Shown here piece by piece: positions 1 to 64,000 of a stretch of DNA of 64,000 nt. Made by a program: the position numbers and the translations under genes. Each line of letters starts with the position of its first letter. The stretch's first letter is position 1. The stretch comes from Candidatus Altiarchaeota archaeon. Lineage in GTDB: Archaea > Altiarchaeota > Altiarchaeia > IMC4 > QMZM01. Location of the stretch: NCBI GenBank assembly GCA_038891095.1, contig JAWAEV010000001.1, positions 100,468-164,467 on the forward strand, given 5' to 3'. The notes below the pieces were generated by a model. The model was not told the origin of the DNA. It was given only the letters and a program-made list of their open reading frames with translations, and searched no databases.

Positions 1-37
1 CTGCTAAAAAAATTGGAAATTTTTCTATTATTTTCAT
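1..37 (-). CDS. 5' end of next gene of the leftward operon (partial, runs off window)
   Basis: ATG at 37-35 overlaps the TGA of the 298-aa ORF (ATGA coupling); reads MKIIEKFPIFLA with no stop to the window edge. Confidence 0.5.
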   Translation of the reverse strand, partial: MKIIEKFPIFLA

Positions 38-930
38 TCTGGTAGATAGTCTTTCAACACAGTTATTGTTCCTATAGTTATAAGTGCTAAAGTTAAACTT
101 GCTGCTATTTCGGAGATAAATTTTAACTCATAGGGAATTTTTCCAAATGTTAAAAGTAAGGCGGATATTGCAATAAGAGATATTGCCCCAACAATTTGTA
201 TAAATAAGAGTGAAAATGTAAATTCCATAAATCTCCTACCAAGAAATCTTGTTGGAATGAAAAGATATAGAAAAAGGGTTATTGGAAAAATAGCTGAGAA
301 AATTGATAATAGCAAATAACGAATAGCAAAGATAAGCAACGGTAAAAGAAGAGAGAGCATAATAAGGAATATAAAAGGAATTGAAGCAATTGATGATAGC
401 TCATTTAGTAATGAAAATTTTTCAATTAGATAATTTGCTGATGAAGTGAACATTACTAATGGATCTGCTGATGATAACATGAAAATTTCTTTTGTTAAAC
501 TTTCAGACAGTGAAAATAAAACGAATAGGATATATGATGAAAAGGGTAGAGCTATTATTGCAAAAATTAAATTTGGGATTAATGCTTTCGCAGTTGCTCT
601 CTCCCACGGAGTTCCAGAAAGAAAGATAAGATAAAACGCTGAAACTAACAATGCTAAAACACAAATTGGCTCAAGTACGTTGATCATACTTTTTACAACA
701 ACCTGGATACTTGGATGGGAGACATCTGGGTTTCGCTCTATCAGGCTCCTTAAGTTGTGCTCAAACAAAATTTTCAATGTTTTTATTGTTTCGATAAAAA
801 ATTTTTCAACAATTCCCTTTTTAATCCCCCTCTCAAGAATAAATTTTTCATAAAGAGAGCCCTCCTCCGTGATTGCAAAACAATAATTGCTAAGGAATAA
901 GATAACACAAAATGGAGCTATTCTTTTCAT
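34..930 (-). CDS. Polytopic membrane protein, VirB6/TrbL/CedA-like, with a pilin-like helical hairpin
   Basis: Signal peptide; hairpin ALLVSAFYLIFLSGTPWERATAKALIPNLIFAII; several later TM helices with the VirB6-like pattern IRYLLLSIFSAIFPITLFLYLFIPTRFLGRRFME. Confidence 0.6.
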   Translation of the reverse strand: MKRIAPFCVILFLSNYCFAITEEGSLYEKFILERGIKKGIVEKFFIETIKTLKILFEHNLRSLIERNPDVSHPSIQVVVKSMINVLEPICVLALLVSAFYLIFLSGTPWERATAKALIPNLIFAIIALPFSSYILFVLFSLSESLTKEIFMLSSADPLVMFTSSANYLIEKFSLLNELSSIASIPFIFLIMLSLLLPLLIFAIRYLLLSIFSAIFPITLFLYLFIPTRFLGRRFMEFTFSLLFIQIVGAISLIAISALLLTFGKIPYELKFISEIAASLTLALITIGTITVLKDYLPE

Positions 931-2510
931 CTTGAGATATACTTCTTTATTTTAGTTGCCGAAAAAATTAAGAGTATTGTGAATATGAAGAGTATTATGT
1001 AGTTTGAGTAATCCTTCTTGCAATCTATATCCTCATTATTTTCACAGTCAGGGTCACATTTGCCATCAGGTTGGGCATCACAATAATTATCTCTTGATCC
1101 TGAAGGACAATCTTTTGGGCAATTTAAAAAATTTTCAAATTCAATTTCACAGATAGCATTGTTATTACATAAACAATCTCTATCTAACTTTCTTTCACAG
1201 TCAGGGTCACATTTGCTATCAGATTGAGCATCACAATAATTATCTCTTTCTCCTGAGGGACAATCTTCAGGGCAATTTAAAAAATTTTCACCTTGCTCAA
1301 AGTTGCAGATATAATCAAAGTTGCAGATATCAACTATTGTAATATTCACTGAATCCGATGCTGAATTTTCAGTTGCATCAAAAACAGTTAAAGATAAAAT
1401 GTGCTTTCCTACAGGTAATTCCCTTATGTTATCAATTTTTCTTCCATCTAAATACCAATTTAGTATATACGGTTCCTTACCACCGAGAATTTTATATTCT
1501 ATTGGAATTTCTACTCCATAGCTATAAATTCTGTCTTTTAGCGGAGTAATTAAAACTCGCAGCTGAGAGTCCATCACTTCTATTTCAACTTTTTCTTCTA
1601 AAGTTTGTAAATTTGCATCAGTGACCTTAAGAGAAATTTCATGCTTTCCAACAGATAAACTTTTTGTTGAGAAATTTTTTTCATTACTAAGAAAACCATC
1701 TATGCTCGAAAACCATTCGTAGTTATAAGGCTCTTTTCCTAAGGCTGCAAACGCCCTGAAATTTATTTTCTCTCCCTTTATGTAAGTTTTAGAAACTGGT
1801 AAGAGTAAATCGATGAAAAATTTTTCTACACCATAAGATGGCTCTTCAAAGCGTTCTATCTTTTTTATTTGAATTGAAATTACATCTTTTGAAAATTCAT
1901 TGCTCTCGGGTTTATAAACTATGAAAGTTATTTCATGCCTCCCAAGAGACAGATTTTTTGCTATAAAATCCTTCTCCTTAGAGAGGGGGCCATCAATTGA
2001 TGATGTCCACTGATATTCATATTCGCTATCCTTGTGAATTCCCTCATTTCCAATCCCGGAAAAAATTATATCTTGTCCTTGATAAAAAGAGGAATTCTCC
2101 ATAGGTGATAGAATTTTTGCAGAAAGTTTGCCATATGTGAACAAAACGACTTGATTGCAGAAATAAACTTTCCCTGTATGTAAACCATGACAAATTTTTT
2201 TAAACTCTTGACTCTTGCATAAAACCCATGCTGATTCATTTATATCTAATGAAATCTGTGGGGAATTATCGCATTTTATCTCATTTCCATCAACAAAAAA
2301 TTTTACTTCGCCTTTACATCTCTCAAGGTAATTCACTATCGTAACTCCAAGTTCTGTGCAAGGTTCACCAAAATAAATCTCCTGATTTACTACTTGTGGG
2401 CTTTTACAACCTTCTGCACTACATTGAGCATTTACATTTGATGAATGAATCATTGCTAATGTTATTGCTATAGTGACTAAAAAAATTTTGGCAGCAAACC
2501 TTTCATTCAT
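927..2510 (-). CDS. Membrane-anchored partner protein 1: PKD/Ig-like repeats + Cys/Asp-rich stalk + C-terminal TM
   Basis: Signal peptide; repeats such as YQWTSSIDGPLS..LSLGRHEITF; two ENFLNCPxDCPSGxRDNYCD..CDPDC units; TM plus basic tail. Confidence 0.85.
   Translation of the reverse strand: MNERFAAKIFLVTIAITLAMIHSSNVNAQCSAEGCKSPQVVNQEIYFGEPCTELGVTIVNYLERCKGEVKFFVDGNEIKCDNSPQISLDINESAWVLCKSQEFKKICHGLHTGKVYFCNQVVLFTYGKLSAKILSPMENSSFYQGQDIIFSGIGNEGIHKDSEYEYQWTSSIDGPLSKEKDFIAKNLSLGRHEITFIVYKPESNEFSKDVISIQIKKIERFEEPSYGVEKFFIDLLLPVSKTYIKGEKINFRAFAALGKEPYNYEWFSSIDGFLSNEKNFSTKSLSVGKHEISLKVTDANLQTLEEKVEIEVMDSQLRVLITPLKDRIYSYGVEIPIEYKILGGKEPYILNWYLDGRKIDNIRELPVGKHILSLTVFDATENSASDSVNITIVDICNFDYICNFEQGENFLNCPEDCPSGERDNYCDAQSDSKCDPDCERKLDRDCLCNNNAICEIEFENFLNCPKDCPSGSRDNYCDAQPDGKCDPDCENNEDIDCKKDYSNYIILFIFTILLIFSATKIKKYISR
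1008..1278 (-). repeat. 271-bp inverted repeat, copy A (pairs with 11331-11601)
   Basis: Manual reverse-complement alignment shows 2 mismatches, both synonymous. Confidence 0.9.
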
Positions 2511-5500
2511 TTTCTTTTGTCTCCACTTCTTTTTTTATTTCTTCAAATTTAAGTCGTCCTCCTTTGAACCATCTATAGAATAAAGCCATTGCTATTAGAA
2601 CTATCAAAAGTAATAGAAATTCTGGTGACAAAAACCACCAAATTCTCTTGAATGAAATTACATCCAAGTAGTCAGAAGTCTCAGTCTCTGTGAATTTCTC
2701 ATCCCCTAAGAATATGAACTTAACTTTTGTGCTTTCTTCACCAAGTTTAAATAAAAATGTCGCTCTTCCTTCACCATCTGTTCTTATATCTTGAGAGATG
2801 CCATAACCTTCAACCTTTACTGTAATTTTTCTGTTAGGGATTCCACTATTTGTGAGGGGGTTTATAAGTCTTATATTAATTTTAACATCTGTCCCTGGAT
2901 TTAGGTTATATCTACCTGGCCCAACACTTTCAACTATAATTTTTGATGGCTCTCTTAGGGTTACATTAATGCTAAATTCTTTATTTTCTGGTGGAGTAAC
3001 CTCTTTTCTTGGTGGAAATAATTTATAAGTTTGTGTCAATGTGTCATTTCTAAAATGTATGAAAATTGTCAAGCTAGCTTCTTTAAAATCTTCATTGCTA
3101 ATAAATTCGGGAAATTGAATTGTTGTGAAGTTTAGAATATAAATGCCAGTACTTCCAGCTTCTTCTGTTCCAGGAAGGGTTGACATTCCCGCTGATGAAT
3201 AGAATGAAGACATAAATACTTTTTGTGCCTCAGATGCTGCACCTTCTATATGTATAGTATAATAGAAAACTCTTCCATTACCATATTTGAAAGTTACTGC
3301 CATTGGCTTGTCATACTGTCCAGAGGAGTAAGAACCTCTTGCTAAAACTTTAGTTTCTGGATTGTTAATGCTGTCAATCACCACTGTTCCCTGAAGGAGC
3401 TCCCATCCAGATATGCTTTCATAGGGTGTTTGGAAGAATTCTCTTAGATCTTGAGATAAGTCATAAGTCCCTCTGACTGAACCTTCCCAAATTTCCGCAG
3501 TTCCGCTTCCAGATTTTGATCCAGTAAAATATCCTGGAAAAATTCCTTGTAGGTGATCATAATCCCAATCAGTTCCAATATAAGTTCCGCAATTTTCAAC
3601 AAATTTCCTTATCTCTTCAGCAGATGCTCCTGTTGGTCCAGAAGGACAACCAAAAATTATAACATCTGCATCTGTAAGGCACTCCTTACTCCATTGCTTG
3701 AATGGAATCTTCATTTCATTGAAAATATGTGAAGGCTGATCATAACTGCCATCTTGAATGCAAATTTTCAATGGTAAAATTAGCCTTACTAATGCACTTC
3801 CTGATGAACCTGCAGTGTAGTAATCTACATTTTTGAAATCTTCATTTTTTGCAATTACTTTCTCAACAATTTCCTTTGCATTTCCTGCTGATGAAACAAC
3901 AACATATGGGCCTGCATTATATTTAACTCCTAAAAATTCAATTGGGCCTATAATTCTACCAACTTTAAATTTTGTGTTTATATTGCACGATGATGGTTCT
4001 TGTGAGCATTTAGAAAGAGCCCATACAAGCCCATGAACTTTTAAAGGCTCATTCTGCTTATCACAAGCATTTGCATCTGCGGGATCAGTTGGAATTATAA
4101 CATCATTTGAAGAAATTTGCCAATTTTCTGGTTTTATCTCATTGCAAGTTTTTGGCTTTGTGACATTTATCTTTGTTATTATATGCTCAACTTCTCCTGC
4201 TAAACTTCCGCCTGTTTGAGAAATTGTTTTTTCAGGAGGATATCTCTGATCTATTATCTTTAAATCACTCCTTTCTTTTGTGTAAAGGTCAACAAAGTCA
4301 TAATAGTAAAATTCCTCATCATGGTATGTTTTCAGTGAATATAATGGCCTCAAATAGCTTTGGTCTGTTTCTTTGCAAATACAATCTTTTCTTTTGTAAT
4401 AAACAGGTGGTTTTTCTGAGTAATCAACACATGTAACATCAGTTAAATCATAACTTGGGCAGAAGCAATTTGGAGGACAAATCTCTTTTCCTTGTGCTAA
4501 ATAAGGAAATTCAAAACCTACCGCTGTTGGTATTTGTGATTCATAACCATAAGCATCTTCCATTTTATAAGTCAAATGTGCAGGTAAATTTCCATATGCA
4601 GGATCAGGATTTATTGGTGTGTATGGAAGTGCAGGCATATAAATTCCATGGTGAATATCTTTCCTATAAAGCTCATGTTTTATTGGATACGCTAAAGAAG
4701 AATATTCAAGTTTTGAATTTTTTACATTAAGAATAAATTTACTTATAATATCTGGTGAGACATCTATTCTAAGAGTTCCCTTATGTGTGATAAATTTCTC
4801 ATCACCATAACTATCAACGCCACCTGTTATTGAAATATTTATATCACGGAGGATATTTTTATGTATAACTGGTGGGCCTTTACCAATGCAATTTAAACTT
4901 GACCTCCATGCCATACTACCTGAAATATCATTAACAAGAACTACTGCTGCAGGTAACTCACTTTTAACAATTGATGCTAACTCATTGTAAATGCATTCCC
5001 ATGGACAATCACAACTTACAGCATAGAATTTTCCATTTCCAAGATTTGCTAATTCCTCCATAAAAGAAAGAACAGCATCATCGCCAATTGCAACAGTGTG
5101 CACTGTTATACCTTCAGAGGCAGCTGCTCGAACTGCCTCTCTTGCAGCTTCTTGTGCAGTGGAGGGAGTTGGAACATTCGGAATTCCATCAGAGAAGAGG
5201 ATTATATGCTTTTTACCTTCAGCACCAGATAAAAGTTCGGTTCCTTTTTGTATACCGCAAGCTATACAAGTTGCAGCCATTGGCCTGTAAGAATTTATCT
5301 CGTTATATAGCTGCTCTTTATCAGTTGTTAATGGGAGCGAAGAGATAACTGAAGTGCTAAAGCTGACTAAACCAACTGGAACATCTGGTACAACTTTATC
5401 AACAAATCCCTTAGTTGCTTCCTTAAGAGCATCTATTTTTCTTTTATCAAGATCAATTGCTGTGCCTATGGCATCATTGACATATTCCTCTGTTTGTATT

Positions 5501-7518
5501 ACTATTGGTCCAGCATAGCAACAACCACAGCAACATCCCGGACAAGTAGGATCACATGCCCATGTATGGTCAATAAGAGATGTTTCAAAATGTTCTTTAA
5601 TACTTATTGGTAGATCATCAGCGCTCTCTTTTAAATCATACTTAAATGTTATATCCTGTGCTATGACAAATTGGGCTCTGTTGCTTGAAGGATAATAAAC
5701 CTGAGTTAAAGTGTAAACTCCTGATGCAGGGTCCTTTGTGAAGATAGCAGTAGTTATTCTGAAAGGTATATTACCAGTTGAGATAACAGTTAGAGCACCA
5801 TTACTTACTGTAACCTTTGTAGGGGAATTTTGAGTTATTCTCACTCCCGAAGTTCTTATTTCTATGTCAGGTATTATAATTTTTATTACATTTGTTACTC
5901 CAGAATTGAAATAAGCAGATAATCTACATGGGAAATATGGACATTGAGAGCAATAGCAATTACAGAAGGGTGCACACATTCTATCGCATTCCCACCAACA
6001 TGCTGGCTCTCTTCTAAAACCACCACCAGCATATAATACATTTTTTCCTGTTCTTCCCCATTGCATGTTATTTCTTTCATCATTTAAATAAGGAGTATTA
6101 GTGAAAATTTTCACCCATACTTCTCTGAACAATTTTGAATCAAAATTATGTGTGCAATAAGCCTCTGGAACTTTCAAAACACTTTTAATTGTTGATCTAT
6201 CAGGCATTTCTTGGACTTCCTGCATTTCATTCCATTCATGCTGCTTTTCTAAATATTCATCATCTGCAGTTTCAAAATTTCTTGATGTTTTTTCTTCCTT
6301 GTCTTTCACTCCAAAGGAATACCATGGGTAGTTTACTACAGAACTTGGAAGGGATGTTCTTTGCTTACACCATGCAGTATCTTTTAGAGGTGTTCTATAG
6401 CAGAAAAGGTAGTCACTATAGGGCCGCCCCCATAAATTAAGATATTTTTCATAAATACACTCTGTATAATCATAGACCTGTTCACAGCTAGGACAGCATC
6501 CCCAAGGAAACACATTACAAGGACATAATCCTGAAGAAACACAATCAAATGTACATTCCAAAGATTCAGGCTGCTTATGATAACATTCATCAAGCAATAA
6601 TTTGTTTACAGCATCGGAATAAGCTCTTGCATCAACTATAACATATTCCTTTTTTTCTTTTTCAAAAGATATGTCCTCTTCAGCAAGAAAATACATGTCC
6701 TTTTTGTTATTATCAACCTTTTCAATTAACCAGTACCAAAGTATTTTATCATTATAGATGAAATCTATTGGATTATAAAGCTGAGCATCAACAACTCCAA
6801 AAATGCTTTCAGTTTCGCTTTTTTTTGCATAGCATAAAACAAAGGGCTTTTCAATTCCTTGAAATATATTTTCTGGAAAATTTAATTTGCTATAAATTTC
6901 AGCACTTGAATGTGGATAAGTAACAACCCTGTACTCAGAGAAACTTCCTTTAATTTTTTCACAGTTACTTAAATTTATTTCAATGTCCTTACAATATGGG
7001 CAACATTCTAAAGGATAGCCATCAAAGCCATCAACTTCCTTATGAAGTTTTTTTGTTTTTATTTTTGTTGCAATTACAACATCTTGTGAAGAATCATAAA
7101 GTTTTATCTCCTCACATTCAGAAACTGTTCTTATTGTGAGATTTATGCAAACCTTTTCAGAATTTTTTCCAGAGGCGTCAGTTGCAAATGCGCAAAACGT
7201 ATATTCACCAGCAGATGAAAATTTTTTTATAAAGCATGGTGGTTCTTTACAGCAAGTTAATGATGTGCAAGTTCTTGAGCTATAGCAACTGCATTCTTCA
7301 ATATTACCGGAGTTATCTTCAAGGAAAATTTTCTCTAAGCCAATATCATCAGTTGCTTCAATAATAAAGATAACTTCGCTATTAACAAAAGCAGGATTTG
7401 GCTGAGCTGTGAATGAAACAATTTTTGGAGGCTCATCTGCTGACACATTAGCTAAATTTCCAATTGATGTGAGAAGTGAAATTAAAAGTATATAAAGGAC
7501 TTTTTCTTGCTTATTCAT
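2503..7518 (-). CDS. Giant surface protein: Ig-like, Cys-rich, permuted vWA, GATase-like fold, Ig-like, C-terminal TM
   Basis: Signal peptide; vWA elements VGLVSFS, IILFSDG, VHTVAIG and VVLVNDISGSM; ADVIIFGC..IRKFVENCG..YGNGRVFY; TM FLLLLIVLIAMALFY. Confidence 0.85.
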   Translation of the reverse strand: MNKQEKVLYILLISLLTSIGNLANVSADEPPKIVSFTAQPNPAFVNSEVIFIIEATDDIGLEKIFLEDNSGNIEECSCYSSRTCTSLTCCKEPPCFIKKFSSAGEYTFCAFATDASGKNSEKVCINLTIRTVSECEEIKLYDSSQDVVIATKIKTKKLHKEVDGFDGYPLECCPYCKDIEINLSNCEKIKGSFSEYRVVTYPHSSAEIYSKLNFPENIFQGIEKPFVLCYAKKSETESIFGVVDAQLYNPIDFIYNDKILWYWLIEKVDNNKKDMYFLAEEDISFEKEKKEYVIVDARAYSDAVNKLLLDECYHKQPESLECTFDCVSSGLCPCNVFPWGCCPSCEQVYDYTECIYEKYLNLWGRPYSDYLFCYRTPLKDTAWCKQRTSLPSSVVNYPWYSFGVKDKEEKTSRNFETADDEYLEKQHEWNEMQEVQEMPDRSTIKSVLKVPEAYCTHNFDSKLFREVWVKIFTNTPYLNDERNNMQWGRTGKNVLYAGGGFRREPACWWECDRMCAPFCNCYCSQCPYFPCRLSAYFNSGVTNVIKIIIPDIEIRTSGVRITQNSPTKVTVSNGALTVISTGNIPFRITTAIFTKDPASGVYTLTQVYYPSSNRAQFVIAQDITFKYDLKESADDLPISIKEHFETSLIDHTWACDPTCPGCCCGCCYAGPIVIQTEEYVNDAIGTAIDLDKRKIDALKEATKGFVDKVVPDVPVGLVSFSTSVISSLPLTTDKEQLYNEINSYRPMAATCIACGIQKGTELLSGAEGKKHIILFSDGIPNVPTPSTAQEAAREAVRAAASEGITVHTVAIGDDAVLSFMEELANLGNGKFYAVSCDCPWECIYNELASIVKSELPAAVVLVNDISGSMAWRSSLNCIGKGPPVIHKNILRDINISITGGVDSYGDEKFITHKGTLRIDVSPDIISKFILNVKNSKLEYSSLAYPIKHELYRKDIHHGIYMPALPYTPINPDPAYGNLPAHLTYKMEDAYGYESQIPTAVGFEFPYLAQGKEICPPNCFCPSYDLTDVTCVDYSEKPPVYYKRKDCICKETDQSYLRPLYSLKTYHDEEFYYYDFVDLYTKERSDLKIIDQRYPPEKTISQTGGSLAGEVEHIITKINVTKPKTCNEIKPENWQISSNDVIIPTDPADANACDKQNEPLKVHGLVWALSKCSQEPSSCNINTKFKVGRIIGPIEFLGVKYNAGPYVVVSSAGNAKEIVEKVIAKNEDFKNVDYYTAGSSGSALVRLILPLKICIQDGSYDQPSHIFNEMKIPFKQWSKECLTDADVIIFGCPSGPTGASAEEIRKFVENCGTYIGTDWDYDHLQGIFPGYFTGSKSGSGTAEIWEGSVRGTYDLSQDLREFFQTPYESISGWELLQGTVVIDSINNPETKVLARGSYSSGQYDKPMAVTFKYGNGRVFYYTIHIEGAASEAQKVFMSSFYSSAGMSTLPGTEEAGSTGIYILNFTTIQFPEFISNEDFKEASLTIFIHFRNDTLTQTYKLFPPRKEVTPPENKEFSINVTLREPSKIIVESVGPGRYNLNPGTDVKINIRLINPLTNSGIPNRKITVKVEGYGISQDIRTDGEGRATFLFKLGEESTKVKFIFLGDEKFTETETSDYLDVISFKRIWWFLSPEFLLLLIVLIAMALFYRWFKGGRLKFEEIKKEVETKENE

Positions 7519-7595
7519 TTTTTGTTATCTGCTATAATTATTTATTCAATCATAAAGTATTTAAACTTTACTTGAAATAATTAATTTAATGCAAA

Positions 7596-7880
7596 ATGCC
7601 AAAAGAAGGTGACACTGCTGTAATGTATTGCAGCAAATGCAAGGTTTCAACGCCACATACATACAAGAGTTCATTTGTTGGAGATCTCTCAAAGAAAATT
7701 TTAGGAAAAAATCTTAAGGATATTGGCTCTGGATGGTATTGCAATAATTGTGGTAAGAAAAGTGCTCCAGATGATCTATCAGATAACATTGAAGATTTTA
7801 ATATTGAGGATATTTCAGATGACTCAACAAGTCATGAAGACTATGCTAACTCCGAAGGAGAATATTATGATGAATATTAA
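7596..7880 (+). CDS. Small Zn-ribbon protein with acidic tail
   Basis: CSKC...CNNC pairs; D/E-rich C-terminus; first gene of the rightward operon. Confidence 0.7.
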   Translation: MPKEGDTAVMYCSKCKVSTPHTYKSSFVGDLSKKILGKNLKDIGSGWYCNNCGKKSAPDDLSDNIEDFNIEDISDDSTSHEDYANSEGEYYDEY

Positions 7881-7888
7881 TACTTAAA

Positions 7889-10453
7889 ATGAATTTTTCA
7901 AGAAAAAAATTTTCATTTTTTTTGCTCTTAATTTTTATGATATCCTCAGCTGTGATTTCAGAGGCAAAATCGCCTATTGCAGATGCACGCTGCGGTTTCT
8001 CAAGTGAAGATGTAACACAAAAGTATGTCTATGCCATTGTTGGAGAAAGAATTTATTTTGATGGCTCAAAATCTTTTGATTTAGATAAGAATGGCTATAT
8101 AACAGGTTATTATTGGGATTTTGATGATGGCTTCACAGCTATTGGCCAAAAAGTTGAGCATAAATTTTCCTCTCCTGGGAAGTATATAGTAAGATTAATT
8201 GTTGTTGACAATGAAAATACTCCTAGTGTTATTCCAAGTGAAATCTCAGTTTATATCTCAGAAAAAATTTCAGCAAAAATTTTAAAGCCAAGAGACAACT
8301 CAGAATTCATAAGAGATACAGAAACTATAGAATTTCTTGGAAATGCTTCTGGTGGCACACCATGTTATGAAAAACCAAATTATAAATATTTATGGAAGTC
8401 AAATGTTGTTGGTGTTATTGGAAATGAAAAAGAATTCTCTTTAAGGGCAAATTCTCTTCCATTAGGATGGCATACAATAACTTTAGAAATTGAAGATTGT
8501 CTTGGAAATAAAGCAAATGATACAATAGCCATTGCAATTGTTGAATCATTAAAAGCAGAAATCCTCGAAACATGCAAAGGTGCATCTGAAACCACGGAGA
8601 AAATTTTTGGTAGAGTTGTATTTGATAGCTCATGGGTTAGATTTATTCCTTATGGAGAGATTTCAAAAGGGATTTTCTCGTGCAATAATTCAATTTATGT
8701 AAAAAATATAGCAAAATGGCTTGATCACAATGGAAAAATTTTAATTTACATTTCATCTGATGAAGATGAATTCTCTGCAAAAGCTGAAACATTAAAAAAT
8801 TTTCTCTCAAATGAAGGCTATGATGTTGACTTAGCTAAAAGACCTCAAAAGATATCATATGAATTACTATCGCAATACGGGCAGGTTTGGTTTATTGATA
8901 CTGAGAGACATACAACTTTAGATGATGATGAAATTAATGCAATTTTGAAATATCATAATAATAAAGGAAATTTACTTCTATCAGGAGAGGTAGACAGCGA
9001 AGGGACTTTCTCGGATATAGTAAATAAAATTTCAGAAAATTTTAAGGTCAGCATGAAAGAGAAGTTTTTAATCCCTGAGAATATTGTTGATGAAGAAAAT
9101 TGCATTTCTGCTTCATTTTTAGAGCATGAATTAACAAAAGACGTTGAAAAATTGTCAACATCAAAAGATGACCTTCTCATTAGAACAAAAAATCTAAATG
9201 TTAAAGAGATAGCAATTGTTAATGCTAAGGGATATATTTTCGCTTTGGATTATGAAGTAAAGAGCACTGAAGCAAAAAGCTATATATGCGATTGTGAAGT
9301 AAAATTTACTGGAAAAGCTTCTGGTGGAATGCCACCATATGAAGTAAAGTGGATTTCCCTTGAAGATGGTGTTATTGATAGATTTTGGATTAATAGCAGT
9401 GGTGGCACTTACACTTTGCTTTCAACACCTCCATTACTAAAACCACTCACTGAAGGCACACACGCAATTAAATTTGAAGTTGTTGATTCCTTAGGAATGA
9501 GAGCTTCTGATATAAGATATGAAGTGAATATAAAATGGTGCTGTGCTTTAGGAACTAATTGCAAAACATATTGGCCAAAACATGAAGGGCCTCTTGTCAC
9601 TACAGGAAATGAAATAGCAAACGCTTGTGATGTCTATGAGGTATGCCATCCTGATTTGTGGCAATTGGCTAAAGAAGCAATTGAATGCTGTAAATGGAAA
9701 TGCTCAGGCAGATGCCATGAGAAATGCAATTATGTTTATTCAGAAGGAGAAAGATTAGGCACTACACCAGAAGGCTTAAACTTAGATGGTCTAAAAAAAT
9801 GTGCAGGTCTTTACATTATATATGGTTTTGGTAAGCCAGAATCTGCAGTTTATATGAGTGATTATTTTTGGCCTGAAATTTGTTGTTTAGGACATCCTCT
9901 TTGCTTAGTTGGCTGTTGTAGTGCAGATTTAGGCAGATGTAGATGTTGTTATCATAGCTATACAAAGAATGTTGAAGCACTTCCTTGCAGAGGAGCTGTT
10001 GCCAATGCTGCACCTATTGGCTGGGCATCTGATGCAGCAATGAATAAAAATTCCTGTACTTTCTCTGATTTATCAGCACATATGAGCATTCTTGGAGATC
10101 AAGGTGTTGTAACTTCAGCATCTGGTATTAACACAGGAACATGTTGTGATTATGCAAATTCTCTTGCAACAATGCTAAGAATAGTTGGCTATAAACCAGA
10201 TGAAGTTTATGCAAACACTGGCCCGGGACATTGCTATAATTTAGTTAAATTTCCACAAGATGATAAATTTCATATTATTGACACTACAGGAAATTGCTAT
10301 TTGCCATTATGTGGAGCAGGTGGTCTTATAGAAGGTGAACCTTACGTGCCAAGAGACAAAACAACATGTGGACCTACATATCCTTACTGCTCATATTTCG
10401 ACTGTAGAAATGATATGGGTATGGCACCTTGTCCAGAAGCATATGGATGTTGA
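7889..10453 (+). CDS. Secreted PKD + GATase-like + transglutaminase-like (Cys-His-Asp) protein
   Basis: PKD (FDGSKSFD..YYWDFDDG..HKFSSPGKY); GTCCDYANSLATMLR..GHCYNLV..HIIDTT matches the transglutaminase-like core. Confidence 0.8.
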   Translation: MNFSRKKFSFFLLLIFMISSAVISEAKSPIADARCGFSSEDVTQKYVYAIVGERIYFDGSKSFDLDKNGYITGYYWDFDDGFTAIGQKVEHKFSSPGKYIVRLIVVDNENTPSVIPSEISVYISEKISAKILKPRDNSEFIRDTETIEFLGNASGGTPCYEKPNYKYLWKSNVVGVIGNEKEFSLRANSLPLGWHTITLEIEDCLGNKANDTIAIAIVESLKAEILETCKGASETTEKIFGRVVFDSSWVRFIPYGEISKGIFSCNNSIYVKNIAKWLDHNGKILIYISSDEDEFSAKAETLKNFLSNEGYDVDLAKRPQKISYELLSQYGQVWFIDTERHTTLDDDEINAILKYHNNKGNLLLSGEVDSEGTFSDIVNKISENFKVSMKEKFLIPENIVDEENCISASFLEHELTKDVEKLSTSKDDLLIRTKNLNVKEIAIVNAKGYIFALDYEVKSTEAKSYICDCEVKFTGKASGGMPPYEVKWISLEDGVIDRFWINSSGGTYTLLSTPPLLKPLTEGTHAIKFEVVDSLGMRASDIRYEVNIKWCCALGTNCKTYWPKHEGPLVTTGNEIANACDVYEVCHPDLWQLAKEAIECCKWKCSGRCHEKCNYVYSEGERLGTTPEGLNLDGLKKCAGLYIIYGFGKPESAVYMSDYFWPEICCLGHPLCLVGCCSADLGRCRCCYHSYTKNVEALPCRGAVANAAPIGWASDAAMNKNSCTFSDLSAHMSILGDQGVVTSASGINTGTCCDYANSLATMLRIVGYKPDEVYANTGPGHCYNLVKFPQDDKFHIIDTTGNCYLPLCGAGGLIEGEPYVPRDKTTCGPTYPYCSYFDCRNDMGMAPCPEAYGC

Positions 10454-10455
10454 AA

Positions 10456-11685
10456 ATGGAAATGAAAAATAAAATTTTAAAAATTTATATTTGGATTGGA
10501 ATTTTGATTTTATTTATAAATTTTGTTAATGCATTTGATGGACATGAATTGATATTAGAGATAAAGAAAAGTGCACCTAAGGAAATTTCAGCTGAAGAAA
10601 TTTTGCAGGTGAAAATTGAAGTGATCAATTTTTATAATGATTCAGTGGCTGTAAAGTTAATAGAGAATGTAGATTTTGCTGAACCAATAGATAAAGAAAA
10701 TTTAGTTAAAAGACAGAATATAACTGAAACTAAGGATGAGGTTATCATTAATGAAATACGCTGGTTTAAACCTGATGGAATTTGCAATGTTGGTTGTAAA
10801 AGCAATGATAAAATTTGTGATCCTGATTGTAAATGTACTGCCATGCAAGATTCTGATTGCGCTGCCTTTATAGTTTCAATTCCGCCAAGATATGAATGGT
10901 CATTTACTTTGAAGCCTAATGAAAAAAAAGAAGTTTCATATAGAGTTAAACCATATAAAATTGGTTATATAAAAATTCCAAAAACAGTTGCTGAAACAAA
11001 CATTAAAGGAACTATAACAAGATTTTATTCAAATGAATTAATTGTTAGAGTAAAATGCAAAATTGATGGCATCTGCAGCAAAGATGAAAACTTTGGAAAT
11101 TGTCCTGAAGATTGTCCCTCAGGAGAAAGAGATAATTATTGTGATGAAATAAAAGATAGCATATGTGATCCTGATTGCCCAAGATATGCTGACCCTGATT
11201 GCATAACAGCTATATGTGGTGATGGTAAATGTGAGAAAGATAAAGAGGAAAACTATGAAAATTGTCCTGAAGATTGTAAAAAGCCAATAGTATGTGGCGA
11301 TAGAATTTGTGAATTAGCTGAGAATTTTGCAAATTGCCCTGAAGATTGTCCCTCAGGAGAAAGAGATAATTATTGTGATGCTCAATCTGATAGCAAATGT
11401 GACCCTGACTGTGAAAGAAAGTTAGATAGAGATTGTTTATGCAATAACAATGCTATCTGTGAAATTGAATTTGAAAATTTTTTAAATTGCCCAAAAGATT
11501 GTCCTTCAGGATCAAGAGATAATTATTGTGATGCCCAACCTGATGGCAAATGTGACCCTGACTGTGAAAATAATGAGGATATAGATTGCAAAAAGGATTA
11601 CAGCATAATTCTTATATTAATTTTTGTTGTCTTTATGATTTTAGCTTATTTATATTACAAAAAAAGAAAAGGTGAAATGCAATGA
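10456..11685 (+). CDS. Membrane-anchored partner protein 2: DUF11-like Ig domain + Cys/Asp stalk + TM
   Basis: Likely start MEMKNK just after the upstream stop (ORF track gives 10429); IKKSAP..VKIEV..LKPNEKKEVSYRV; several CPEDC/CDPDC units; TM + KKRK. Confidence 0.85.
   Translation: MEMKNKILKIYIWIGILILFINFVNAFDGHELILEIKKSAPKEISAEEILQVKIEVINFYNDSVAVKLIENVDFAEPIDKENLVKRQNITETKDEVIINEIRWFKPDGICNVGCKSNDKICDPDCKCTAMQDSDCAAFIVSIPPRYEWSFTLKPNEKKEVSYRVKPYKIGYIKIPKTVAETNIKGTITRFYSNELIVRVKCKIDGICSKDENFGNCPEDCPSGERDNYCDEIKDSICDPDCPRYADPDCITAICGDGKCEKDKEENYENCPEDCKKPIVCGDRICELAENFANCPEDCPSGERDNYCDAQSDSKCDPDCERKLDRDCLCNNNAICEIEFENFLNCPKDCPSGSRDNYCDAQPDGKCDPDCENNEDIDCKKDYSIILILIFVVFMILAYLYYKKRKGEMQ
11331..11601 (+). 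repeat. 271-bp inverted repeat, copy B
   Basis: Encodes NCPEDCPSGERDNYCD...DIDCKKDY, identical in protein to the 927..2510 copy. Confidence 0.9.
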
Positions 11686-13553
11686 TATCAAAAAGGAAAT
11701 TTTTCATTATTTCAATTTTATTTACATTACTTTTTACATTAAATGCCAATGCTCAATCAAGGGCAGAACTTGGAAATTTAGTTTTAAAGTTAATATGCCT
11801 TCTTTTCTATATAATTCCTGCAGTAATGGCTTTACTAATTTCTATTGGAGCAGTTTTTATTATCACTGGGGATGAAACAAAAAGAAATAAAGGAAAGAAA
11901 TTAATTTTGAATTCATTCATTGCATCTTTTATTTTAATTTTTTTAGCTTGGCTCGTGACATTAACCTCGCCGCAACTAAAATTTTCAGATTATGCTCTTT
12001 GCTTTAGTGAGAATGGAACTTTACAGTATCCAACAACAAGTACAATTTCTGGGATGTTAGCACCTTGGGCAGATGCAAGAGTTGGAATTACAACATCACC
12101 ACCACCAGAAGAAAAAGAAGTCTACACAGGGAAAAATGCTCCTGTATATTTTGATGGCTCAAATTCAAAGGATTTTGATGGGAGCATAGTTGATTATGAA
12201 TGGAATTTTGGAGATAGCTCAGCAATTGAGAAAGGGGTAAAAGTTTCGCATTCATATTCGGCTGACGGAACTTACACCGCAGAATTAAAAGTTACTGATA
12301 ACAGTGGTTTATCAGATACTGATATTGTTAAAATTTACATTCTACCTTTAGAGGCGCATATCTTAAAACCAAAAAATGGCCAAATTTTTATCTATCCTAA
12401 TGATGAAATAAAATTTGAAGGTGAAGCTAAATATGGAGCTCCATGTATGGCTCCAAATGAACCATATAAGTATAATTGGCAATCAAATTTGAAAGGTTTT
12501 CTCAGTAATGAAAAATCCTTTGTTTTAAAAGCAAGTGATTTAGGTTTAGGGATGCACTCCATAAGTTTAACAGTAACTGATTGTGCTGGAAATACAGCAG
12601 AGGATAGTATAACAATTATAATAAATATGCCGCTTTTTGTAGAAATTTTAAATCCAAAAAATGATAATGAAAAATTTGATTGCGATGAAAAATTTAAGGG
12701 CAATGTTTCAGGAGGCACTCCACCATATAAAGTCACATGGAAAGCAAACGGAAAAATTTTCAGTACAGGCACAATAAATGTTGATGGTGGTACTCATGAA
12801 ACTGAAAAAAGACCATCACCACCAGGAAAATATGACATAACTTTTGAAGCTGTTGATAAATATGGCTCAAAAGCTGATGATATGAAAAAAGAGATAGAGG
12901 TCATTCCTTGTAGTCCTTGTGATGTATACAAAGCGACAGGAGTTCTACCAAATAAATTTGACTGGAGGAATTATAATGGGAAAGATTATAATAGTCCGGT
13001 TAAAAATCAAGGTCGTTGCGGAAGCTGCTGGGCACACTCTGTAATCGGTGCAATGGAAGGAACATATAATGTTGAGCAAGATAACCCTGATTTAGATCCA
13101 AATCTCGCAGAACAATGCTTAGTGGGCTGTTGTAAATGTGCCTATGGGTGTGCAGGATGTCCCTTTGCTGGTTGGCCAAGTTGTCCATTGAATTACTTAA
13201 AGAGTCCTGGAACATCTACCGAGAGCCAATGTGCATACACAGCAAGTAATTCACCATGTTGTAGTAGCTGCAGTTCTAACACTTGGAAGATAAAAAATTG
13301 GGGCAGTGTTCCAAGTGATAGCAAAAAAATAAAAGAAGCATTGATATGCAATGGTCCACTCGCAGTTGCATCTTTTGCTTGGAGACATGCAATTGTGCTT
13401 TCTGGTTATGATGACACTCAAGGAGTTTGGATAATAAAGAATAGTTGGGGCACAGGTTGGGGTCAAGGTGGTTATGGTAGGATTCCGTATAATGGAGCTT
13501 ATGGTGATATAGTAGCGCATGCTGCATATGTTGATGGAGTAACTCCGCCTTAA
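11682..13553 (+). CDS. TrbC/VirB2 pilin-like hairpin fused to PKD domains and a papain-family (C1A) cysteine peptidase
   Basis: IIPAVMALLISIGAVFIITGDETKRNKGKKLILNSFIA; PNKFDWR..VKNQGRCGSCWA (Gln, Cys), HAIVLSGY (His), WIIKNSWG (Asn). Confidence 0.9.
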   Translation: MISKRKFFIISILFTLLFTLNANAQSRAELGNLVLKLICLLFYIIPAVMALLISIGAVFIITGDETKRNKGKKLILNSFIASFILIFLAWLVTLTSPQLKFSDYALCFSENGTLQYPTTSTISGMLAPWADARVGITTSPPPEEKEVYTGKNAPVYFDGSNSKDFDGSIVDYEWNFGDSSAIEKGVKVSHSYSADGTYTAELKVTDNSGLSDTDIVKIYILPLEAHILKPKNGQIFIYPNDEIKFEGEAKYGAPCMAPNEPYKYNWQSNLKGFLSNEKSFVLKASDLGLGMHSISLTVTDCAGNTAEDSITIIINMPLFVEILNPKNDNEKFDCDEKFKGNVSGGTPPYKVTWKANGKIFSTGTINVDGGTHETEKRPSPPGKYDITFEAVDKYGSKADDMKKEIEVIPCSPCDVYKATGVLPNKFDWRNYNGKDYNSPVKNQGRCGSCWAHSVIGAMEGTYNVEQDNPDLDPNLAEQCLVGCCKCAYGCAGCPFAGWPSCPLNYLKSPGTSTESQCAYTASNSPCCSSCSSNTWKIKNWGSVPSDSKKIKEALICNGPLAVASFAWRHAIVLSGYDDTQGVWIIKNSWGTGWGQGGYGRIPYNGAYGDIVAHAAYVDGVTPP

Positions 13554-13581
13554 AAAAATAAAGATAGGGGGTGAATTAAAA

Positions 13582-14547
13582 ATGTATGAGGTAATAAAAA
13601 AAATTTTTGTTTTTATCTTGATTTTAATTTTAAGCAATCTTGCAACATCGATGTTAAATCCTGCAGCAGTTTATTGCAATTCCTTAGGTTATGAGTATGT
13701 TATAGAACAAACCCCTGAAGGGGAAATTGGTTTTTGTAAATTTAAAGATGGGTCAAAATGCTCAGATTGGGAATTTTTATCAGGAAAATGCGGCCAGAAA
13801 TATAGCTACTGCTCAAAAGAAGGTTATAAGATTAAGACCACTACAGATTTTGAAAAGTGCGCTCATCTTTTTTCTGAAGAATGTGCAGTTTGTGTTTTAA
13901 AAAATGGTACTGAAATAGAGGTTACAAAATTGATGAATTTAAATTTTGATGAAGGTGTATGCGGAGATAACATATGCGTCTTAGGTGAAAATTTTCTTAG
14001 CTGTCCACAAGATTGTCCTTCTGGCTCTTATGATGGCTATTGTGATGGCCTAAAAGATGGCAAATGTGACCCTGACTGCGAAATTGGAAAAGATCCGGAT
14101 TGTAAAATTTCAACAACTATGACAACAATTGCAGTAATATGTGGAAATGGAAAATGTGAGCAAAATGAAAACTTTGGAAATTGTCCTGAAGATTGCCCCT
14201 CAGGAGAAAGAGATAATTATTGTGATGCTCAATCTGATAGCAAATGTGACCCTGACTGTAGAGCAGAGTTAGATCCAGATTGCATAACTGTGAGATGTGG
14301 TGATAAAATTTGTAATTTTGAACAAGGTGAAAATTTTTTAAACTGCAGAGAAGATTGTAGCTCAGGCTCAAAGGATAATTACTGTGATAAAATTGTTGAT
14401 AAAATTTGTGACCCTGACTGTACAAACTTAGAGGACCCTGATTGCAAGAGAACAGAGCCATTACCAATATATCTAATTCTAGTAATTCTGATAATTTCAC
14501 TACTCATAATATTTTTGATTAAAAAAATAAAATCAGGAAACTACTAA
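13582..14547 (+). CDS. Membrane-anchored partner protein 3: DUF333-like domain + Cys/Asp stalk + TM
   Basis: NPAAVYCNSLGY..GFCKFKDGSKCSDWEFLSGKC; three CGD/NxxC..ENF.xC.xDC units; C-terminal TM. Confidence 0.85.
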   Translation: MYEVIKKIFVFILILILSNLATSMLNPAAVYCNSLGYEYVIEQTPEGEIGFCKFKDGSKCSDWEFLSGKCGQKYSYCSKEGYKIKTTTDFEKCAHLFSEECAVCVLKNGTEIEVTKLMNLNFDEGVCGDNICVLGENFLSCPQDCPSGSYDGYCDGLKDGKCDPDCEIGKDPDCKISTTMTTIAVICGNGKCEQNENFGNCPEDCPSGERDNYCDAQSDSKCDPDCRAELDPDCITVRCGDKICNFEQGENFLNCREDCSSGSKDNYCDKIVDKICDPDCTNLEDPDCKRTEPLPIYLILVILIISLLIIFLIKKIKSGNY

Positions 14548-14574
14548 TTCAAGCTTTAAATTTATTAATCCAAA

Positions 14575-16182
14575 ATGAGAAAATGGATTGTGCACTTCAA
14601 GAAATTTCTATTTTTTACTTTTATCTCACTAATATTTCTTTATTTTGCAATTTTTACAAACGCTATAATAGATTGTAAATTTTATGGATGCGCAGAAAAT
14701 GAAAGGTGCATGGCTGATGGATTTTGCACTCCCCTCTCAGTTAAGGAATACTGCGAAAGTAAAGGTTTTCCATATAATGATGTAATTCTTACAGTAAATT
14801 GTAGCAAAGAACTTCCAAAAGAAAGAGAATTTCTATGTAAACAATGTAAAGGCGATTATGAATATTTAAAAAGAGTTAATAGCATAATTGATATAATTTT
14901 CAATGTTGCTGCTGGTATTGCAGTACTTTTACTTGTTGTGAATGGCTTTAGGTTTTTAGCATCAGAGGATACTTTTGCAAGAGAAAATTCAAAGAAGGCA
15001 ATTTTATATGTTCTTCTTGGTTTAGTGATATTAATTTTATCAAGAGCAATTATAAGCTCTTTACTATTACCGCCACTCTCTTTACCAAGAGAAACTACAA
15101 CTACTACTACTCAACAAGTAACTACAACATTGCCTCCGGTCTCAATGTGTATTGGCCTTCTTACATGCACGGATTGCTTAGCAAATAATTGCAAATGGTG
15201 TCATAATCCACAACTTGCCCCATCAATATGCATAGAAAATTGTAATGATTGCGATGCAATTCTTGGAACTTGTCTTCAATACACATGTGAAGTAACAACT
15301 ACAACATCGACAACAATAACTTTCATGACTACTATAACAGGAGCGACAACTACAACAACATCAACAACAATAAATGTACCTTGCGATTCTTTAGCACCGC
15401 CTAACTGTAATGGTATTTGTCCTTCAGGAGAAACATGCATAGCAGAGGGTAGCACTTGTAAATGTACTGTATTCACAACCACCACAACAACTACCACAAC
15501 CACTACAACTACAACAATAAGAGCAAAATTAACCGTTATGTTTGTGCCAGTAAATTGGATAGGATCACTTTCAACATTTGATTCTGCTGTGCAAACACAA
15601 GCAAATGAAATTCTAAAGAATATCCCATTAAAGGATTGTCCAAGTTCATTTGTTGTAAAGAAAGCAACATCAAATTGTAATATTGGATATATGAGCTGTA
15701 TGTGCCATGAATTAAGTAGAATATCTTCATGTGCTCAGGCAACTGGCGAAACATATGATTATGTTGTTGGTTTGCATAATGGTGATGTCTGTGGAAATGT
15801 CTTAGGGTTTTCTTGTTATGTTGGCACAGTCTTTTCTGAGACAAGTGTTACCTTAGTTGCAGTTCATGAACTTGGGCATGAATGGGGCTTAAATGATGAA
15901 TATTGTAGCCAACTTTGTCCAGGATGTCCTGCTGGGCCACCAAATGCATTAAGCAAGACAGAATTTTGTGACCCACAACCGGGAGGAGATTGCTGTGGTG
16001 CCTGTATTGGTTATAATCCACATTGCTATGGCAATGTTCAAAAAGATTGCATAGATAGTTCAGGAAACAAAATTTGTAATGGCAGAGCAATAATGAGTTA
16101 TGGCTCTGCTCCTGGTCCAAGAGGTCAAGATAGACCATCATGGAATCACTTGCTTACAATACCAAAGCTGAGATGTGGTTGA
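14575..16182 (+). CDS. Cys-rich domain + VirB2 pilin-like hairpin + Thr-rich linker + Zn metallopeptidase
   Basis: VAAGIAVLLLVVNGFRFLASEDTFARENSKKAILYVLLG; HELGHEWGLNDEY and Met-turn-like AIMSY. Confidence 0.85.
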   Translation: MRKWIVHFKKFLFFTFISLIFLYFAIFTNAIIDCKFYGCAENERCMADGFCTPLSVKEYCESKGFPYNDVILTVNCSKELPKEREFLCKQCKGDYEYLKRVNSIIDIIFNVAAGIAVLLLVVNGFRFLASEDTFARENSKKAILYVLLGLVILILSRAIISSLLLPPLSLPRETTTTTTQQVTTTLPPVSMCIGLLTCTDCLANNCKWCHNPQLAPSICIENCNDCDAILGTCLQYTCEVTTTTSTTITFMTTITGATTTTTSTTINVPCDSLAPPNCNGICPSGETCIAEGSTCKCTVFTTTTTTTTTTTTTTIRAKLTVMFVPVNWIGSLSTFDSAVQTQANEILKNIPLKDCPSSFVVKKATSNCNIGYMSCMCHELSRISSCAQATGETYDYVVGLHNGDVCGNVLGFSCYVGTVFSETSVTLVAVHELGHEWGLNDEYCSQLCPGCPAGPPNALSKTEFCDPQPGGDCCGACIGYNPHCYGNVQKDCIDSSGNKICNGRAIMSYGSAPGPRGQDRPSWNHLLTIPKLRCG

Positions 16183-16252
16183 AAGGTGAGAAAAGAGGGA
16201 GTAAAAATATATAAAGATTGGAAATAAAATCTAAATAGAAATTAAAAATAAA

Positions 16253-17116
16253 ATGAAAATTTCAATTTTAGCAGGTTTTTTTATTTCAATTTTTTTGATT
16301 TCTTTAGTTTATGGTGAAAAAGTTCTAAACATTGACCTTGAAGTTTTTAAAGACGATTCTGTAAAAGTAAATAAAATAATTCTAATGGAAGGAAATCCAA
16401 CTGTTTACATTTCTCCTGGAGAGTATAAACTAAGGATACTTGACTATGAAAACAATGTAATAGAGGAAATTCCAATAAATCTTGTTTTTATGGTAATGAC
16501 AGATCCTCCAAAGCCAACAGATTCTGCATTCATAAATTTAAGATTGCCTTATAAGCAGGAAATGCAAACTCTGAAATTATTTAATAAGGATATGGAAATT
16601 TTTTCTACAAAAATTCAACTCTGCAATAATGATAATGTATGTGATATAAATTATGAAAATTTTCTTAGTTGTCCTGAAGATTGTCCATTAGATAAAAAAG
16701 ATGGAATTTGCATAAAAGAAGCTGATAAAATTTGCGACCCTGATTGTGCAGAAGGTGTTGATCCTGATTGCAAAGCAGTGCCAACAACAATTGAGATTAC
16801 TCGCATAGAAACTACTAAAATAACTACTGTTATGACAACTACAACAACAATTCAAGATAAAAAGACGGACTTTTTTATCTATCTCCCTCTATTTATTATT
16901 ATTGTATTAATTTTATCTTTTGTTGTGATTATATACATGAGGAGAAAAATTAAAAAGAAGGAGAAAGGATTTGATAATAGCAAAGTAGTATCATGGGTAA
17001 GAGAAAAATTATCCAAAGGAGAAAATCCAGAAATTTTAAAGAAAGGTTTAGAAGCAGAAGGATATAGCCCTGAAATAGTAGATAAAATTCTTAGCGAAGA
17101 TGAAAATTTTAAATAA
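16253..17116 (+). CDS. Membrane-anchored partner protein 4: beta-rich domain + one Cys/Asp unit + TM + cytoplasmic helical domain
   Basis: Signal peptide; ENFLSCPEDCPLDKKDGIC..CDPDC; Thr-rich linker; TM; tail WVREKLSKGENPEILKKGLEAEGYS. Confidence 0.8.
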   Translation: MKISILAGFFISIFLISLVYGEKVLNIDLEVFKDDSVKVNKIILMEGNPTVYISPGEYKLRILDYENNVIEEIPINLVFMVMTDPPKPTDSAFINLRLPYKQEMQTLKLFNKDMEIFSTKIQLCNNDNVCDINYENFLSCPEDCPLDKKDGICIKEADKICDPDCAEGVDPDCKAVPTTIEITRIETTKITTVMTTTTTIQDKKTDFFIYLPLFIIIVLILSFVVIIYMRRKIKKKEKGFDNSKVVSWVREKLSKGENPEILKKGLEAEGYSPEIVDKILSEDENFK

Positions 17117-17579
17117 ATTTATGGCTTTATTAGGAATTTTCTTTATTTTGAATTTTTCTACAGGATATGATTGCAAGCTTGAGGGATGCCCACCAGATTA
17201 TAGATGTATGGCAAATGGAGAATGCACACCACTAAAAGTGAAAGAGTATTGTGAAGATCATGGAAAACCACCTTACATTTACAATGATGCTCTCCTCTTG
17301 AGAAATTGTAGCGATATCTTGAATGAGAACGAGCAAAAGCTTTGCATGCAATGTAAAGGAGATTATGAATTAAGGAAAAATGTTAGCGACATTGAAAATA
17401 TTGTATATGGTATAACTGCTGGAATTGCAATTCTATTTCTTGTTGTTAATGCCATAAGATTAATTACTTCATATGATCCTGAAAGTAGGGAAAATTCAAA
17501 GAAAGCAATCATTTATGTTATAATAGCAGTTATAATAATTGCAATTGCAACGAAATTTATTGAATATCTTCTAATGTGA
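17100..17579 (+). CDS. Cys-rich domain + VirB2 pilin-like hairpin (cargo-less paralog of the 14575 N-terminus)
   Basis: DCKLEGC..RCMANGECTPLKVKEYC vs DCKFYGC..RCMADGFCTPLSVKEYC; shared RENSKKAI. Confidence 0.8.
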   Translation: MKILNKFMALLGIFFILNFSTGYDCKLEGCPPDYRCMANGECTPLKVKEYCEDHGKPPYIYNDALLLRNCSDILNENEQKLCMQCKGDYELRKNVSDIENIVYGITAGIAILFLVVNAIRLITSYDPESRENSKKAIIYVIIAVIIIAIATKFIEYLLM

Positions 17580-17582
17580 AAA

Positions 17583-18374
17583 GTGGCATTTGTTGATGTA
17601 GTTTCAGATATAAATACTGTGCTCTATGGAATAGCAGCAGGTATAGCAATATTGATGATAACTTTCTATGGAATTAAATGGAAAATTTCAGAAAGTTCTC
17701 AAGATAGAGAAGAGGCTAAGAGAGGAATTTTGAATGTTATTTTTGGTTTGGCAATTATAATAATTGCTGGAAATTTAGTTGGCTTGATTCTAGGTCCTAC
17801 ACCACCAGGAGGAACAACAACCACAACTTTGCCAGGAGGGACAACAACTCGTCTAACTACAACACGAATCACAACAACAATGCCAGGATGGACAACAACT
17901 TCTGCTGAAACAACCACAACAGCTTATGTAACAACATCAACAACGCTCATTGAATGCTATCAGGCATGTATAGATAATGGCTATCTATATGGAACATGCA
18001 AAGCATTTTGCAATACTGATGATGAAGTGCAATTAGATGTAGTTTATGTAAATTGTCCATTAGGCACATTATGTTGTTGTAAGAAAGCTATAACAACAAG
18101 CACTACAACAACGAGCATAACAACAAGTACAACTTCAACAACAAAAACTACTACTACAACTACAAGCACTTCAACCACAACTACTGTCGCATGTGCAATT
18201 GGTGAGTGTAGCAAAAAACCAGATCAAGTATGTAGACTTGCAGAAGCAGCAGGATGGTGCTACTCATTTGATGATCCTACTGGAAGAGTAAAGGGATTAG
18301 ACGAGCAATGCGGTCCAGGGATGAGACAATGTTGCTGTGATAATTATGCCAAATGCTGTGGACCACCACCATAA
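17583..18374 (+). CDS. VirB2 pilin-like hairpin + Thr-rich linkers + small Cys-rich domains
   Basis: GTG start; IAAGIAILMITFYGIKWKISESSQDREEAKRGILNVIFGLAIII. Confidence 0.75.
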   Translation: MAFVDVVSDINTVLYGIAAGIAILMITFYGIKWKISESSQDREEAKRGILNVIFGLAIIIIAGNLVGLILGPTPPGGTTTTTLPGGTTTRLTTTRITTTMPGWTTTSAETTTTAYVTTSTTLIECYQACIDNGYLYGTCKAFCNTDDEVQLDVVYVNCPLGTLCCCKKAITTSTTTTSITTSTTSTTKTTTTTTSTSTTTTVACAIGECSKKPDQVCRLAEAAGWCYSFDDPTGRVKGLDEQCGPGMRQCCCDNYAKCCGPPP

Positions 18375-18379
18375 AGAGG

Positions 18380-19000
18380 TCACCAACAACAACAAGATTG
18401 TAAAAATCCACAATTATATTGGCCTATACTTGTTCTACCAAATAGAAAACATGGGATTATTGAACAGCTATAACTTTTATATCCTTTTAGGATACACTGT
18501 TCTGAACATGAATTTATATATAATTGTTGAGGTGAAGCAAGAGAAGTTACACAAGGAAGAGTACATCCCTTTATCCAGATATCCAACAAAACATACAATA
18601 TATCGTCGGGAATTTTATATTTCTTCCAATCATCTAAAGCTGCTTGCATTTCAGGATCATCTAACTTTTTATTTTTATTAGCATCATATTCACACGCTTT
18701 TGCTCCTCCAATTGCTAAAAGCCTATCACATGGCATTATCTTATATAGTATATACTTGATTTTTACTCCGGATTCCGCTCCATTTTCCTCACATGTAGCA
18801 GTAGAAAGATCCTTTGTGATGTAATACTTTACTATATCATTTATCTCAGCTGCTGTTAAATTCATCTTTCTCAGACCACGTAAATCTTTAATACCATCAA
18901 TGATATAAGACTCGTACTCGCTTTCTGTTGGACATTCTGCAACAACAGGGAGAGTACTAAAAATTAAAATCATTCCTATAAAAAAAATTAATTTTTTCAT
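18380..19000 (-). CDS. Secreted protein with EF-hand/dockerin-like motif and Cys-rich tail
   Basis: Signal peptide; CEYDANKNKKLDDPEMQAALDDW. Confidence 0.7.
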   Translation of the reverse strand: MKKLIFFIGMILIFSTLPVVAECPTESEYESYIIDGIKDLRGLRKMNLTAAEINDIVKYYITKDLSTATCEENGAESGVKIKYILYKIMPCDRLLAIGGAKACEYDANKNKKLDDPEMQAALDDWKKYKIPDDILYVLLDIWIKGCTLPCVTSLASPQQLYINSCSEQCILKGYKSYSCSIIPCFLFGRTSIGQYNCGFLQSCCCW

Positions 19001-19461
19001 TTTCTAATTCTATATTTCTCTCTTTTTTTATTAAATAAACTTTTCGTTGAGTTATACACTAACAATACAAAAATTATGATAATTGATAAAATTGCGAGAG
19101 TTATAACAAATTCATCTTTTTGAGATTCAATTTTAGTTTCCTTATTAGTTGGATGGAGTAATAGCTCCTCACATCCTGATTTTTCTCCATTATCACATAA
19201 AATTTTCCAATAATAAGTTCCCTGAGCTTTAGGTTGCCAATTTATTAAGCCTCCAGTAACAGAAAGCTCGTATATTGGCATTCCTTGGCATTTAGTAAGG
19301 TAAATGTTAACAAAACCATTTTGACAATTTGTTTTACATCTACAATTTTCAGTAGTACATTCATAACATTCTATATTAAACGCAAGAGTTAGCTGTGATA
19401 GATATAATAGAGCTAGTAATACCATGAATTCTATGCTAATTCTAAAAATTTTTTTTAACAT
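18997..19461 (-). CDS. Small Cys-rich membrane-anchored protein
   Basis: Signal peptide, CxxC..CxC..C, C-terminal TM + basic tail; overlaps both neighbours. Confidence 0.7.
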   Translation of the reverse strand: MLKKIFRISIEFMVLLALLYLSQLTLAFNIECYECTTENCRCKTNCQNGFVNIYLTKCQGMPIYELSVTGGLINWQPKAQGTYYWKILCDNGEKSGCEELLLHPTNKETKIESQKDEFVITLAILSIIIIFVLLVYNSTKSLFNKKREKYRIRK

Positions 19462-21743
19462 GTTATCACCTTTTGCTCATTTGATTTACACCATAATATT
19501 GGATTCTCTAAATTTATATCTGAAGATAAGTAGGCTTTCCATGAAACTTTATAAGTGCCGCTCCCACAGAAAAACTGCGCTTCAGCAGTTCCTTGCTGAT
19601 TGTTCTTTGCTATAGTTATGCTATTGCTCACAATCTCACCAGTTTCAGCAACTTTGAACAAGAAGAGTATTTTAACATCTTGGCCAACATAATTGCTATA
19701 CTCTAAGCTGCAGGTATATGAACCATCATTTTTCTTACATGTGAATGATCCAACAGTGAAGCCAGTTATTGTTGTTGTGGTTGTTGTTGATGAGGTTGTA
19801 GTGGTTGTTACTGCACTGCACACACCATCATGTAACTTAGAAACTCCCTTTTGTTTTCTTACGCAGTCATTTGGATAAGTTTTACCATCACAGCCACAAA
19901 CTGGCTTGACTTCAGCACTGCAAACTTCTGGTTTTAGAGTGCATTCTCCTTGCCCTTTGCAAGCTCCAACTGAAAATTCACAAAAGCTATCTTTTTCGCA
20001 ATCATTATCTGAAGTACATATTTTTGGTGTGGGTATTTGCTTGTTTCCAAAGTTAGCTTCACTAACAGTGTTCTTATTTACAGTAATATCAAGTTGTGTT
20101 GGAGTTGTTGCTTTCCATCCAGTAGTAGCTTGTTCAATTATTTTATATGTGCCAACAGGTATACAGTTTGTTACAACAATGCCTCCTGTTTCTGTTGTAA
20201 CATCAATGTCTAAGCCCTGACCAGAGACTTTGAATTTGAAAGTTGGTATGCCAACTTCTCCAGCATCCCATTTGCCATCTTCATTGGCATCATTAAACTT
20301 GAAGATTTTTATATAACCACAATCTTGTATTGTTGTGGTTGTTGTTGATGAGGTTGTTGTAGTGGTTGTTGTTTTTTCTGGGGGAGTTGGTTGTGTAGTT
20401 ACTGATGTTGGAGTAGTTGTTGTTGGAGCTCCAGGACAATCCTGTTCATTTGTAATGCATGTTCCTCCAAAGAAATTGCAGATAGTACAATCACCTAAGC
20501 AGAAATTCACTAACCAATTACACCAACTACAGCCAGATTGAGTGCAAATTTTGCAATCTTTTTTCTGCAAACAATCATATGGAATTGTTGTTGTGGTTGT
20601 TGTACCTGGAGAAGAAGTAGTAGGAGTAAATGGGGGGGAGGTAGGAGGCTGAGTGGCTGTTGGTTGTGTAGTTATTGGTGTGGGGGTAGTTGTTGTCACT
20701 AAATCCTCGCAGCAAGTATCTCCACAACAGCCTTGTTGACATTTTTTATCAAATTTCCATCTATAAACCTGACCAGAACAAAGCTCGTAAAGAATACAAA
20801 ATTTCTCCCATATATATTTAATACCTTCCATTTGTTGAGTAGTTGGATGCGTTTCCTTGCTTTTGATCCAATCATCAATTGCCTTTAAAACTTCATTATC
20901 ATCTATCACATAATCATCATTTGCATCATATTCGCAAGCTGTTTGACCAGCTGCTTTCTCAGCATCCTTGCAACTGTTTATTTGTGTTGGCGTGTAGGTT
21001 GTAGTAGTTGTTACTCCTCCACCAGAGCAATCGCTTAATTTGGATATACACTTACCAGAACATTTTGAGCAGGAAGAAAGACACATTCCTGTTACTCCCC
21101 CAGTGTCACACCATACACAACCATTGTTAAAATTACAACTCTGACATGTGCTACCATAATCACACGCTGTAGGTGGTACTCCATCTGTGGTTGTTGTCGT
21201 ACTTGGAACTCCGCCCTTAACACAACACTTCCAAGTACTGAAACAATCCATTTGACCTAAATCAGTTTCATCACTCTTGCATTCCCAGATACAGTGTCCG
21301 CCAATTTCCGAGCACGTTTTTTTATTAGGATTTTTTACACAACAATACCAATCACTAAAACAATCTTCTTTTTTACCAATATTGTCCTCTGTATAATCAC
21401 ACTTCCATGTACATCGTCCGCCTGCTTCTTTACATGTTTGTGGTTCAGGAACATCAATGCACTTTGCATCTGAGCAAACTTTTCCTTTTAGACCACAATC
21501 CTCCACAGCCATCCAATTATAGCAATTTTTACCAGTGATAGGATAACACTCCTGAACAATTTTGCCTGTTGGATCACATCTGCGTTCTTTGCTATCAGAT
21601 TGGGATTTCGTGCACGGATCTGGACAGGAAGTTTGTGAATTTGTAGCAACAGGGAGGGCTATTACTAACATTACAAAAATTAAAACTAATACTACTAAGC
21701 TTCTTGACTTTTTGTTTTTATTTGTTGTTTTCGTTCTTGGCAT
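19455..21743 (-). CDS. Cys/Thr-rich surface protein with defensin-like and PSI-like repeats, EF-hand-like, SdrD-B-like and Kazal domains
   Basis: CKEAGGRC..YCC; CQSC..GCVWC; FNDANEDGKWDAGE; CSAEVKPVCGCDGKTYPNDC..GVC (Kazal). Confidence 0.85.
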   Translation of the reverse strand: MPRTKTTNKNKKSRSLVVLVLIFVMLVIALPVATNSQTSCPDPCTKSQSDSKERRCDPTGKIVQECYPITGKNCYNWMAVEDCGLKGKVCSDAKCIDVPEPQTCKEAGGRCTWKCDYTEDNIGKKEDCFSDWYCCVKNPNKKTCSEIGGHCIWECKSDETDLGQMDCFSTWKCCVKGGVPSTTTTTDGVPPTACDYGSTCQSCNFNNGCVWCDTGGVTGMCLSSCSKCSGKCISKLSDCSGGGVTTTTTYTPTQINSCKDAEKAAGQTACEYDANDDYVIDDNEVLKAIDDWIKSKETHPTTQQMEGIKYIWEKFCILYELCSGQVYRWKFDKKCQQGCCGDTCCEDLVTTTTPTPITTQPTATQPPTSPPFTPTTSSPGTTTTTTIPYDCLQKKDCKICTQSGCSWCNWLVNFCLGDCTICNFFGGTCITNEQDCPGAPTTTTPTSVTTQPTPPEKTTTTTTTSSTTTTTIQDCGYIKIFKFNDANEDGKWDAGEVGIPTFKFKVSGQGLDIDVTTETGGIVVTNCIPVGTYKIIEQATTGWKATTPTQLDITVNKNTVSEANFGNKQIPTPKICTSDNDCEKDSFCEFSVGACKGQGECTLKPEVCSAEVKPVCGCDGKTYPNDCVRKQKGVSKLHDGVCSAVTTTTTSSTTTTTTITGFTVGSFTCKKNDGSYTCSLEYSNYVGQDVKILFLFKVAETGEIVSNSITIAKNNQQGTAEAQFFCGSGTYKVSWKAYLSSDINLENPILWCKSNEQKVITC

Positions 21744-21747
21744 TTTT

Positions 21748-24700
21748 TTATTTTTTAACGCAACATATGTTATTAGTTTGACAATCTAGTTGTCCCATAT
21801 TATTTTCATCACTCTTGCAACCTGTGTATTTGAGCTCACATCTGCCATTTAATGCATGACATTCTCCAACAGTTATTGAAATTGAGACATATTGATTACT
21901 TGCTGGTTTACCATTCATTCCAATAGCTTCACCTCTGAAAACATATGTGCCCGGATTTATAAATTTGCGGGTAAGTTGAGTTGAGCAAGTTTTTGCTCCA
22001 ACGCACATTTTTAGAGTTTCACCTCTGCACTCATTTGCCTCATCTCTAATACAAACATTGTTTATCCCTTTTGGGTCATTAGTTGTAGCAGTTAGATAAA
22101 TTGTAAATTGCTCATCTTTTTTCACAACTGTTTTTGAGGCAGAAATCGATAAGAAAGGTGCTTCATCTATTGGAGCAGTTATTGAAGTTGTCGAACTGGT
22201 TGTCGTTGTCGTAGTTCCTCCTGGTTGTCCACCGCCTCCACCAACAATAACATTCGTTGGTGAGCATAAAACCGGTGGGCTCGCCAGTTGCAAATTCCCG
22301 GTAATTTTATAAGTTCCGGGATTTGGATATGAAAATTGATTGTCTAAGAAACATGTTCCACTCTCACCTTTACATGGCCCAACACTAGTTGCTTGATTAT
22401 AGCCACTATGTACATAGAAGTACTTGTCCTGTGGGTCCATATTTTGATAGTTTACTATGACTTTTATCTTCTCATTTATTTGTGGATTTTGTGGTGAAAC
22501 TGAAATTGAGCAAGAAGCTCCACCTGGGCTTTGAATGCACTGACCATTTTTACATATCTGTGTTGAAGTGCATTTTGAAATACATTGCCCATTTTGACAT
22601 ATCTCACAATTCTTAATATCACAATCATTATCATTCTGGCATGCCTTAGCGGAGACACATTGGCCGTTTATGCAAACTTCATTCGGCTTGCATTTAGTTA
22701 CGCATTGTCCATTTTCGCATTTCTGGCAAGGATTACAATCAGCATCACTTTGACATTTTGTTGGTGTTGGTCCTGTACCTTCACATTTGTATTTGTTTCC
22801 TGTTAATGGATCGCAACAAGTTGCTCCTGGAGTATAACAAATTCCACCTTCAGTACAACCTGTTAAACTGCAACCAAGCTTCCAGAAGAGCACAACTGCA
22901 CATGCTTGATTTAGAGTTATCTTGAAATAAATCATATAATCTTTAATCGCATTATTCCCTTCGTTAGCATCTATTTTCCCATCTTTATTTGTATCGTATT
23001 TTAAAACAGCTTGTAGTAGCTGAGAATCTTTCAGTATGTCTTCACAACTCCATTGTGGGCAGTTAAATGGTAGAGTTGTGGTTGTAACTCCTGGGGGAGT
23101 TGTCGGAGTGGTTGTAACTCCTGGGGGAGTTGTTGGGGGAGTGACTCCACAGCAAGTATCGCCACAACAGCCTTGAGAGCAATACATTTTCTCAGACCAG
23201 GAACATGAAAGTCCACAACATAAATTTCCACAGCATCCTTGATCACAATCTTTAAATTTCTCCCAGACACATTTCTTTGGTGGTGGACCACCACAACTTG
23301 AGCCTTCAGGAGAGCATTGATCTTGACCAGCACCAGAAACTTTCGTGCAGATGTTATTCTTGCATTCAAGATGAGTTTCTTGACAGTTAGCTAAACAGTT
23401 TTCCTTACTTGGTGCGACAAAGGAGGTTATTGGTTCATTATTACAACACCATAATGCACTACCTCCAGTAAATACATTACCACACTTACATCCAACTTCA
23501 TTTTTACCATCACATTTTTGATATTTACACACCTTTACCTCAACAACAAATTTCTCAATTTTACTTTCCTTAGCTTCATTACAACCTTTAACTTCTACTT
23601 TGTATAGATAAACTCCAGGATCTACAGGATTTCCTTTATTGTCTTTTAAGTTCCAAGTATATTTATTTCCATTTTGCCAACCGCTTGTGAAAATTTCTGC
23701 ACCACCAGATGAATAAATATGGACATTTATTTGTTCTATTCCTTGCCCAATTGCTTCAAAAGTTACTGATACCTTTGCAGATGTATCAACTTTTATAGAA
23801 TCTAATTTGAGAGGGCATTGTGTTGGAGGAACACCATTCACTGTAATTGTCACTGATCCACAATTCGGAGGTGTTCCAACACCACCTTGCAGAGTTGCTG
23901 TTACCTTGAATGTTCCTTTTGAATAATATTTGCATGTGGTTTCACATTTTCCACTACCACAATTTGGATAAACATTTTGACCATTTCCGCAATCTACTGT
24001 AGCTTTTGTTGCGCCATAGCCACTATAGTAGACAGTTATTTTCGAACCGACCCAACCACCACTATCAGGGAATTTTAAATTTGTTGGATCTGCAGAAATC
24101 GAACAAGTTCCTTGGCCACCACAACTTGAGCCTTCAGGAGAACATTGATCTGAGCCAGCACCAGAAACTTTTGTGCAGACATTATTCTTGCATTCTAAGT
24201 GAGTAGCACCAACTGTTATACAGACACCATTCTCGCATTTTTGATTTTCACCACAAGTTAAGGTTCCTTTCTCACATTTTCCAAGGTAACAATACCAGCT
24301 ATATACTGTTTTTGTATCCTTACATTCATCTTTATATGTACCACTTGGGTCCTTACAAGTAGTACCAGACTTCTCACATGCTGAAACATCAACTTTCTTA
24401 CAGCAACAATATTTGCCAGTTTCACATAAACCTCCTCCAGGTATCCTAGCTTCCACATAGCCCTCAGGGCATTTTTCTGAAGTATGACACAAACTCTCAG
24501 AATATCCTCTATACTTACACTCTGCAAGACATGATTTTGCATCAGATAAAGCAAAAATGTCCTGTGAGATTCTTCCAACAGGTCCGACAGCTTGCAATAA
24601 AAAATCTTGTGAAGTACACTGACATTGATACATTGCATTTCCAGCACAGCAATATTCGCCTTCATTCTGGCAAGTTGCTCCTTGAGAACATCCTCCCGGA

Positions 24701-27096
24701 GGAACAGTAGGTGTTGTAGTACATGAATCCGTGCAATCATTGCTAGTGCATTTACTTGCTTCCCAACATGTATTGTCTGACTTTCTCCATAAACATTTTG
24801 CTTTTGTTTCAGCTACACATTTTTCACAAGTCTCATGTCCTTTACCAGTATCGCAAGGGGCACCCTCACATAGTTCAAGACATTTTTTATGAGCCGCATC
24901 TGCTGCAGCATAACAAGCAACCTTAGTGCCTTCACACCCAAGATAACATGCTGGTTTTGTTACAAGATTACAAAACCAATCATTTGGATCACAAACAATT
25001 TTATCACATGCCTCATTACATAATTTTTTCCCCTCATCACAGGCCTTATATGCTAATTTCTTTGCTTCATCACATGCGAGTTTGCATAGAGGATTCGGCT
25101 CAGCTATTGTTCCTACCTCAAGTAAAGAGTAAGGTTCACCCATCTCTATTATTTTTAGTCTATATGCGCTGAGAATCTTCTCCTTTTGCTCATCTGTTAA
25201 ATTTCTATTTTTATTTAATTCTTCTCTTGCCTTTTTTTCAAATTCATACTCGAATATTGATACAAAACCTCTTCCTGTTGAAATTCTCTCAGAAGTATAA
25301 AGGTATCTATATCCATAGGAGGGCTCATAAGAAGGACGACCTATGAGAAAATTACATTTACATTCATACATCCAATTTGTTGTTGGATCACAACATTTTG
25401 CTCCAGGAGTTTGACATGAAGCACCTTTGGAGCATCCTGTTGGAGAAGGAGGGGTTGTTGGACCTGGACCGCCACATTTAGAGTTATCCCAACCTGAATT
25501 TGTGCAAACTGAGAGATCACACTGCTTATTTGTATCTTTTTTATCACATTCCCAACCACAGACTTTTATTCCCGGACTAAATAAACTATAGAACCACCTA
25601 ATTAATTCAGAAAACCAGTTAGATGCGATAGTAGGAGCACCTTCAACACATTTTGCTTGGCCGCCATAGTAGCATATACCACCAACTGCGAAAGGACATG
25701 TTGGTTTAGGTTGCGGGCAATCTGAATCTGAACAACAATAGTCTACACATCCCGAAATACAATTTTCTTTTTTCCAACAGGTTTTATCTGAGGGCCTCCA
25801 TAAACATTTAGCTTTTGTTTCACCTAGGCATAACGCGCATGTTGGATGTGTTTGTGTTGCACAAGGATATGCATCAGCACAATTTTTATAACATTTTGTT
25901 ATATCCTTACAATCCCCCTCTCCCTTAAGCCAACAGGTACTAGTTGAAGGATTCCAATAACAATCGGCCTTTTGTTCACTTACGCATAACTCGCATGTAG
26001 GATGAGTTAAAGTATTACAAGGGCTACTTGGTTTCTCTTTACATACATTCTCTGGTCCAGTATCTGATTTTCCACAGTAGCCACTACAGCATTCCGAGTC
26101 TGAATTACATCTACGCCCATTTTCTTTACATGTTGTACCACAACTCTCTCCTTCTTTATTACATGTATTTGTTCCCGCACCTGATACTTGTTTACATTTG
26201 TTTTCTATACATTCTAAGTGATATTGTTCAGGTTGCCCTCCACATTTTGATAGAGAGTAAATACATTCTCCAGGACAGTCATCATTGCACTTTAATAGTT
26301 CTTTACATTTTGAAATCCCAGAAGTACACCATGCACATTTTGAATCTGATAAACATTCGTTACAACTTCCACGAAGAGAACAAATAGTTGAGGGTTCCCC
26401 ACTTTTACACTCTTTCTTAGTAGCATCACAGCCATAAGGACAAGTTTTAGTTGTCCATTTACCATCAGCACCACATTCTTTCAGATTATCTCCATCGCAT
26501 TTTTTTTCTCCAGGAGTACACTCCTGAGCAGGTTTATCCTCACATATACAACAACATTCACCTGAGCATTCTGCTTTGCCATAATAACAATTTTTGAAAT
26601 TTTTATTTTTACTTTTACAATAGGACTGACATTTACTTGCATCACCTACAACACAGGTCCCTCCGGCAATTTGGCAATCTTTAGCTGGCTCTTTATCTTT
26701 ACAGTAACAACAACCAGCAAAACCCATTCCTTCACATTCCTTAGAGGTAGTGATCCATTTATCAAGTTCTTTTTGTAAGCTATTGCAATGGGTTTCGCAA
26801 GCAACTTTCCCATATTTACATGTTCCTCCACTTTTTGTGCAGTCTGAGTCTAACTTACATACACAATTAGAACCTTCTTTTACACATTTCTTCCCAGCAT
26901 CAGGACCTTTACAATTGCTATCATAAGGTTTCCATACATTGTTTATACAGTCACAACAGCCATTAGTTTCTCCTTCAAAGCACTCAGTAACTTTTGCAGA
27001 AACTTGAGTAATGATAAACGAAAATACAATTATAATTAAGAATATAAATATTAGTTTTTCTATAAACAAAAGTTTACCTTTGCTTTCTGTTTGCAT
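21748..27096 (-). CDS. Giant Cys-rich secreted/surface protein (1782 aa) with internal repeats, FlgD-like Ig and EF-hand-like motif
   Basis: Signal anchor; HLEC..N.C.xVSGAG repeat x3; WNLKDNKGNPVDPGVYLYKV; KYDTNKDGKIDANE. Confidence 0.85.
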   Translation of the reverse strand: MQTESKGKLLFIEKLIFIFLIIIVFSFIITQVSAKVTECFEGETNGCCDCINNVWKPYDSNCKGPDAGKKCVKEGSNCVCKLDSDCTKSGGTCKYGKVACETHCNSLQKELDKWITTSKECEGMGFAGCCYCKDKEPAKDCQIAGGTCVVGDASKCQSYCKSKNKNFKNCYYGKAECSGECCCICEDKPAQECTPGEKKCDGDNLKECGADGKWTTKTCPYGCDATKKECKSGEPSTICSLRGSCNECLSDSKCAWCTSGISKCKELLKCNDDCPGECIYSLSKCGGQPEQYHLECIENKCKQVSGAGTNTCNKEGESCGTTCKENGRRCNSDSECCSGYCGKSDTGPENVCKEKPSSPCNTLTHPTCELCVSEQKADCYWNPSTSTCWLKGEGDCKDITKCYKNCADAYPCATQTHPTCALCLGETKAKCLWRPSDKTCWKKENCISGCVDYCCSDSDCPQPKPTCPFAVGGICYYGGQAKCVEGAPTIASNWFSELIRWFYSLFSPGIKVCGWECDKKDTNKQCDLSVCTNSGWDNSKCGGPGPTTPPSPTGCSKGASCQTPGAKCCDPTTNWMYECKCNFLIGRPSYEPSYGYRYLYTSERISTGRGFVSIFEYEFEKKAREELNKNRNLTDEQKEKILSAYRLKIIEMGEPYSLLEVGTIAEPNPLCKLACDEAKKLAYKACDEGKKLCNEACDKIVCDPNDWFCNLVTKPACYLGCEGTKVACYAAADAAHKKCLELCEGAPCDTGKGHETCEKCVAETKAKCLWRKSDNTCWEASKCTSNDCTDSCTTTPTVPPGGCSQGATCQNEGEYCCAGNAMYQCQCTSQDFLLQAVGPVGRISQDIFALSDAKSCLAECKYRGYSESLCHTSEKCPEGYVEARIPGGGLCETGKYCCCKKVDVSACEKSGTTCKDPSGTYKDECKDTKTVYSWYCYLGKCEKGTLTCGENQKCENGVCITVGATHLECKNNVCTKVSGAGSDQCSPEGSSCGGQGTCSISADPTNLKFPDSGGWVGSKITVYYSGYGATKATVDCGNGQNVYPNCGSGKCETTCKYYSKGTFKVTATLQGGVGTPPNCGSVTITVNGVPPTQCPLKLDSIKVDTSAKVSVTFEAIGQGIEQINVHIYSSGGAEIFTSGWQNGNKYTWNLKDNKGNPVDPGVYLYKVEVKGCNEAKESKIEKFVVEVKVCKYQKCDGKNEVGCKCGNVFTGGSALWCCNNEPITSFVAPSKENCLANCQETHLECKNNICTKVSGAGQDQCSPEGSSCGGPPPKKCVWEKFKDCDQGCCGNLCCGLSCSWSEKMYCSQGCCGDTCCGVTPPTTPPGVTTTPTTPPGVTTTTLPFNCPQWSCEDILKDSQLLQAVLKYDTNKDGKIDANEGNNAIKDYMIYFKITLNQACAVVLFWKLGCSLTGCTEGGICYTPGATCCDPLTGNKYKCEGTGPTPTKCQSDADCNPCQKCENGQCVTKCKPNEVCINGQCVSAKACQNDNDCDIKNCEICQNGQCISKCTSTQICKNGQCIQSPGGASCSISVSPQNPQINEKIKVIVNYQNMDPQDKYFYVHSGYNQATSVGPCKGESGTCFLDNQFSYPNPGTYKITGNLQLASPPVLCSPTNVIVGGGGGQPGGTTTTTTSSTTSITAPIDEAPFLSISASKTVVKKDEQFTIYLTATTNDPKGINNVCIRDEANECRGETLKMCVGAKTCSTQLTRKFINPGTYVFRGEAIGMNGKPASNQYVSISITVGECHALNGRCELKYTGCKSDENNMGQLDCQTNNICCVKK

Positions 27097-27289
27097 TCTT
27101 TAATTTTAAATTTTTTATATGCAAAAGTTATTATAAATTAGGCAGACAGAATATAAAAACTTTTTGTTTTTTGATGCTTTGTTGAATAATCAAATTCGGC
27201 CAATAAAGCTTAATGCTTTTATGCTCTGTTAGAGAAAAAACACAATATTGCATATCTTTTCCTTAGTAGAATCACTCTATCAGAAACTT

Positions 27290-28043
27290 TTAGTCTGAGT
27301 TAAAGTCTCGATTTAAACAGTTCAAATGCTCCAAAGAAACCTTTACTTATTTCTCTCTCATATTATAACTTCTCTCATCCTAAATCTCTCCAAGGTTGTC
27401 TCTCAATCTGACTTTATAACCTAGCTTCATAGCCAAGAAGTTTAATTAGAGTAGATAAGCTCAACAACTTCATCAAGAATTTTAGCTAATGAGATCCTTT
27501 TTTCCTTTTCGTAATTTCTTAGAAGCTTTTAATTGGGAAAATGTGAAGATGATGTCTGTTATATACAACACCAGTCCAAGATTAGAGTATGCATCTCAGC
27601 TATTCTCTTAGCCAGTAAGTTAGCTTTGTTGAATCCAAAACACTATAAGAATAACTTCTCTATCCAATATTGAAGAAGTTTAAAAGAAAATTTCTTTTTC
27701 AAGTAATGTACAACACAATGGTCTACCTATTTATTAAAAACTAACTTATAATCACAATACTGAGCAGTCTCAAAGAATGTGTATTACTCTATTTTAGAAT
27801 TAGTATTGTCAGATAATCAGCTAACAATTCATTTTTGCATTTCTTTCCAGTTTTCTTTTCAAATAGATTTGTAAACTACTTCCGAGAAGTTTCCTCTTTT
27901 TTATCAAAAAGTGGTTTATATCCTTGCGTGAAATCTTTTAACAGGGATTTGTTATTTTTTCGTGTAATTATATTACACGAAACATTCCACACTCTTTTCT
28001 ATTTTTTAAACACGACCTGCAATGATAGTTTTTTAATCTCATA
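27290..28043 (-). pseudogene. Possible heavily degraded gene remnant (DDE transposase-like?)
   Basis: About 1 kb without a credible ORF; minus-strand fragments SVLDSTKLTYW and EREISKGFFGAFE interrupted by stops and frameshifts. Confidence 0.3.
27958..27982. promoter_or_regulatory. Perfect inverted repeat, 11-bp arms with 3-nt spacer
   Basis: TTTCGTGTAAT-TAT-ATTACACGAAA about 125 bp upstream of lplA; function unknown. Confidence 0.4.
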
Positions 28044-28106
28044 AAACCACTATTAATTGTTCTATAAATAAACTTTTTAATTTATGTGTAAGGTTTAGGT
28101 ATAAAA

Positions 28107-28865
28107 ATGCGAGATAAAATTTGGCGTTTATTGCCTTTGATTGAAACAAATGCTTCAATGCAGATGGCAATAGATGAAGCAATCTTAACTACAAGAGCAA
28201 AAGAAAAAGTTCCAAATACCCTAAGATTCTATACATGGAAACCACAAGCTGTTTCAATTGGATATTTTCAAAGTGCTGAAAAAGAAGTTAATTTAGAAAA
28301 TTTGAAATCGTATAATGTTGATTTGGTTAGGAGAATTACTGGTGGCGGGGCTGTTTTTCATGATAAAGAGATTACATATTCTATTGTAATTTCAGAAAAG
28401 GATGCACCATATGACATTCAAGAATCATATGAAAAAATTTGCAATGCTTTAATTATTGCTCTGAATAATCTTGGTCTAAATTCAGAATTCAGAAAAATTA
28501 ATGACATTTTAGTTAATGGAAAAAAAATTTCTGGCAGTGCACAAACAAGAAAAGAAGGGATAATCTTGCAACATGGCACTTTACTTTTAGATCTAGATGT
28601 AGAGAAAATGTTCTCTCTCCTCAGAGTTCCTGATGAAAAAATTCGTGACAAGATGATCTCTTCTGTTAAAGAGAGAGTTACTTCAGTAAAAAAAGAACTA
28701 GGCAGAGAAGTTTCTATAGATGAAATCAGAAATTTGCTTATAAATGGCTTTTCAGAAAATTTTTCTGTCTCATTCTCTGAAGAAAATTTAACTTCAGAAG
28801 AAAAAAAACTTTCAGAGAGATTACAGAGAAAATATCTCTCAGAAGAATGGACATTTAAAAGATGA
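28107..28865 (+). CDS. lplA: Lipoate-protein ligase A, catalytic domain
   Basis: MAIDEAI, RRITGGGAVFHD, KKISGSAQ, QHGTLL. Confidence 0.92.
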   Translation: MRDKIWRLLPLIETNASMQMAIDEAILTTRAKEKVPNTLRFYTWKPQAVSIGYFQSAEKEVNLENLKSYNVDLVRRITGGGAVFHDKEITYSIVISEKDAPYDIQESYEKICNALIIALNNLGLNSEFRKINDILVNGKKISGSAQTRKEGIILQHGTLLLDLDVEKMFSLLRVPDEKIRDKMISSVKERVTSVKKELGREVSIDEIRNLLINGFSENFSVSFSEENLTSEEKKLSERLQRKYLSEEWTFKR

Positions 28866-29140
28866 TTAAAGAAATTGACTATAAAATTCCGAATGGAAAA
28901 TTGATTAGAGTTGAGGCAGAAATTGAAAAAGAAAAACTAAAGAATTTAAAAATCACAGGAGATTTTTTCATGCACCCTGAAGAGAGTATTGAATTAATAG
29001 AGAGTTCAGTTAAAGGAAAAATTTTAAAAAGAGAAGAAATTGAAAAATCAATAAGGGAGGTTATTCGAAAAAACAGAATTCAACTATTAGGAATTTCTGA
29101 AAAGGATTTTGTTGATGCTTTAATGAAATTGAAAAGTTAG
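28862..29140 (+). CDS. Lipoate-protein ligase C-terminal accessory subunit (LplB-like)
   Basis: KIPNGKLIRV..ITGDFFMHPEE; coupled to lplA. Confidence 0.85.
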   Translation: MIKEIDYKIPNGKLIRVEAEIEKEKLKNLKITGDFFMHPEESIELIESSVKGKILKREEIEKSIREVIRKNRIQLLGISEKDFVDALMKLKS

Positions 29141-29192
29141 GCACTACATGAGGGTATATCAAAATTTTAACTTAAGTTAATATTATTACATT

Positions 29193-29933
29193 ATGAGCAC
29201 ATTTTATTTTATACTTATCGCAACTTTATTCAACAGTTTAATTGCTCTAATTGGAATTTTTTCAATTTGGATAAGTGATAAAACACTGAAAAAAATTTTA
29301 ATTGCTCTTGTCGCTCTATCAGCAGGAGGTTTGCTAAGTGGTGCTTTTTTTCATTTGATGACTGAAGCGATGGAAACTCTCAGAGCAGAACTTGCCTTTT
29401 TGTATCTAACTTTTGGATTTATCTCATTTTTCATAATGGAAAAAATTCTTTTTTGGCATCATTGCCATGAAAGTGGAAAATGCAAGACACATCCTTTCAC
29501 TTATCTCATCTTAATTGGTGATGGCATCCATAATTTTATCGATGGTTTAGTAATTGCTGCAAGTTTTCTCATAGATATAAATTTTGGAATAACAACAACT
29601 TTCCTAATAATAACGCATGAAATTCCCCAAGAACTTGGAGATTTCGGAGCGCTTATTCATGGTGGCTTCTCAAAGATAAAAGCTTTGATTTTTAATTTAA
29701 TTTCACAGATGACATGCATTGTTGGGGGCATTATTGGATTTTTACTTTCTGGTGAAATTCAATTTATAAATGCTCTCTTGCCATTTGCAGCAGGTGGCTT
29801 CATTTATATTTCCGCCTCTGATCTAATTCCTGAACTTCATAAGGAGGTCGATCTAAAGAAATCCTTAATTTCATTCGTATTTTTTTTGTTAGGATTTTTA
29901 TTGATATTTGCAATAAAATTACTTGAACATTAA
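29193..29933 (+). CDS. ZIP family metal transporter
   Basis: HNFIDG, HEIPQELGD, His-rich loop, multiple TM helices. Confidence 0.92.
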   Translation: MSTFYFILIATLFNSLIALIGIFSIWISDKTLKKILIALVALSAGGLLSGAFFHLMTEAMETLRAELAFLYLTFGFISFFIMEKILFWHHCHESGKCKTHPFTYLILIGDGIHNFIDGLVIAASFLIDINFGITTTFLIITHEIPQELGDFGALIHGGFSKIKALIFNLISQMTCIVGGIIGFLLSGEIQFINALLPFAAGGFIYISASDLIPELHKEVDLKKSLISFVFFLLGFLLIFAIKLLEH

Positions 29934-29934
29934 A

Positions 29935-30216
29935 ATGCAAGAAATTTCTGAAGATAGAATCAAGGCATTAACTAAAAAATCTGAGGAGTATGCAAAGAGA
30001 AATAATCTGATGTTAAATAAAAATAAAAAAGTAGTTGAAGTTATCATAAAGGGTCTTTTGAGAAATGAAGATAAATATGGCGAACTCTACTGCCCTTGCA
30101 GACCAATAACCCAAAACAAGGAAGAAGATAAGAAGATAATATGTCCATGTGTATATCATATGCAGGAGATAAAAGAAATGGGGAAGTGTCATTGTGGTTT
30201 GTTTGTTAAAAAATGA
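29935..30216 (+). CDS. Ferredoxin:thioredoxin reductase catalytic subunit-like
   Basis: CPCR..CPCVYH..CHCGLF motifs; ATG at 29935. Confidence 0.9.
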   Translation: MQEISEDRIKALTKKSEEYAKRNNLMLNKNKKVVEVIIKGLLRNEDKYGELYCPCRPITQNKEEDKKIICPCVYHMQEIKEMGKCHCGLFVKK

Positions 30217-30225
30217 GGTGAAAAA

Positions 30226-30396
30226 ATGGCTGTAAAAGTTGATAGGGAAAAATGTATAGGCTGCGGCACTTGTGCTGCAATTTGCCCAGAAGGTTTTGAA
30301 TTAGATGATGAAGGAAAAGCAAAAGTAAAAAATCCGAAAGCGAAATGTGTTGATGAAGCTATCTCATCTTGTCCAGTAGAGGCGATAAGTAAGTGA
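30226..30396 (+). CDS. Monocluster ferredoxin, 56 aa (not in ORF track)
   Basis: MAVKVDREKCIGCGTCAAICPEGF...CPVEAISK; GAGGTG Shine-Dalgarno just upstream. Confidence 0.92.
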   Translation: MAVKVDREKCIGCGTCAAICPEGFELDDEGKAKVKNPKAKCVDEAISSCPVEAISK

Positions 30397-30572
30397 GCAG
30401 GAGAGTAATAAATTTACGGGAGACTTTTTATAATTTTTACTTTTTATTTTTAATTTCTATAAAAATTTAATGTTAGTGTATATGGAGAGCATCATTTTTT
30501 TATAAGAAAGGTCATTTTCTCTTTTATTTATAAAAACAATAATTATTAGTATTATAAATTGATTGAAACAAA

Positions 30573-30953
30573 ATGGTACTGAAAAGACTTTTATCTAGAG
30601 GAAAACCCGAAGAGGAGGAGGATATAGATATAGAGGAATATTTGAATGATCTGAGCATAAGAGATGGAAAAATAATTGAAAGAGAAGACATAACATATGT
30701 GAAGCCAATTGATTTAGATGCTGAGGGCAAAGGTGTAGGAGCAGTTATAAAAGAGTTAGAAAAGAATAACATTGTTATATTGAATGTTAAAGAGCTTCTG
30801 CACAATAAAGTTTTGCTTAGGGAAATTGTTCAAGAGTTGAAAGACACTTCAATAGAGATGAATGGTGACATAGGCAGAATTTCACCAGAGAAAATTTTAA
30901 TTGTGCCAAGTGGAATGAGAATTGTGCATAGAGGCACTGAAGTTACTGAATGA
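30573..30953 (+). CDS. sepF: Cell division protein SepF
   Basis: YVKPIDL..NIVILNV..GDIGRIS..ILIVPSGMRI. Confidence 0.85.
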   Translation: MVLKRLLSRGKPEEEEDIDIEEYLNDLSIRDGKIIEREDITYVKPIDLDAEGKGVGAVIKELEKNNIVILNVKELLHNKVLLREIVQELKDTSIEMNGDIGRISPEKILIVPSGMRIVHRGTEVTE

Positions 30954-31670
30954 TCAGCCAAATTCCTCAAAAACACTCTCTGAAGGAAATACAACAATTC
31001 CTTTCTCAGTGATTTTCATCGGTCTTAGATGTCTATCAAAATCTGAGCCACGAATTTTTTCTATTGAAATTGCATTTATCATCTCTCCCTTGCTTTCTAA
31101 TAGATGTAGCTTTATTACTCCAGAAGCTAAAAATTCTTCCATATGAATTTCACCATTAACAGATTCTGATGTTAGCAATGTTGTGACGCCGAATTTATAT
31201 AGAAATTCCATCAAAGAGAGAAGTTCTCTTCTTAATTCACCCTCAGATTCAGAAAGCATTTTTATGCTTGTTATTGAATCTATAACAATTCTCCTTGGAT
31301 TATAAGTGTCAATCTTTTCTTTTATAACTTTCATTAAATTCATAAGAGTGAATTCTGGTTTTGATATCACATTGTCAACCTTTATAAGCCATTTATCACT
31401 TCCTAACTCTCGTGTGGTTTCTAAAATTTTTATTTTTGATGTATCCCAACCAAAAACGCTCATATCCTCTTTAATTTGTTCAGCAGTTTCTTCTAAAGCA
31501 ACATATAACCCACGCTCATGCTCTTCAACACCTTTCATTAGAAATTGCATGCAAAGAATTGTTTTTCCTGCTCCTGGCTCGCCGCAAACAACATAGGGCC
31601 TACCTTCTATCAAACCACCATGAAGCATCTCATCCAAACCATCAATTCCAGTTTTAATTTTTTTCAGCAT
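30954..31670 (-). CDS. KaiC/RAD55-like single-domain ATPase
   Basis: TGIDGLDEML, GEPGAGKT, RIVIDS, EKIRGS. Confidence 0.9.
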   Translation of the reverse strand: MLKKIKTGIDGLDEMLHGGLIEGRPYVVCGEPGAGKTILCMQFLMKGVEEHERGLYVALEETAEQIKEDMSVFGWDTSKIKILETTRELGSDKWLIKVDNVISKPEFTLMNLMKVIKEKIDTYNPRRIVIDSITSIKMLSESEGELRRELLSLMEFLYKFGVTTLLTSESVNGEIHMEEFLASGVIKLHLLESKGEMINAISIEKIRGSDFDRHLRPMKITEKGIVVFPSESVFEEFG

Positions 31671-31736
31671 TTCATAAATAATTTTGTTTTTACTTTAATA
31701 TATATTTTGGCTTTCTCAATAAAACAACAAATTAGT

Positions 31737-32279
31737 CTATCTGAGGGGTATCCTCTTAATAAGAGAATAAATTGGGCCTCTTTGTTTTAACTCACTTTTC
31801 ATTATATCTATTGATTCAACATAAAAACTACCAAATTCCTTGCCTTTATATTTATTCAAAATTTCTCTCATTTTTATCTTGTCAATCCATTTAACTCTTG
31901 CCAATGTTATATGTGAATGAAAGTTCTTTTCTTTTTTAAATTCAAGTTTAGATAACACTTGCTCAACTAAATTTTGAAGTTCTCTAATCTTTTCATCTCC
32001 CTTGCTTATGCCGACCCATATAACTCTAACATAACTTTCTGAGGGAAAAACACCTATTGAAGCTAAAGATAAGTTAAATCTTTTAAACTTTATACTTTCA
32101 AGAGCCTCTATAACTTTGTTTTTTTCTTCATCAGAAATTTCTCCTAAAAATTTCAAAGTGAGATGAAGATTTTCCTTTTCAACTAATTTAAATTTTCCTA
32201 TCTGAGAGAATTCACTTTGCAAATTTAGAAGTATGTCTTTTAATTCATTTGGTACAGGTATTGCTATAAAAACTCGCAT
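31737..32279 (-). CDS. thpR: RNA 2',3'-cyclic phosphodiesterase (2H family)
   Basis: HLTLKFLG and HITLAR motifs. Confidence 0.9.
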   Translation of the reverse strand: MRVFIAIPVPNELKDILLNLQSEFSQIGKFKLVEKENLHLTLKFLGEISDEEKNKVIEALESIKFKRFNLSLASIGVFPSESYVRVIWVGISKGDEKIRELQNLVEQVLSKLEFKKEKNFHSHITLARVKWIDKIKMREILNKYKGKEFGSFYVESIDIMKSELKQRGPIYSLIKRIPLR

Positions 32280-32332
32280 ATATTTAATTCATCTTTAATA
32301 CTTAAATCTAATAATATAAGGATATAAGGAGA

Positions 32333-32677
32333 ATGTTTCCTCGTGGCATAAATCCAAGGCAAATGCAGCAAATGATGAAAAAACTTGGAATTAAAACTGA
32401 AGAAATTAATGCTGAAAGTGTCGTAATTCATTCAAGTGAGAAGGATATTATCATTGAAAATCCTCAGGTTGTGAAAACAGTGATGCAAGGACAAGAAATT
32501 TTTCAGATTTCTGGAAATGTCAAAGAGCAGACAAAAAATTCTGAAAAGGTTAGTATCAGCGAAGAGGACATAAAAATTGTGATGGAGCAAGCAAAAGTTT
32601 CTAAAGAAAAAGCAAAAGAAGCTTTAGAAAAAACTAATGGGGATATCGCTGAGGCTATAATAAATTTGAAAAGTTAG
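32333..32677 (+). CDS. nac: Nascent polypeptide-associated complex protein
   Basis: NPRQMQQMMKKLGI; C-terminal UBA GDIAEAI. Confidence 0.92.
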   Translation: MFPRGINPRQMQQMMKKLGIKTEEINAESVVIHSSEKDIIIENPQVVKTVMQGQEIFQISGNVKEQTKNSEKVSISEEDIKIVMEQAKVSKEKAKEALEKTNGDIAEAIINLKS

Positions 32678-32778
32678 CATCTCTCTTTTATGAGATGAAG
32701 TTGGCTTGAATTAGTTTGGATTACACTTTTGTTATTTTTACTCCAGTAGCTAGTATTAATTTATTCCCAGCCTTAAAA

Positions 32779-34566
32779 ATGTGTGGAATTGGAGGTTATA
32801 TCGGTAAGAAAACAAATGGAAAAATTCTTTTTGATATGCTAAAAAGGTTAGAATATAGAGGCTATGACTCAGCAGGAATTGCATACATTTCTGCTGATGG
32901 AAAAATTTTATTTGCGAAAGATAAAGGCAAGATAAACGAGCTTGAAAAGAAAGTTAATCTGGAGAAAATTTATTTTTCAGTTGGGGTAGCACACACAAGA
33001 TGGGCAACTCATGGTGTTCCCAGTAAAGAGAATGCACATCCACATTTTGATTGTAAGAAAAATTTTGCTTTGGTGCATAATGGCATTATAGAAAATTACA
33101 AAAATTTGAGAGAGGTGCTAAAGCAAAAAGGACATAATTTTTCATCAGAAACTGACACTGAAATTATTGCGCATTTAATTGAAGAATTTTACAAGGAAGA
33201 AAAAAATTTTGAGACAGCATTTGTAAAAGCAATGAAAGAGATTAAAGGAAGTTTTGCTATTGCTGCAATATCAACATTTGAAAATGACAAAATTTTAATA
33301 GCAAGGAATGAAAGTCCGCTCATAGTTGGTTTAGCCAATGGTGAAAATTTTATAGCATCTGACATACCTGCAATCTTGCCAAAGACAAAGAGGATAATAA
33401 TTTTAGATGATTTTGAGTATGGTGTGGTGACAAAAGATAGCATAAAGATAATGAGCATATGGAATAGAAGCGAAATTAAAAAGCAAATACATGAAGTGAA
33501 ATGGAAAATTGAAGATGCAGAAAAATCAGGCTATGAACATTTCATGCTAAAGGAGATTCATGAAGGGCCAACTGCTGTAAAAAATGCATTAAGAGAGAAA
33601 GAAAAAATATGGGAGATTGCTAAAAAAATTTCAAATAAAAAGAGAATTTACTTTATTGGCTGTGGAACAGCATGGCATGCTGCCTTAGCAGGAAAATACC
33701 TTCTTGAGAGATTTGGAATTTTTTCTGATGCAGTTGTTGGCTCAGAATTTAGGTACTCAACTGTAAATACAATTGATGAAGATTGCGCAGTTATTGCAAT
33801 TTCTCAATCAGGTGAAACAACTGATACGATAGCGTCAGTAAGAGAAGCAAAAAAGAGAGGAGCTTTTATTGTTTCAATAGTTAATGTTCTTGGCTCAACT
33901 TTAACAAGAATTTCTGATGAGAATATTTTCATTCATTCAGGTCCTGAAATAGCAGTTGCATCAACTAAGGCATATATAGGACAGTTAACATCTATAACTC
34001 TCTTATCACTTGAAATTGCAAGAGAAAATAAAAAAATTGATAGTGAAACCTTAGAAAAAAATTTAAATGAATTTGAAGAATTACCAAAAAAAATCGAGGA
34101 AATTCTAAATGAAAAAGAAAAAATTAAAAAACTTGCTGAGAAATTTTACAAGAAGAGAATATTTTTCTACATCGGCAGAAGATTGGGCTACGGAACAGCA
34201 TTAGAAGGTGCATTAAAAATTAAAGAGATAAGTTATGTGCATGCTGAAGCTTATCCTGCTGGAGAAATGAAGCATGGGCCAATAGCATTACTCGATGAAG
34301 GAGTTCCTGTTATAGCAATTTCTCCAATCAATGAACTAAATGAGAAAATGGAAAGCAACATACAAGAGGCAAAAGCAAGAAAGGCGTCAGTCATTGTAAT
34401 TTCAGAAAAAAATGGTAGTGACATAGAAATTCCAAAAGTAAATCCTTTGCTTTCACCAATTCTCTACATAGTACCACTGCATTTATTTGCTTATTATATC
34501 TCTACTCTAAAAGGTTTGGATCCGGACAAACCAAGAAATTTAGCAAAGAGTGTGACTGTTGAATAA
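32779..34566 (+). CDS. glmS: Glutamine--fructose-6-phosphate transaminase
   Basis: True start MCGI (N-terminal catalytic Cys); RGYDSAG, HTRWATHG, PRNLAKSVTVE. Confidence 0.97.
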   Translation: MCGIGGYIGKKTNGKILFDMLKRLEYRGYDSAGIAYISADGKILFAKDKGKINELEKKVNLEKIYFSVGVAHTRWATHGVPSKENAHPHFDCKKNFALVHNGIIENYKNLREVLKQKGHNFSSETDTEIIAHLIEEFYKEEKNFETAFVKAMKEIKGSFAIAAISTFENDKILIARNESPLIVGLANGENFIASDIPAILPKTKRIIILDDFEYGVVTKDSIKIMSIWNRSEIKKQIHEVKWKIEDAEKSGYEHFMLKEIHEGPTAVKNALREKEKIWEIAKKISNKKRIYFIGCGTAWHAALAGKYLLERFGIFSDAVVGSEFRYSTVNTIDEDCAVIAISQSGETTDTIASVREAKKRGAFIVSIVNVLGSTLTRISDENIFIHSGPEIAVASTKAYIGQLTSITLLSLEIARENKKIDSETLEKNLNEFEELPKKIEEILNEKEKIKKLAEKFYKKRIFFYIGRRLGYGTALEGALKIKEISYVHAEAYPAGEMKHGPIALLDEGVPVIAISPINELNEKMESNIQEAKARKASVIVISEKNGSDIEIPKVNPLLSPILYIVPLHLFAYYISTLKGLDPDKPRNLAKSVTVE

Positions 34567-34587
34567 GCTATTAAACTTCTTCATTTT

Positions 34588-36156
34588 TTAACCATAATAT
34601 TTCTTAACTTCATATTCATAGATAATTTCTTTCTTCTCCCATGCATTAAGTTTTAGATTATCCCACTTTAATGAGTAGAGTTTTATCTCTGTTGGCTTTA
34701 TTGTTGATGAAAGCAAATTAACTTCAGAACCTGATTGCATTTCATCTTTTATTAACATTGTTACATCAGAATCTTTATGGTTTTCAAGAGACAATTTAAC
34801 TTTATAATATGTTTTAGTTGCATATGTTCTACCATAAGTTGTAGAATATTCCTCAGGTAATTTTTCTTCTTTTCTTTCCAAAATTTCCTTCTTGACAATA
34901 ATATCTGGGGCTTTAGCAACTTTCACTTCAACACTTGCTTTTTTTGCAGTGTATTTTATTTTATCCTGTCCTTCAAATTCTCCCTTTAAGTAGACTGAAA
35001 ATACTCCCTCAGCAAGTGGCACATCTAAGGTATTATTTATCTCATAAATTTTATAAACTTCATTAGCTAAATTTGCATTCCATAAGTATTTTCTTTTGAA
35101 TTTTATATCTCTTGAAAAAATTGGTAAATTTTTACTTTCTGAGGCATTTATTGTTACTGGTTCTTCAAAAGAGTAAATACAAAACTCTCCTAAGGATTCA
35201 GGAACTAATTCCTCTTCAACAAATGGAGCTCCTACTTCTTCATATACAGCTGCTTCTTTTAGGTATTGAGCTCTATATGTTGGTGCTGGAGCATAAACTG
35301 GCCTATAGCTATAGTAAATTATTATATTTGGATAACCAACAACCAATTTTAATTCAATGTTATTCCAATTTTCATTTCCATTATTCTTAACAAATGCCCA
35401 ACTCTGTAAAGTCCCAAAGTCTTCATCCTTTTCTGAGTTAATATAAAATTTGTAATTTACATCCCAATTTATGCCTTCTCTGAGGTATGATAAGAAGAGA
35501 TTGTGCATACCTTTGTAAGTTGGAATTTCCTTTATTATAAGCGCAGGTATAATTATGCTATTATTTTCAGATTTTTCTCTTTTTTCAACATTTGCATTTG
35601 GAATTAAAAATTCTTTGACATCGTAAAGATTCAAAAATAGCACACCATCAAGATATTCAATTCCAATTTTATCTTTCTCTTTGCTCAGCCATACTAACTT
35701 TCCAATGAATGAACTATTGTCAATTTTAACTTTAATTTCTTTGCCTAAACTCTCATTTAAAATTTCTTCAAACTCAGGAGTAACATTTTCTTTAATCTCC
35801 TCTATCTTTTCAACATCTTTAAAGTAAAATTCCTTCAAGGAAGCTTTATCATCATAAATAAGTAAAGAGTCCTTAATTGGTTGAGTAAAATTTAAAATTT
35901 CTAAAACAATAACCTCTGCATTTTCATCAGAATTAAAAGTCCCATGTCTTTTAATAAATGCTATATTGTTGCTATAGGCCGTAACTGAAATTACTGGTGC
36001 ATTAATACTATAATTTTTTTCTTTTGCTAGAGATGTGTCTTTAACCTCAGGTTGACGCTTAACAAAATTAAAGATATCTCCAAAAGCTGCCATCACTGCA
36101 ACTGAAAAAATCAAGATAATAAAAAGCCAGATAAAAATTTTTTTTGTGCTTTTCAT
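34588..36156 (-). CDS. DUF4139-like exported protein
   Basis: VTAYSNNIAFI; LSYL..INWDVNY; NNGNENWNNIELKLVVG. Confidence 0.7.
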   Translation of the reverse strand: MKSTKKIFIWLFIILIFSVAVMAAFGDIFNFVKRQPEVKDTSLAKEKNYSINAPVISVTAYSNNIAFIKRHGTFNSDENAEVIVLEILNFTQPIKDSLLIYDDKASLKEFYFKDVEKIEEIKENVTPEFEEILNESLGKEIKVKIDNSSFIGKLVWLSKEKDKIGIEYLDGVLFLNLYDVKEFLIPNANVEKREKSENNSIIIPALIIKEIPTYKGMHNLFLSYLREGINWDVNYKFYINSEKDEDFGTLQSWAFVKNNGNENWNNIELKLVVGYPNIIIYYSYRPVYAPAPTYRAQYLKEAAVYEEVGAPFVEEELVPESLGEFCIYSFEEPVTINASESKNLPIFSRDIKFKRKYLWNANLANEVYKIYEINNTLDVPLAEGVFSVYLKGEFEGQDKIKYTAKKASVEVKVAKAPDIIVKKEILERKEEKLPEEYSTTYGRTYATKTYYKVKLSLENHKDSDVTMLIKDEMQSGSEVNLLSSTIKPTEIKLYSLKWDNLKLNAWEKKEIIYEYEVKKYYG

Positions 36157-36249
36157 TTTAGTTGTAAACCTCCTTACTAATTTTTTCTCTAACTCGTTAC
36201 ATTTTTAAAAATAAAATTTTTGAGTTTACCTTTTGTAATACCTATTATT

Positions 36250-36813
36250 TCATCGCTTTAATACCTTAGTAATATTCTTTTTCTTTATTAAATATCCTAC
36301 ACAAATGCATATTATTAAAATTAAGATAGCAAGCCATGCTAATTCTAAGTAAGGAAATTTAAGGGCTTCTCCTTTTATAGTTTCTGTAGATGACATTAAT
36401 GCTTCTTTGTTGAAATACCTTAAAGTTTCAATTTCTCCCTTTTGAATTTCTCCAGTATGGGAGATAAATTCCCTGAAATTTAAAAATAGTTTATGTAATG
36501 CCACTATCATAGCAAAAAATGCAGTTGAGAGCACTATCCAAACTTTTGTTTCATATGGATTTAAAATTTTTTTGCCTTTTCTTGTTAGCTTATAGTATTT
36601 CCATTTCATACCTTTATCAACAATTTGGATTAAATTAGCCTCCAGTAATTTATCAAGATGCTCTTTTACTGTTGATGGCGACATTTCAAGCTCATTTGCT
36701 AAATCTGTTAAAGTTTGCTGATGCTCCTCAATTTTTCTTAAAATTAATATTCTTGTCTCTGATGCAAGAGCTTTAAAAGTTTTCCTATCTAATGTGATTT
36801 TTTCTTCAATCAT
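36250..36813 (-). CDS. ArsR-like winged-helix regulator with two C-terminal TM helices
   Basis: FKALASETRILIL..STVKEHL..KWKYYKLT; two hydrophobic segments. Confidence 0.85.
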   Translation of the reverse strand: MIEEKITLDRKTFKALASETRILILRKIEEHQQTLTDLANELEMSPSTVKEHLDKLLEANLIQIVDKGMKWKYYKLTRKGKKILNPYETKVWIVLSTAFFAMIVALHKLFLNFREFISHTGEIQKGEIETLRYFNKEALMSSTETIKGEALKFPYLELAWLAILILIICICVGYLIKKKNITKVLKR

Positions 36814-38003
36814 TTTTTTGATCTCTCAACAATACACCTCTCATCAACGCAAGAACATTTACCTGCGCCACAATCAATTGGTCCTTCACAAACCATAGTG
36901 CAAAAAATTCCTTCACAATTTGGAGCAAATTTTTTATTAACACAAGAGGTTGGATGGCAACATTGCTCTGGAATGCAATCTGAATCTTTCTCACAGAAAA
37001 GTTTCTCACAATTTTTTTGGCATTCCTCCAAAGTATCAAACAGTGCTACACCATCACAATAAATAAATTCCTTGCAAATTCCTTCATTTGAATCAAAATA
37101 ATATCCTTTAAAATATGCCTCACATGATCCACTCTCAGGTTTCAACTTACATCGGTTAATTGTATACAAACAACCTTCACTTCTTGTTCCAATAGCAACA
37201 CACTCATCCTCTGTTATATCAGAATTATCATCACAACCTTTTTCAGCACATTTTTCGTAACGGAAACAAGTATCATCTGTCTTCCTAATCCAATTTCCTT
37301 TTGGGCAGATATGCTCTAAACAAGGATCTCTAATAAAAGTTAAATTAACACATTTTCCAGATATGCATTTATGATAAGGGTCAACTCCATCAGAACACAT
37401 ACTTTCTTCTTTAGCACAATCAATATCATAAGAGCAAAATTTTTCTTTTTCTTCTTGTTTACATTCTCCTCTAAAAAAAGCCCATTCTTCACATTCAGTC
37501 CCATCAGAGAAAACACAAACACCGTATTCATTTCCATCTTGATCCTTTCTTATTTTTAAGATACCGCCTTGTTTTTCACAATAAACTGATGCAGGATTTT
37601 GAATTTCACTAATAAATTTTTTATTTAATTCATCCCATATATCATCTAAAATTGCTGAAGTAATTTTTCCTTCTTGAACTATGATCTTAGCTCTATGCTT
37701 AGTTATAACTTGCGCAAGAGTTTGCCCTGTTCTATTGCCATAGCTTTCATGCCTTGAGAAAAATTCAAAAGTAAAGGTCCAACAATGTGGACATTCCATA
37801 GTTATTGTCTCTAAATGCCTTAAATCAAAACCATCAAATTTATATGTCTCAGAATTAATTAGAAAATTTTCAGCTATTTTCAAACTTTCATTTTCATTAA
37901 ATTCAATTTTCTTTTCAATACAACTTAAAGCAAGAACAAGAAACAGAAAAAATCCAAAAGAAAAAATCCAAATTTCTCTTTCAAGTTTCATCTTAAACTT
38001 CAA
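36810..38003 (-). CDS. Probable lipoprotein with DUF333, Kunitz/BPTI-like and Cys-cluster domains
   Basis: LALSC lipobox; NPASVYCEKQGG..CEEWAFFRGEC; CKLKPESGSCEAYF..CKEFIYC..FDTLEECQKNC. Confidence 0.8.
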   Translation of the reverse strand: MKFKMKLEREIWIFSFGFFLFLVLALSCIEKKIEFNENESLKIAENFLINSETYKFDGFDLRHLETITMECPHCWTFTFEFFSRHESYGNRTGQTLAQVITKHRAKIIVQEGKITSAILDDIWDELNKKFISEIQNPASVYCEKQGGILKIRKDQDGNEYGVCVFSDGTECEEWAFFRGECKQEEKEKFCSYDIDCAKEESMCSDGVDPYHKCISGKCVNLTFIRDPCLEHICPKGNWIRKTDDTCFRYEKCAEKGCDDNSDITEDECVAIGTRSEGCLYTINRCKLKPESGSCEAYFKGYYFDSNEGICKEFIYCDGVALFDTLEECQKNCEKLFCEKDSDCIPEQCCHPTSCVNKKFAPNCEGIFCTMVCEGPIDCGAGKCSCVDERCIVERSKK

Positions 38004-39262
38004 TCAGTTAAAATTTTTTCTATAGGAGAAGCATAGTATCGTGGTTGCTGGAAAAATAAAACTCCAAAAATTAAAAAAGCAACTAAAAATATGAATAACC
38101 AAACTGCACTCATTATGAAAGTTAGCAATCCTTCTAAAACTCCATATTTCGCTCCAACATAAATACTTGGACCGAATAATACAATTGTCATTATTAAAAT
38201 TCCGAATAGCATAAATAAGGGAGTTATCATTATGTAGGAGCTATAATAAAACAAACCAAAAAACCAGCCACTTAAAAACATCAAAGCAAAGAAAGTTATG
38301 CTCACCAACGCTGCAGAAATAAAACCAAAAATTGTTGCTCTAATAAAAATTTTTCCATAGTCATGTGCTTGTTCTTCTCCCTTTGTGAAAACTTTTTTTG
38401 GAGCAAATGCATTTTTAATTTTTTTCCATAGGAAAAATTTTATTGATAATAAAAGAAGGGTTATCACTACAAAGACCAATAAAATTTCCCAAAAATAAAG
38501 TTTCCATGCGGCATTAGAAAATTTTCCTCTTACATGGAAACTTTCAAATGGGTCTAAATTATGTGCATTTCTCACTAAACCACTAGCATAAGTAATTCTC
38601 GAAGAAAAATCAGAAAGTGCACTACTTTGAATTCCAGATTCAGGAATTTTCATAGTTTCAAAAGTTGTGAAATAATCAGGTTTATACTCTACATTTGCTT
38701 TGCCTCCTTTCAAAATTAAACCTTCTTGAACATTTATTGCAACTCTGACATTCTGAATTAATGCAGCATTTTTATCAATAATTGTTTCAAAATCAAATTC
38801 ATGATTGCCAAGAAAATCAACTTTTGTTGCTTTTGGAATTTTATATAAAAGAATAATGCTAGTTTGATTTTGAATTCCAACAATCTCTGGTAATTTTAAT
38901 TTTAAAATTGTTGAAGAAGAAGTTTGCTCTTTCTCATATTTTATTGGATAAAATGTAGACCCATAGTAGTAATTATATTCATAGTAGGGATATCTTTTAC
39001 CTTCATAAACTTCTTGGACTAAGTTGTAAATTGAGATAAAAGCTGGAATTTCCAGAGTTATCTCCTTTAAATTCTCGTTCTTTGTGTTTAGAATTACCAA
39101 TTTTGCAGCAACTATCGCATCACCTTCTTCATCATAAATAATAGAATAGTAATCATATGTATGCAAATAGTTTTTACTTTCGATATAGCCACTAAGTGCA
39201 AATGAAAAACCCAAAATTCCAAAAATCAAAAAAATCCAAAATTTAGAAATTTTAGTTTTCAT
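38000..39262 (-). CDS. Hypothetical membrane protein (exported domain + multi-TM C-terminus)
   Basis: Long ORF; signal peptide and several TM helices; ATGA-coupled to the next gene. Confidence 0.75.
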   Translation of the reverse strand: MKTKISKFWIFLIFGILGFSFALSGYIESKNYLHTYDYYSIIYDEEGDAIVAAKLVILNTKNENLKEITLEIPAFISIYNLVQEVYEGKRYPYYEYNYYYGSTFYPIKYEKEQTSSSTILKLKLPEIVGIQNQTSIILLYKIPKATKVDFLGNHEFDFETIIDKNAALIQNVRVAINVQEGLILKGGKANVEYKPDYFTTFETMKIPESGIQSSALSDFSSRITYASGLVRNAHNLDPFESFHVRGKFSNAAWKLYFWEILLVFVVITLLLLSIKFFLWKKIKNAFAPKKVFTKGEEQAHDYGKIFIRATIFGFISAALVSITFFALMFLSGWFFGLFYYSSYIMITPLFMLFGILIMTIVLFGPSIYVGAKYGVLEGLLTFIMSAVWLFIFLVAFLIFGVLFFQQPRYYASPIEKILTD

Positions 39263-39331
39263 TTTTTCATTTTTTGTTATGTTTTACACTTATATAATAA
39301 GAGTTAGATATATAAACAGTTTTCTGTTTTT

Positions 39332-40417
39332 TTAGGAAAAAACCGAATTAATTTTAACGATTTTCATATACCTTCTAAAAAAGATAAAAAACCCAAATGC
39401 TGAAAGAATACTTGCAAAATACATCAATTCCCTAAAACTAAAGACTTCAGATATAAAGCCGCCAAAAAAAGGACCAACAACACTAGAAAGAGCAGTTATT
39501 GAATTAAATATTCCTATAGATGTTGCCTTTTCAACATTTCTATCCATGAGATATATAAGAGAGCCAACATAAAGAAAAGCCCAAGAAATTCCAAGAAGAA
39601 TTTGTATTGGTATAACCTCAGTATAACTCTTTGTTAATGAGTAAAGAAAAAAAACAAATGTTGATAGTGCTAAACCAATATAAATAATTTTCTCACTCTT
39701 AAATTTATCTGAAATTCTCATGAAAATAAATTGAGTTAAATAGTTAACAACATAAAGCATTGCAATCCAAAATTTGTCAGCTCCTAAGCTAAACAAATAT
39801 AAAGGAAAGACAGCCCATATAGACATTGCTCCTAAATATCTAAAAAAGAATGCTAAATAGACAGAAAAATTTTTTCTTATTAACTTAACTGGGAAAAAAG
39901 GTACTGAAATTTTCTCATGAGTCATTTTAAGTTTGAATGAAAGGAAAAATGCTATGAAAAACAAAAAGGATGAAAGAATAAAAATGCCATGATAAGATGT
40001 AACAATTCCAGCAATAAAAGTTCCAAATGCCCAACCCAAGGAACCATATGAGCTAAATCTACCTATTTTTTTCTTCCTATCATGAACATGTGAAATTAAA
40101 GCTGAAGGATAAATTCCAATGCTAATGCCATTTAAAATTCTAATTATCAGGAGAGTTATTTTATCAACTATAAAAATTTGCATAAAAAAAGTTATTGCTG
40201 AAATAATTAATCCTGACCTTAAAATTAATTCTCTTTCGTGGATATCGGCAAATCTTCCAAAAACATATGATGAAAGAAGAAATGCAAGTCCATATACTGC
40301 GACAATTATTCCAACTTCAAATTTTGAGGCATTTAGTTCATTAGCAAGTAGTGGTATGAAAGTATAGGACGCCATTGATGCAGCATAAGTTAGAAATTGA
40401 ATTGTACTAGCTCTCAT
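39332..40417 (-). CDS. MFS transporter
   Basis: Many TM helices; motif-A-like GRFADIHERE. Confidence 0.88.
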   Translation of the reverse strand: MRASTIQFLTYAASMASYTFIPLLANELNASKFEVGIIVAVYGLAFLLSSYVFGRFADIHERELILRSGLIISAITFFMQIFIVDKITLLIIRILNGISIGIYPSALISHVHDRKKKIGRFSSYGSLGWAFGTFIAGIVTSYHGIFILSSFLFFIAFFLSFKLKMTHEKISVPFFPVKLIRKNFSVYLAFFFRYLGAMSIWAVFPLYLFSLGADKFWIAMLYVVNYLTQFIFMRISDKFKSEKIIYIGLALSTFVFFLYSLTKSYTEVIPIQILLGISWAFLYVGSLIYLMDRNVEKATSIGIFNSITALSSVVGPFFGGFISEVFSFRELMYFASILSAFGFFIFFRRYMKIVKINSVFS

Positions 40418-40418
40418 T

Positions 40419-41198
40419 TTATATTAACTTAAGTTGTTCGCTTTCTTTTGATTTAAATTTTTCTAAATCTATACTCAATCCATCTCTTGCTGCAATTGTT
40501 CTTATCCCAGAATTCTCCTCAATTAATTTTGCTTCTTTTTCAGGTGATGAATTCAAGAACTGCATCCCAAAATGAGTAATTATTGCAACTTCTGGGTTTG
40601 CTTCTTTAATTAGTTTAATAGCATTTTTTGTATTTAGATGAGTTTCAATTTCTTTTGAATAGGGAAAGATTACATTTAAAATCAAAATTTTAGAATTTTG
40701 ATAGTATTGAGCAAGTTCTTCTGAATATGCAGTATCTGCTGAGTAAGTTACAATTCCTTTTTCAGTGAAAAATTTAAAGCCAATTGCATTACTATGCCTG
40801 TAAGTTGGCAATGCTACAATTTTTAAATTTTTTATGTTGAACTCTGAATTTGGCTTTAAAGATAAAACCTCAACCGCTTTCTTATGGTATTCTGAAATAT
40901 AAGGCAATGTTTCTTCATTAGTAGCAAAAATTCCACGATTTTTTTTCATTCCATAAGTCATTGCCTCAATTAAAACTTCTGCGTCGTTATAATGATCCAA
41001 GTGATTATGTGAGACAAAAATAGCATTAAGCTTTTGTGGAGATTTACCAAATTGTAATGCCCTTATCAATGCTCCTGGACCTGGATCAAGGGAAATTGTT
41101 ACATTATCAAACTCGAGCCATATACCACCAGAATATCTCCTTTGAGTTAAAATTACAAATCTACCACCTGCAGTTCCAAGGAAAGTTATTTTGTGCAT
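40419..41198 (-). CDS. MBL-fold metallo-hydrolase
   Basis: Likely start MHKITFLGTAGG; SHNHLDH; ADT; THFG. Confidence 0.88.
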   Translation of the reverse strand: MHKITFLGTAGGRFVILTQRRYSGGIWLEFDNVTISLDPGPGALIRALQFGKSPQKLNAIFVSHNHLDHYNDAEVLIEAMTYGMKKNRGIFATNEETLPYISEYHKKAVEVLSLKPNSEFNIKNLKIVALPTYRHSNAIGFKFFTEKGIVTYSADTAYSEELAQYYQNSKILILNVIFPYSKEIETHLNTKNAIKLIKEANPEVAIITHFGMQFLNSSPEKEAKLIEENSGIRTIAARDGLSIDLEKFKSKESEQLKLI

Positions 41199-41263
41199 TT
41201 TAATTATATATAAACTCAAAAAGGGAATATAATAAAGAGTATATAAAGGGATAATTAGTAAAA

Positions 41264-42484
41264 ATGAAAAGCAGGCTATACTTCTTTTTGGCATTAATTC
41301 TTTGCTTAGCTCTTTTTATTGCAAATTGCTCAGCAAAGGTTGTTCTTTTCTATGAAACTGGTAAAATTTCAGGCCAATATAAGATAGATTCTGGTTATAA
41401 AGAATTCAAAAAAGCGCTTGAGAAAAGAGGTTATACTGTTTCAAAAGTTGAGATAGAACTTTCAAAGGCAGTATTACAACGCTATGATCCTGATGTTCTT
41501 GTCATTGCAGGATTATCAAGTCCATTAACTCCACAAGAGCAAGCAGCAGTTTTCGAATTTGTTATGCAAGATGGCAGAGGGCTTTTTATATGCGGAGGCA
41601 CTCCAGCTGCAAATCAACTCTCAATACCTTTTGGAATGACAATTGACGATGCTCCTTTAGAAGATGAAGTACATCCTATAAGAGATTACTCAACAGGTCA
41701 AGTTATAGCAGACAAAAGTAAATTTTCTTTGACATTAAGCAATATTATTACTGACCCTGTAACTAAGTCAATAACACAAGGAGTTTCACAACTTGGTTTT
41801 TTCGGAGGTAATGGAATTGCTCTTTCTGGAAATGCAAAAGCGATATTAATTGGCTATCAAGACACATATGCTCCAAAATCATCTACAGGACTTTTTCCAA
41901 AGGGCAGTAAACCACCAGTAGCAGCATATTCAATAGTTGGCAATGGACTTGTATTTTTGCTCTCAGATGCTTCAATGCTCTTAGATAGTAATCTTGATCC
42001 TAGCAGATATAGGCATGATAACCTGAGATTTGGAACTAATATAGTTGAGTGGTTAAGTATAAAAAGAGAACAAACAGTTAATGCCTCATTGGATGAACTC
42101 TATGTTATTATTGGTGATTTGAAGTTAAGGTTAAATGAGACTTTGGAGGAATCAGCAAAAAAAGATACATTGATAAGTGAATTAACAAATGATAAAAACA
42201 CTCTTGCTGCACAGCTTGATAACTGCAATAAAGAGTTAGAGAAACTAAAATCTGAGAAATTTATGGGAGTTTCCCATTGGATAATTGCAGTTGGATTTTT
42301 AGGATTTGCAATTTTAGTTGCTTCTGCAATATATGCAAAAAAAGCAAAAACAAAGAAAGAAGAAGCGCATGAATTAGGTTATGAATTTGAAGAAAAGGAA
42401 GAAGAGAAAGGAGAGCTTAATATTGGCGGCGGAAAATTTGATGATTTTCTTGAGGAGAAAACAGAGAAAGGGAAGAAAGAATAG
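41264..42484 (+). CDS. Exported GldG/DUF4350-like protein with coiled coil and TM anchor
   Basis: DVLVIAG..FVMQDGRGLFI..GNGLVFLLSD; coiled coil; TM; acidic tail. Confidence 0.7.
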   Translation: MKSRLYFFLALILCLALFIANCSAKVVLFYETGKISGQYKIDSGYKEFKKALEKRGYTVSKVEIELSKAVLQRYDPDVLVIAGLSSPLTPQEQAAVFEFVMQDGRGLFICGGTPAANQLSIPFGMTIDDAPLEDEVHPIRDYSTGQVIADKSKFSLTLSNIITDPVTKSITQGVSQLGFFGGNGIALSGNAKAILIGYQDTYAPKSSTGLFPKGSKPPVAAYSIVGNGLVFLLSDASMLLDSNLDPSRYRHDNLRFGTNIVEWLSIKREQTVNASLDELYVIIGDLKLRLNETLEESAKKDTLISELTNDKNTLAAQLDNCNKELEKLKSEKFMGVSHWIIAVGFLGFAILVASAIYAKKAKTKKEEAHELGYEFEEKEEEKGELNIGGGKFDDFLEEKTEKGKKE

Positions 42485-42513
42485 CAATATTCTTTCTAAA
42501 ATTCATCATAGGT

Positions 42514-42858
42514 TTATTTTCTTATTCTAATTTCTTTTTTACTTTCTTTTAATTTTAGCAAGATTTCTTTTAGCATTGAATCATCAACTTGACTTGGAAG
42601 CCTACCGGCTTGATAGAGTTGTATAAGAAAAATTTCAACACCTCTTGCAAATTCAGGCATTGCAACCCTTATGTTTCCTAACCTTTGTCTTGCTTCAGGA
42701 GTTAAAATTTTATTTATTATGGTTCTTATTTGAGCATTAATTTGCTCTTCTTGCAATTGTTGTTGTATTCTCTCCTGTGCTGCTTGTTGAATTTGTCTTT
42801 GTAATAATTCTTGCATCTTTCTTTTTCTTATCTCCTCTAATTCAGACATTTTCAGCAA
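42514..42858 (-). CDS. PDCD5-family DNA-binding protein
   Basis: ELEEIRKRKMQEL..LTPEARQRL; adjacent to rps19e. Confidence 0.9.
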   Translation of the reverse strand: MLKMSELEEIRKRKMQELLQRQIQQAAQERIQQQLQEEQINAQIRTIINKILTPEARQRLGNIRVAMPEFARGVEIFLIQLYQAGRLPSQVDDSMLKEILLKLKESKKEIRIRK

Positions 42859-42873
42859 ATTAAGTTAGAAGAA

Positions 42874-43296
42874 CTATGACGCCAAAAGCCTATCTGAAAT
42901 TTTATTAAGATATTCGGCACCTTTTTTTGTTATAACTCTGCCCTTTTTATCTTTTTTTTCTGTGAAGCCTAAAGCGTCAAATTCTTGCAAAATTGTTCTT
43001 ATAATTTTACCACTAGCTTTATAGAACTTTTCTGGTTTAACTCCTCTGTGTTTCCTACCACCATATGCAACTCTAAGCCTTTGAACACCAACTGGATTTT
43101 TGCTAATATAAATTTTTCTTAATATTGAGGCTGCTCTTGTCCACCACCAGTCATTATCATTTGGCGCTCTCTCTTTGTCAGCTCCCGTCTTGACAAAAAT
43201 TGCCCAATCAGGTCTTTTGAATTTTATCCTATCTTTTAGATCTTTTGCTACTTCATCAATTAGCTTTTTTGCAGGTATGTCTTTTGGAGTTGCCAT
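42874..43296 (-). CDS. rps19e: 30S ribosomal protein S19e
   Basis: FVKTG..WWWTRAASILRK..YGG. Confidence 0.95.
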   Translation of the reverse strand: MATPKDIPAKKLIDEVAKDLKDRIKFKRPDWAIFVKTGADKERAPNDNDWWWTRAASILRKIYISKNPVGVQRLRVAYGGRKHRGVKPEKFYKASGKIIRTILQEFDALGFTEKKDKKGRVITKKGAEYLNKISDRLLAS

Positions 43297-43297
43297 T

Positions 43298-43726
43298 TTA
43301 TAGATCTAAAATTTCATCTTTTTTGAAAAAAATTTCTATCTCCCTCTTTGCATTTTCAATTGAGTCAGCAGCATGTATCAAATTTTCAGAAATACTAACT
43401 GCAAAGTCACCTCTTATGCTACCCATCTCAGCCTCTAAAGGATTTGTCTTTCCAACAATTTTTCTAACAAGAGTTATAGCTTCACTATCAGGAAGATCAA
43501 TTCCTAAAACCATTGCAACTATTGGACCAGAAGTTATATATGAAATTAAGTTATTATAAAATTCCTTTCCTTTGTGCATCTCATAATGCTTTTCTGCAGT
43601 TTTTTTATCAATTTTCATAGCTTTTATAGCAAGAATTTTAAATCCATAATTTTCAAATCTCTCTATAATCTTTCCAACTAAGCCTCGCCGTACTCCATCA
43701 GGTTTTATCATGACAAATGCCTTCAT
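43298..43726 (-). CDS. ndk: Nucleoside-diphosphate kinase
   Basis: IKPDGV..GSIRGDF..NLIHAAD. Confidence 0.95.
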   Translation of the reverse strand: MKAFVMIKPDGVRRGLVGKIIERFENYGFKILAIKAMKIDKKTAEKHYEMHKGKEFYNNLISYITSGPIVAMVLGIDLPDSEAITLVRKIVGKTNPLEAEMGSIRGDFAVSISENLIHAADSIENAKREIEIFFKKDEILDL

Positions 43727-44031
43727 TTTTTCTTTTTTATTTTTTTCTTGCTATCATCTTTCTCTTTTACTTCTTCTCCAACTTTTGACTTTTCTTCCTT
43801 AGCTTCTTTTTTCTTTTTTACTTTAATTTCTTCCTTTGGCTTAACTTTTATTCTTATTTCTTTTTCTTCTCTATATGCCTTTGTCCATTTAACTTCTCTT
43901 GGCTTTCTTTTTAGTTTTAGTAAATTTTTCTCACATTTTCTTGAGCAAAAATGAAATACTTTACCCTTTGCACTAACAAAAATTTTTTCCTTTCCGTGAG
44001 GAATTTCATTACCACAAAAATTGCAGTTCAT
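43723..44031 (-). CDS. rpl24e: 50S ribosomal protein L24e with K/E-rich tail
   Basis: CNFCG..FCSRKC..PREVKWT. Confidence 0.93.
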   Translation of the reverse strand: MNCNFCGNEIPHGKEKIFVSAKGKVFHFCSRKCEKNLLKLKRKPREVKWTKAYREEKEIRIKVKPKEEIKVKKKKEAKEEKSKVGEEVKEKDDSKKKIKKKK

Positions 44032-44056
44032 TCTAAATTTTAAAACAAAAACGAAT

Positions 44057-44248
44057 TTATGATAAAGGTCTGGCTTCTCTTTCTGCTTCTCTTAAGTCAA
44101 TAATATCACCTTCTCTTACAGGAGTTCTAACATTTCTTCTGAGAACTCTACCCTTACTTTCACCTTCTAAAATTTTACACATTACTTGAATAACTTCACC
44201 ATAAATTCCAGTTCTACCTATAATTTTTACCACTTGCGAAGCGACCAT
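44057..44248 (-). CDS. rps28e: 30S ribosomal protein S28e
   Basis: [22 protein letters not shown]. Confidence 0.93.
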
Positions 44249-44260
44249 CTTCTTTATTTA

Positions 44261-44620
44261 TTAACTTTTTATCTCATTTACTTTTTTCACTATCTCTGCT
44301 ATAACATCTTTGGCTTTGCCTTCTTCAACAATGCATGCAGAAGCAGTTGGAATATTTATGCCAACGGCATTGCCAATTTCAGCTTTTGTTAGATAAACAT
44401 AAGGTATCTTTTTCTCTTCACACAACATTGGTAAGTGCATCACTATTTCTGGAGGCTGAACATCAGTGCCAATAACTACAAGTTTTGCTATACCTCGCTC
44501 AACAGCTTTTGTAACTTCATTTGTGCCTTTCTTTATTTTTCCTGTTTCTCTTGATGTTTCCAATGCCTCAACTATCTTAGCAGATAACTCCTTTGGAATT
44601 TCAAATTTTACATATGTCAT
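44261..44620 (-). CDS. rpl7ae: 50S ribosomal protein L7Ae
   Basis: [23 protein letters not shown]. Confidence 0.96.
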
Positions 44621-44717
44621 TTTTTACCTCCTTCATCTTTTAATAGGTCATTGGTTTTATAGAATCCCAAATATATTTTAGTTAATAGAAGTTCTCATAT
44701 ATAAATAATATTGTTGG

Positions 44718-46172
44718 TTATCTATGCCCAAAGCAAAATTTCAGTACAGAATTTTTTTCTTCAAGAACTACAAACCCAAAGCGTTCAAATTGTATTATCT
44801 CACCTAAGCGAACATTTTTGCAATTTTCTTCACATATACCTTTGATTATGCCATCAGGAGTTAAAATTTCTGTTGGAATTCCCAACTGAATCCAGTGAAT
44901 TTTTTTAACTTTTAAATTTTTTTCTTTTAAGCATATTGCTGAAATTTTTTCTGAAATCTCCTCAATTTTTACATTACAAAGATTCATTAATCTCACTTCC
45001 TCATTAACTTTAAGTTCTTTTGCATCCTTTTCTTCAATGAATATTTTCCTTTTTGGATCTACAAAAATTTCTCTTTGTTCGCCCTTTGGAAAATTTGGAT
45101 GTAATGGTAATCTAACAGTTGTCGGCTCTAAATTTTTAATTTCTATTTCAATTGGTTTAGCTATGAAAAAATATCTCCTGGCTTTTGGATCAATTATCTT
45201 CCTATTCTCAGAAAATAAATTCTCCATTGAAATTGAGACAAAATTTTCTGTTATACCTAAGTTAAGAATTACTTTTATTATAGCTTCAGCAGTAATACCT
45301 CTTCTCCTTAGAGCACGAATTGTTGGAAGTCTTGGATCATCCCAACCAGTATATAGTCCTTCAGCAATTCCTTTCTTTATAGCACTTGTTGATAATTTCC
45401 CAAATTCTTCAACTTTTACTCTGCCCCAGTGAATTACCTTAGGATAATTCCAACCAAAGTAATCATAGATAAATTTCTGTTTTTTCTCAGAGTTCTCTAA
45501 ATCTTTACCTCTAATAATATGCGTAACTTTCAGCAAATGATCTTCAATTGCCGATTCAAAATCCAAAAGTGGCCATAAATGATATCTATCTTTAACCCTT
45601 GGATGTTTGGCATAGAGAATCCTAAAACCAACCCAGTCTCTCAACGCTGGATTTTTGTGTTGTATATCTGTCTTAATCCTTAAAACAACTTCGCCCTCAT
45701 TGTATTTCCCTCTCAACATATCTTTCCAAATTTCCAAATTTTCTTTTGCATCAGTGTTGCGATGTTTACATGGCATTTTTGCATCTTTCAACTTTTTAAA
45801 TTCATCAGGATTACAAAAACAAGCATATGCCTTTCCCATCTGTATAAGTTTTTCAGCATAAGGATAGTATAGGTGAATTCTTTCTGATGCATAGTAAATT
45901 TCATCAGGCTCTGCATTTAAAAATTTACAATCTTCTAAATACCAATCATAAGCCTCAATCATAGGGGCCTTTGTTTTTGGATCAGTATCATCAAATCTAA
46001 GAATAAATTTTCCATTATATTTTTTTGCAAGATAGGAATTTATTATTATGCCACGAGCAGAACCCAATGTAGGTGGCCCATTTGGATTTGGGGCAAACCG
46101 CATTCTAACATTCTTTGGGTTATCAGCTAATTTCAGAGAATGATCCTTTGCTTCCTCTGTCATTGCATCCAT
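44718..46172 (-). CDS. gltX: Glutamate--tRNA ligase (archaeal type, short N-terminus)
   Basis: RFAPNPNGPPTLGS, LRFDDTDP, LSTS, WDDPRLPT, QFERFGF. Confidence 0.95.
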   Translation of the reverse strand: MDAMTEEAKDHSLKLADNPKNVRMRFAPNPNGPPTLGSARGIIINSYLAKKYNGKFILRFDDTDPKTKAPMIEAYDWYLEDCKFLNAEPDEIYYASERIHLYYPYAEKLIQMGKAYACFCNPDEFKKLKDAKMPCKHRNTDAKENLEIWKDMLRGKYNEGEVVLRIKTDIQHKNPALRDWVGFRILYAKHPRVKDRYHLWPLLDFESAIEDHLLKVTHIIRGKDLENSEKKQKFIYDYFGWNYPKVIHWGRVKVEEFGKLSTSAIKKGIAEGLYTGWDDPRLPTIRALRRRGITAEAIIKVILNLGITENFVSISMENLFSENRKIIDPKARRYFFIAKPIEIEIKNLEPTTVRLPLHPNFPKGEQREIFVDPKRKIFIEEKDAKELKVNEEVRLMNLCNVKIEEISEKISAICLKEKNLKVKKIHWIQLGIPTEILTPDGIIKGICEENCKNVRLGEIIQFERFGFVVLEEKNSVLKFCFGHR

Positions 46173-46251
46173 TTATAATTTAATACAAATTTACTTACTT
46201 TAATATTCTGTTCACATATTATTATAATTGCAATAAGAAAAAAGAGGTAAA

Positions 46252-46872
46252 ATGCGGCCAATTGTTATTTGGAACATAGAAATGAGTGCTGATGGAAAAA
46301 TAGGTAAAAAAGATAAAGAAATTTTACTTTCAAATAAGTTAAATCAGAGCAGGATTGAAAAGATGCGAAGTGAAGTTGATGCCTTAATATTTGATTTTAG
46401 AAATGCTGAAAAATTTGCTGAAAATAGAAAAGTCCCGGAAAAAGGTCCAAAGATAGTTATCATAGACCCAAAAGCAGAATTGCCAAAAAATTCAAAAATT
46501 TTAAATTTTAATCCATTGCTAATTGTTGCTGAAGAAGCAAATGCGGAGAAAGTTAAAAATTTGAGGAAAAACTTTGAAGTTATGGTCATTGGTAAATATG
46601 CTGTAAATCTTCATGAATTGCTTGCTAAGCTTTATAGAAGAGGTATAAGAAAATGTATTGTAGAGGATAAAGAGCATTTAGCTAATAGAATGCTGAATGA
46701 AAACTTAATTGATGAAATTTTCATTCTTGTAAATCCTTTGCTGATAGGTAATGGCAAAAGTTTCATTGAAAAAGTTAGTAAGGAGATCAATTTCTCTCTG
46801 AAAGGAATTGTACAGTATGGGGATGCTGTTCTTTTACATTATATAGTAGCAAAAGAGCAAGAGCAAAAATAA
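46252..46872 (+). CDS. RibD C-terminal/pyrimidine reductase-like protein, divergent
   Basis: MSADGKI, RSEVDA, LIDEIFILVNPLLIG. Confidence 0.75.
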   Translation: MRPIVIWNIEMSADGKIGKKDKEILLSNKLNQSRIEKMRSEVDALIFDFRNAEKFAENRKVPEKGPKIVIIDPKAELPKNSKILNFNPLLIVAEEANAEKVKNLRKNFEVMVIGKYAVNLHELLAKLYRRGIRKCIVEDKEHLANRMLNENLIDEIFILVNPLLIGNGKSFIEKVSKEINFSLKGIVQYGDAVLLHYIVAKEQEQK

Positions 46873-46879
46873 TTTTAAA

Positions 46880-47728
46880 ATGCCAACTCAGGCAATTTCA
46901 TATGCAACAGCAAATATTGTCTCTACAGAAAAAAAAGGTGCTGCATTCACAATTAATATTCCTGTAAAAGTCACAACTGAATTAACAAATGATGGAAAAA
47001 TTTTAATAACTAAAAAAGAACTGAAAAAAATCGCAGAGAAAACACTTTTACTTTTAAAACACAAAGAATATGGATTAAAGATAAAGATTAAGAATGAAAT
47101 TCCAGATGGCTTAGGCAGAGAAGAAGCTACTTCCTTAGCGTTAACATTTTCAATTGCTGGAGAAATAGCAAAAAAATATGGCAGTATAAATGAATTGAAA
47201 ATTGATAAATTTCTGAGTGAGCAATTTTTAATAATTGAGAAAAAATTTTTTGACAAGAAAAAACTTTTGGAATTATGTATTAAAGAGAATGAAAAATTGA
47301 AATTTGAAAAGTTGGCTACTAGCTTTTATGGAGGATTTTCTGTTACAGATAATAGCAAAAGAGAAATTTTGCGTAGAGGCGACATTGAAGAACTCTTTCT
47401 GAAATTGCACAAATTAAGGGTAAGAAAACAATTAAAAATTTTTGAAAGTGAATTAGAAAAGGCATGGGATGAAGCACTTAAAGGCAACTTGTATACTGCA
47501 ATGAAAATAAATGCTCTTTTGCTAAATGAAAACTCAAAAAAATTTGTTAAAAATGAGGTTATAGCAATTTCATATTCGCCACCCTATCTTATAGAAATTT
47601 CAAGAGAGAAAAAATATGGAATTTCATCCATAAATTCTCCAACAAAAATTCTTGAAAAACCAATGAGAATCTATAAAGTGAAAGATTTTTTAAAGATAGA
47701 AAATTCAGATGAATTTAATATTTTTTAG
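46880..47728 (+). CDS. Archaeal shikimate kinase (GHMP)-like protein, divergent
   Basis: KGAAFTI..EIPDGLG..ATSFYGGFSVTDN..EILRR. Confidence 0.6.
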   Translation: MPTQAISYATANIVSTEKKGAAFTINIPVKVTTELTNDGKILITKKELKKIAEKTLLLLKHKEYGLKIKIKNEIPDGLGREEATSLALTFSIAGEIAKKYGSINELKIDKFLSEQFLIIEKKFFDKKKLLELCIKENEKLKFEKLATSFYGGFSVTDNSKREILRRGDIEELFLKLHKLRVRKQLKIFESELEKAWDEALKGNLYTAMKINALLLNENSKKFVKNEVIAISYSPPYLIEISREKKYGISSINSPTKILEKPMRIYKVKDFLKIENSDEFNIF

Positions 47729-48397
47729 CTAAAGATATTCCTTTTCACCTTTTATCGCATACATTGTTTTATTTGCAATATTAACTGAATGGTCACCTAT
47801 CCTTTCTAAGTACCTTGCTATTAACAGAAAATTTATTGCAACTATATAAGCACTTTCTCTTTTATTTTTTTCACCATTCAAAATTGCATTAGATATGAAT
47901 TTATAAAGTTCTGAGAACATGCTCCCATATAACTTGTCTATAGCTTCTTCATTTTCCAATACAGACTCTACCTTCTTTTCATTTTTATTTATAAATGCAA
48001 ATGTTGAATCAATTATCATTTTCTCAGCAATTTTAGACATCTCAAAAACAGTCTCAATATTCTCCTTTTCATTTTCAACATATTGGATAATTTTTGCTAT
48101 ATCAATAGAGTAATCAGCAATTCTTTCTAAACAAGCACCAACTGTCATAGAAGATGTTAAAAATCTCAGATCAGAAGCAACTGGTTGATAAAGAGCAACC
48201 ATTTGTATAGAGCGTTCCTCTATTTTTAAATATATATTGTCAGCAATTTTCTCCAAATGAAAAACTTCTTTGGCTTCTGTATCTCTCTTCTTGAGAGCTA
48301 AAATAGCTTCATGCAAGCTTCTTTGGGAAATTTTTGACATTTCCATTATATCCTGCCTTAAAAGATCCAAGCTCTTGAGATATTTTTTGCTTATCAT
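47729..48397 (-). CDS. phoU: Phosphate regulator PhoU
   Basis: QPVASDLR, LERIAD, LERIGDH. Confidence 0.93.
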   Translation of the reverse strand: MISKKYLKSLDLLRQDIMEMSKISQRSLHEAILALKKRDTEAKEVFHLEKIADNIYLKIEERSIQMVALYQPVASDLRFLTSSMTVGACLERIADYSIDIAKIIQYVENEKENIETVFEMSKIAEKMIIDSTFAFINKNEKKVESVLENEEAIDKLYGSMFSELYKFISNAILNGEKNKRESAYIVAINFLLIARYLERIGDHSVNIANKTMYAIKGEKEYL

Positions 48398-48403
48398 TTT
48401 ATC

Positions 48404-49168
48404 TTATCCAAATCTACCTGTTATATAATCCTCAGTCGCTTTTTCTTTTGGGTTTGAAAATAATTCTTTTGTTTCGTTGAATTCTATTATCTCCCCTAAA
48501 AGGAAGAATCCTGTGAAATCTGATACACGAGCTGCTTGTTGCATGTTATGTGTTACAATTACTATTGTATAATTCTTCTTTAATTTATAAATTAGGTCTT
48601 CTATTTTTGCTGTCGAGATTGGGTCTAAAGCAGAGCATGGTTCATCAAATAATATAATCTCTGGTTTTACTGCAATTGTTCTTGCTATACAAAGTCTTTG
48701 TTGTTGGCCACCAGATAATTCAAATGCATTTGCATGGAGCCTATCTTTAACTTCATCCCAAAGTGCAGCTGCTTTTAAACTTTCTTCAACTATTTCATCT
48801 AATTTTTTTCTATCTTTCACACCATGAATTCTTGGCCCATAGGCAACATTATCATATATACTCATAGGAAAAGGATTTGGTCTTTGGAATAACATGCCAA
48901 CTCTTTTTCTTAGTTTTATAGTATCAATATCTTTGTCATATATATTTTTTCCATCTATCTTAACTTCTCCAGTTATTTTAACTCCTTCTATAAAATCATT
49001 CATTCTGTTTAGACATCTAACAAATGTTGATTTTCCACAGCCAGATGGTCCAATTAATGCAGTTACACAGTTCTCTCTTATATCAATGTTGTTATTCTTA
49101 AGTGCTTGAAAGTCTGTATACCATAAATTAAGATTTCTCACCTCTATTTTATTTCTCTTGCCTTTCAT
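48404..49168 (-). CDS. pstB: Phosphate ABC transporter ATPase
   Basis: [24 protein letters not shown]. Confidence 0.97.
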
Positions 49169-49169
49169 T

Positions 49170-50021
49170 TTATCTTGAAAAACTAGTAGAAAATTTTCTT
49201 TTTATAAATCTCGTGATTGTGTTAAGTATTAAAATTATAATTATGAGAGTTAGGGATATGCCAAATGCAACTTTAAGTGAAATACCTTCCATTGTGAGAT
49301 AATAAAGTTGGGTTGTTAATGTATTTCCACTATCAAATACTGAGGTAGGTATAGTTGGATTCAAAGCAATCATAAATATTATTGGTGCTGTTTCACCAAT
49401 TGCTCTACCAATGCTAAGAATTATTCCAGTGACTATTCCAGGCATTGCTCCAGGTAGGACTATATTCCATATTGTCTCCAATTTTGATGCACCTAAACCA
49501 TAACTTTCCATCTTCTCAGCGAATGGAATTGTCCTTATCGAAACCTCTGAAGTTCTGATTATTGTTGGCAATATCATAAAACCTAATGTTAAACCTGCTG
49601 ATAACAAAGATGGGCCACCAGTATAATCTTTTAAGTAGAATACAAATAAAGCCAATCCAAATAGTCCAAAAACAATTGATGGCACAGCATTTAATGAATC
49701 TGCAGACATTCTAATTAACTTACTCATCTTCCCTTCTCTTGTGAACTCTGTCAGATATAGTGCTGTTCCTATACCTATAGGTGCTGCAAAGATAATTGCA
49801 ATTCCAACAACAATTAATGAACCAAGAATCGCAGGCATTATGCCACCAGAACGCCAATTATCTTCAGGTATGTTTATTATAAAAGAGATATTAAGAGTAT
49901 CTATGCCCATAATGAAGATATATCCAAGGATAGAAAATAAAATTAGTAATATCATAAATGCTGAAAACCAAAACCATAAATTTGAGATTTTATCAATTGT
50001 TTTTCTCTCCATACTACGCAA
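49170..50021 (-). CDS. pstA: Phosphate ABC permease PstA
   Basis: [17 protein letters not shown]. Confidence 0.93.
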
Positions 50022-50889
50022 ACCTCTCCTTTGTCTTTAAGATTAATCTATTTGAAATGAAGCTAAGAATTAACACTATTATAAGAGGTATAAGACCAAG
50101 AGAGAATAATGCACTATAATGTAGGCTTTTAACTGTGGACTCCCCCATTTCAAGAAGTATAGCAGATGTGAGAGTCTCCCCAGGATCAAGAAAGCTCATT
50201 GGAATTTTTTCAACATTTCCAATAACTAAGACAACGGCCATAGTTTCACCAATTGCCCTTCCAATGCTTAAAATTATTGCAGCTATAATCCCTGGTTTTG
50301 CAGCTGGTAAAACAACTTTACTTATCACCTCCCATCTCGTTGCACCCATAGCATAGGCACCTTCCCTATAAATTTTAGGAACAGATTCAATTGCATCTTG
50401 AGAAATTGATATTATTGTTGGGAGAACCATTATCGCAAGAATTATCGCAGCTGAGAATATTGTTTCCCCCGTAGCAAGATTAAGAGATACTTTAACAAAA
50501 TTCACTATTATAACAAGTGCAAATAATCCATAGATAACTGAAGGGATTCCAGCAAGTAATTCAATAGCAGGCCTTACTATTTTTTTACTCCAACTTGGTG
50601 CAATCTCAGAAAGGAATATCGCACATGAAACCCCAAAAGGTATGGCAATTGCCATCGCAGAAATTGTTACAAATACTGTTGATAAAATAAAGGGGAAGGC
50701 TCCAAATAGATTTTTTCCTGGTATCCATTTATCTCCAAATAAAAAATCGGCTAAATTCACTCTTGAGAAGGTTGGTAATGCGCTATCTAATATAAACACA
50801 ATAATCAAAAGTAGGATAGATATCGCGGTAATACTAAAGACTGATAATAAAGCCGAAACAATTTTTTCTGCATTAATGTTAATTTTCAT
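50014..50889 (-). CDS. pstC: Phosphate ABC permease PstC
   Basis: ELLAGIPSVIYG, RAIGETMAV. Confidence 0.93.
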   Translation of the reverse strand: MKININAEKIVSALLSVFSITAISILLLIIVFILDSALPTFSRVNLADFLFGDKWIPGKNLFGAFPFILSTVFVTISAMAIAIPFGVSCAIFLSEIAPSWSKKIVRPAIELLAGIPSVIYGLFALVIIVNFVKVSLNLATGETIFSAAIILAIMVLPTIISISQDAIESVPKIYREGAYAMGATRWEVISKVVLPAAKPGIIAAIILSIGRAIGETMAVVLVIGNVEKIPMSFLDPGETLTSAILLEMGESTVKSLHYSALFSLGLIPLIIVLILSFISNRLILKTKERFA

Positions 50890-51731
50890 TTTTTAATTCT
50901 CACAAAGCCCTCTTTCTTTACTATCTCTTGACCTTCATCAGAAAGTATAAAATCTATGAAATTTTTAACTTTACCCGTTGGCTGGCCCCTTGTTATCAAA
51001 TATAAATTTCTTGCAAGGGGGTATTTTCCATTTTGGATATTTTCTTCAGTTGGCATAACACCATTTATTGCTATTGGCTTAATTGTTCCATCTAAATATC
51101 CAATGCCAACATATCCAATAGCGTTCTCATTACCAGACACAGTAAATCTAACAGCACCACTTGATGGTTTTTGAAGAGCGCCTACAAAAACCTCTGTATG
51201 ATTCATAACAAGTTCATTGAAGCTTACTCTTGTACCGCCACCATCTTCTCTTTGCACAACAACAATTTTCTTATCTGGACCACCAACTTCCTTAAAATTT
51301 GTTATTTCCCCAAGAAAAATTTTTCTTACTTGTTCTAAGGTTAAATTTTCTATTGGGTTTGATGGATGCACAATAATTACTATGCAATCTAATGCAATTT
51401 TATGCACTATCAGCTCAGGATGTTTTCTCTTTTCTTCTTCACTTAATTCTCTTGAAGATGCTCCAATATCAATAGAGCCTTCACTAATCATTCTTATACC
51501 TGTACCAGAGCCACCACCTTGGACACCAATTTTTATTTCCGGATATTTCTTAGAAAAAATTTCAGCTGCTTTTATTATGATTGGTTGAACAGTTGTTGAA
51601 CCTGCTATAACTAGCTTATCTTTAACTTCTTCACTTTCTTTTTTTACGCAACCCAAAGAGAAGATTAAAGCAATTAAACTACAATATAGAAAAATTTTTT
51701 TCAACATTTTTAATGAAAGGTAAAAATCCAT
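50886..51731 (-). CDS. pstS: Phosphate-binding lipoprotein PstS (start may be the second Met)
   Basis: SLGC lipobox; GSTTV, GGGSGTG, REDGGGTR. Confidence 0.93.
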   Translation of the reverse strand: MDFYLSLKMLKKIFLYCSLIALIFSLGCVKKESEEVKDKLVIAGSTTVQPIIIKAAEIFSKKYPEIKIGVQGGGSGTGIRMISEGSIDIGASSRELSEEEKRKHPELIVHKIALDCIVIIVHPSNPIENLTLEQVRKIFLGEITNFKEVGGPDKKIVVVQREDGGGTRVSFNELVMNHTEVFVGALQKPSSGAVRFTVSGNENAIGYVGIGYLDGTIKPIAINGVMPTEENIQNGKYPLARNLYLITRGQPTGKVKNFIDFILSDEGQEIVKKEGFVRIKK

Positions 51732-51804
51732 GAATTTAGATAATAAGTTTTTTGGCTATAAAAAGTATTGTTCATAATAATAATGGGAAAAGTTCATAAT
51801 AATA

Positions 51805-52995
51805 ATGGGAAAAATGGAAAAATTTTATTTCATTGATCAGGAAATTTCTGATCTAAAGGAGAAAGGTCTTTTTAATATTATAAGAACTATAGAAAGTGCA
51901 AAAGATGCGTGGATTGTTGTAAATGGCAAAAAAGTTTTTGATATGTGTTCAAACGATTATCTTGGAATGGCAAATCATCCAGAAATTAAGAAAAAAGTTA
52001 AAGAGACAATAGATAAATTTGGTATAGGCCCAGCCGCAGTAAGAAGTATCGCTGGAACAATGTCACTACACTTAGAGCTTGAAGAAAAATTAGCAAAATT
52101 TAAAGGTGTTGAAGCTTGTATATCTTTTCAATCAGGACTCCTTGCAAATTTAGGAACTATTCCTGCAATAGTTAGTGAAGGTGATGCTATTTTTTCAGAT
52201 GAATTAAATCATGCTTCAATAATTGATGGCTGTAGACTAACAAAGGCAACAAGACATATCTACAAGCATAGAGATGTAAACTCCTTAGAAGAAGAAATAA
52301 AGAAAGAAAAAAATGCAAGAAGAAAATTAATTGTGACTGATGGTGTTTTTTCAATGGATGGGGACCTTGCTCCTTTGCCTGAAATTGTAGAAATTGCTGA
52401 GAAATATCAAGCTATAGTTATGGTCGACGATGCTCATGGAGAAGGTGTTCTTGGTGATCATGGTAGAGGTATAGTTGATCACTTTAAGCTGCATGGAAAA
52501 ATCGACATTGAAATGGGCACTATGTCAAAAGCATTCGGTGTTATTGGTGGCTATATAGCAAGTAATGAAAAAATTGTTTCCTATCTTAAACAGAGGGCAA
52601 GACCATTTCTTTTTTCTTCTGCTGCAACAGTTGCAGATGTTGCTGCATGCATTGCTGTTGTTGATCTATTACAACGCTCTGATGAATTAGTGAAAAAACT
52701 TTGGGATAATGCAAAATACTTCAAAAAAGAAATGAAATCATTGGGCTTTGATATAGGACAAAGTGAAACTCCTATAACGCCAGTAATGCTAAATGACGAA
52801 AAATTAACAAGAGAATTCTCAAAGAGATTATTTGATAGTGGAGTTTTCGCGATTCCGATAACATATCCAACAGTTCCATTAGGAAAAGCAAGAATAAGAG
52901 TTATGCTCTCAGCAAAACAAGAAAAAAAGGACCTTGACTTCGCTTTAGGAGTTTTTGAAAAAGTTGGTAAAGAGATGAAAGTTCTGTTATCTTAA
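51805..52995 (+). CDS. kbl: Glycine C-acetyltransferase / 8-amino-7-oxononanoate synthase family
   Basis: [27 protein letters not shown] (PLP Lys). Confidence 0.85.
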
Positions 52996-53044
52996 TAATT
53001 TTAAGATAATTTAGATTTTAATAAAAGAAGAGTAATAAATTTAT

Positions 53045-53488
53045 ATGAAAAAAGCACAGGCATCTTTGGAATATATGATAATGTTAGCTATTTCTCTTGG
53101 AGTTTTTGCTGCAATTTTATATGTTAGCACATTTTTGATTTCAACCTCAACAACTCAAGTTGGCTTAGATACAGCATTTAGAGCAGTTCAAACTATTAGA
53201 GAAGCTTCTGACTTCATATATATTCATGGACACCCATCAAAAATTCAAACGCAGATAAGAATTCCAACAAATGTTGAAGAATTGAAAATTGCAAATAGAT
53301 CAGTTAAGTTAAGTATAACATCTTATAACTCATATACTGACATCTATGAGGTAACAAAGGGTAATTTAACTTCAGATATCTCTTTAATTTGCCCAACAAC
53401 AAGGTCTTGTAAATCTGGCAATTATGTATTTGTTTTTGAATCTTTAGCTCCAGGAACAGGATATGATGTGAATGTAACAACTCTATGA
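53045..53488 (+). CDS. Class III signal peptide (type IV pilin-like) protein
   Basis: KKAQ/ASLEYMIML followed by a hydrophobic helix. Confidence 0.8.
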   Translation: MKKAQASLEYMIMLAISLGVFAAILYVSTFLISTSTTQVGLDTAFRAVQTIREASDFIYIHGHPSKIQTQIRIPTNVEELKIANRSVKLSITSYNSYTDIYEVTKGNLTSDISLICPTTRSCKSGNYVFVFESLAPGTGYDVNVTTL

Positions 53489-53736
53489 AGATGGTTTTAA
53501 ATTTTTTCAATCTGTTGGTAAATTTACATTCCTAAAAGGAAAATTTCAGAGAGAAAAAGGAATTGAATCTTTAGCTCATTTGCAAAGATACTCTGGGAAA
53601 AGCAGTTATAAAAAACGAACTTACTTAGTTTCTACACTATCTCTAAGAGGAGGCACATATTATAAATCCATCATATTTTATTAGATTTATCTTATGGCAG
53701 ATTGAAATTTAAAGCTATATTAGTTTTTGCATGGAA

Positions 53737-53832
53737 TTAAATCCATCTAATTTCTTTGCTACCGCATCTTGGGCACTTTATATCTTTCTTAAATTCTGCT
53801 ATTAGCTCAGAGCAATTTTTACATATCCCCAT
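53737..53832 (-). CDS. 31-aa zinc-ribbon micro-protein (not in ORF track)
   Basis: MGICKNCSELIAEFKKDIKCPRCGSKEIRWI, starting just after tRNA-Pro. Confidence 0.5.
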   Translation of the reverse strand: MGICKNCSELIAEFKKDIKCPRCGSKEIRWI

Positions 53833-53840
53833 TTTTGTAA

Positions 53841-53913
53841 TGGGACCGTGGAGATTTGAACTCCAGTAACCAGCACCCCAAGCTGGTAGGATCCCAGGCT
53901 ACCTCACGGTCCC
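53841..53913 (-). tRNA. tRNA-Pro(GGG)
   Basis: Acceptor GGGACCG/CGGTCCC; anticodon arm CCAGC-TTGGGGT-GCTGG; GTTCAAATC T-loop. Confidence 0.93.
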
Positions 53914-53965
53914 AGTTTTCTTTTTTCATCAACCTTTTTCTCTTTTGAAAAAGAAAAGATTAAAA

Positions 53966-54108
53966 TGGACCCGTCGGGATTTGAACCCGAGGCCTCTCCC
54001 ACTTTGTAGCTTTTTATTTTCTTTCTCTTTCGCCAACATCTCTCTTTCTTCTTAAGAAAGAGAAAGGCTATGCCAAGGGAGCAATCTACCAGACTGATCT
54101 ACGGGCCC
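53966..54108 (-). tRNA. tRNA-Ala(GGC) with a 69-nt intron at 37/38 (54002-54070)
   Basis: G3:U70 in GGGCCCG/CGGGTCC; CTCCC-TTGGCA^T-GGGAG after splicing; relaxed BHB. Confidence 0.9.
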
Positions 54109-54137
54109 ATTTAAATTAATTCCACCATAAAAATAAA

Positions 54138-54470
54138 TTATAGCATTTCTTTAATTTCAGATATTTTTTTCTTTTCAATTTGTTCCCTTATAATTGCCTT
54201 TATAACTAAATCATCAGTCAACCCACTTCTATTTGAAATTTCTTTCAAAATTTTATATGTTTTATCATGCATCTCAAATGAAACTATTTTGCCTTCTCTT
54301 GAGATTGTTGTCTCTGGTAGGTAATCTAATGTAACTTCAGAATCTTTTGCTTTAGCACATATAAAATTTTCTAATATCTCACTCTCAGTAAATTCTTTAT
54401 ATTTCTTCTTTTCTTTGTTTAAGAACTCCATTTCCTCTTTGGATAGAAAAACGAGAACTATTCTTGTCAT
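54138..54470 (-). CDS. Hypothetical protein, possibly tandem ribbon-helix-helix
   Basis: Start MTRIVLVFLS; two beta-helix-helix-like segments (IVSFEMHDKTYKILKEIS..DDLVIKAII). Confidence 0.55.
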   Translation of the reverse strand: MTRIVLVFLSKEEMEFLNKEKKKYKEFTESEILENFICAKAKDSEVTLDYLPETTISREGKIVSFEMHDKTYKILKEISNRSGLTDDLVIKAIIREQIEKKKISEIKEML

Positions 54471-54655
54471 TATTATTCTTTTAAGTTTCCTAAAATAAAA
54501 GGAATAACATAAGTAGCGTAACAAACAAGCTATAATATTCTTAGAGAGCTCTCTTATTTTTAAAGTAAAGAAGAGATTAGCAGAGTGGATTTAGAACCAA
54601 CCTTTTTAAATTGATCAAATTATCTACCGGTCAACTAAATTCTTATTCATGTAAT

Positions 54656-54710
54656 TTTTCTTTCTCTTTCGTGAACGTTTCTATTTCTTTTTCTAAAAAA
54701 GAGAAAGGTT
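54656..54710. repeat. Short hairpin element similar to the tRNA-Ala intron and to 53916-53961
   Basis: Shares TTTTCTTTCTCTTTCG and AAAGAGAAAGG with 54017-54067. Confidence 0.55.
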
Positions 54711-54797
54711 CGCCGAGGTTGGGATTTGAACCCAAGCCCCCCAGTTGGAGGACAAGCTTAGCAGGCTTGCGCGTTAACCGGACTCCGCCACCTCGGC
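54711..54797 (-). tRNA. tRNA-Ser(GCT)
   Basis: GCCGAGG/CCTCGGC; CAAGC-CTGCTAA-GCTTG; long variable arm. Confidence 0.93.
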
Positions 54798-54819
54798 ATT
54801 TGTCATTACTCTTTACTTC

Positions 54820-54981
54820 CTAAAATTTTTCTGCTTCATCAATTAGCATAATTGGGATTTCATCATCAATGCGATATTTTAACTTACATTTATAGCATAT
54901 GAGCTTATTTTCTTTTTCTTTAAATTCTAAATCCCCTTTGCATTTTGGGCATACAAGTATCTTTAATAGTTCCCTATCCAT
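54820..54981 (-). CDS. Trm112/YcaR (UPF0434) family protein, 53 aa (not in ORF track)
   Basis: MDRELLKILVCPKCKGDL..LICYKC..YRIDDEIPIMLIDEA. Confidence 0.88.
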   Translation of the reverse strand: MDRELLKILVCPKCKGDLEFKEKENKLICYKCKLKYRIDDEIPIMLIDEAEKF

Positions 54982-55023
54982 TCTCTCTTTAATAATCTCT
55001 GTACAAATTTATATATGCTTTCC

Positions 55024-56004
55024 TTATTTCTCCTTCAAAAATTTTGGATATGTGCCAAGTTTCATTACAACTCTCTTAGGAGTTGCAACAATTCCTGAGT
55101 TTGCATTTAAAATTTCATCACTTGACATCTCTGCCCTTGCAATAGCAACTAATTCATCTTTCAAAGACATTATCGCAACTATTTTTCCTTTTTCAATTTT
55201 TTTTGTTATTTTGCAAACTCCTGGAGCATATAAACTTGAGCCATGACATATCGCATTAACTGTGCTATCACTAATCCAAATTTTTTCAAAACTTTCAACT
55301 GCTTTCTCAAAAGGTAAAATTATCTCTCTCAGAAATTTATCATTGCCTTGAAGATAAAGTGCATATGCATCACTAAGTTCATGAAGTGTAGTTATAGAAT
55401 TTTCATCAAAATTTCCAACTTGAATCCTTCGTAATTTTTGCATGTTTGAGTTAACACCTAAGAAAACACCAATGTCATGGCATAACTTTCTAATATATGT
55501 GCCAGATTCGCATTCAACTTCAAATAAAATTTCTCTGCCCTCTCTTTCAAGAAATTTTAGCGAGTAAATTTCTCTGATACGAGAAACTCTTTTAACTGCA
55601 GATTTTCTTGGTGGCATTTGATAGATTTTACCAGTAAAATGATCAAAAACTTCTCTTAGAGCATTATCTGAAACATCTTTATGTAATCTTAAAATTCCAA
55701 CATATTTCCTTTTTAAAAATTTAAAAATAGGGCTAAGTTTTGTTGAATTTTCCAAAAGTATTGGAAGAACCCCAGTAACATTGCTATCCAAAGTTCCAGT
55801 ATGGCCTGATTTTCTCAAATGTAAAATCTTTTTCACAATCTCAGAAACACTATGCGATGTAAAATTTTCTGGCTTGTCGATTACCACAATCCCATTGTTG
55901 ATATGCTCAGTAATACCTCTATCTTCTGGTTTTTTACCATATGAGAAATCAGTTTCTTTATCTCTGATGATTAACAATTCTTTTTCAGAATTGCAAAATT
56001 TCAT
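55024..56004 (-). CDS. cbf5: H/ACA pseudouridine synthase Cbf5
   Basis: IDKP, GHTGTLD, GTYIRKLCHDIG, PUA domain. Confidence 0.93.
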   Translation of the reverse strand: MKFCNSEKELLIIRDKETDFSYGKKPEDRGITEHINNGIVVIDKPENFTSHSVSEIVKKILHLRKSGHTGTLDSNVTGVLPILLENSTKLSPIFKFLKRKYVGILRLHKDVSDNALREVFDHFTGKIYQMPPRKSAVKRVSRIREIYSLKFLEREGREILFEVECESGTYIRKLCHDIGVFLGVNSNMQKLRRIQVGNFDENSITTLHELSDAYALYLQGNDKFLREIILPFEKAVESFEKIWISDSTVNAICHGSSLYAPGVCKITKKIEKGKIVAIMSLKDELVAIARAEMSSDEILNANSGIVATPKRVVMKLGTYPKFLKEK

Positions 56005-56240
56005 TTAAATCCTTCCTTTTCAAGTTCTTTTATAATCTCTTCTGATTTTGAATTTTTCTTTATATTAATTATCTTTGGTAATGGCTCAAGATGTGCAGAA
56101 TTAATCTTGCGCCTTTTTACTCCTTTACCTTCCACTATCACAAAATTTTTCTCTCCTGAAACTCTGTCAACTACCACAACATATTTTCCAGCATTTTTTC
56201 CAGAAACAACCATGCAAACTCTACCTGTAGTGAGGATCAT
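56001..56240 (-). CDS. rpl14e: 50S ribosomal protein L14e
   Basis: GRVCMVVSGKNAGK..VKRRKIN..HLEP. Confidence 0.9.
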   Translation of the reverse strand: MILTTGRVCMVVSGKNAGKYVVVVDRVSGEKNFVIVEGKGVKRRKINSAHLEPLPKIINIKKNSKSEEIIKELEKEGFK

Positions 56241-56363
56241 TTTATTTAAATTTTTATAATTTATGGATTATTAATTTAGATTTTCCCTATTTTAATTAAA
56301 TTTAAATTATCCATTCTAATTATTCTATTCATTGTTAGAATTAGTGCAAATCATAAAGTGAAT

Positions 56364-56436
56364 GCCTCGGTAGCTCAGTTGGTAGAGCGTCCGACTGTTA
56401 ATCGGATGGTCGCAGGTTCAAGTCCTGTCCGAGGCG
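56364..56436 (+). tRNA. tRNA-Asn(GTT)
   Basis: GCCTCGG/CCGAGGC; TCCGA-CTGTTAA-TCGGA; GGTTCAAGTCC. Confidence 0.95.
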
Positions 56437-56440
56437 TTTT

Positions 56441-57016
56441 ATGTTGGCAATAATTATGGGTATTCCTGGAAGTGGAAAGACAACAGTTATAAATGAAGCA
56501 ATAAAAATTCTTGAAAAAGAAGATAAAAAATATGAAAGAGTTGTCTTTGGTGATGTAATTTTTGAAATAGCAAAGAAAAAAAAATTTGTAAAGGATAGAG
56601 ACGAAATAAGAAAGCTACCTTTTGGAATACAAAAAATATTGCAGAAAGAAGCAGCGAAAAAAATTGAGGATATGACAAAAGGAAAAAATTTTATAATTGA
56701 TACTCACTGCACAATTTCAACCCCAAAAGGTTATATTCCTGGTTTACCTGAATATGCCCTAAGAGAATTAAAGCCAGATGTTTTAATTATAATTGAAGCA
56801 GATGCTAAAGAAATTGAAATTAGAAGGTCTACTGATCTAACAAGAAAAAGAGATGATGAAAATGTTTCAGAAATTGAGCTTCATCAGCAATTGAATAGAG
56901 CAATTACAATGGCTTATTCTGCTTTAACAGGAGCATCAGTTAAAATTATAAAAAACTCACAAGGAAAGGTTAATGATGCAGTAATGCAATTAGTAAAAAT
57001 TTTATCAAACAATTAA
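56441..57016 (+). CDS. adkA: Archaeal adenylate kinase
   Basis: GIPGSGKTT, DTH..GYIPGLP. Confidence 0.93.
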   Translation: MLAIIMGIPGSGKTTVINEAIKILEKEDKKYERVVFGDVIFEIAKKKKFVKDRDEIRKLPFGIQKILQKEAAKKIEDMTKGKNFIIDTHCTISTPKGYIPGLPEYALRELKPDVLIIIEADAKEIEIRRSTDLTRKRDDENVSEIELHQQLNRAITMAYSALTGASVKIIKNSQGKVNDAVMQLVKILSNN

Positions 57017-57017
57017 A

Positions 57018-57440
57018 ATGAATTTTCTAATAACAGAAGCTGGCCAAATTATAGCATTGATTTCAATCGCATTGTCAGTTTTCAGCATATTTGCAAGAAT
57101 TTTAGTCTTAGGTAAAGACAAAATAAAGGAGATGAAAGAACAAATAAAAAAAAGTCAAAAAGAAATGAAAGAAGCAACAAAATCTGGAGATAAAAAAAGA
57201 GCATTACAAGCTCAAGAAGCATACATGAAAATAACAATAGAGAATATGAGACACTCATTCAAGCCATTAATTATAACCTTTATACCCTTTGTTCTGGTTT
57301 TTGGATGGTTAAAAGAGAATTATGGAAATTCAGGTAATGTTGCTATTATTTTTGGCATAGGATTTGATTGGTTTTTATGGTATCTTGCATGTGCAATGCT
57401 CTTCTCAATTTTAATATCAAAAATTTTAAAATTAGATTAA
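57018..57440 (+). CDS. DUF106 / EMC3-TMCO1 family membrane protein
   Basis: TM-coiled coil-TM, FKPLIITFIP, WFLWY; position after adk. Confidence 0.88.
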   Translation: MNFLITEAGQIIALISIALSVFSIFARILVLGKDKIKEMKEQIKKSQKEMKEATKSGDKKRALQAQEAYMKITIENMRHSFKPLIITFIPFVLVFGWLKENYGNSGNVAIIFGIGFDWFLWYLACAMLFSILISKILKLD

Positions 57441-57441
57441 A

Positions 57442-57792
57442 ATGCCAAAAGTAAAAGTAAAAACACCATCTGGTAAATTGGTGATAAGGGAGAAAAAGAA
57501 AAAGCCAAAAAGAGCACATTGTGGTAGATGTGGAAAACAACTTGGTGGAGTTGAAAGTAAAAGTGTTGCAGAGATGAGAAAATTAGCAAAGAGTAAGAAA
57601 ATTCCAACAAGACCATATGCAGGAGTTCTTTGCAATAATTGCTTAGAAAGTTTGCTTAGGTATAAAGTTAGATTTGAAGCAAAATTTTCAAATCCTGAAT
57701 TTAAAGATTTAGAGTTGCATAGAGATTTAACAATTGAAAAATTTTTGCCAAGAGGGTGGTTTGCATCTCTGCAAAATTTACAGGAGAAATAA
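57442..57792 (+). CDS. rpl34e: 50S ribosomal protein L34e with C-terminal extension
   Basis: KTPSGK..CGRCGKQL..RPYAGVLCNNC. Confidence 0.9.
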   Translation: MPKVKVKTPSGKLVIREKKKKPKRAHCGRCGKQLGGVESKSVAEMRKLAKSKKIPTRPYAGVLCNNCLESLLRYKVRFEAKFSNPEFKDLELHRDLTIEKFLPRGWFASLQNLQEK

Positions 57793-57799
57793 GGGAGAT

Positions 57800-58873
57800 A
57801 TGACATTTGAAATTCCAACAAAAATAATTTTTGGTGAAGGTTCTTTTTCAAAAATTTCAGAGATTATCTCTAAGGATGAAAATTTTCTGCTGATTTGTGG
57901 AGCTCATTTTCTCGAGACTAAAGAATTTTCATTTCTGAAGAAAAATTTTCCGCAGATGGAAATCCTTTCAGGAGTAAAACCTGAGCCAAAGTTGGATGAA
58001 ATTGAAATTTACTGGAATAAAGTAAAAGGTAAAAAGCCAAGATTCATTCTTGCTATTGGTGGTGGTTCAGTAATTGATACAGCAAAAGTTTTAGCTGCAA
58101 AATTTACAAACAAAAAAGAAAACTTTAGAGATTTTTTTGGAAAAGAAAAAATTAAGAAAAAATGCTTAAAGTTAATTGCAGTTCCAACAACTTCTGGTTC
58201 TGGAAGTGAAGTCACTAAGTATTCAGTAATAAAAGACTCGGGAATAAAAAAGGTTATAATCTCTGAGAAAATCTATCCTGAGATTGCAATTGTTGATCCT
58301 ATGCTAACATTAAGTACATCAAAAGAATTAACAGCTTATGCTGGCTTAGATGCTCTTTCTCATAATCTTGAATCATATATGTCAAAAAAAGCAAATTTAT
58401 TCTCAGAAATTTACTCAATTGAAGGAGTCCGTCTTTGTTTGAAATGGCTTGAGAAAGCTTATGAAAATGGAAATAACATAGAAGCAAGAAGGGGTATGTC
58501 ATTAGCATCACTATTTGGAGGAATTGCAATCACTAATGCTCCTACAGGAATAGTACATCTCCTCAGTAAAATTCTTGATAGTTTTGTTGAAATTCCACAT
58601 GGTTTAGGCAATGCTATTTTTCTTCCTTATGCAATTAAATACTGCAACTCTGAAAAATTGCAGAAATTGGAAAGAGAACTTAAAATTGAAAATCTTCCAG
58701 AACATTTGGTAAAGTTAAATGAAAATTTAAGAATTCCGAGATTAGGTGAATTTAAAATTTCTCAAGAGGATTTTATAAGAAAAACAAAGGAGAATATTAC
58801 ACTTGTCGTTGATCCTTCCAGCACAGCCATAGGGGATGAAAATTTAATTAACATAATTTTAGAGTCAATGTAG
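57800..58873 (+). CDS. Iron-containing alcohol dehydrogenase family
   Basis: Start MTFEIPTKIIFG; GGGSVID, PTTSGSGSEVT, DALSH, PHG. Confidence 0.9.
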   Translation: MTFEIPTKIIFGEGSFSKISEIISKDENFLLICGAHFLETKEFSFLKKNFPQMEILSGVKPEPKLDEIEIYWNKVKGKKPRFILAIGGGSVIDTAKVLAAKFTNKKENFRDFFGKEKIKKKCLKLIAVPTTSGSGSEVTKYSVIKDSGIKKVIISEKIYPEIAIVDPMLTLSTSKELTAYAGLDALSHNLESYMSKKANLFSEIYSIEGVRLCLKWLEKAYENGNNIEARRGMSLASLFGGIAITNAPTGIVHLLSKILDSFVEIPHGLGNAIFLPYAIKYCNSEKLQKLERELKIENLPEHLVKLNENLRIPRLGEFKISQEDFIRKTKENITLVVDPSSTAIGDENLINIILESM

Positions 58874-59485
58874 TTAAATCAGATATTTCAAAATCAGAAA
58901 GCCGCCAACAACTAACAAGAAAACTAAAATCGTAGATATGTTAAAGTATCTATCAATTAATTCTCTTACTCTTCTTCCAAAGAGGTAAATTAAAGTTGCA
59001 ACTAAGAAAAATCTTCCACCTCGGCCTAAAATTGACGCAATAATTAATATTTCTAAGCCAACATCCCAAACTCCTGCTGCGATTGTAAAAACTTTATAGG
59101 GAATTGGTGTAAATGCCGCTCCTAATATTGCCAAAAAAGCATATTTGCTATAGTAACTACCAACAATTTGAAAATATTCTTGATAGTGAAAAAATTCTAT
59201 AATTGCTCTTCCAATTGTTTCAAATAGGAATAAACCAATGAAATAGCCAAAAATTCCTCCAATTACTGATCCAACAGTTGAAATTAAAGCATAGAAAAAA
59301 GATTTTTTAGGTTTTGAAATTGACAATGCTATTTGAAGGACATCAGGTGGCACTGGAAAAAAAGATGATTCTGCGAATGCTAAAGTAAATAAAGCGCAAT
59401 TTGCGTATTTTTTATTAGCTAAGGATAAAACCCAATCATATAACTTTCTCAGTAAACCAAATGTATAGTTATAGAGAAATTTCAA
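58874..59485 (-). CDS. YqaA/DedA (VTT) family membrane protein
   Basis: FAESSFFPVPPD, FTPIPYK. Confidence 0.9.
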   Translation of the reverse strand: MKFLYNYTFGLLRKLYDWVLSLANKKYANCALFTLAFAESSFFPVPPDVLQIALSISKPKKSFFYALISTVGSVIGGIFGYFIGLFLFETIGRAIIEFFHYQEYFQIVGSYYSKYAFLAILGAAFTPIPYKVFTIAAGVWDVGLEILIIASILGRGGRFFLVATLIYLFGRRVRELIDRYFNISTILVFLLVVGGFLILKYLI

Positions 59486-59493
59486 TTTTCACA

Positions 59494-60774
59494 TTAGATA
59501 ACTTTTTCCCATTTTTTTAGTTCTTGAACTTCTGAAAGTGTCTCTCCTCTGTGGATTTCTTCTCTAATTCTATTCTCTTTTTCATAAATATCTAAGGCTC
59601 TATTTGCGATCTCAATTGCTTTTTCCTTTGGAATTACAATAACTCCATCGCTATCAGCAACAATATAGTCCTGAGGCCTAATCAAAACTCCTGAAATTTT
59701 TATTGGAATGTTTATCTCACCAAAACCTTTGGGTTCGCCAGCATTTGAACAGACTAACTTAGAAAATGCATTAAATTTAATTTTCTTTATCTCTTCTAAA
59801 TCACGAATAGCTCCCCAAACTACAACACCTGCAATTCCCTTTCTCTTTGCTGAGTGAGAAGCTAATTCGCCCCAAACTGCAGGACCAACACCACCAGCAT
59901 CTATAACAATTACATCTCCTTTTTTTGCAATTTCTAAAGCCTCTACAGGCTTAGCCCAATCTCCAGGATAAGTTCTCACTGTAATAGCCCTACCAACAAT
60001 TTTCTTTCCAGAGCAAAGTTTTATTTCTTCAAGACTTGATGTTCTGTGCATAGCATCTGAAATGTTCGGTGTTGAGACTATTTTGAAAACTTCTAAAGGA
60101 TTGAGATATTTCTTGTAGAGCTTTGTTTTAATTTCTTTCCTTAGCATAATGGCTCTCTTTATTTTCTTTGTTTCAATAGTGGCATTTTCTGACTTTGTTA
60201 TTGCTCCGCCAACAATTATTATAGATGCTCCTGCTTTTACTGCTTTTGCAGCTGTTTCAGAATTTATGCCACCTGCAATCGCTAAAGGAATCTTTACCTT
60301 ACGAGAAATTTTTTTTAATTCTTCTATTGGATCTAAACCAAGCATTTGCTGGTCTATACCTAAATGAATACAAATATAGTCAACACCCAAATTTTCAATT
60401 TCTATTGCTCTTTTTTCTATGTTAGGAACATTCAACAGATCTACCATAATTTCACACCCATAATTTTTTCCTGCTTCTACAGCTTCCTTTATTGTTGAGT
60501 TATCTGCAACTCCAAGAATTATAGCTATGTTAGCTCCTGCCTTTGCAGCAGCTTCGACCTCATATCTACCAGTATCCATAACTTTTAAGTCTGCAACAAT
60601 TTTTTTATTTGGAAATTTTTTCTTTAACTCTCTCACTGAATTTAAACCTTCGGATTTTATTAGAGGTGTTCCAGCTTCTAACCAATCAGCTCCACCTTTA
60701 ACTGCTTCCTCTGCTACTTTCAAAGCCCTTTTCAATTCAACAAAATCTAATGCTATTTGGAGCACTGGTTTCAT
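59494..60774 (-). CDS. hps: 3-hexulose-6-phosphate synthase fused to an RraA/MenG-like domain
   Basis: LQIALD, EAGTPLIK, ADLKVMD; STPNISDA..AVWGEL..GAIRD. Confidence 0.88.
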   Translation of the reverse strand: MKPVLQIALDFVELKRALKVAEEAVKGGADWLEAGTPLIKSEGLNSVRELKKKFPNKKIVADLKVMDTGRYEVEAAAKAGANIAIILGVADNSTIKEAVEAGKNYGCEIMVDLLNVPNIEKRAIEIENLGVDYICIHLGIDQQMLGLDPIEELKKISRKVKIPLAIAGGINSETAAKAVKAGASIIIVGGAITKSENATIETKKIKRAIMLRKEIKTKLYKKYLNPLEVFKIVSTPNISDAMHRTSSLEEIKLCSGKKIVGRAITVRTYPGDWAKPVEALEIAKKGDVIVIDAGGVGPAVWGELASHSAKRKGIAGVVVWGAIRDLEEIKKIKFNAFSKLVCSNAGEPKGFGEINIPIKISGVLIRPQDYIVADSDGVIVIPKEKAIEIANRALDIYEKENRIREEIHRGETLSEVQELKKWEKVI

Positions 60775-61031
60775 TTTTTATATCTAAGCATATATTTTTG
60801 AAAAATTGAAGTGTCAATTGATAGAAAAAAGGCAAAAGCAGGAACTATTGAATTTAACCATGGATTTGAAACATTTATCGCACTTAAATAAAAACCAATT
60901 GAGATATATGTAAAGAAAATTAATAAAATCTTCCTTGTGTAACTTGTTTCCCACGCATTATCAGCTTCAACCTTTCTATTTCTCTCCTCTATATTTCTAA
61001 TCCTTTTCTCTATGTCTTCTAAATTAGCCAT
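60771..61031 (-). CDS. Small membrane protein
   Basis: Coiled coil + AWETSYTR + two TM helices; coupled to hps. Confidence 0.7.
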   Translation of the reverse strand: MANLEDIEKRIRNIEERNRKVEADNAWETSYTRKILLIFFTYISIGFYLSAINVSNPWLNSIVPAFAFFLSIDTSIFQKYMLRYKK

Positions 61032-61114
61032 TTAAGGACTGTATTAACAAATAGTTGATAAAATTAATAATATAAGTTTATTTCTTTTTATTAGATAAAA
61101 CAAAGCTTAGAAAT

Positions 61115-61522
61115 CTAAAAACTACACTCCAAGGAGCAACCATCTAAGAAAGTTGTTGGGTCTAATATTTGAGTGGCAGAAACGCCAGTAACAACCCACT
61201 CAACAAGAAAAGCAGAGATTATGACAATTACTAAGCCTACAATAGCATGTATTATACTACTCTTCGCAGAACCTCTTGCTGATGCATCATCACCGGAAGC
61301 AATCCATTTTATGCCTGCAATGATAATAACTAATGCAGCAACTGCTGTTGATATATAATAAAAAAAATTGAAAAGTCTACAAAAAATGCAGGAAAAGATG
61401 GCTGGCACTCGCACAGCATCATAGGCTTGAGCAGAAACACTTTGTATGAATGTGATAGAAATAAGCAATGCTATAAGAAAAATTTGGGCATTATTCAAAT
61501 TTTTTTTCATTGTTTTGTTCAT
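61115..61522 (-). CDS. Stand-alone TrbC/VirB2 pilin-like protein (start uncertain)
   Basis: Signal ..SVSA|Q; AVAALVIIIAGIKWIASGDDASARGSAKSSIIHAIVGLVIV. Confidence 0.8.
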   Translation of the reverse strand: MNKTMKKNLNNAQIFLIALLISITFIQSVSAQAYDAVRVPAIFSCIFCRLFNFFYYISTAVAALVIIIAGIKWIASGDDASARGSAKSSIIHAIVGLVIVIISAFLVEWVVTGVSATQILDPTTFLDGCSLECSF

Positions 61523-61584
61523 TGTGATTATTTTATTTAAGTATATATGTATATTCTTAGATTGCAGCATTAAAAATTACAAAG

Positions 61585-62856
61585 ATGGGAATTTTCAATG
61601 GATTTTTTGGTAAGAAAGACAAGGAAGAAAAAGTAAGAAGAGAAAATTTGACCTTATCTGAAATTCCGATATTCTTAGAAAAAAAGCAAAGAGAAAGGAG
61701 CAGGGAGAAATATAAAATTGCAAAGCCAATTGTGGATAAAATTTCTTTAGCTTTAAAAGACATAAAAAAAATTGCTGAGGAAATTAACAAAAAGGAAATT
61801 CCTAAAGAAATACCAGAACGGGAAAGAAAAGTTATCGCGATATCAAAACCAATTTTTGTTAAGGAGATTCTTGAAAGTGTCACTATTAACTGTAATACTA
61901 ACGAAATTGATAAATTTAAAAAAGAGGTAGATATTTGTGTTGATAGACTTGGGAAACTACTTTTTAGTAAAGGGAGATACTTGCCAATAGCATTTTCCGA
62001 CGAAATTGAAAAAATTGGTAAAAAAGCAAAGGAAATTTTAGAGTATAGTGCAAAATTATCAAATGTCTTAGGCAAAAATGATGAAAACCAAATTAATGAG
62101 ATAATGGGTTACTACACAAAAATCAAAAAATTTCTTGATGATATTGAAGAAATGAAGCAAAGGAGGAAAAATCTAAGAGAAGAAATTGAGAGGATGACTA
62201 AGAAAAAGGAGACTCTTGAGAAAAATTTAAATGAGATTGAAAGCGGTAATGAATTTTTAGAATTTTTAAGGAAGAATGAAGAGATGCAGAAAATTAACTC
62301 TGAGATTGAAGGTATTAGAAGTAAAATTTCTGAGAGCCTAACTTCGTTGAAAAGGCCATTAAAAAAATTTAAAAGATTTTTGGCTGAAAGAATAGCTTCT
62401 GATAAGATTGATTCCTATATCGAAAATCCTGTTGATGCTTTTATTCTTGATGAAAATTTTGAAATTTTTCAAATTCTGAAAAGTTTAAAAGATGAAATTT
62501 CTGCAGGAAAATTCATTCTAAAACAACAAGAAAAAAGAAAGATTTTTATTGCTTATGATAACATTTATGAACTGAAAAATTTAAGAGCCATATTCAAAGA
62601 AAAAATTTCAGATCTAAAAACAATTAAAGATGAGATTGAAAGTTCTGAGATAATAAGAAGAAGGAATGACATAACAAAAGAAATAGAACTAATAAACAAG
62701 AATATTGAATCTTATGAGCAGGATATAACAAAATGCAATGAGAGGATTTCAGAACTCAAAAAGCAAATTTTACAGGAAAAGAAAAATCTTGAATATAAGT
62801 TATGGGCTTTAAGCAAAAATGAAAAAAAGGAATTTTCAATACTCATAGATTTTTAG
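61585..62856 (+). CDS. Hypothetical coiled-coil protein
   Basis: 423 aa, K/E/I-rich heptads. Confidence 0.7.
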   Translation: MGIFNGFFGKKDKEEKVRRENLTLSEIPIFLEKKQRERSREKYKIAKPIVDKISLALKDIKKIAEEINKKEIPKEIPERERKVIAISKPIFVKEILESVTINCNTNEIDKFKKEVDICVDRLGKLLFSKGRYLPIAFSDEIEKIGKKAKEILEYSAKLSNVLGKNDENQINEIMGYYTKIKKFLDDIEEMKQRRKNLREEIERMTKKKETLEKNLNEIESGNEFLEFLRKNEEMQKINSEIEGIRSKISESLTSLKRPLKKFKRFLAERIASDKIDSYIENPVDAFILDENFEIFQILKSLKDEISAGKFILKQQEKRKIFIAYDNIYELKNLRAIFKEKISDLKTIKDEIESSEIIRRRNDITKEIELINKNIESYEQDITKCNERISELKKQILQEKKNLEYKLWALSKNEKKEFSILIDF

Positions 62857-63735
62857 ATTTAACTCCTTTGCAATTTCTAAAGCTTCATTAAATTCCTCAA
62901 ATGATAACTTCCTTGAAATTTCTTTTATAGAAAAAGCCTTATATTCCGGTCTATATTGATCCATTAAATTAAGCCTGAAATTTTTCATATTTTTTGAAAG
63001 CCACTCAAGTATTGGCTTAGTGCAACATTCAATATGTCCTGGCAAAACTAAATGCCTTACTATAACTTCTCCTTGCTTTTCTGCTATAAGATGATTTCTT
63101 TTAACTATAGCTGTGTAATTTTTAACATTTGATAGTTTCTTAGCACAAGAATCATTACCATATTTAAAATCTGTTAGGTAAATGTCAATAATTCCATCAA
63201 GTAAACTCATTGCTTCTAAGCTAAGATACATATTTGAATTCCATATTTGTGCAATGTTTGAATTTAAATTTTTTAAAATTTTCAAAACTCTTAAGATATA
63301 AGCTAAGTTAGGAGTTGGTTCGCCACCAACCCAATTTACATTTTTTGCGCCTTCCATTGCTCTTTTAGCTATCATTCTTGCGATTATTTCCTCTTTTATC
63401 GTAGCTCCAGAATCAGGAAATTGCGAGATATCCCAATTTTGGCAGAATATACAAGAAAAATTACAACCAGAGAAAAAAATTGTATATGAAGGAATTAACT
63501 CTTGTTCTTCACCAAAATGTAAAAACTCGGATGCAATTTTTGCTTCTAAAACTTTGCAATAACCTTTTTCTTTTCTAAAGCGATTAATTTTGCATTTTCT
63601 TTCACAAAGTTCACAATCTTCAATAATTTTTTCAGCTTTTTCTATTTTCTCATCTAAATTTTCACAAGAAAGAAATTTTGCCTTTTCTTCTCCTTTAAGA
63701 ATTTTGAAGTATCTTGCTAATGGTTCATCATTCAT
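62836..63735 (-). CDS. PflX-like radical SAM protein
   Basis: CELCERKC, HFGEE, CNFSCIFCQN, GGEP, RHLVLPGH. Confidence 0.9.
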   Translation of the reverse strand: MNDEPLARYFKILKGEEKAKFLSCENLDEKIEKAEKIIEDCELCERKCKINRFRKEKGYCKVLEAKIASEFLHFGEEQELIPSYTIFFSGCNFSCIFCQNWDISQFPDSGATIKEEIIARMIAKRAMEGAKNVNWVGGEPTPNLAYILRVLKILKNLNSNIAQIWNSNMYLSLEAMSLLDGIIDIYLTDFKYGNDSCAKKLSNVKNYTAIVKRNHLIAEKQGEVIVRHLVLPGHIECCTKPILEWLSKNMKNFRLNLMDQYRPEYKAFSIKEISRKLSFEEFNEALEIAKELNLKIYEY

Positions 63736-63790
63736 CTTCTCTTTTAGTAATTAGTGTAATTTAAACATAGAAATGAAAGTATAAGATAAA

Positions 63791-64000
63791 ATGGATGAGA
63801 TTGAAGTAAAAATTATAGAAAGACCAAAGCTAAAGAAATCAATTTTGATTGAGGGGCTTCCTGGAATTGGATTGGTTGGAAAACTTGCTGTGCAACATAT
63901 GCTTGATGAACTAAAAGCTAAGAAATTTGTAGAGATATACTCCTCATATCTACCGCCACAGGTTTTTGTTCAGAAAGAAGGGACAATAAAACTTGTAAAT
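63791..64000 (+). CDS. Proteasome assembly chaperone (PAC2) family, partial
   Basis: LIEGLPGIGLVGKLA..IYS..PPQV; runs off window. Confidence 0.85.
   Translation, partial: MDEIEVKIIERPKLKKSILIEGLPGIGLVGKLAVQHMLDELKAKKFVEIYSSYLPPQVFVQKEGTIKLVN

Follow-up and report, generated by a model that had tools for sequence, protein, structure and literature searches.

We found that a locus in an Altiarchaeota-type archaeon with a 0.96 Mb genome encodes homologs of type IV secretion system (T4SS) pilins fused to proteases, together with a probable VirB6/CedA-like membrane protein. The locus (Table 1) lies within a 64,000-nt stretch of DNA (the window). Homology of its products to T4SS parts is well supported, and its gene content suggests a surface apparatus that presents enzymes and adhesins. 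We think there is about an even chance that the locus is a copy of a conserved cassette that serves as an accessory to a chromosomal, non-conjugative, T4SS-derived apparatus displaying proteases and adhesins. Such cassettes are present in a single order of Altiarchaeota-type archaea with small genomes; the archaeal origin guessed in a preliminary description of this DNA was correct.

Hairpin proteins in the T4SS pilin family

The preliminary description had recognized a two-helix hairpin in four ORFs. All four score above the cut-off (26.6 bits) of the Pfam family PF18895 (T4SS_pilin), with per-protein E-values from 2.8e-6 to 1.7e-12, and the match is therefore not due to chance. In addition, these hairpins align column by column with the small VirB4-adjacent pilins of related genomes. 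Based on these matches and this alignment, homology of the four hairpins to T4SS pilins is well supported. A signal-peptide-like segment and two transmembrane (TM) helices were found in three of the four ORFs, with 3-5 Lys/Arg per loop, a predicted topology that fits outward display of cargo.

VirB2-like pilin domains occur in about 12 ORFs of the genome. In several, a PKD or Thr-rich stalk links the pilin domain to a protease (papain C1, M64 zincin) or a Cys-rich domain. ORF 17583 is in frame with the gene that precedes it, and the junction consists of a TGA stop and one codon. A solitary cargo-free pilin gene lies beyond the cassette coordinates, with metabolic genes as neighbors.

Table 1. 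Features of the locus, and the solitary pilin gene elsewhere in the window.
Position	Strand	Feature	Support
34..930	-	Probable VirB6/CedA-like polytopic membrane protein, 298 aa; embedded pilin-like hairpin at about aa 78-139	Family alignment A1; AF2 model
927..2510	-	Surface protein, 527 aa; signal peptide, Ig/PKD-like repeats, two Cys-rich 51-aa modules, C-terminal TM anchor	
1008..1293	.	Inverted-repeat arm, 286 nt, 98% identical to 11316-11601	
2503..7518	-	Giant surface protein, 1671 aa; vWA domain, signal peptide, C-terminal TM anchor	PF00092, 50.3 bits; hydropathy
7519..7595	.	AT-rich spacer between divergent operons	Sequence read
7596..7880	+	94-aa ORF of uncertain status; CxxC...CxxC (zinc-ribbon-like), acidic tail; 8 nt upstream of first plus-strand gene	
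7889..10453	+	Secreted protein, 854 aa; signal peptide, PKD domain, Cys-rich C-terminal domain with transglutaminase-like C/H/D motif, no membrane anchor	PKD_4, 50.4 bits
10429..11685	+	Partner protein, 418 aa; signal peptide, three Cys-rich modules, C-terminal TM anchor	
11682..13553	+	Pilin-PKD-Ig-papain fusion, 623 aa; signal peptide, VirB2-like hairpin aa 35-92, PKD/Ig repeats, C1 peptidase	PF18895, 27.8 bits
13582..14547	+	DUF333 partner protein, 321 aa; signal peptide, DUF333, three Cys-rich modules, C-terminal TM anchor	PF03891, 75 bits
14575..16182	+	Pilin-zincin fusion, 535 aa; signal peptide, Cys-rich N-domain, hairpin aa 102-160, Thr-rich linkers, M64-like HExxH...DEY domain	PF18895, 31.9 bits
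16253..17116	+	Partner protein, 287 aa; one Cys-rich module, TM anchor	
17100..17579	+	Pilin, 159 aa; Cys-rich N-terminal domain, hairpin aa 97-157	PF18895, 47.7 bits; AF2 pLDDT 81
17583..18374	+	Pilin, 263 aa, without signal peptide; hairpin aa 5-69, then Thr-rich and Cys-rich tail	PF18895, 37.7 bits
61115..61570	-	Solitary cargo-free pilin, 151 aa	PF18895, 42.6 bits; TrbC/VirB2 PF04956, 30.1 bits (cut-off 27.9)

Organization and cargo of the cassette

The genes form two divergent operons, as previously proposed. The minus-strand genes (giant vWA, Cys-module and VirB6-like) overlap by 4 and 8 nt, and the plus-strand genes from 7889 to 18374 (transglutaminase-like and pilin-protease) overlap or are 3-70 nt apart. 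The minus-strand operon extends to the left beyond the window, across a 10-N scaffold gap, with four further VirB6-like genes. The spacer between the operons is presumed to contain their promoters. The short ORF that follows the spacer had no match in a Pfam search. The inverted repeat encodes Cys-rich modules that are common to both operons.

Two intact-looking peptidases had been reported in the locus. The papain C1 domain of ORF 11682 (108 bits) is intact and has Gln442, Cys449, His569 and Asn587. The zincin of ORF 14575 is M64-like by motif (HELGHEWGLNDEY is present) but falls below the M64 threshold (21 vs 26 bits); a paralog on contig C3 combines a pilin domain with Peptidase_M64 at 63.5 bits. 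Each plus-strand pilin-protease gene is paired with a gene for a membrane-anchored partner. ORF 10429, whose start codon (TTG) is uncertain, is directly upstream of the pilin-papain gene, and its homologs are immediately 5' of pilin-fusion genes in five loci (L046, L047, L063, L065 and L066). A homolog of the DUF333 partner adjoins a papain-domain gene in 6 of 11 loci examined (L048, L049, L050, L051, L053 and L056).

The vWA protein that had been noted in the locus was confirmed by its Pfam match. Its homologs are 42-47% identical and occupy the same position in four of five related loci, and homologs of ORF 927..2510 are placed after it in relatives. Homologs of ORF 7889 are likewise syntenic in four of five related loci. 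The transglutaminase triad attributed to ORF 7889 is present as motifs (GTCCDY, GHCYN and IIDTTG at aa 750, 780 and 796), but the domain itself matched no Pfam transglutaminase family and no PDB sequence, and its Atlas scores were all below 0.9 (Peptidase_C71, DUF553 and Transglut_core). A relative of a syntenic homolog reaches Transglut_core (24.5 bits; cut-off 23). We treat the assignment as a lead.

A probable VirB6/CedA-like family

ORF 34..930 and nine paralogs in the genome form two tandem arrays of five. The ORF had been described as VirB6-like, and this is probably right for the ORF and its paralogs, based on fold, sequence signals that are weak, and position beside VirB4 in relatives. 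The AF2 model has eight helices (pLDDT 78.9), and TrwI/VirB6 chains were its best natural-protein matches in Foldseek (probability 0.97-0.99), with weak E-values (0.035-0.07). TrwI was also the sole PDB sequence match (E 1.3). Comparison of the family with a seven-sequence VirB6 alignment by hhalign gave a weak match (probability 10-12%, E 0.002-0.003), and the TrbL profile PF04610 had no match in the genome. Members of the family are located in VirB4 loci of relatives. Two members are enlarged: one of 497 aa has a vWA-like N-terminus and one of 772 aa has a long C-terminal tail.

The looser hairpin previously seen in ORF 34..930 held up at the level of profiles: family alignment A1 matched pilin alignment A3 (hhalign E 2.2e-5, probability 76.5%, 61 columns), and PF18895 matched 34 of 82 family members. 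It did not hold up in searches with the single ORF, which matched no family in Pfam or NCBIfam and was not found by our custom hairpin HMM at E≤1.

The VirB4 core and conservation in relatives

The genome does contain a VirB4-type ATPase, on contig C2 and not in the cassette locus, together with a partner PrgI/VirB3 and a small VirB2-like pilin (PrgI, 32.8 bits; P-loop_TraG, 98 bits). This VirB4 and one from Saccharibacteria have 30% identity (E 3e-94). Among 36 VirB4 loci, a PrgI-like gene was beside VirB4 in 31, small pilins were found in 24, and a VirB6-like gene of at least 300 aa in 12, one of which is from Saccharibacteria.

The preliminary description had suggested a check of synteny in related genomes. 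The divergent layout recurs in four loci (L063, L065, L066 and L067) from three genomes of two other genera. Wherever contigs were long enough, VirB6-like genes were in the cassette (L063, the C5 locus and the window). Cargo on the same pilin-PKD chassis varies: Peptidase_C1 (L048), C25 (L046), Transglut_core (L047) or M64 (contig C3 of the window genome), and the pilin-papain architecture of ORF 11682 was also found in relatives. All 33 of the order's other genomes had PF18895 (3-24 matches per genome at E≤1e-5); none of eight genomes from two other families of the class did.

Proposed display of proteases and alternative explanations

We favor the display of cargo because of the pilin identity of the hairpins, their signature residues and topology, the VirB6-like genes, the VirB4 core, synteny, the swapping of cargo, and the lineage-wide occurrence of PF18895. 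Counted against it are the location of VirB4 on another contig, the lack of a TrbL match, the weak VirB6 alignment, and the lack of a match to solved pilins. The Sec route would insert the fusion proteins in the membrane with the basic loop cytoplasmic and the cargo outside. VirB6-like platforms powered by VirB4 would then recognize the hairpin and extract it from the membrane, as with ordinary pilins. The hairpins would join cargo-free pilins, as the minor subunits, in a short pilus or a structure that spans the envelope, and would thereby hold proteases and adhesive domains off the cell. Attachment could be through the giant vWA protein, and the C-terminally anchored Cys-module or DUF333 partner beside each protease may be its dock or a self-protecting inhibitor. 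A likely use would be attaching to and digesting the surface of neighboring or host cells. Domains of 400-500 aa would be hard to pack in a pilin homopolymer, and incorporation that is sparse or confined to the tip is the most that seems plausible. Our literature searches found no paper describing a pilin-protease fusion cassette.

It is possible, although we are doubtful, that the pilin-derived hairpin is a mere two-helix anchor; that is, T4SS-descended proteins would tether proteases, adhesins and Cys-rich domains with no need for a filament or VirB4. The locus itself lacks the ATPase, the proteins are very large for pilins (263-623 aa), and some ORFs in relatives have two or three hairpins in a single protein and resemble polytopic membrane proteins more than pilins. 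In addition, structural and PDB sequence searches gave no significant match to solved pilins: the pilin profile recovered no solved conjugative pilin from the PDB (top match, Pf3 coat protein, E 0.031), and Foldseek with the ORF 17100 model found nothing below E 1. In contrast, a simple TM segment at the C-terminus anchors other products of these operons, and the hairpin is therefore not the default anchor here. The fusions have also kept the polar loop signature of VirB4-adjacent pilins. We compared 58 non-redundant hairpins, of which ORFs of <200 aa supplied 32 and those of ≥300 aa supplied 20. All were picked by one HMM, which inflates common features in small and large ORFs alike; the loop Arg was kept in 94% vs 95%, the Lys in 75% of each, and the two Gly in 81% vs 85% and 94% vs 75%. 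The constant presence of VirB6-like genes in the cassette, where visible, also argues against simple anchoring.

We consider it unlikely that the core is a Ced/Ted-like machine for import of DNA or nucleotides (or for conjugation) and that the surface genes are neighbors that reuse a pilin-like segment. The parts list of the genome (VirB4, VirB6-like and VirB2-like) does match Ced/Ted, and CedA's N-terminal part is pilin-like, as in the VirB6-like family here (excerpts of PMC9905601). However, the pilin domain is covalently fused to enzymes, which goes beyond adjacency, and synteny of the divergent cassette, VirB6-like genes included, extends across genera. Moreover, no relaxase was found in the genome with PF03432 or PF08751, and there was no convincing coupling protein, as coupling-protein models matched only Walker-A stretches of other ATPases. 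The core may import DNA in addition to a role in display.

We regard it as very improbable that the locus belongs to a mobile element (integrated conjugative or otherwise) or reflects a mis-assembled metagenome bin: the scaffold gap is immediately left of the window and the inverted repeat is inside the locus, but the VirB4 core is among housekeeping genes (FeoB, DtxR, DRG-type GTPase, dCMP deaminase, aIF5A and PriL), no relaxase was found, GC content (0.32-0.36) is like that of the rest of the window, the cassette layout recurs in three other genomes, and the pilin family is in all 33 other genomes of the order.

Comparison with known systems

Archaeal Ced and Ted DNA-import systems are also minimal sets of VirB4 (CedB/TedB), a VirB6-like protein (CedA/TedA) and a VirB2-like pilin (CedA1/TedC), and the signal peptide of TedC is cleaved (Beltran et al. 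2023, PMC9905601, in excerpt). CedA shows homology to the pilin at its N-terminus, as does the VirB6-like family here. Ced and Ted differ in having single copies and small cargo-free pilins, and in being from Thermoproteota. Contact with Ced was limited to a structural match, not significant, between the hairpin and the CedA1 pilus (Foldseek rank 24, E 3.4, rmsd 2.8 Å over 70 columns).

T4SSs with arrays of VirB2-like pilins have been described in Patescibacteria (CPR) (Quinonero-Coronel et al. 2025, PMC12102498; review, PMC12857230). Based on excerpts of these sources, they have in common with this archaeon a chromosomal VirB4, PrgI/VirB3, VirB6, arrays of divergent PF18895 pilins, and ultra-small hosts, usually without a relaxase. 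The Saccharibacteria locus L043 also has the gene order VirB6-like, PrgI-like, VirB4, pilin. In contrast, the host here is archaeal, there are ten VirB6-like genes in two arrays, and many pilin domains are fused to proteases or large extracellular domains. The same excerpts describe arrays of 2-11 small pilins and do not mention such fusions (PMC12102498, PMC12857230). In the two Saccharibacteria genomes that we searched, the pilin-bearing frames were 115-349 aa.

The Rickettsiales vir homolog (rvh) systems differ from the system here in belonging to diderm bacteria and in having a full VirB set; their VirB2 genes have proliferated too. We know of no pilin-enzyme fusions in them. They have tandem VirB6 paralogs and "extended VirB6" proteins (PMC2653234; review, PMC12857230). 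The two are alike in the proliferation of VirB6 in host-dependent reduced genomes and in having some VirB6-like proteins with large extra hydrophilic domains (here, the enlarged proteins described above).

In type IV pili, minor pilins and tip adhesins, such as the vWA-bearing proteins of the TadG/CpaL type, use a low-copy polymerizing pilin module to carry a large adhesive or enzymatic domain into the filament. The functional logic is the same as that proposed here, but the pilin fold of type IV pili (class III signal peptide, single N-terminal helix) and their assembly machine are unrelated; the hairpins here are of the VirB2 type.

Pilin-domain proteins in a divergent locus

We found that the first 18.4 kb of the window is made up of two divergent, densely packed strings of genes (Table). 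The preliminary description read four of the ORFs as VirB2-like pilin hairpins, that is, two-helix pilin domains, and all four indeed scored above the curated cut-off (26.6 bits) of PF18895, the T4SS_pilin family. Each also had a sub-threshold match to an NCBIfam pilin-like conjugal transfer family. Matches to PF04956 (TrbC) were sub-threshold in three of the four (16.3, 23.4 and 24.9 bits vs 27.9), with none listed for ORF 11682; PF04956 was above cut-off only in a solitary pilin (30.1 bits). When aligned, the four hairpins matched column by column the small pilins that flank VirB4 in relatives.

Table. Positions of the features discussed (nucleotides of the window unless a contig or locus is named).
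Feature	Position	Strand	Remarks
VirB6-like ORF	34..930	minus	overlaps 927..2510 by 4 nt
Middle minus-strand gene	927..2510	minus	overlaps 2503..7518 by 8 nt
vWA protein	2503..7518	minus	1671 aa
Zinc-ribbon-like ORF	7596..7880		94 aa; 8 nt ahead of first plus-strand gene; two CxxC pairs, strongly acidic tail
Plus-strand string of eight genes	7889-18374	plus	overlapping or 3-70 nt between neighbours
Candidate transglutaminase-like ORF	7889 (start)	plus
Gene with second repeat copy	10429..11685	plus
Pilin-papain ORF	11682..13553	plus	623 aa; PF18895 27.8 bits
Pilin-zincin ORF	14575..16182	plus	535 aa; PF18895 31.9 bits
Pilin ORF	17100..17579	plus	159 aa; PF18895 47.7 bits
Pilin ORF	17583..18374	plus	263 aa; PF18895 37.7 bits
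Inverted repeat	1008-1293 and 11316-11601		286 nt, 98% identical
Stop/start junction of two pilin ORFs	17577-17585	plus
Four convergent genes	18380..27096	minus	206, 154, 762 and 1782 aa
Solitary pilin	61115..61570
Scaffold gap	C1:100458-100467		run of 10 N
First five VirB6-like paralogs	window leftwards	one strand	298, 244+, 497 (vWA-like N-terminus), 350 and 772 aa
Other five VirB6-like paralogs	contig C5		directly downstream of 1315-aa surface protein
497-aa VirB6-like paralog	L001 13644..15137
VirB4	L002 8548..10887 (contig C2)		779 aa

A hydropathy scan indicated an N-terminal hydrophobic segment (a putative signal peptide) and two transmembrane segments in ORFs 11682, 14575 and 17100, and two helices only, with no N-terminal hydrophobic segment, in ORF 17583. 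The loops of the four hairpins contain three to five Lys/Arg. T4SS pilins are known as small subunits that carry no cargo. The proteins of this locus are not hairpin-only: the three longest have large extracellular domains, and the 159-aa protein adds a Cys-rich N-domain of ~70 aa. Because of these large extra domains, we regard the four ORFs as encoding pilin-domain proteins, not classical pilins.

Enzyme and surface domains

ORF 11682 has the order hairpin, PKD/Ig repeats, papain C1 domain (PF00112, 108 bits). The catalytic set is complete (Gln442, Cys449, His569 and Asn587), so the peptidase described earlier as intact-looking and fused to a hairpin appears as described. The domain aligned to ficin (E 2.3e-24) with CGSCWA, HAIV and NSWG in place, and no I29 propeptide was detected with Pfam. 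ORF 14575 has Thr-rich linkers and then a domain with HELGHEWGLNDEY. An HExxH...DEY motif is present, the M64 score is sub-threshold (21 bits vs 26), and PDB entry 3p1v was matched at E 0.049. A paralog on contig C3 combines the pilin domain with an M64 domain at 63.5 bits.

The vWA domain of the adhesin claimed for the locus was recovered, at 50 bits in the 1671-aa protein. As for the claimed transglutaminase-triad protein, ORF 7889 has the C/H/D motifs, but no Pfam transglutaminase matched it, its C-terminal domain had no PDB sequence match, and its Atlas similarities (Peptidase_C71, DUF553 and Transglut_core clusters) were all below 0.9. We treat a transglutaminase-like function as a lead suggested by the motifs.

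In the 1671-aa protein, a DxSxS metal-site motif is located on the C-terminal side of the Pfam vWA match and not at its start (DISGS at aa 864; aa 692-870). The 497-aa VirB6-like paralog has DTSNS likewise C-terminal to its vWA match. This placement of the motifs suggests that both vWA domains are circularly permuted.

Is the hairpin more than an anchor?

The main alternative is that the hairpin is today merely a membrane anchor. We compared 58 non-redundant hairpins from the collected loci, 32 of them in ORFs of <200 aa, 20 in ORFs of >=300 aa and 6 between. The polar signature was equally retained in the small-ORF and large-ORF groups: the loop Arg was kept in 94% and 95%, the Lys in 75% of both, the first Gly in 81% and 85%, and the second Gly in 94% and 75%, with the features in common inflated by the choice of all 58 hairpins with one HMM. 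In addition, other proteins of the same operons carry an ordinary C-terminal TM anchor. The equal signature and the plain anchors on operon neighbors together argue for a retained pilin-type interaction and against a mere anchor.

On the other side, the hairpin had no close match to solved pilins. No conjugative pilin was among the PDB sequences matched by the pilin profile (A3, the hairpin alignment), and the top match was the Pf3 coat protein (E 0.031). Foldseek with a model of ORF 17100 gave nothing below E 1, with the Aeropyrum pernix CedA1 pilus at rank 24 (E 3.4, rmsd 2.8 Å over 70 columns). We consider these structural and PDB sequence searches uninformative. A homologous-protein search with the hairpin region of ORF 11682 recovered that protein alone.

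Conservation of the cassette

PF18895 was found in 40/41 genomes sampled as relatives (2-30 matches each, E<=0.001), many of the frames being 500-1169 aa. At E<=1e-5 and among genomes at least 80% complete, the order had it in 33/33 genomes besides the window's own (3-24 matches each), and it was found in none of 8 genomes from two other families of the class.

A chassis of pilin and PKD domains carries varied cargo in relatives: Peptidase_C1 in L048 (573 aa), Peptidase_C25 in L046 (811 aa) and Transglut_core in L047 (775 aa). Loci L049-L051, from a third genus, have a small pilin, a pilin-papain protein of 520-526 aa and a DUF333 protein side by side. The pairing of cargo and partner genes proposed earlier proved real. 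A DUF333/Cys-module protein adjoins a papain-domain gene in 6/11 loci examined. The pilin fusions of L046, L047, L063, L065 and L066 are immediately preceded by a gene for a homolog of the 418-aa partner.

The whole divergent layout is present in L063. In one direction are a giant vWA protein, a 527-aa homolog and a VirB6-like protein; in the other are a homolog of ORF 7889, a partner, a pilin fusion and a second partner. The layout is partial in L065, L066 and L067, and these four loci come from three genomes of two other genera. The window's own genome has a second cassette on contig C5. The divergent operons of L063 are only 47 bp apart, leaving no room for a counterpart of the zinc-ribbon-like ORF, which in the window had no Pfam match.

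A VirB4 core elsewhere in the genome

The contig that holds the window is 382 kb long, and its genome (958,546 bp, 93.65% complete) has archaeal markers, e.g., aIF5A and the primase large subunit. The genome encodes a VirB4-type ATPase on contig C2 that matched P-loop_TraG (98 bits), AAA_10 (59 bits) and, weakly, CagE_TrbE_VirB. The genes just upstream of it encode a PrgI/VirB3-family protein (32.8 bits vs 27) and a 136-aa pilin. The neighbors of this core are FeoB, DtxR, a DRG-type GTPase, a GT4 transferase, dCMP deaminase and aIF5A. The pilin genes of the window are linked to VirB6-like genes in a divergent operon, VirB4 is on a separate contig, and the VirB6-like arrays of this genome are not adjacent to it.

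The closest relatives of this VirB4 are 59-88% identical and nearly all in Altiarchaeota/Altiarchaeales records; Saccharibacteria come next at ~30% (30% over 578 aa, E 3e-94), and identity to TrwK of R388 is 24% over 319 aa. Using the VirB4 protein as query, we collected 36 related loci. A PrgI-like gene lies beside VirB4 in 31 of them, and in 24 VirB4 is flanked by small pilins that belong to the family of the window's hairpins.

No relaxase match (PF03432, PF08751) was found in the genome, an absence that is unproven at this completeness. The profiles for a VirD4-type coupling protein (PF02534, PF10412) matched only P-loop (Walker-A) stretches of ~40-80 residues in other ATPases. Readings of the locus as a mobile element or as a mis-assembly were rejected on gene context and synteny.

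Residues ~610-779 of the C2 VirB4 form an extra C-terminal stretch of ~170 aa, with no domain assignment, that is lacking in the aligned Saccharibacteria VirB4. A contig with a VirB4 88% identical to that of this archaeon is filed in a Spirochaetia bin, and two CPR-like ones (33%) are in Pseudomonadales bins (L034, L039, L040), probably because the publicly recorded bins contain errors. Many of the cargo-free pilins beside VirB4 in A3 (L025, L026, L030, L032, L041, L021 and L027) have a Cys just past the predicted signal-peptide cleavage site, and many of the same pilins finish in a single Cys directly after helix 2. Such a pair could form a head-to-tail disulfide.

The VirB6-like family

ORF 34..930 was first described as VirB6-like. 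Based on matches to TrwI (the VirB6 of R388), fold, a pilin-like hairpin and gene context, we think it probable that its family is VirB6/CedA-like. The protein had no Pfam or NCBIfam match, and a profile search found PF04610 (TrbL/VirB6) nowhere in the genome. Among nine VirB4-adjacent family members of relatives, two had sub-threshold PF04610 matches (21.5 and 16.3 bits vs 25.9). ORF 34..930 is polytopic, with six hydrophobic segments by hydropathy and eight helices in an AF2 model (pLDDT 78.9). A homologous-protein search gave just seven close relatives, none with a Pfam family; the family as a whole has 2,218 representatives at E<=0.001.

The best natural-protein matches of the AF2 model in Foldseek were TrwI chains (probability 0.97-0.99, E 0.035-0.07, TM 0.31-0.41). 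With a first family alignment (A1), TrwI was the sole match among PDB sequences (E 1.3), and hhalign of A1 against TrwI alone gave a probability of 1.7%. With a deeper alignment (A2) the TrwI match was gone and only a designed coiled coil was matched (E 0.85), which counts against the assignment. Compared by hhalign to a VirB6 alignment of seven sequences, the family gave E 0.002-0.003 but a probability of 10-12%, always through the same conserved helix pair.

A pilin-like hairpin is also embedded in proteins of this family. When A1 was compared with A3 by hhalign, E was 2.2e-5 and the probability 76.5%, and PF18895 matched 34/82 members. Beltran et al., writing on Ced/Ted, describe an N-terminal region homologous to the cognate pilin for CedA/CedA1 and VirB6/VirB2 (PMC9905601), so that the family here and CedA/VirB6 are alike in having a pilin-like region within the platform protein. 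When a complex of ORF 34..930 (A1) with residues 85-159 of ORF 17100, its hairpin (A3), was predicted, the score was 0.00, which counts neither way.

Ten paralogs of the family are present in the genome, in two sets of five (Table). Members of at least 300 aa occur in 12/36 VirB4 loci, with five in tandem in L009 and one of the 12 loci being from Saccharibacteria; the remaining loci are in many cases short contigs. Because of the scaffold gap at the left edge of the window, the beginning of the second VirB6-like gene is not visible, and contiguity of the window with its left flank depends on scaffolding.

Proposed mechanism and a possible catalytic pilus

We entertain, as a possibility that is rather unlikely on present evidence, that small-genome Altiarchaeota build a "catalytic pilus": a T4SS-derived filament whose VirB2-type subunits covalently bear proteases from at least four families (C1, C25, M64 and transglutaminase-like) and which is put together on interchangeable VirB6-like platforms. 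Each divergent cassette would be a swappable module fitted to a given neighbor or host envelope, and would combine an adhesin and a platform array with proteases and the membrane-bound partner or immunity proteins cognate to them. More probable than this wider picture, and in our view the likeliest mechanism, is the following. The fusion proteins would be inserted by Sec, and their hairpins would be recognized and extracted by the VirB6-like platforms and VirB4. The fusions would then co-assemble sparsely with cargo-free pilins, PKD or Thr-rich stalks holding the proteases and adhesive domains off the cell. The giant vWA protein would serve in attachment, and the partners would be docks or self-protecting inhibitors.

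VirB2-type pilins have both termini on the outside of the pilus. The topology of the fusions is compatible with outward-facing cargo, and their linkage to VirB6-like genes is conserved. Domains of 400-500 aa are implausible to pack on every subunit, and we therefore propose only minor or tip incorporation.

The nearest known system is the Patescibacteria T4SS with VirB2 arrays (PMC12102498, PMC12857230), and the next nearest is Ced/Ted (PMC9905601). According to PMC12857230, the same pilin family is essential in ultra-small bacteria for life on the host, its role being unexplained. The literature we covered described no T4SS in Altiarchaeota and no pilin-enzyme fusions, a coverage that leaves aside any supplementary lists of long pilin-domain proteins. 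A third comparison, after Ced/Ted, is the proliferation of VirB6 in Rickettsiales.

In this locus, in archaea beyond the Ced/Ted lineages, proteases and adhesive domains are mounted on the pilin module as a chassis, and conserved gene order ties that module to multiplied VirB6-like platforms. If the fusions enter a filament, they would give a reason why such organisms multiply pilin and VirB6 genes, concrete and testable host-interaction effectors for uncultured archaea, and a natural design for enzyme display on a conjugative-type pilus. Otherwise, the locus is a clear case of a pilin domain reused as a specialized surface anchor. A catalytic pilus, if true, would put conjugation machinery to a new use, namely as the scaffold on which enzymes serve for attack or feeding upon contact, and would be an archaeal counterpart of the essential, unexplained Patescibacteria system.

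Other features of the locus

The inverted repeat lies within coding parts of 927..2510 and 10429..11685, on opposite strands. It codes for two Cys-rich modules of ~51 aa each, and the plus-strand operon has seven occurrences of this module, at 66-80% identity. The repeat looks like recent gene conversion between the divergent operons.

ORF 17100 stops at TGA, and the GTG start of ORF 17583 follows one codon later, in frame. Read-through, or a recent nonsense change, would join two pilin hairpins in one protein. Two-hairpin proteins occur elsewhere: there is a 651-aa protein on contig C8, and relatives have multi-hairpin frames.

The four convergent genes next to the plus-strand string encode Cys-rich, Thr-linker-rich secreted proteins almost without Pfam matches and are probably part of the same surface-protein island. 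Three of the four proteins have a dockerin/EF-hand-like motif (D-x-N-x-D-x-x-I-D...W) in common.

What the first reader, a model, noticed from the sequence alone, without database searches (positions are those of the whole stretch)
927..17116. Four cargo-partner gene pairs with effector/immunity-like organisation
Seen: each large cargo gene is directly followed by a protein with signal peptide, an unrelated N-terminal domain, the same ENFxxCPxDC...CDPDC stalk and a C-terminal TM. The pairs are vWA 2503..7518 -> 927..2510, transglutaminase-like -> 10456, papain -> 13582 (DUF333) and metallopeptidase -> 16253. Partner heads change with the cargo class while the anchor is constant. Inference: cognate surface-tethered inhibitors (immunity) or anchoring chaperones, analogous to polymorphic toxin-immunity cassettes but extracellular and disulfide-rich.
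Basis: partly seen in the sequence, partly recalled or inferred. Interest (0 to 1): 0.8.

Follow-up and report, generated by a model that had tools for sequence, protein, structure and literature searches.

The report
Surface enzymes paired with stalk-anchored partner proteins
A small-genome archaeon encodes four surface enzymes or adhesins, each followed by its own membrane-anchored partner on a shared cysteine-rich stalk, and the partner of the papain-type protease looks like a new kind of built-in protease blocker.

Summary
Four type-I membrane proteins (927..2510-, 10456..11685+, 13582..14547+, 16253..17116+) share a 48-aa Cys-rich repeat plus a TM anchor. Each follows a vWA giant, a transglutaminase-fold protein, a papain C1 peptidase or an M64-like metallopeptidase.

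The pairing is conserved, not local chance. In 41 related genomes:
- 28 of 38 C1 ORFs are linked to DUF333 (22 as the downstream gene, 6 fused).
- 18 of 20 TGase-like ORFs are linked to the P2-type head.
- 8 of 10 strong metallopeptidase ORFs are linked to the P4-type head.

Fusions show what the heads are. DUF333 sits between signal peptide and C1 domain, where a propeptide sits. The other two heads plus stalk plus TM form the enzyme's C-terminal anchor.

A complex model places the DUF333 head over the papain catalytic Cys/His/Asn (ipSAE 0.80, best control 0.00). DUF333 has no solved look-alike.

Verdict: cognate docking and regulatory subunits. One is a trans-acting, prodomain-like inhibitor. 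Two are detached anchors. One is an Ig-repeat companion of the vWA adhesin. The polymorphic toxin-immunity analogy is not supported. This is a new variant of known kinds, and DUF333 as a papain-family blocker is the most valuable lead.

The parts
2503..7518 (-). Giant vWA surface protein (1671 aa): signal-like N-terminus and its own C-terminal TM
   Evidence: Pfam VWA 4.3e-13. TM at 1626-1653. Among the relatives, 11 ORFs match at E<=1e-60 (45-58% identity); 8 of them have a stalk hit further along the same strand.
927..2510 (-). P1: signal peptide, Ig/PKD-like repeat head (~398 aa), 2 stalk units, TM
   Evidence: Weak K319L-like_PKD and Big_7 hits. Head class H2 follows a vWA-type giant in 9 of 10 loci.
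34..930 (-). Polytopic membrane protein of 298 aa, directly downstream of P1
   Evidence: A ~300-aa multi-TM protein follows the P1-type gene in 8 of 9 H2 loci that have a downstream gene. Its paralogues just outside the window carry PF18895-like hairpins.
7889..10453 (+). Secreted protein of 854 aa: signal peptide, PKD/Ig repeats, Cys-rich C-terminal transglutaminase-fold domain (aa ~541-854). No TM.
   Evidence: PKD_4 2.4e-13. Transglut_core E 0.014 at window ~10130-10195. C212/H241/[DE]258 conserved in 12 of 12. VIA-align top rows are transglutaminases: 3ly6 Z 7.3, rmsd 4.0, 172 aligned, on a model with pLDDT 54.7.
10456..11685 (+). P2: signal peptide, DUF11/BatD-like beta-sandwich head, 3 stalk units plus one half unit, TM
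   Evidence: BatD weakly hit in orthologues (8.4e-5). This head lies next to 18 of 20 TGase-like ORFs in 41 genomes.
11682..13553 (+). Papain-family (C1) peptidase of 623 aa: VirB2-like TM hairpin, PKD/Ig repeats, C1 domain (aa 422-623). No I29-type propeptide detected.
   Evidence: Peptidase_C1 8.2e-31 and T4SS_pilin 2.8e-6; no Inhibitor_I29 hit at E<=0.01. Q22, C28, H148 and N166 are invariant in 7 of 7.
13582..14547 (+). P3: signal peptide, tandem DUF333 head (aa 25-127), 3 stalk units, TM. Proposed trans-acting, prodomain-like blocker of the papain.
   Evidence: DUF333 4.8e-21. AF2 model pLDDT 88.8, pTM 0.80. Complex model ipSAE 0.80 against 0.00, with the interface on catalytic residues. 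Linkage to C1 in 28 of 38 ORFs and in 32 of 33 loci across phyla.
14575..16182 (+). M64-like zinc metallopeptidase of 535 aa: Cys-rich N-domain, VirB2-like TM hairpin, Thr-rich linker, HELGHEWGLNDEY catalytic domain
   Evidence: T4SS_pilin 1.4e-7 and Peptidase_M64 2.1e-4, below cutoff. Profile against PDB: 3p1v at 6.6e-4. HExxH at residue 431.
16253..17116 (+). P4: signal peptide, ~105-aa beta-rich head, 1 stalk unit, Thr-rich linker, TM, ~50-aa cytoplasmic tail
   Evidence: This head is adjacent to or fused with 8 of 10 strong metallopeptidase ORFs.
17100..18374 (+). Two further VirB2-like pilin-domain proteins (159 aa and 263 aa) that close the + strand cluster
   Evidence: T4SS_pilin 1.7e-12 and 2.2e-9.
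1008..1293 (.). One arm of a 286-nt, 98% identical inverted repeat; the other arm is 11316-11601. It covers the last two stalk units of P1 and P2.
   Evidence: the repeat finder I1. Read as recent gene conversion or recombination between stalks (inference).

Best explanation
The region is a conserved cell-surface gene cluster of a small-genome archaeon. The closest named look-alike loci are titled Candidatus Altiarchaeota/Altiarchaeales MAGs. It is built from two-gene modules: a large exported enzyme or adhesin, then a cognate type-I membrane protein. The variable head of that protein docks on its enzyme. Its constant part, 1-4 disulfide-rich 48-aa units plus a TM, holds the head above the membrane.

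The heads are domains that in other lineages belong to the enzyme's own polypeptide.

(1) Papain pair. The tandem DUF333 head equals the N-terminal propeptide-position domain of many bacterial and archaeal C1 peptidases. Here it is supplied in trans and is membrane-tethered. It is predicted to lay its mature N-terminus and two loops over the catalytic Cys/His/Asn cleft. It would thus act as an inhibitor or folding-latency domain for a papain that lacks an I29 propeptide.

(2) Metallopeptidase and TGase-like pairs. The beta-sandwich heads plus stalk plus TM equal the C-terminal anchor of fused homologues. The partner is therefore a detached docking and anchoring subunit. A regulatory effect is possible but was not tested.

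(3) vWA pair. An Ig-repeat stalk protein and a polytopic membrane protein accompany the giant adhesin as a conserved trio.

Shown: anatomy, conserved cognate linkage, fusions. Modelled: DUF333-papain contact. Inferred: inhibition, anchoring, co-assembly.
For: Anatomy.

Conservation of the stalk. The stalk profile hits 24 of 41 related genomes. In 40 fetched loci plus the window and own contig C2 there are 55 stalk genes. 54 of 54 with an upstream gene have it on the same strand, and 51 of 54 have a gap of <=70 nt.

Head class against upstream catalytic domain: DUF333 to C1, 7/7. P4-type to metallopeptidase, 6/6. P2-type to TGase-like, 12/14. P1-type to vWA giant, 9/10.

Searches that start from the enzyme, in 41 genomes:
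- C1: 38 ORFs. 22 have a DUF333 gene just downstream, 6 have DUF333 fused N-terminally, 10 have none, one of these being a contig-end fragment.
- Metallopeptidase: 10 strong ORFs. 6 have the head gene downstream, 2 are fused as enzyme-head-stalk-TM, 2 have none.
- TGase-like: 20 ORFs. 17 have the head gene downstream, 1 is fused, 2 have no head hit.
- A locus from another family of the order keeps the order papain, DUF333-stalk, metallopeptidase (fused), TGase-like (L043).

Across phyla. 33 loci with this DUF333 head were found. 19 are fused as signal peptide-DUF333-C1. 13 have the C1 gene followed by a DUF333-stalk-TM gene. 1 has no C1.

Co-divergence. In 41 non-redundant DUF333/C1 pairs, Mantel r is 0.44 (0 of 2000 permutations reach it). 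Nearest neighbours agree in 13 of 41.

Complex model. ipSAE 0.81/0.80/0.80 against a best of 3 controls of 0.00. Partner pLDDT >=89. Runs share >=86% of contacts. The mark is reached by 116 of 157 solved complexes and 2 of 215 mismatched pairs (these counts hold only roughly, because my own alignments were used). The interface includes Q22, C28, H148 and N166/W168 of the papain, and residues 1-6, 20-26 and 37-40 of DUF333. Of these DUF333 residues, P3, A5, T20, E24, G26 and W39 are invariant in 7 of 7.

Not a memory of a solved complex. No PDB relative of DUF333 by sequence or by Foldseek (best E 0.15).

No I29 propeptide hit in the papain.
Against: - No biochemical or expression data. Binding is a model score, not a measurement.
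- Relatives are not independent, so conserved adjacency partly reflects inherited synteny. 5 of 5 H5-type stalk genes follow a cytoplasmic amidohydrolase, which shows that adjacency alone can be synteny.
- 10 of 38 C1 ORFs have no DUF333 nearby. 20 of 48 DUF333 ORFs have no C1 nearby. One of these is in this window (36810..38003).
- The window's papain and metallopeptidase already have their own TM hairpins, and the vWA protein its own TM. Anchoring cannot be the only role there.
- If both papain and inhibitor are fixed in the same membrane, it is unclear how the enzyme ever becomes active.
- The TGase-fold call rests on a low-confidence model (pLDDT 54.7) and middling Z (7.3).
- The cross-phylum loci were retrieved with a pattern taken from the C1-linked subfamily, which favours finding linked copies.
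Confidence: 0.6

Rival explanations
1. Anchors only. All four partners merely tether or scaffold their enzymes at the cell surface as stalk subunits. DUF333 binds the papain without inhibiting it, or acts only as a folding chaperone.
For: Fused homologues of the metallopeptidase and the TGase-like protein carry head+stalk+TM as their C-terminal anchor. The TGase-like cargo of the window has no TM of its own. 137 of the top 150 stalk-bearing proteins world-wide end in a TM.
Against: The modelled DUF333 interface covers the catalytic Cys, His and Asn rather than a distal surface. In cis fusions DUF333 sits N-terminal, at the propeptide position, without stalk or TM, so it is not an anchor there. 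The window's papain already has a TM hairpin.
Confidence: 0.18
2. Polymorphic effector-immunity cassettes. The enzymes are weapons aimed at other cells, and the partners are immunity proteins that protect the producer and its kin.
For: Small genes sit directly downstream of large C-terminal enzyme domains. One partner is predicted to block its enzyme's active site. Stalks recombine: a 286-nt arm is 98% identical between P1 and P2.
Against: Heads and catalytic domains are conserved, not hypervariable. Identity to the window's copy is 43-66% for heads and 37-53% for the papain domain across genera. The same four head classes make up 101 of the top 150 stalk proteins in a 1.84-billion-protein library. 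Cargo and partner are fused in cis in several lineages. No recognisable delivery or toxin-cassette domain was found. No arrays of orphan immunity genes were seen in the loci read.
Confidence: 0.05
3. Partners are substrates or acceptors, not binders. For example, the TGase-like enzyme cross-links the DUF11/BatD-like head of P2 into a surface layer, and the proteases process stalk proteins.
For: The fold is transglutaminase-like with a conserved Cys/His/Asp-or-Glu triad. Beta-sandwich heads lie next to the enzyme in all lineages.
Against: Nothing here tests catalysis. Cis fusion of enzyme and head (G020:C18) fits a docking domain as well as a substrate. For the papain pair the model shows a tight, conserved three-segment interface typical of inhibitors.
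Confidence: 0.09
4. No physical relation. A surface-protein island in which paralogous stalk proteins alternate with enzymes through inherited gene order alone.
For: All genomes compared belong to one order. H5-type stalk genes keep a cytoplasmic amidohydrolase neighbour in 5 of 5 loci. This shows that synteny alone can give constant neighbours.
Against: Within single genomes, several diverged C1 paralogues of different architecture each keep a DUF333 gene, for example 4 in G019 and 3 in G004. There are domain fusions for three of the four pairs. The DUF333-C1 linkage recurs in bacterial phyla. The complex model passes its controls.
Confidence: 0.08

Closest known systems
Papain-family zymogens with an N-terminal inhibitory propeptide (I29-type prodomain of cathepsin L-like enzymes)
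   Same: A domain placed between signal peptide and C1 domain (cis homologues). It is predicted to cover the catalytic cleft. The window's enzyme lacks any other propeptide.
   Different: The domain is DUF333, a tandem disulfide-bonded alpha/beta unit with no I29 hit and no solved look-alike. In this window it is encoded by a separate gene and tethered to the membrane on a stalk. That I29 propeptides block the cleft is established knowledge recalled here, not tested.
Membrane-anchored chagasin-like inhibitor Cpi1 of Pseudomonas (bioRxiv 10.64898/2026.06.02.729523; abstract read)
   Same: [quoted passage not shown]
   Different: Cpi1 is a lipoprotein of the chagasin family aimed at host plant proteases. 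Here the head is DUF333, the anchor is a stalk plus TM, and the presumed target is the cell's own neighbouring protease.
Staphostatin-staphopain type operons (protease gene followed by its specific inhibitor gene); recalled, not searched here
   Same: A cysteine protease gene directly followed by a small cognate binding protein.
   Different: Staphostatins are cytoplasmic lipocalin-like proteins guarding against premature activation. The partner here is extracellular, disulfide-rich and membrane-anchored.
Polymorphic toxin-immunity cassettes (CDI, Rhs and similar)
   Same: The order large protein with C-terminal enzyme domain, then a small cognate gene.
   Different: No hypervariability and no delivery module. 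Cis fusions exist. The pairs are conserved across an order.
IgA peptidase M64 family (PDB 3p1v, 4df9)
   Same: HExxH...DEY-type catalytic segment. Best PDB profile match 6.6e-4 and a Pfam M64 hit.
   Different: The Pfam score is below the gathering cutoff (21 against 26 bits). The enzyme is fused to a VirB2-like TM hairpin and paired with a separate beta-rich head on a stalk.

Membership tests
Pfam DUF333 (PF03891), P3 head | Score above the curated gathering cutoff | tested here: met
   75.2 bits against cutoff 25, E 4.8e-21. The same holds in 7 of 7 H3 heads.
Peptidase C1 (papain family), 11682..13553 | Pfam score above cutoff, and the catalytic Gln/Cys/His/Asn present | tested here: met
   108.2 bits against cutoff 20.7. 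Q22, C28, H148 and N166 are invariant in 7 of 7 aligned domains.
Papain-type zymogen with I29 propeptide | An Inhibitor_I29-like propeptide N-terminal of the C1 domain | tested here: not met
   No I29 family among the Pfam hits at E<=0.01. Ig/PKD repeats run directly into LPNKFDWR.
Protease-inhibitor or prodomain pair (functional class) | The partner contacts the active-site cleft of its enzyme | tested here: met
   Met in a model only. ipSAE 0.80 against a best control of 0.00. The interface includes the catalytic C28, H148 and N166. Inhibition itself cannot be tested with these tools.
Chagasin, cystatin or staphostatin inhibitor folds | Sequence or fold similarity of the DUF333 head to a solved inhibitor | tested here: inconclusive
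   No PDB hit by profile at E<=0.1. Foldseek best E is 0.15, and none of these families is listed. A missing match does not exclude them.
Transglutaminase-like superfamily (Transglut_core), 7889..10453 | Pfam score above cutoff; Cys-His-Asp triad on the papain-like core | tested here: inconclusive
   Pfam 15.4 bits against cutoff 23. The triad C212/H241/[DE]258 is conserved in 12 of 12. Fold rows are led by TG2, TglA, FXIII and LapG at Z 6.9-7.3, which is middling, on a model with pLDDT 54.7.
Peptidase M64, 14575..16182 | Pfam score above cutoff; HExxH zinc site | tested here: inconclusive
   21 bits against cutoff 26. HExxH is present in 7 of 7 proteins upstream of P4-type or H8 heads. PDB profile match 3p1v at 6.6e-4.
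T4SS_pilin (PF18895, VirB2/TrbC-like), in papain and metallopeptidase | Pfam score above cutoff | tested here: met
   27.8 and 31.9 bits against cutoff 26.6. The genome has 18 matches. Whether they form a pilus was not tested. A VirB4-like AAA_10 ORF lies on another contig.
Polymorphic toxin-immunity cassette | Small cognate gene directly downstream of the C-terminal enzyme domain | tested here: met
   Gaps of -25 to 70 nt in the window.
Polymorphic toxin-immunity cassette | Hypervariable toxin/immunity pairs among close relatives, orphan modules, and a dedicated delivery domain | tested here: not met
   Heads are 43-66% and enzymes 37-53% identical across genera. The pairs are conserved order-wide. 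Cis fusions exist. Pfam and NCBIfam find no delivery domain. Strain-level variation could not be examined.
Stalk repeat (48-aa ENFxNCPxDC...CDPDC unit) as a described family | A match to a curated family model | tested here: not met
   No Pfam or NCBIfam family covers the stalk in the window proteins or in 51 relatives' stalk proteins. The profile finds 1225 representatives at E<=1e-3 in 1.84 billion.

The most novel reading that the evidence does not exclude
DUF333 is a previously unrecognised prodomain and inhibitor family for papain-like proteases, with a fold unlike any solved inhibitor. In this archaeal lineage it has been split off from the enzyme and mounted on a disulfide-rich stalk in the producer's membrane. 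The proteases themselves are fused to VirB2-like pilin hairpins. The cell would therefore keep its surface proteases silent next to its own membrane and let them act only when displayed away from it, for example on a pilus-like fibre or at a contact with another cell. This would be a spatial self-protection scheme, not a toxin-immunity cassette.
Probability: 0.3. Interest if true: 0.8.

Novelty: new variant of a known kind. Interest (0 to 1): 0.62.

Why it matters
- It gives a testable function to DUF333, a widespread domain of unknown function: blocker or prodomain of C1 peptidases. The support is two gene arrangements (fused or split) across archaeal and bacterial phyla.
- It defines an undescribed disulfide-rich stalk-anchor module that carries a small, recurring set of head domains.
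- It shows how small-genome archaea may organise and restrain cell-surface hydrolases, which are candidate tools for interaction with other cells.
- It replaces a tempting toxin-immunity reading with a better supported one.

Tried and rejected
- Literature. 'DUF333' by word start gave 30 papers, 20 listed, none on its function by title. The one protease-classification paper actually mentions DUF3335 (passage read). COG3042/PF03891/YoaF/IPR005590 gave nothing relevant among the 15 listed of 59. 'DUF333' plus 'protease' as whole words gave 2 papers with unrelated titles. I therefore found no printed link between DUF333 and C1 peptidases in the held library. Subscription journals and supplements were not covered.
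- PDB by sequence. Nothing for P3 or the DUF333 profile. Nothing for the TGase-like profile.
- Foldseek of the DUF333 model against PDB gave no row at E<=0.001.
- The ESM Atlas look-up of the P4 head gave only unnamed clusters at score <=0.78, so no lead.
- NCBIfam gave no family for any partner.
- A T4SS next to the cluster was considered. The only AAA_10/VirB4-like ORF is on contig C2, not near the window.
- Only one complex job was allowed. No cognate-versus-non-cognate comparison was possible, and no models of the metallopeptidase/P4, TGase-like/P2 or vWA/P1 pairs.
- Expression data (sequencing runs) were not sought.
- For 3 of 11 vWA orthologues no stalk hit lies downstream (G004:C82, G015:C100, G004:C32). 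I did not settle whether contig ends explain this.

Full report
WHAT IS THERE.

The window lies in a 958,546-bp, 15-contig genome with 31% G+C. It is archaeal: ribosomal protein S19e, Cbf5 with a DKCLD domain, and a KaiC-type ATPase are present. Positions ~1-18,400 hold two divergent operon-like runs of genes for exported, Cys-rich proteins.

- On the minus strand: a 1671-aa vWA protein (2503..7518), then P1 (927..2510), then a 298-aa polytopic membrane protein (34..930). Paralogous membrane proteins continue beyond the window.
- On the plus strand, with gaps of -25 to 70 nt: an 854-aa PKD/TGase-fold protein (7889..10453), P2 (10456..11685), a 623-aa papain (11682..13553), P3 (13582..14547), a 535-aa metallopeptidase (14575..16182), P4 (16253..17116), and two pilin-domain proteins (17100..18374).

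CHECK OF THE OBSERVATION.

P1-P4 each have a signal-like N-terminus, a different head, and a C-terminal TM. They carry 2, 3 (plus one half unit), 3 and 1 copies of a 48-aa unit. That unit has 18 invariant columns in 9 copies, including 6 invariant Cys; most copies also carry a further Cys near their N-terminus.

The strict motif occurs in 5 ORFs of the whole genome. The fifth is on contig C2. It also follows a 1128-aa Cys/Thr-rich exported protein with a dockerin hit.

Only 12 of 948 heuristic genes have an upstream neighbour of this kind, and all 5 stalk genes are among them (the criteria were set after looking). The last two stalk units of P1 and P2 are 98% identical over 286 nt.

The cargo calls:
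- vWA and papain are firm.
- The metallopeptidase is an HExxH protein with sub-threshold M64 similarity.
- 'Transglutaminase-like' rests on a sub-threshold Pfam hit at the Cys segment, a triad conserved in 12 of 12, and fold rows led by transglutaminases at middling Z on a low-confidence model.

The P1 head is made of the same Ig/PKD repeats as the cargo. Three of the four cargo proteins have membrane anchors of their own: a C-terminal TM in the vWA protein, and VirB2-like PF18895 hairpins in the papain and the metallopeptidase.

IS THE PAIRING REAL?

The stalk profile hits 24 of 41 related genomes, G000 included. I fetched 40 loci around such hits from 7 genomes. Together with the window and own contig C2 they hold 55 stalk genes.
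- 54 of 54 that have an upstream gene have it on the same strand.
- 51 of 54 have a gap of <=70 nt.

Heads fall into classes that track the upstream catalytic domain:
- DUF333 heads follow C1 peptidases, 7/7.
- P4-type heads follow the metallopeptidase, 6/6.
- P2-type heads follow the TGase-like domain, 12/14. The other two follow pilin-PKD proteins, one of which has a weak Transglut_core hit.
- P1-type heads follow vWA giants, 9/10.

Those loci were chosen by their stalk, so I also searched from the enzyme side over all 41 genomes.
- C1: 38 ORFs. 22 have a DUF333 gene directly downstream, 6 have DUF333 fused in the same ORF, and 10 have none, one of these being a contig-end fragment.
- Metallopeptidase: 10 strong ORFs. 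6 have the P4-type head gene downstream, 2 are fused, 2 have none.
- TGase-like: 20 ORFs. 17 have the P2-type head gene downstream, 1 is fused, 2 have no head hit. One of those two is still followed by a stalk ORF.
- vWA giant: 11 strong orthologues, 8 with stalk hits further along the strand.

Results against a universal rule:
- 20 of 48 DUF333 ORFs are not near a C1 domain.
- H5-type stalk genes follow a cytoplasmic amidohydrolase in 5 of 5 loci. Conserved adjacency can therefore be plain synteny.
- The genomes are kin, so the counts are not independent.

WHAT THE FUSIONS SAY.

In the six fused C1 proteins the order is signal peptide, tandem DUF333, 25-55 residues, then C1. That is the place of a propeptide. 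In the fused metallopeptidases (L043 5464-8217, L044 2976-5873) the order is enzyme, P4-type head, stalk unit, then a C-terminal TM that my hydropathy scan calls only in L044. In the fused TGase-like protein (G020:C18) the order is enzyme, head, stalk. A locus from another family of the order keeps the run papain, DUF333-stalk, metallopeptidase (fused), TGase-like (L043).

A scan of one genome per species with the DUF333-head alignment returned 33 loci. Their record titles name Altiarchaeota, Woesearchaeota, Nanoarchaeota, Aenigmatarchaeota, Micrarchaeota, Hermodarchaeota and Methanosarcinales. They also name Anaerolineae, Dehalococcoidales, Zixibacteria, Omnitrophota, Moraniibacteria, Saccharibacteria and Bacteroidales.
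- 19 are fused as DUF333-C1.
- 13 have a C1 gene followed by DUF333-stalk-TM.
- 1 has no C1.
The search pattern came from the C1-linked subfamily, which biases this count.

Over 41 non-redundant pairs, head and protease distances correlate (Mantel r 0.44; 0 of 2000 permutations reach it). Nearest neighbours coincide in 13 of 41. In 38 of 41 the nearest head has the same arrangement, cis or trans.

DOES DUF333 BIND THE PAPAIN?

The window's papain has no I29-type propeptide hit. The DUF333 head folds confidently as two helix/beta-hairpin units (pLDDT 88.8, pTM 0.80). It has no solved relative by sequence or by Foldseek (best E 0.15).

The complex job used the papain domain (7-row alignment) and the DUF333 head (7 rows).
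- Scores: ipSAE 0.81/0.80/0.80, with 0.00 for all three controls.
- Partner pLDDT >=89. Runs agree in >=86% of contacts.
- The mark is reached by 116 of 157 solved complexes and 2 of 215 mismatches. These counts hold only roughly, because my own alignments were used.

The contacts include the oxyanion Gln22, the catalytic Cys28, His148 and Asn166/Trp168 of the enzyme. On the partner they include the mature N-terminus (residues 1-6) and loops 20-26 and 37-40. Several of these partner residues are invariant. This is a model's confidence, not a measurement, and no non-cognate pair could be run.

HOW IT MOST LIKELY WORKS.

Each enzyme or adhesin is made together with a cognate stalk-anchored subunit.
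- Papain: the partner is a trans-acting, membrane-tethered equivalent of a prodomain that covers the cleft. This is modelled, and supported by the fusions.
- Metallopeptidase and TGase-like protein: the partner is the detached C-terminal docking and anchoring module. This is inferred from the fusions. It makes most sense for the TGase-like protein, which has no TM of its own.
- vWA giant: the Ig-repeat stalk protein and a polytopic membrane protein form a conserved trio. The downstream ~300-aa membrane protein is present in 8 of 9 loci. The function is inferred only.

How a membrane-fixed papain would escape a membrane-fixed inhibitor is open. The VirB2-like hairpins suggest display on a fibre, but that is speculation. 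The genome has 18 PF18895 matches, and a VirB4-like ORF lies on another contig.

COMPARISON WITH WHAT IS KNOWN.

The arrangement works like a protease with its prodomain or a dedicated inhibitor, and like split enzyme/anchor subunits. It is not a member of the I29, chagasin or cystatin families by any test run here.

A membrane-anchored chagasin-like inhibitor of papain-like proteases was recently described in Pseudomonas (abstract read). It is a lipoprotein aimed at host enzymes.

The toxin-immunity analogy fails on variability, on the cis fusions and on the missing delivery modules.

The stalk repeat matches no Pfam or NCBIfam family. It nevertheless defines 1225 representative proteins at E<=1e-3 (291 at <=1e-10). 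Of the top 150:
- the median length is 295 aa;
- 137 have a C-terminal TM;
- 113 fall into the head classes seen here: P4-type 42, P2-type 33, DUF333 13, P1-type 13, others 12.

VERDICT.

It is wrong in the immunity analogy. The finding is a new variant of known kinds. The DUF333-papain link and the undescribed stalk module are the parts worth following.

Noticed in passing
window 36810..38003 (-): A second DUF333 protein (397 aa, DUF333 1.2e-21), not next to any C1 peptidase. It also carries a Kunitz/BPTI domain (1.8e-7) and further Cys-rich modules. It may be a multi-headed protease inhibitor, and a Kunitz domain in an archaeon is unusual. Its upstream neighbour 38000..39262 is a 420-aa membrane protein with no family.
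   Followed up: partly
window 11682..13553, 14575..16182, 17100..18374; genome-wide: VirB2/TrbC-like pilin hairpins (PF18895) are fused to enzymes or stand alone. The genome has 18 matches. A VirB4-like AAA_10 ORF lies on contig C2 near another pilin gene. Whether these hairpins form fibres or are just membrane anchors is unknown.
   Followed up: partly
window 34..930 (-) and L002 (G000:C1:94000-100467): A run of paralogous polytopic membrane proteins downstream of P1. One of them also carries a vWA-like segment, and several have PF18895-like hairpins.
   Followed up: no
window 1008-1293 and 11316-11601: A 286-nt inverted repeat, 98% identical, covers the last two stalk units of P1 and P2. Stalk units of different genes seem to homogenise by recombination.
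   Followed up: no
window 16253..17116 C-terminus; L001 3920-5140 C-terminus: P4 and the stalk protein on contig C2 share a ~45-aa cytoplasmic tail (…PEILKKGLEAEGY…) behind the TM. The other stalk proteins of the genome lack it. No family was found for it.
   Followed up: no
window 18997..19461 (-) and L001 3920-5140: A 154-aa Cys-rich TM protein has the same head as the C2 stalk protein but no stalk repeat. This looks like head-module shuffling with and without stalk.
   Followed up: no
window 19455..27096 (-): Two further giant exported proteins (762 aa and 1782 aa), with only weak SdrD_B/SpaA and FlgD_ig/CHU_C-like hits. They extend the surface-protein island.
   Followed up: no
L007, L012, L017, L022, L037 (relatives): One class of stalk proteins has a CarboxypepD_reg-like head, then a TM and a cytoplasmic tail. 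It always follows a cytoplasmic amidohydrolase gene, 5 of 5. This is a stalk protein without an exported 'cargo'.
   Followed up: partly
L056, L058, L068: C1 gene followed by a DUF333-stalk-TM gene also occurs on contigs whose titles name Saccharibacteria or Moraniibacteria MAGs. Their heads are 42-59% identical to the window's. This could be gene transfer or mis-binning; it was not examined.
   Followed up: no
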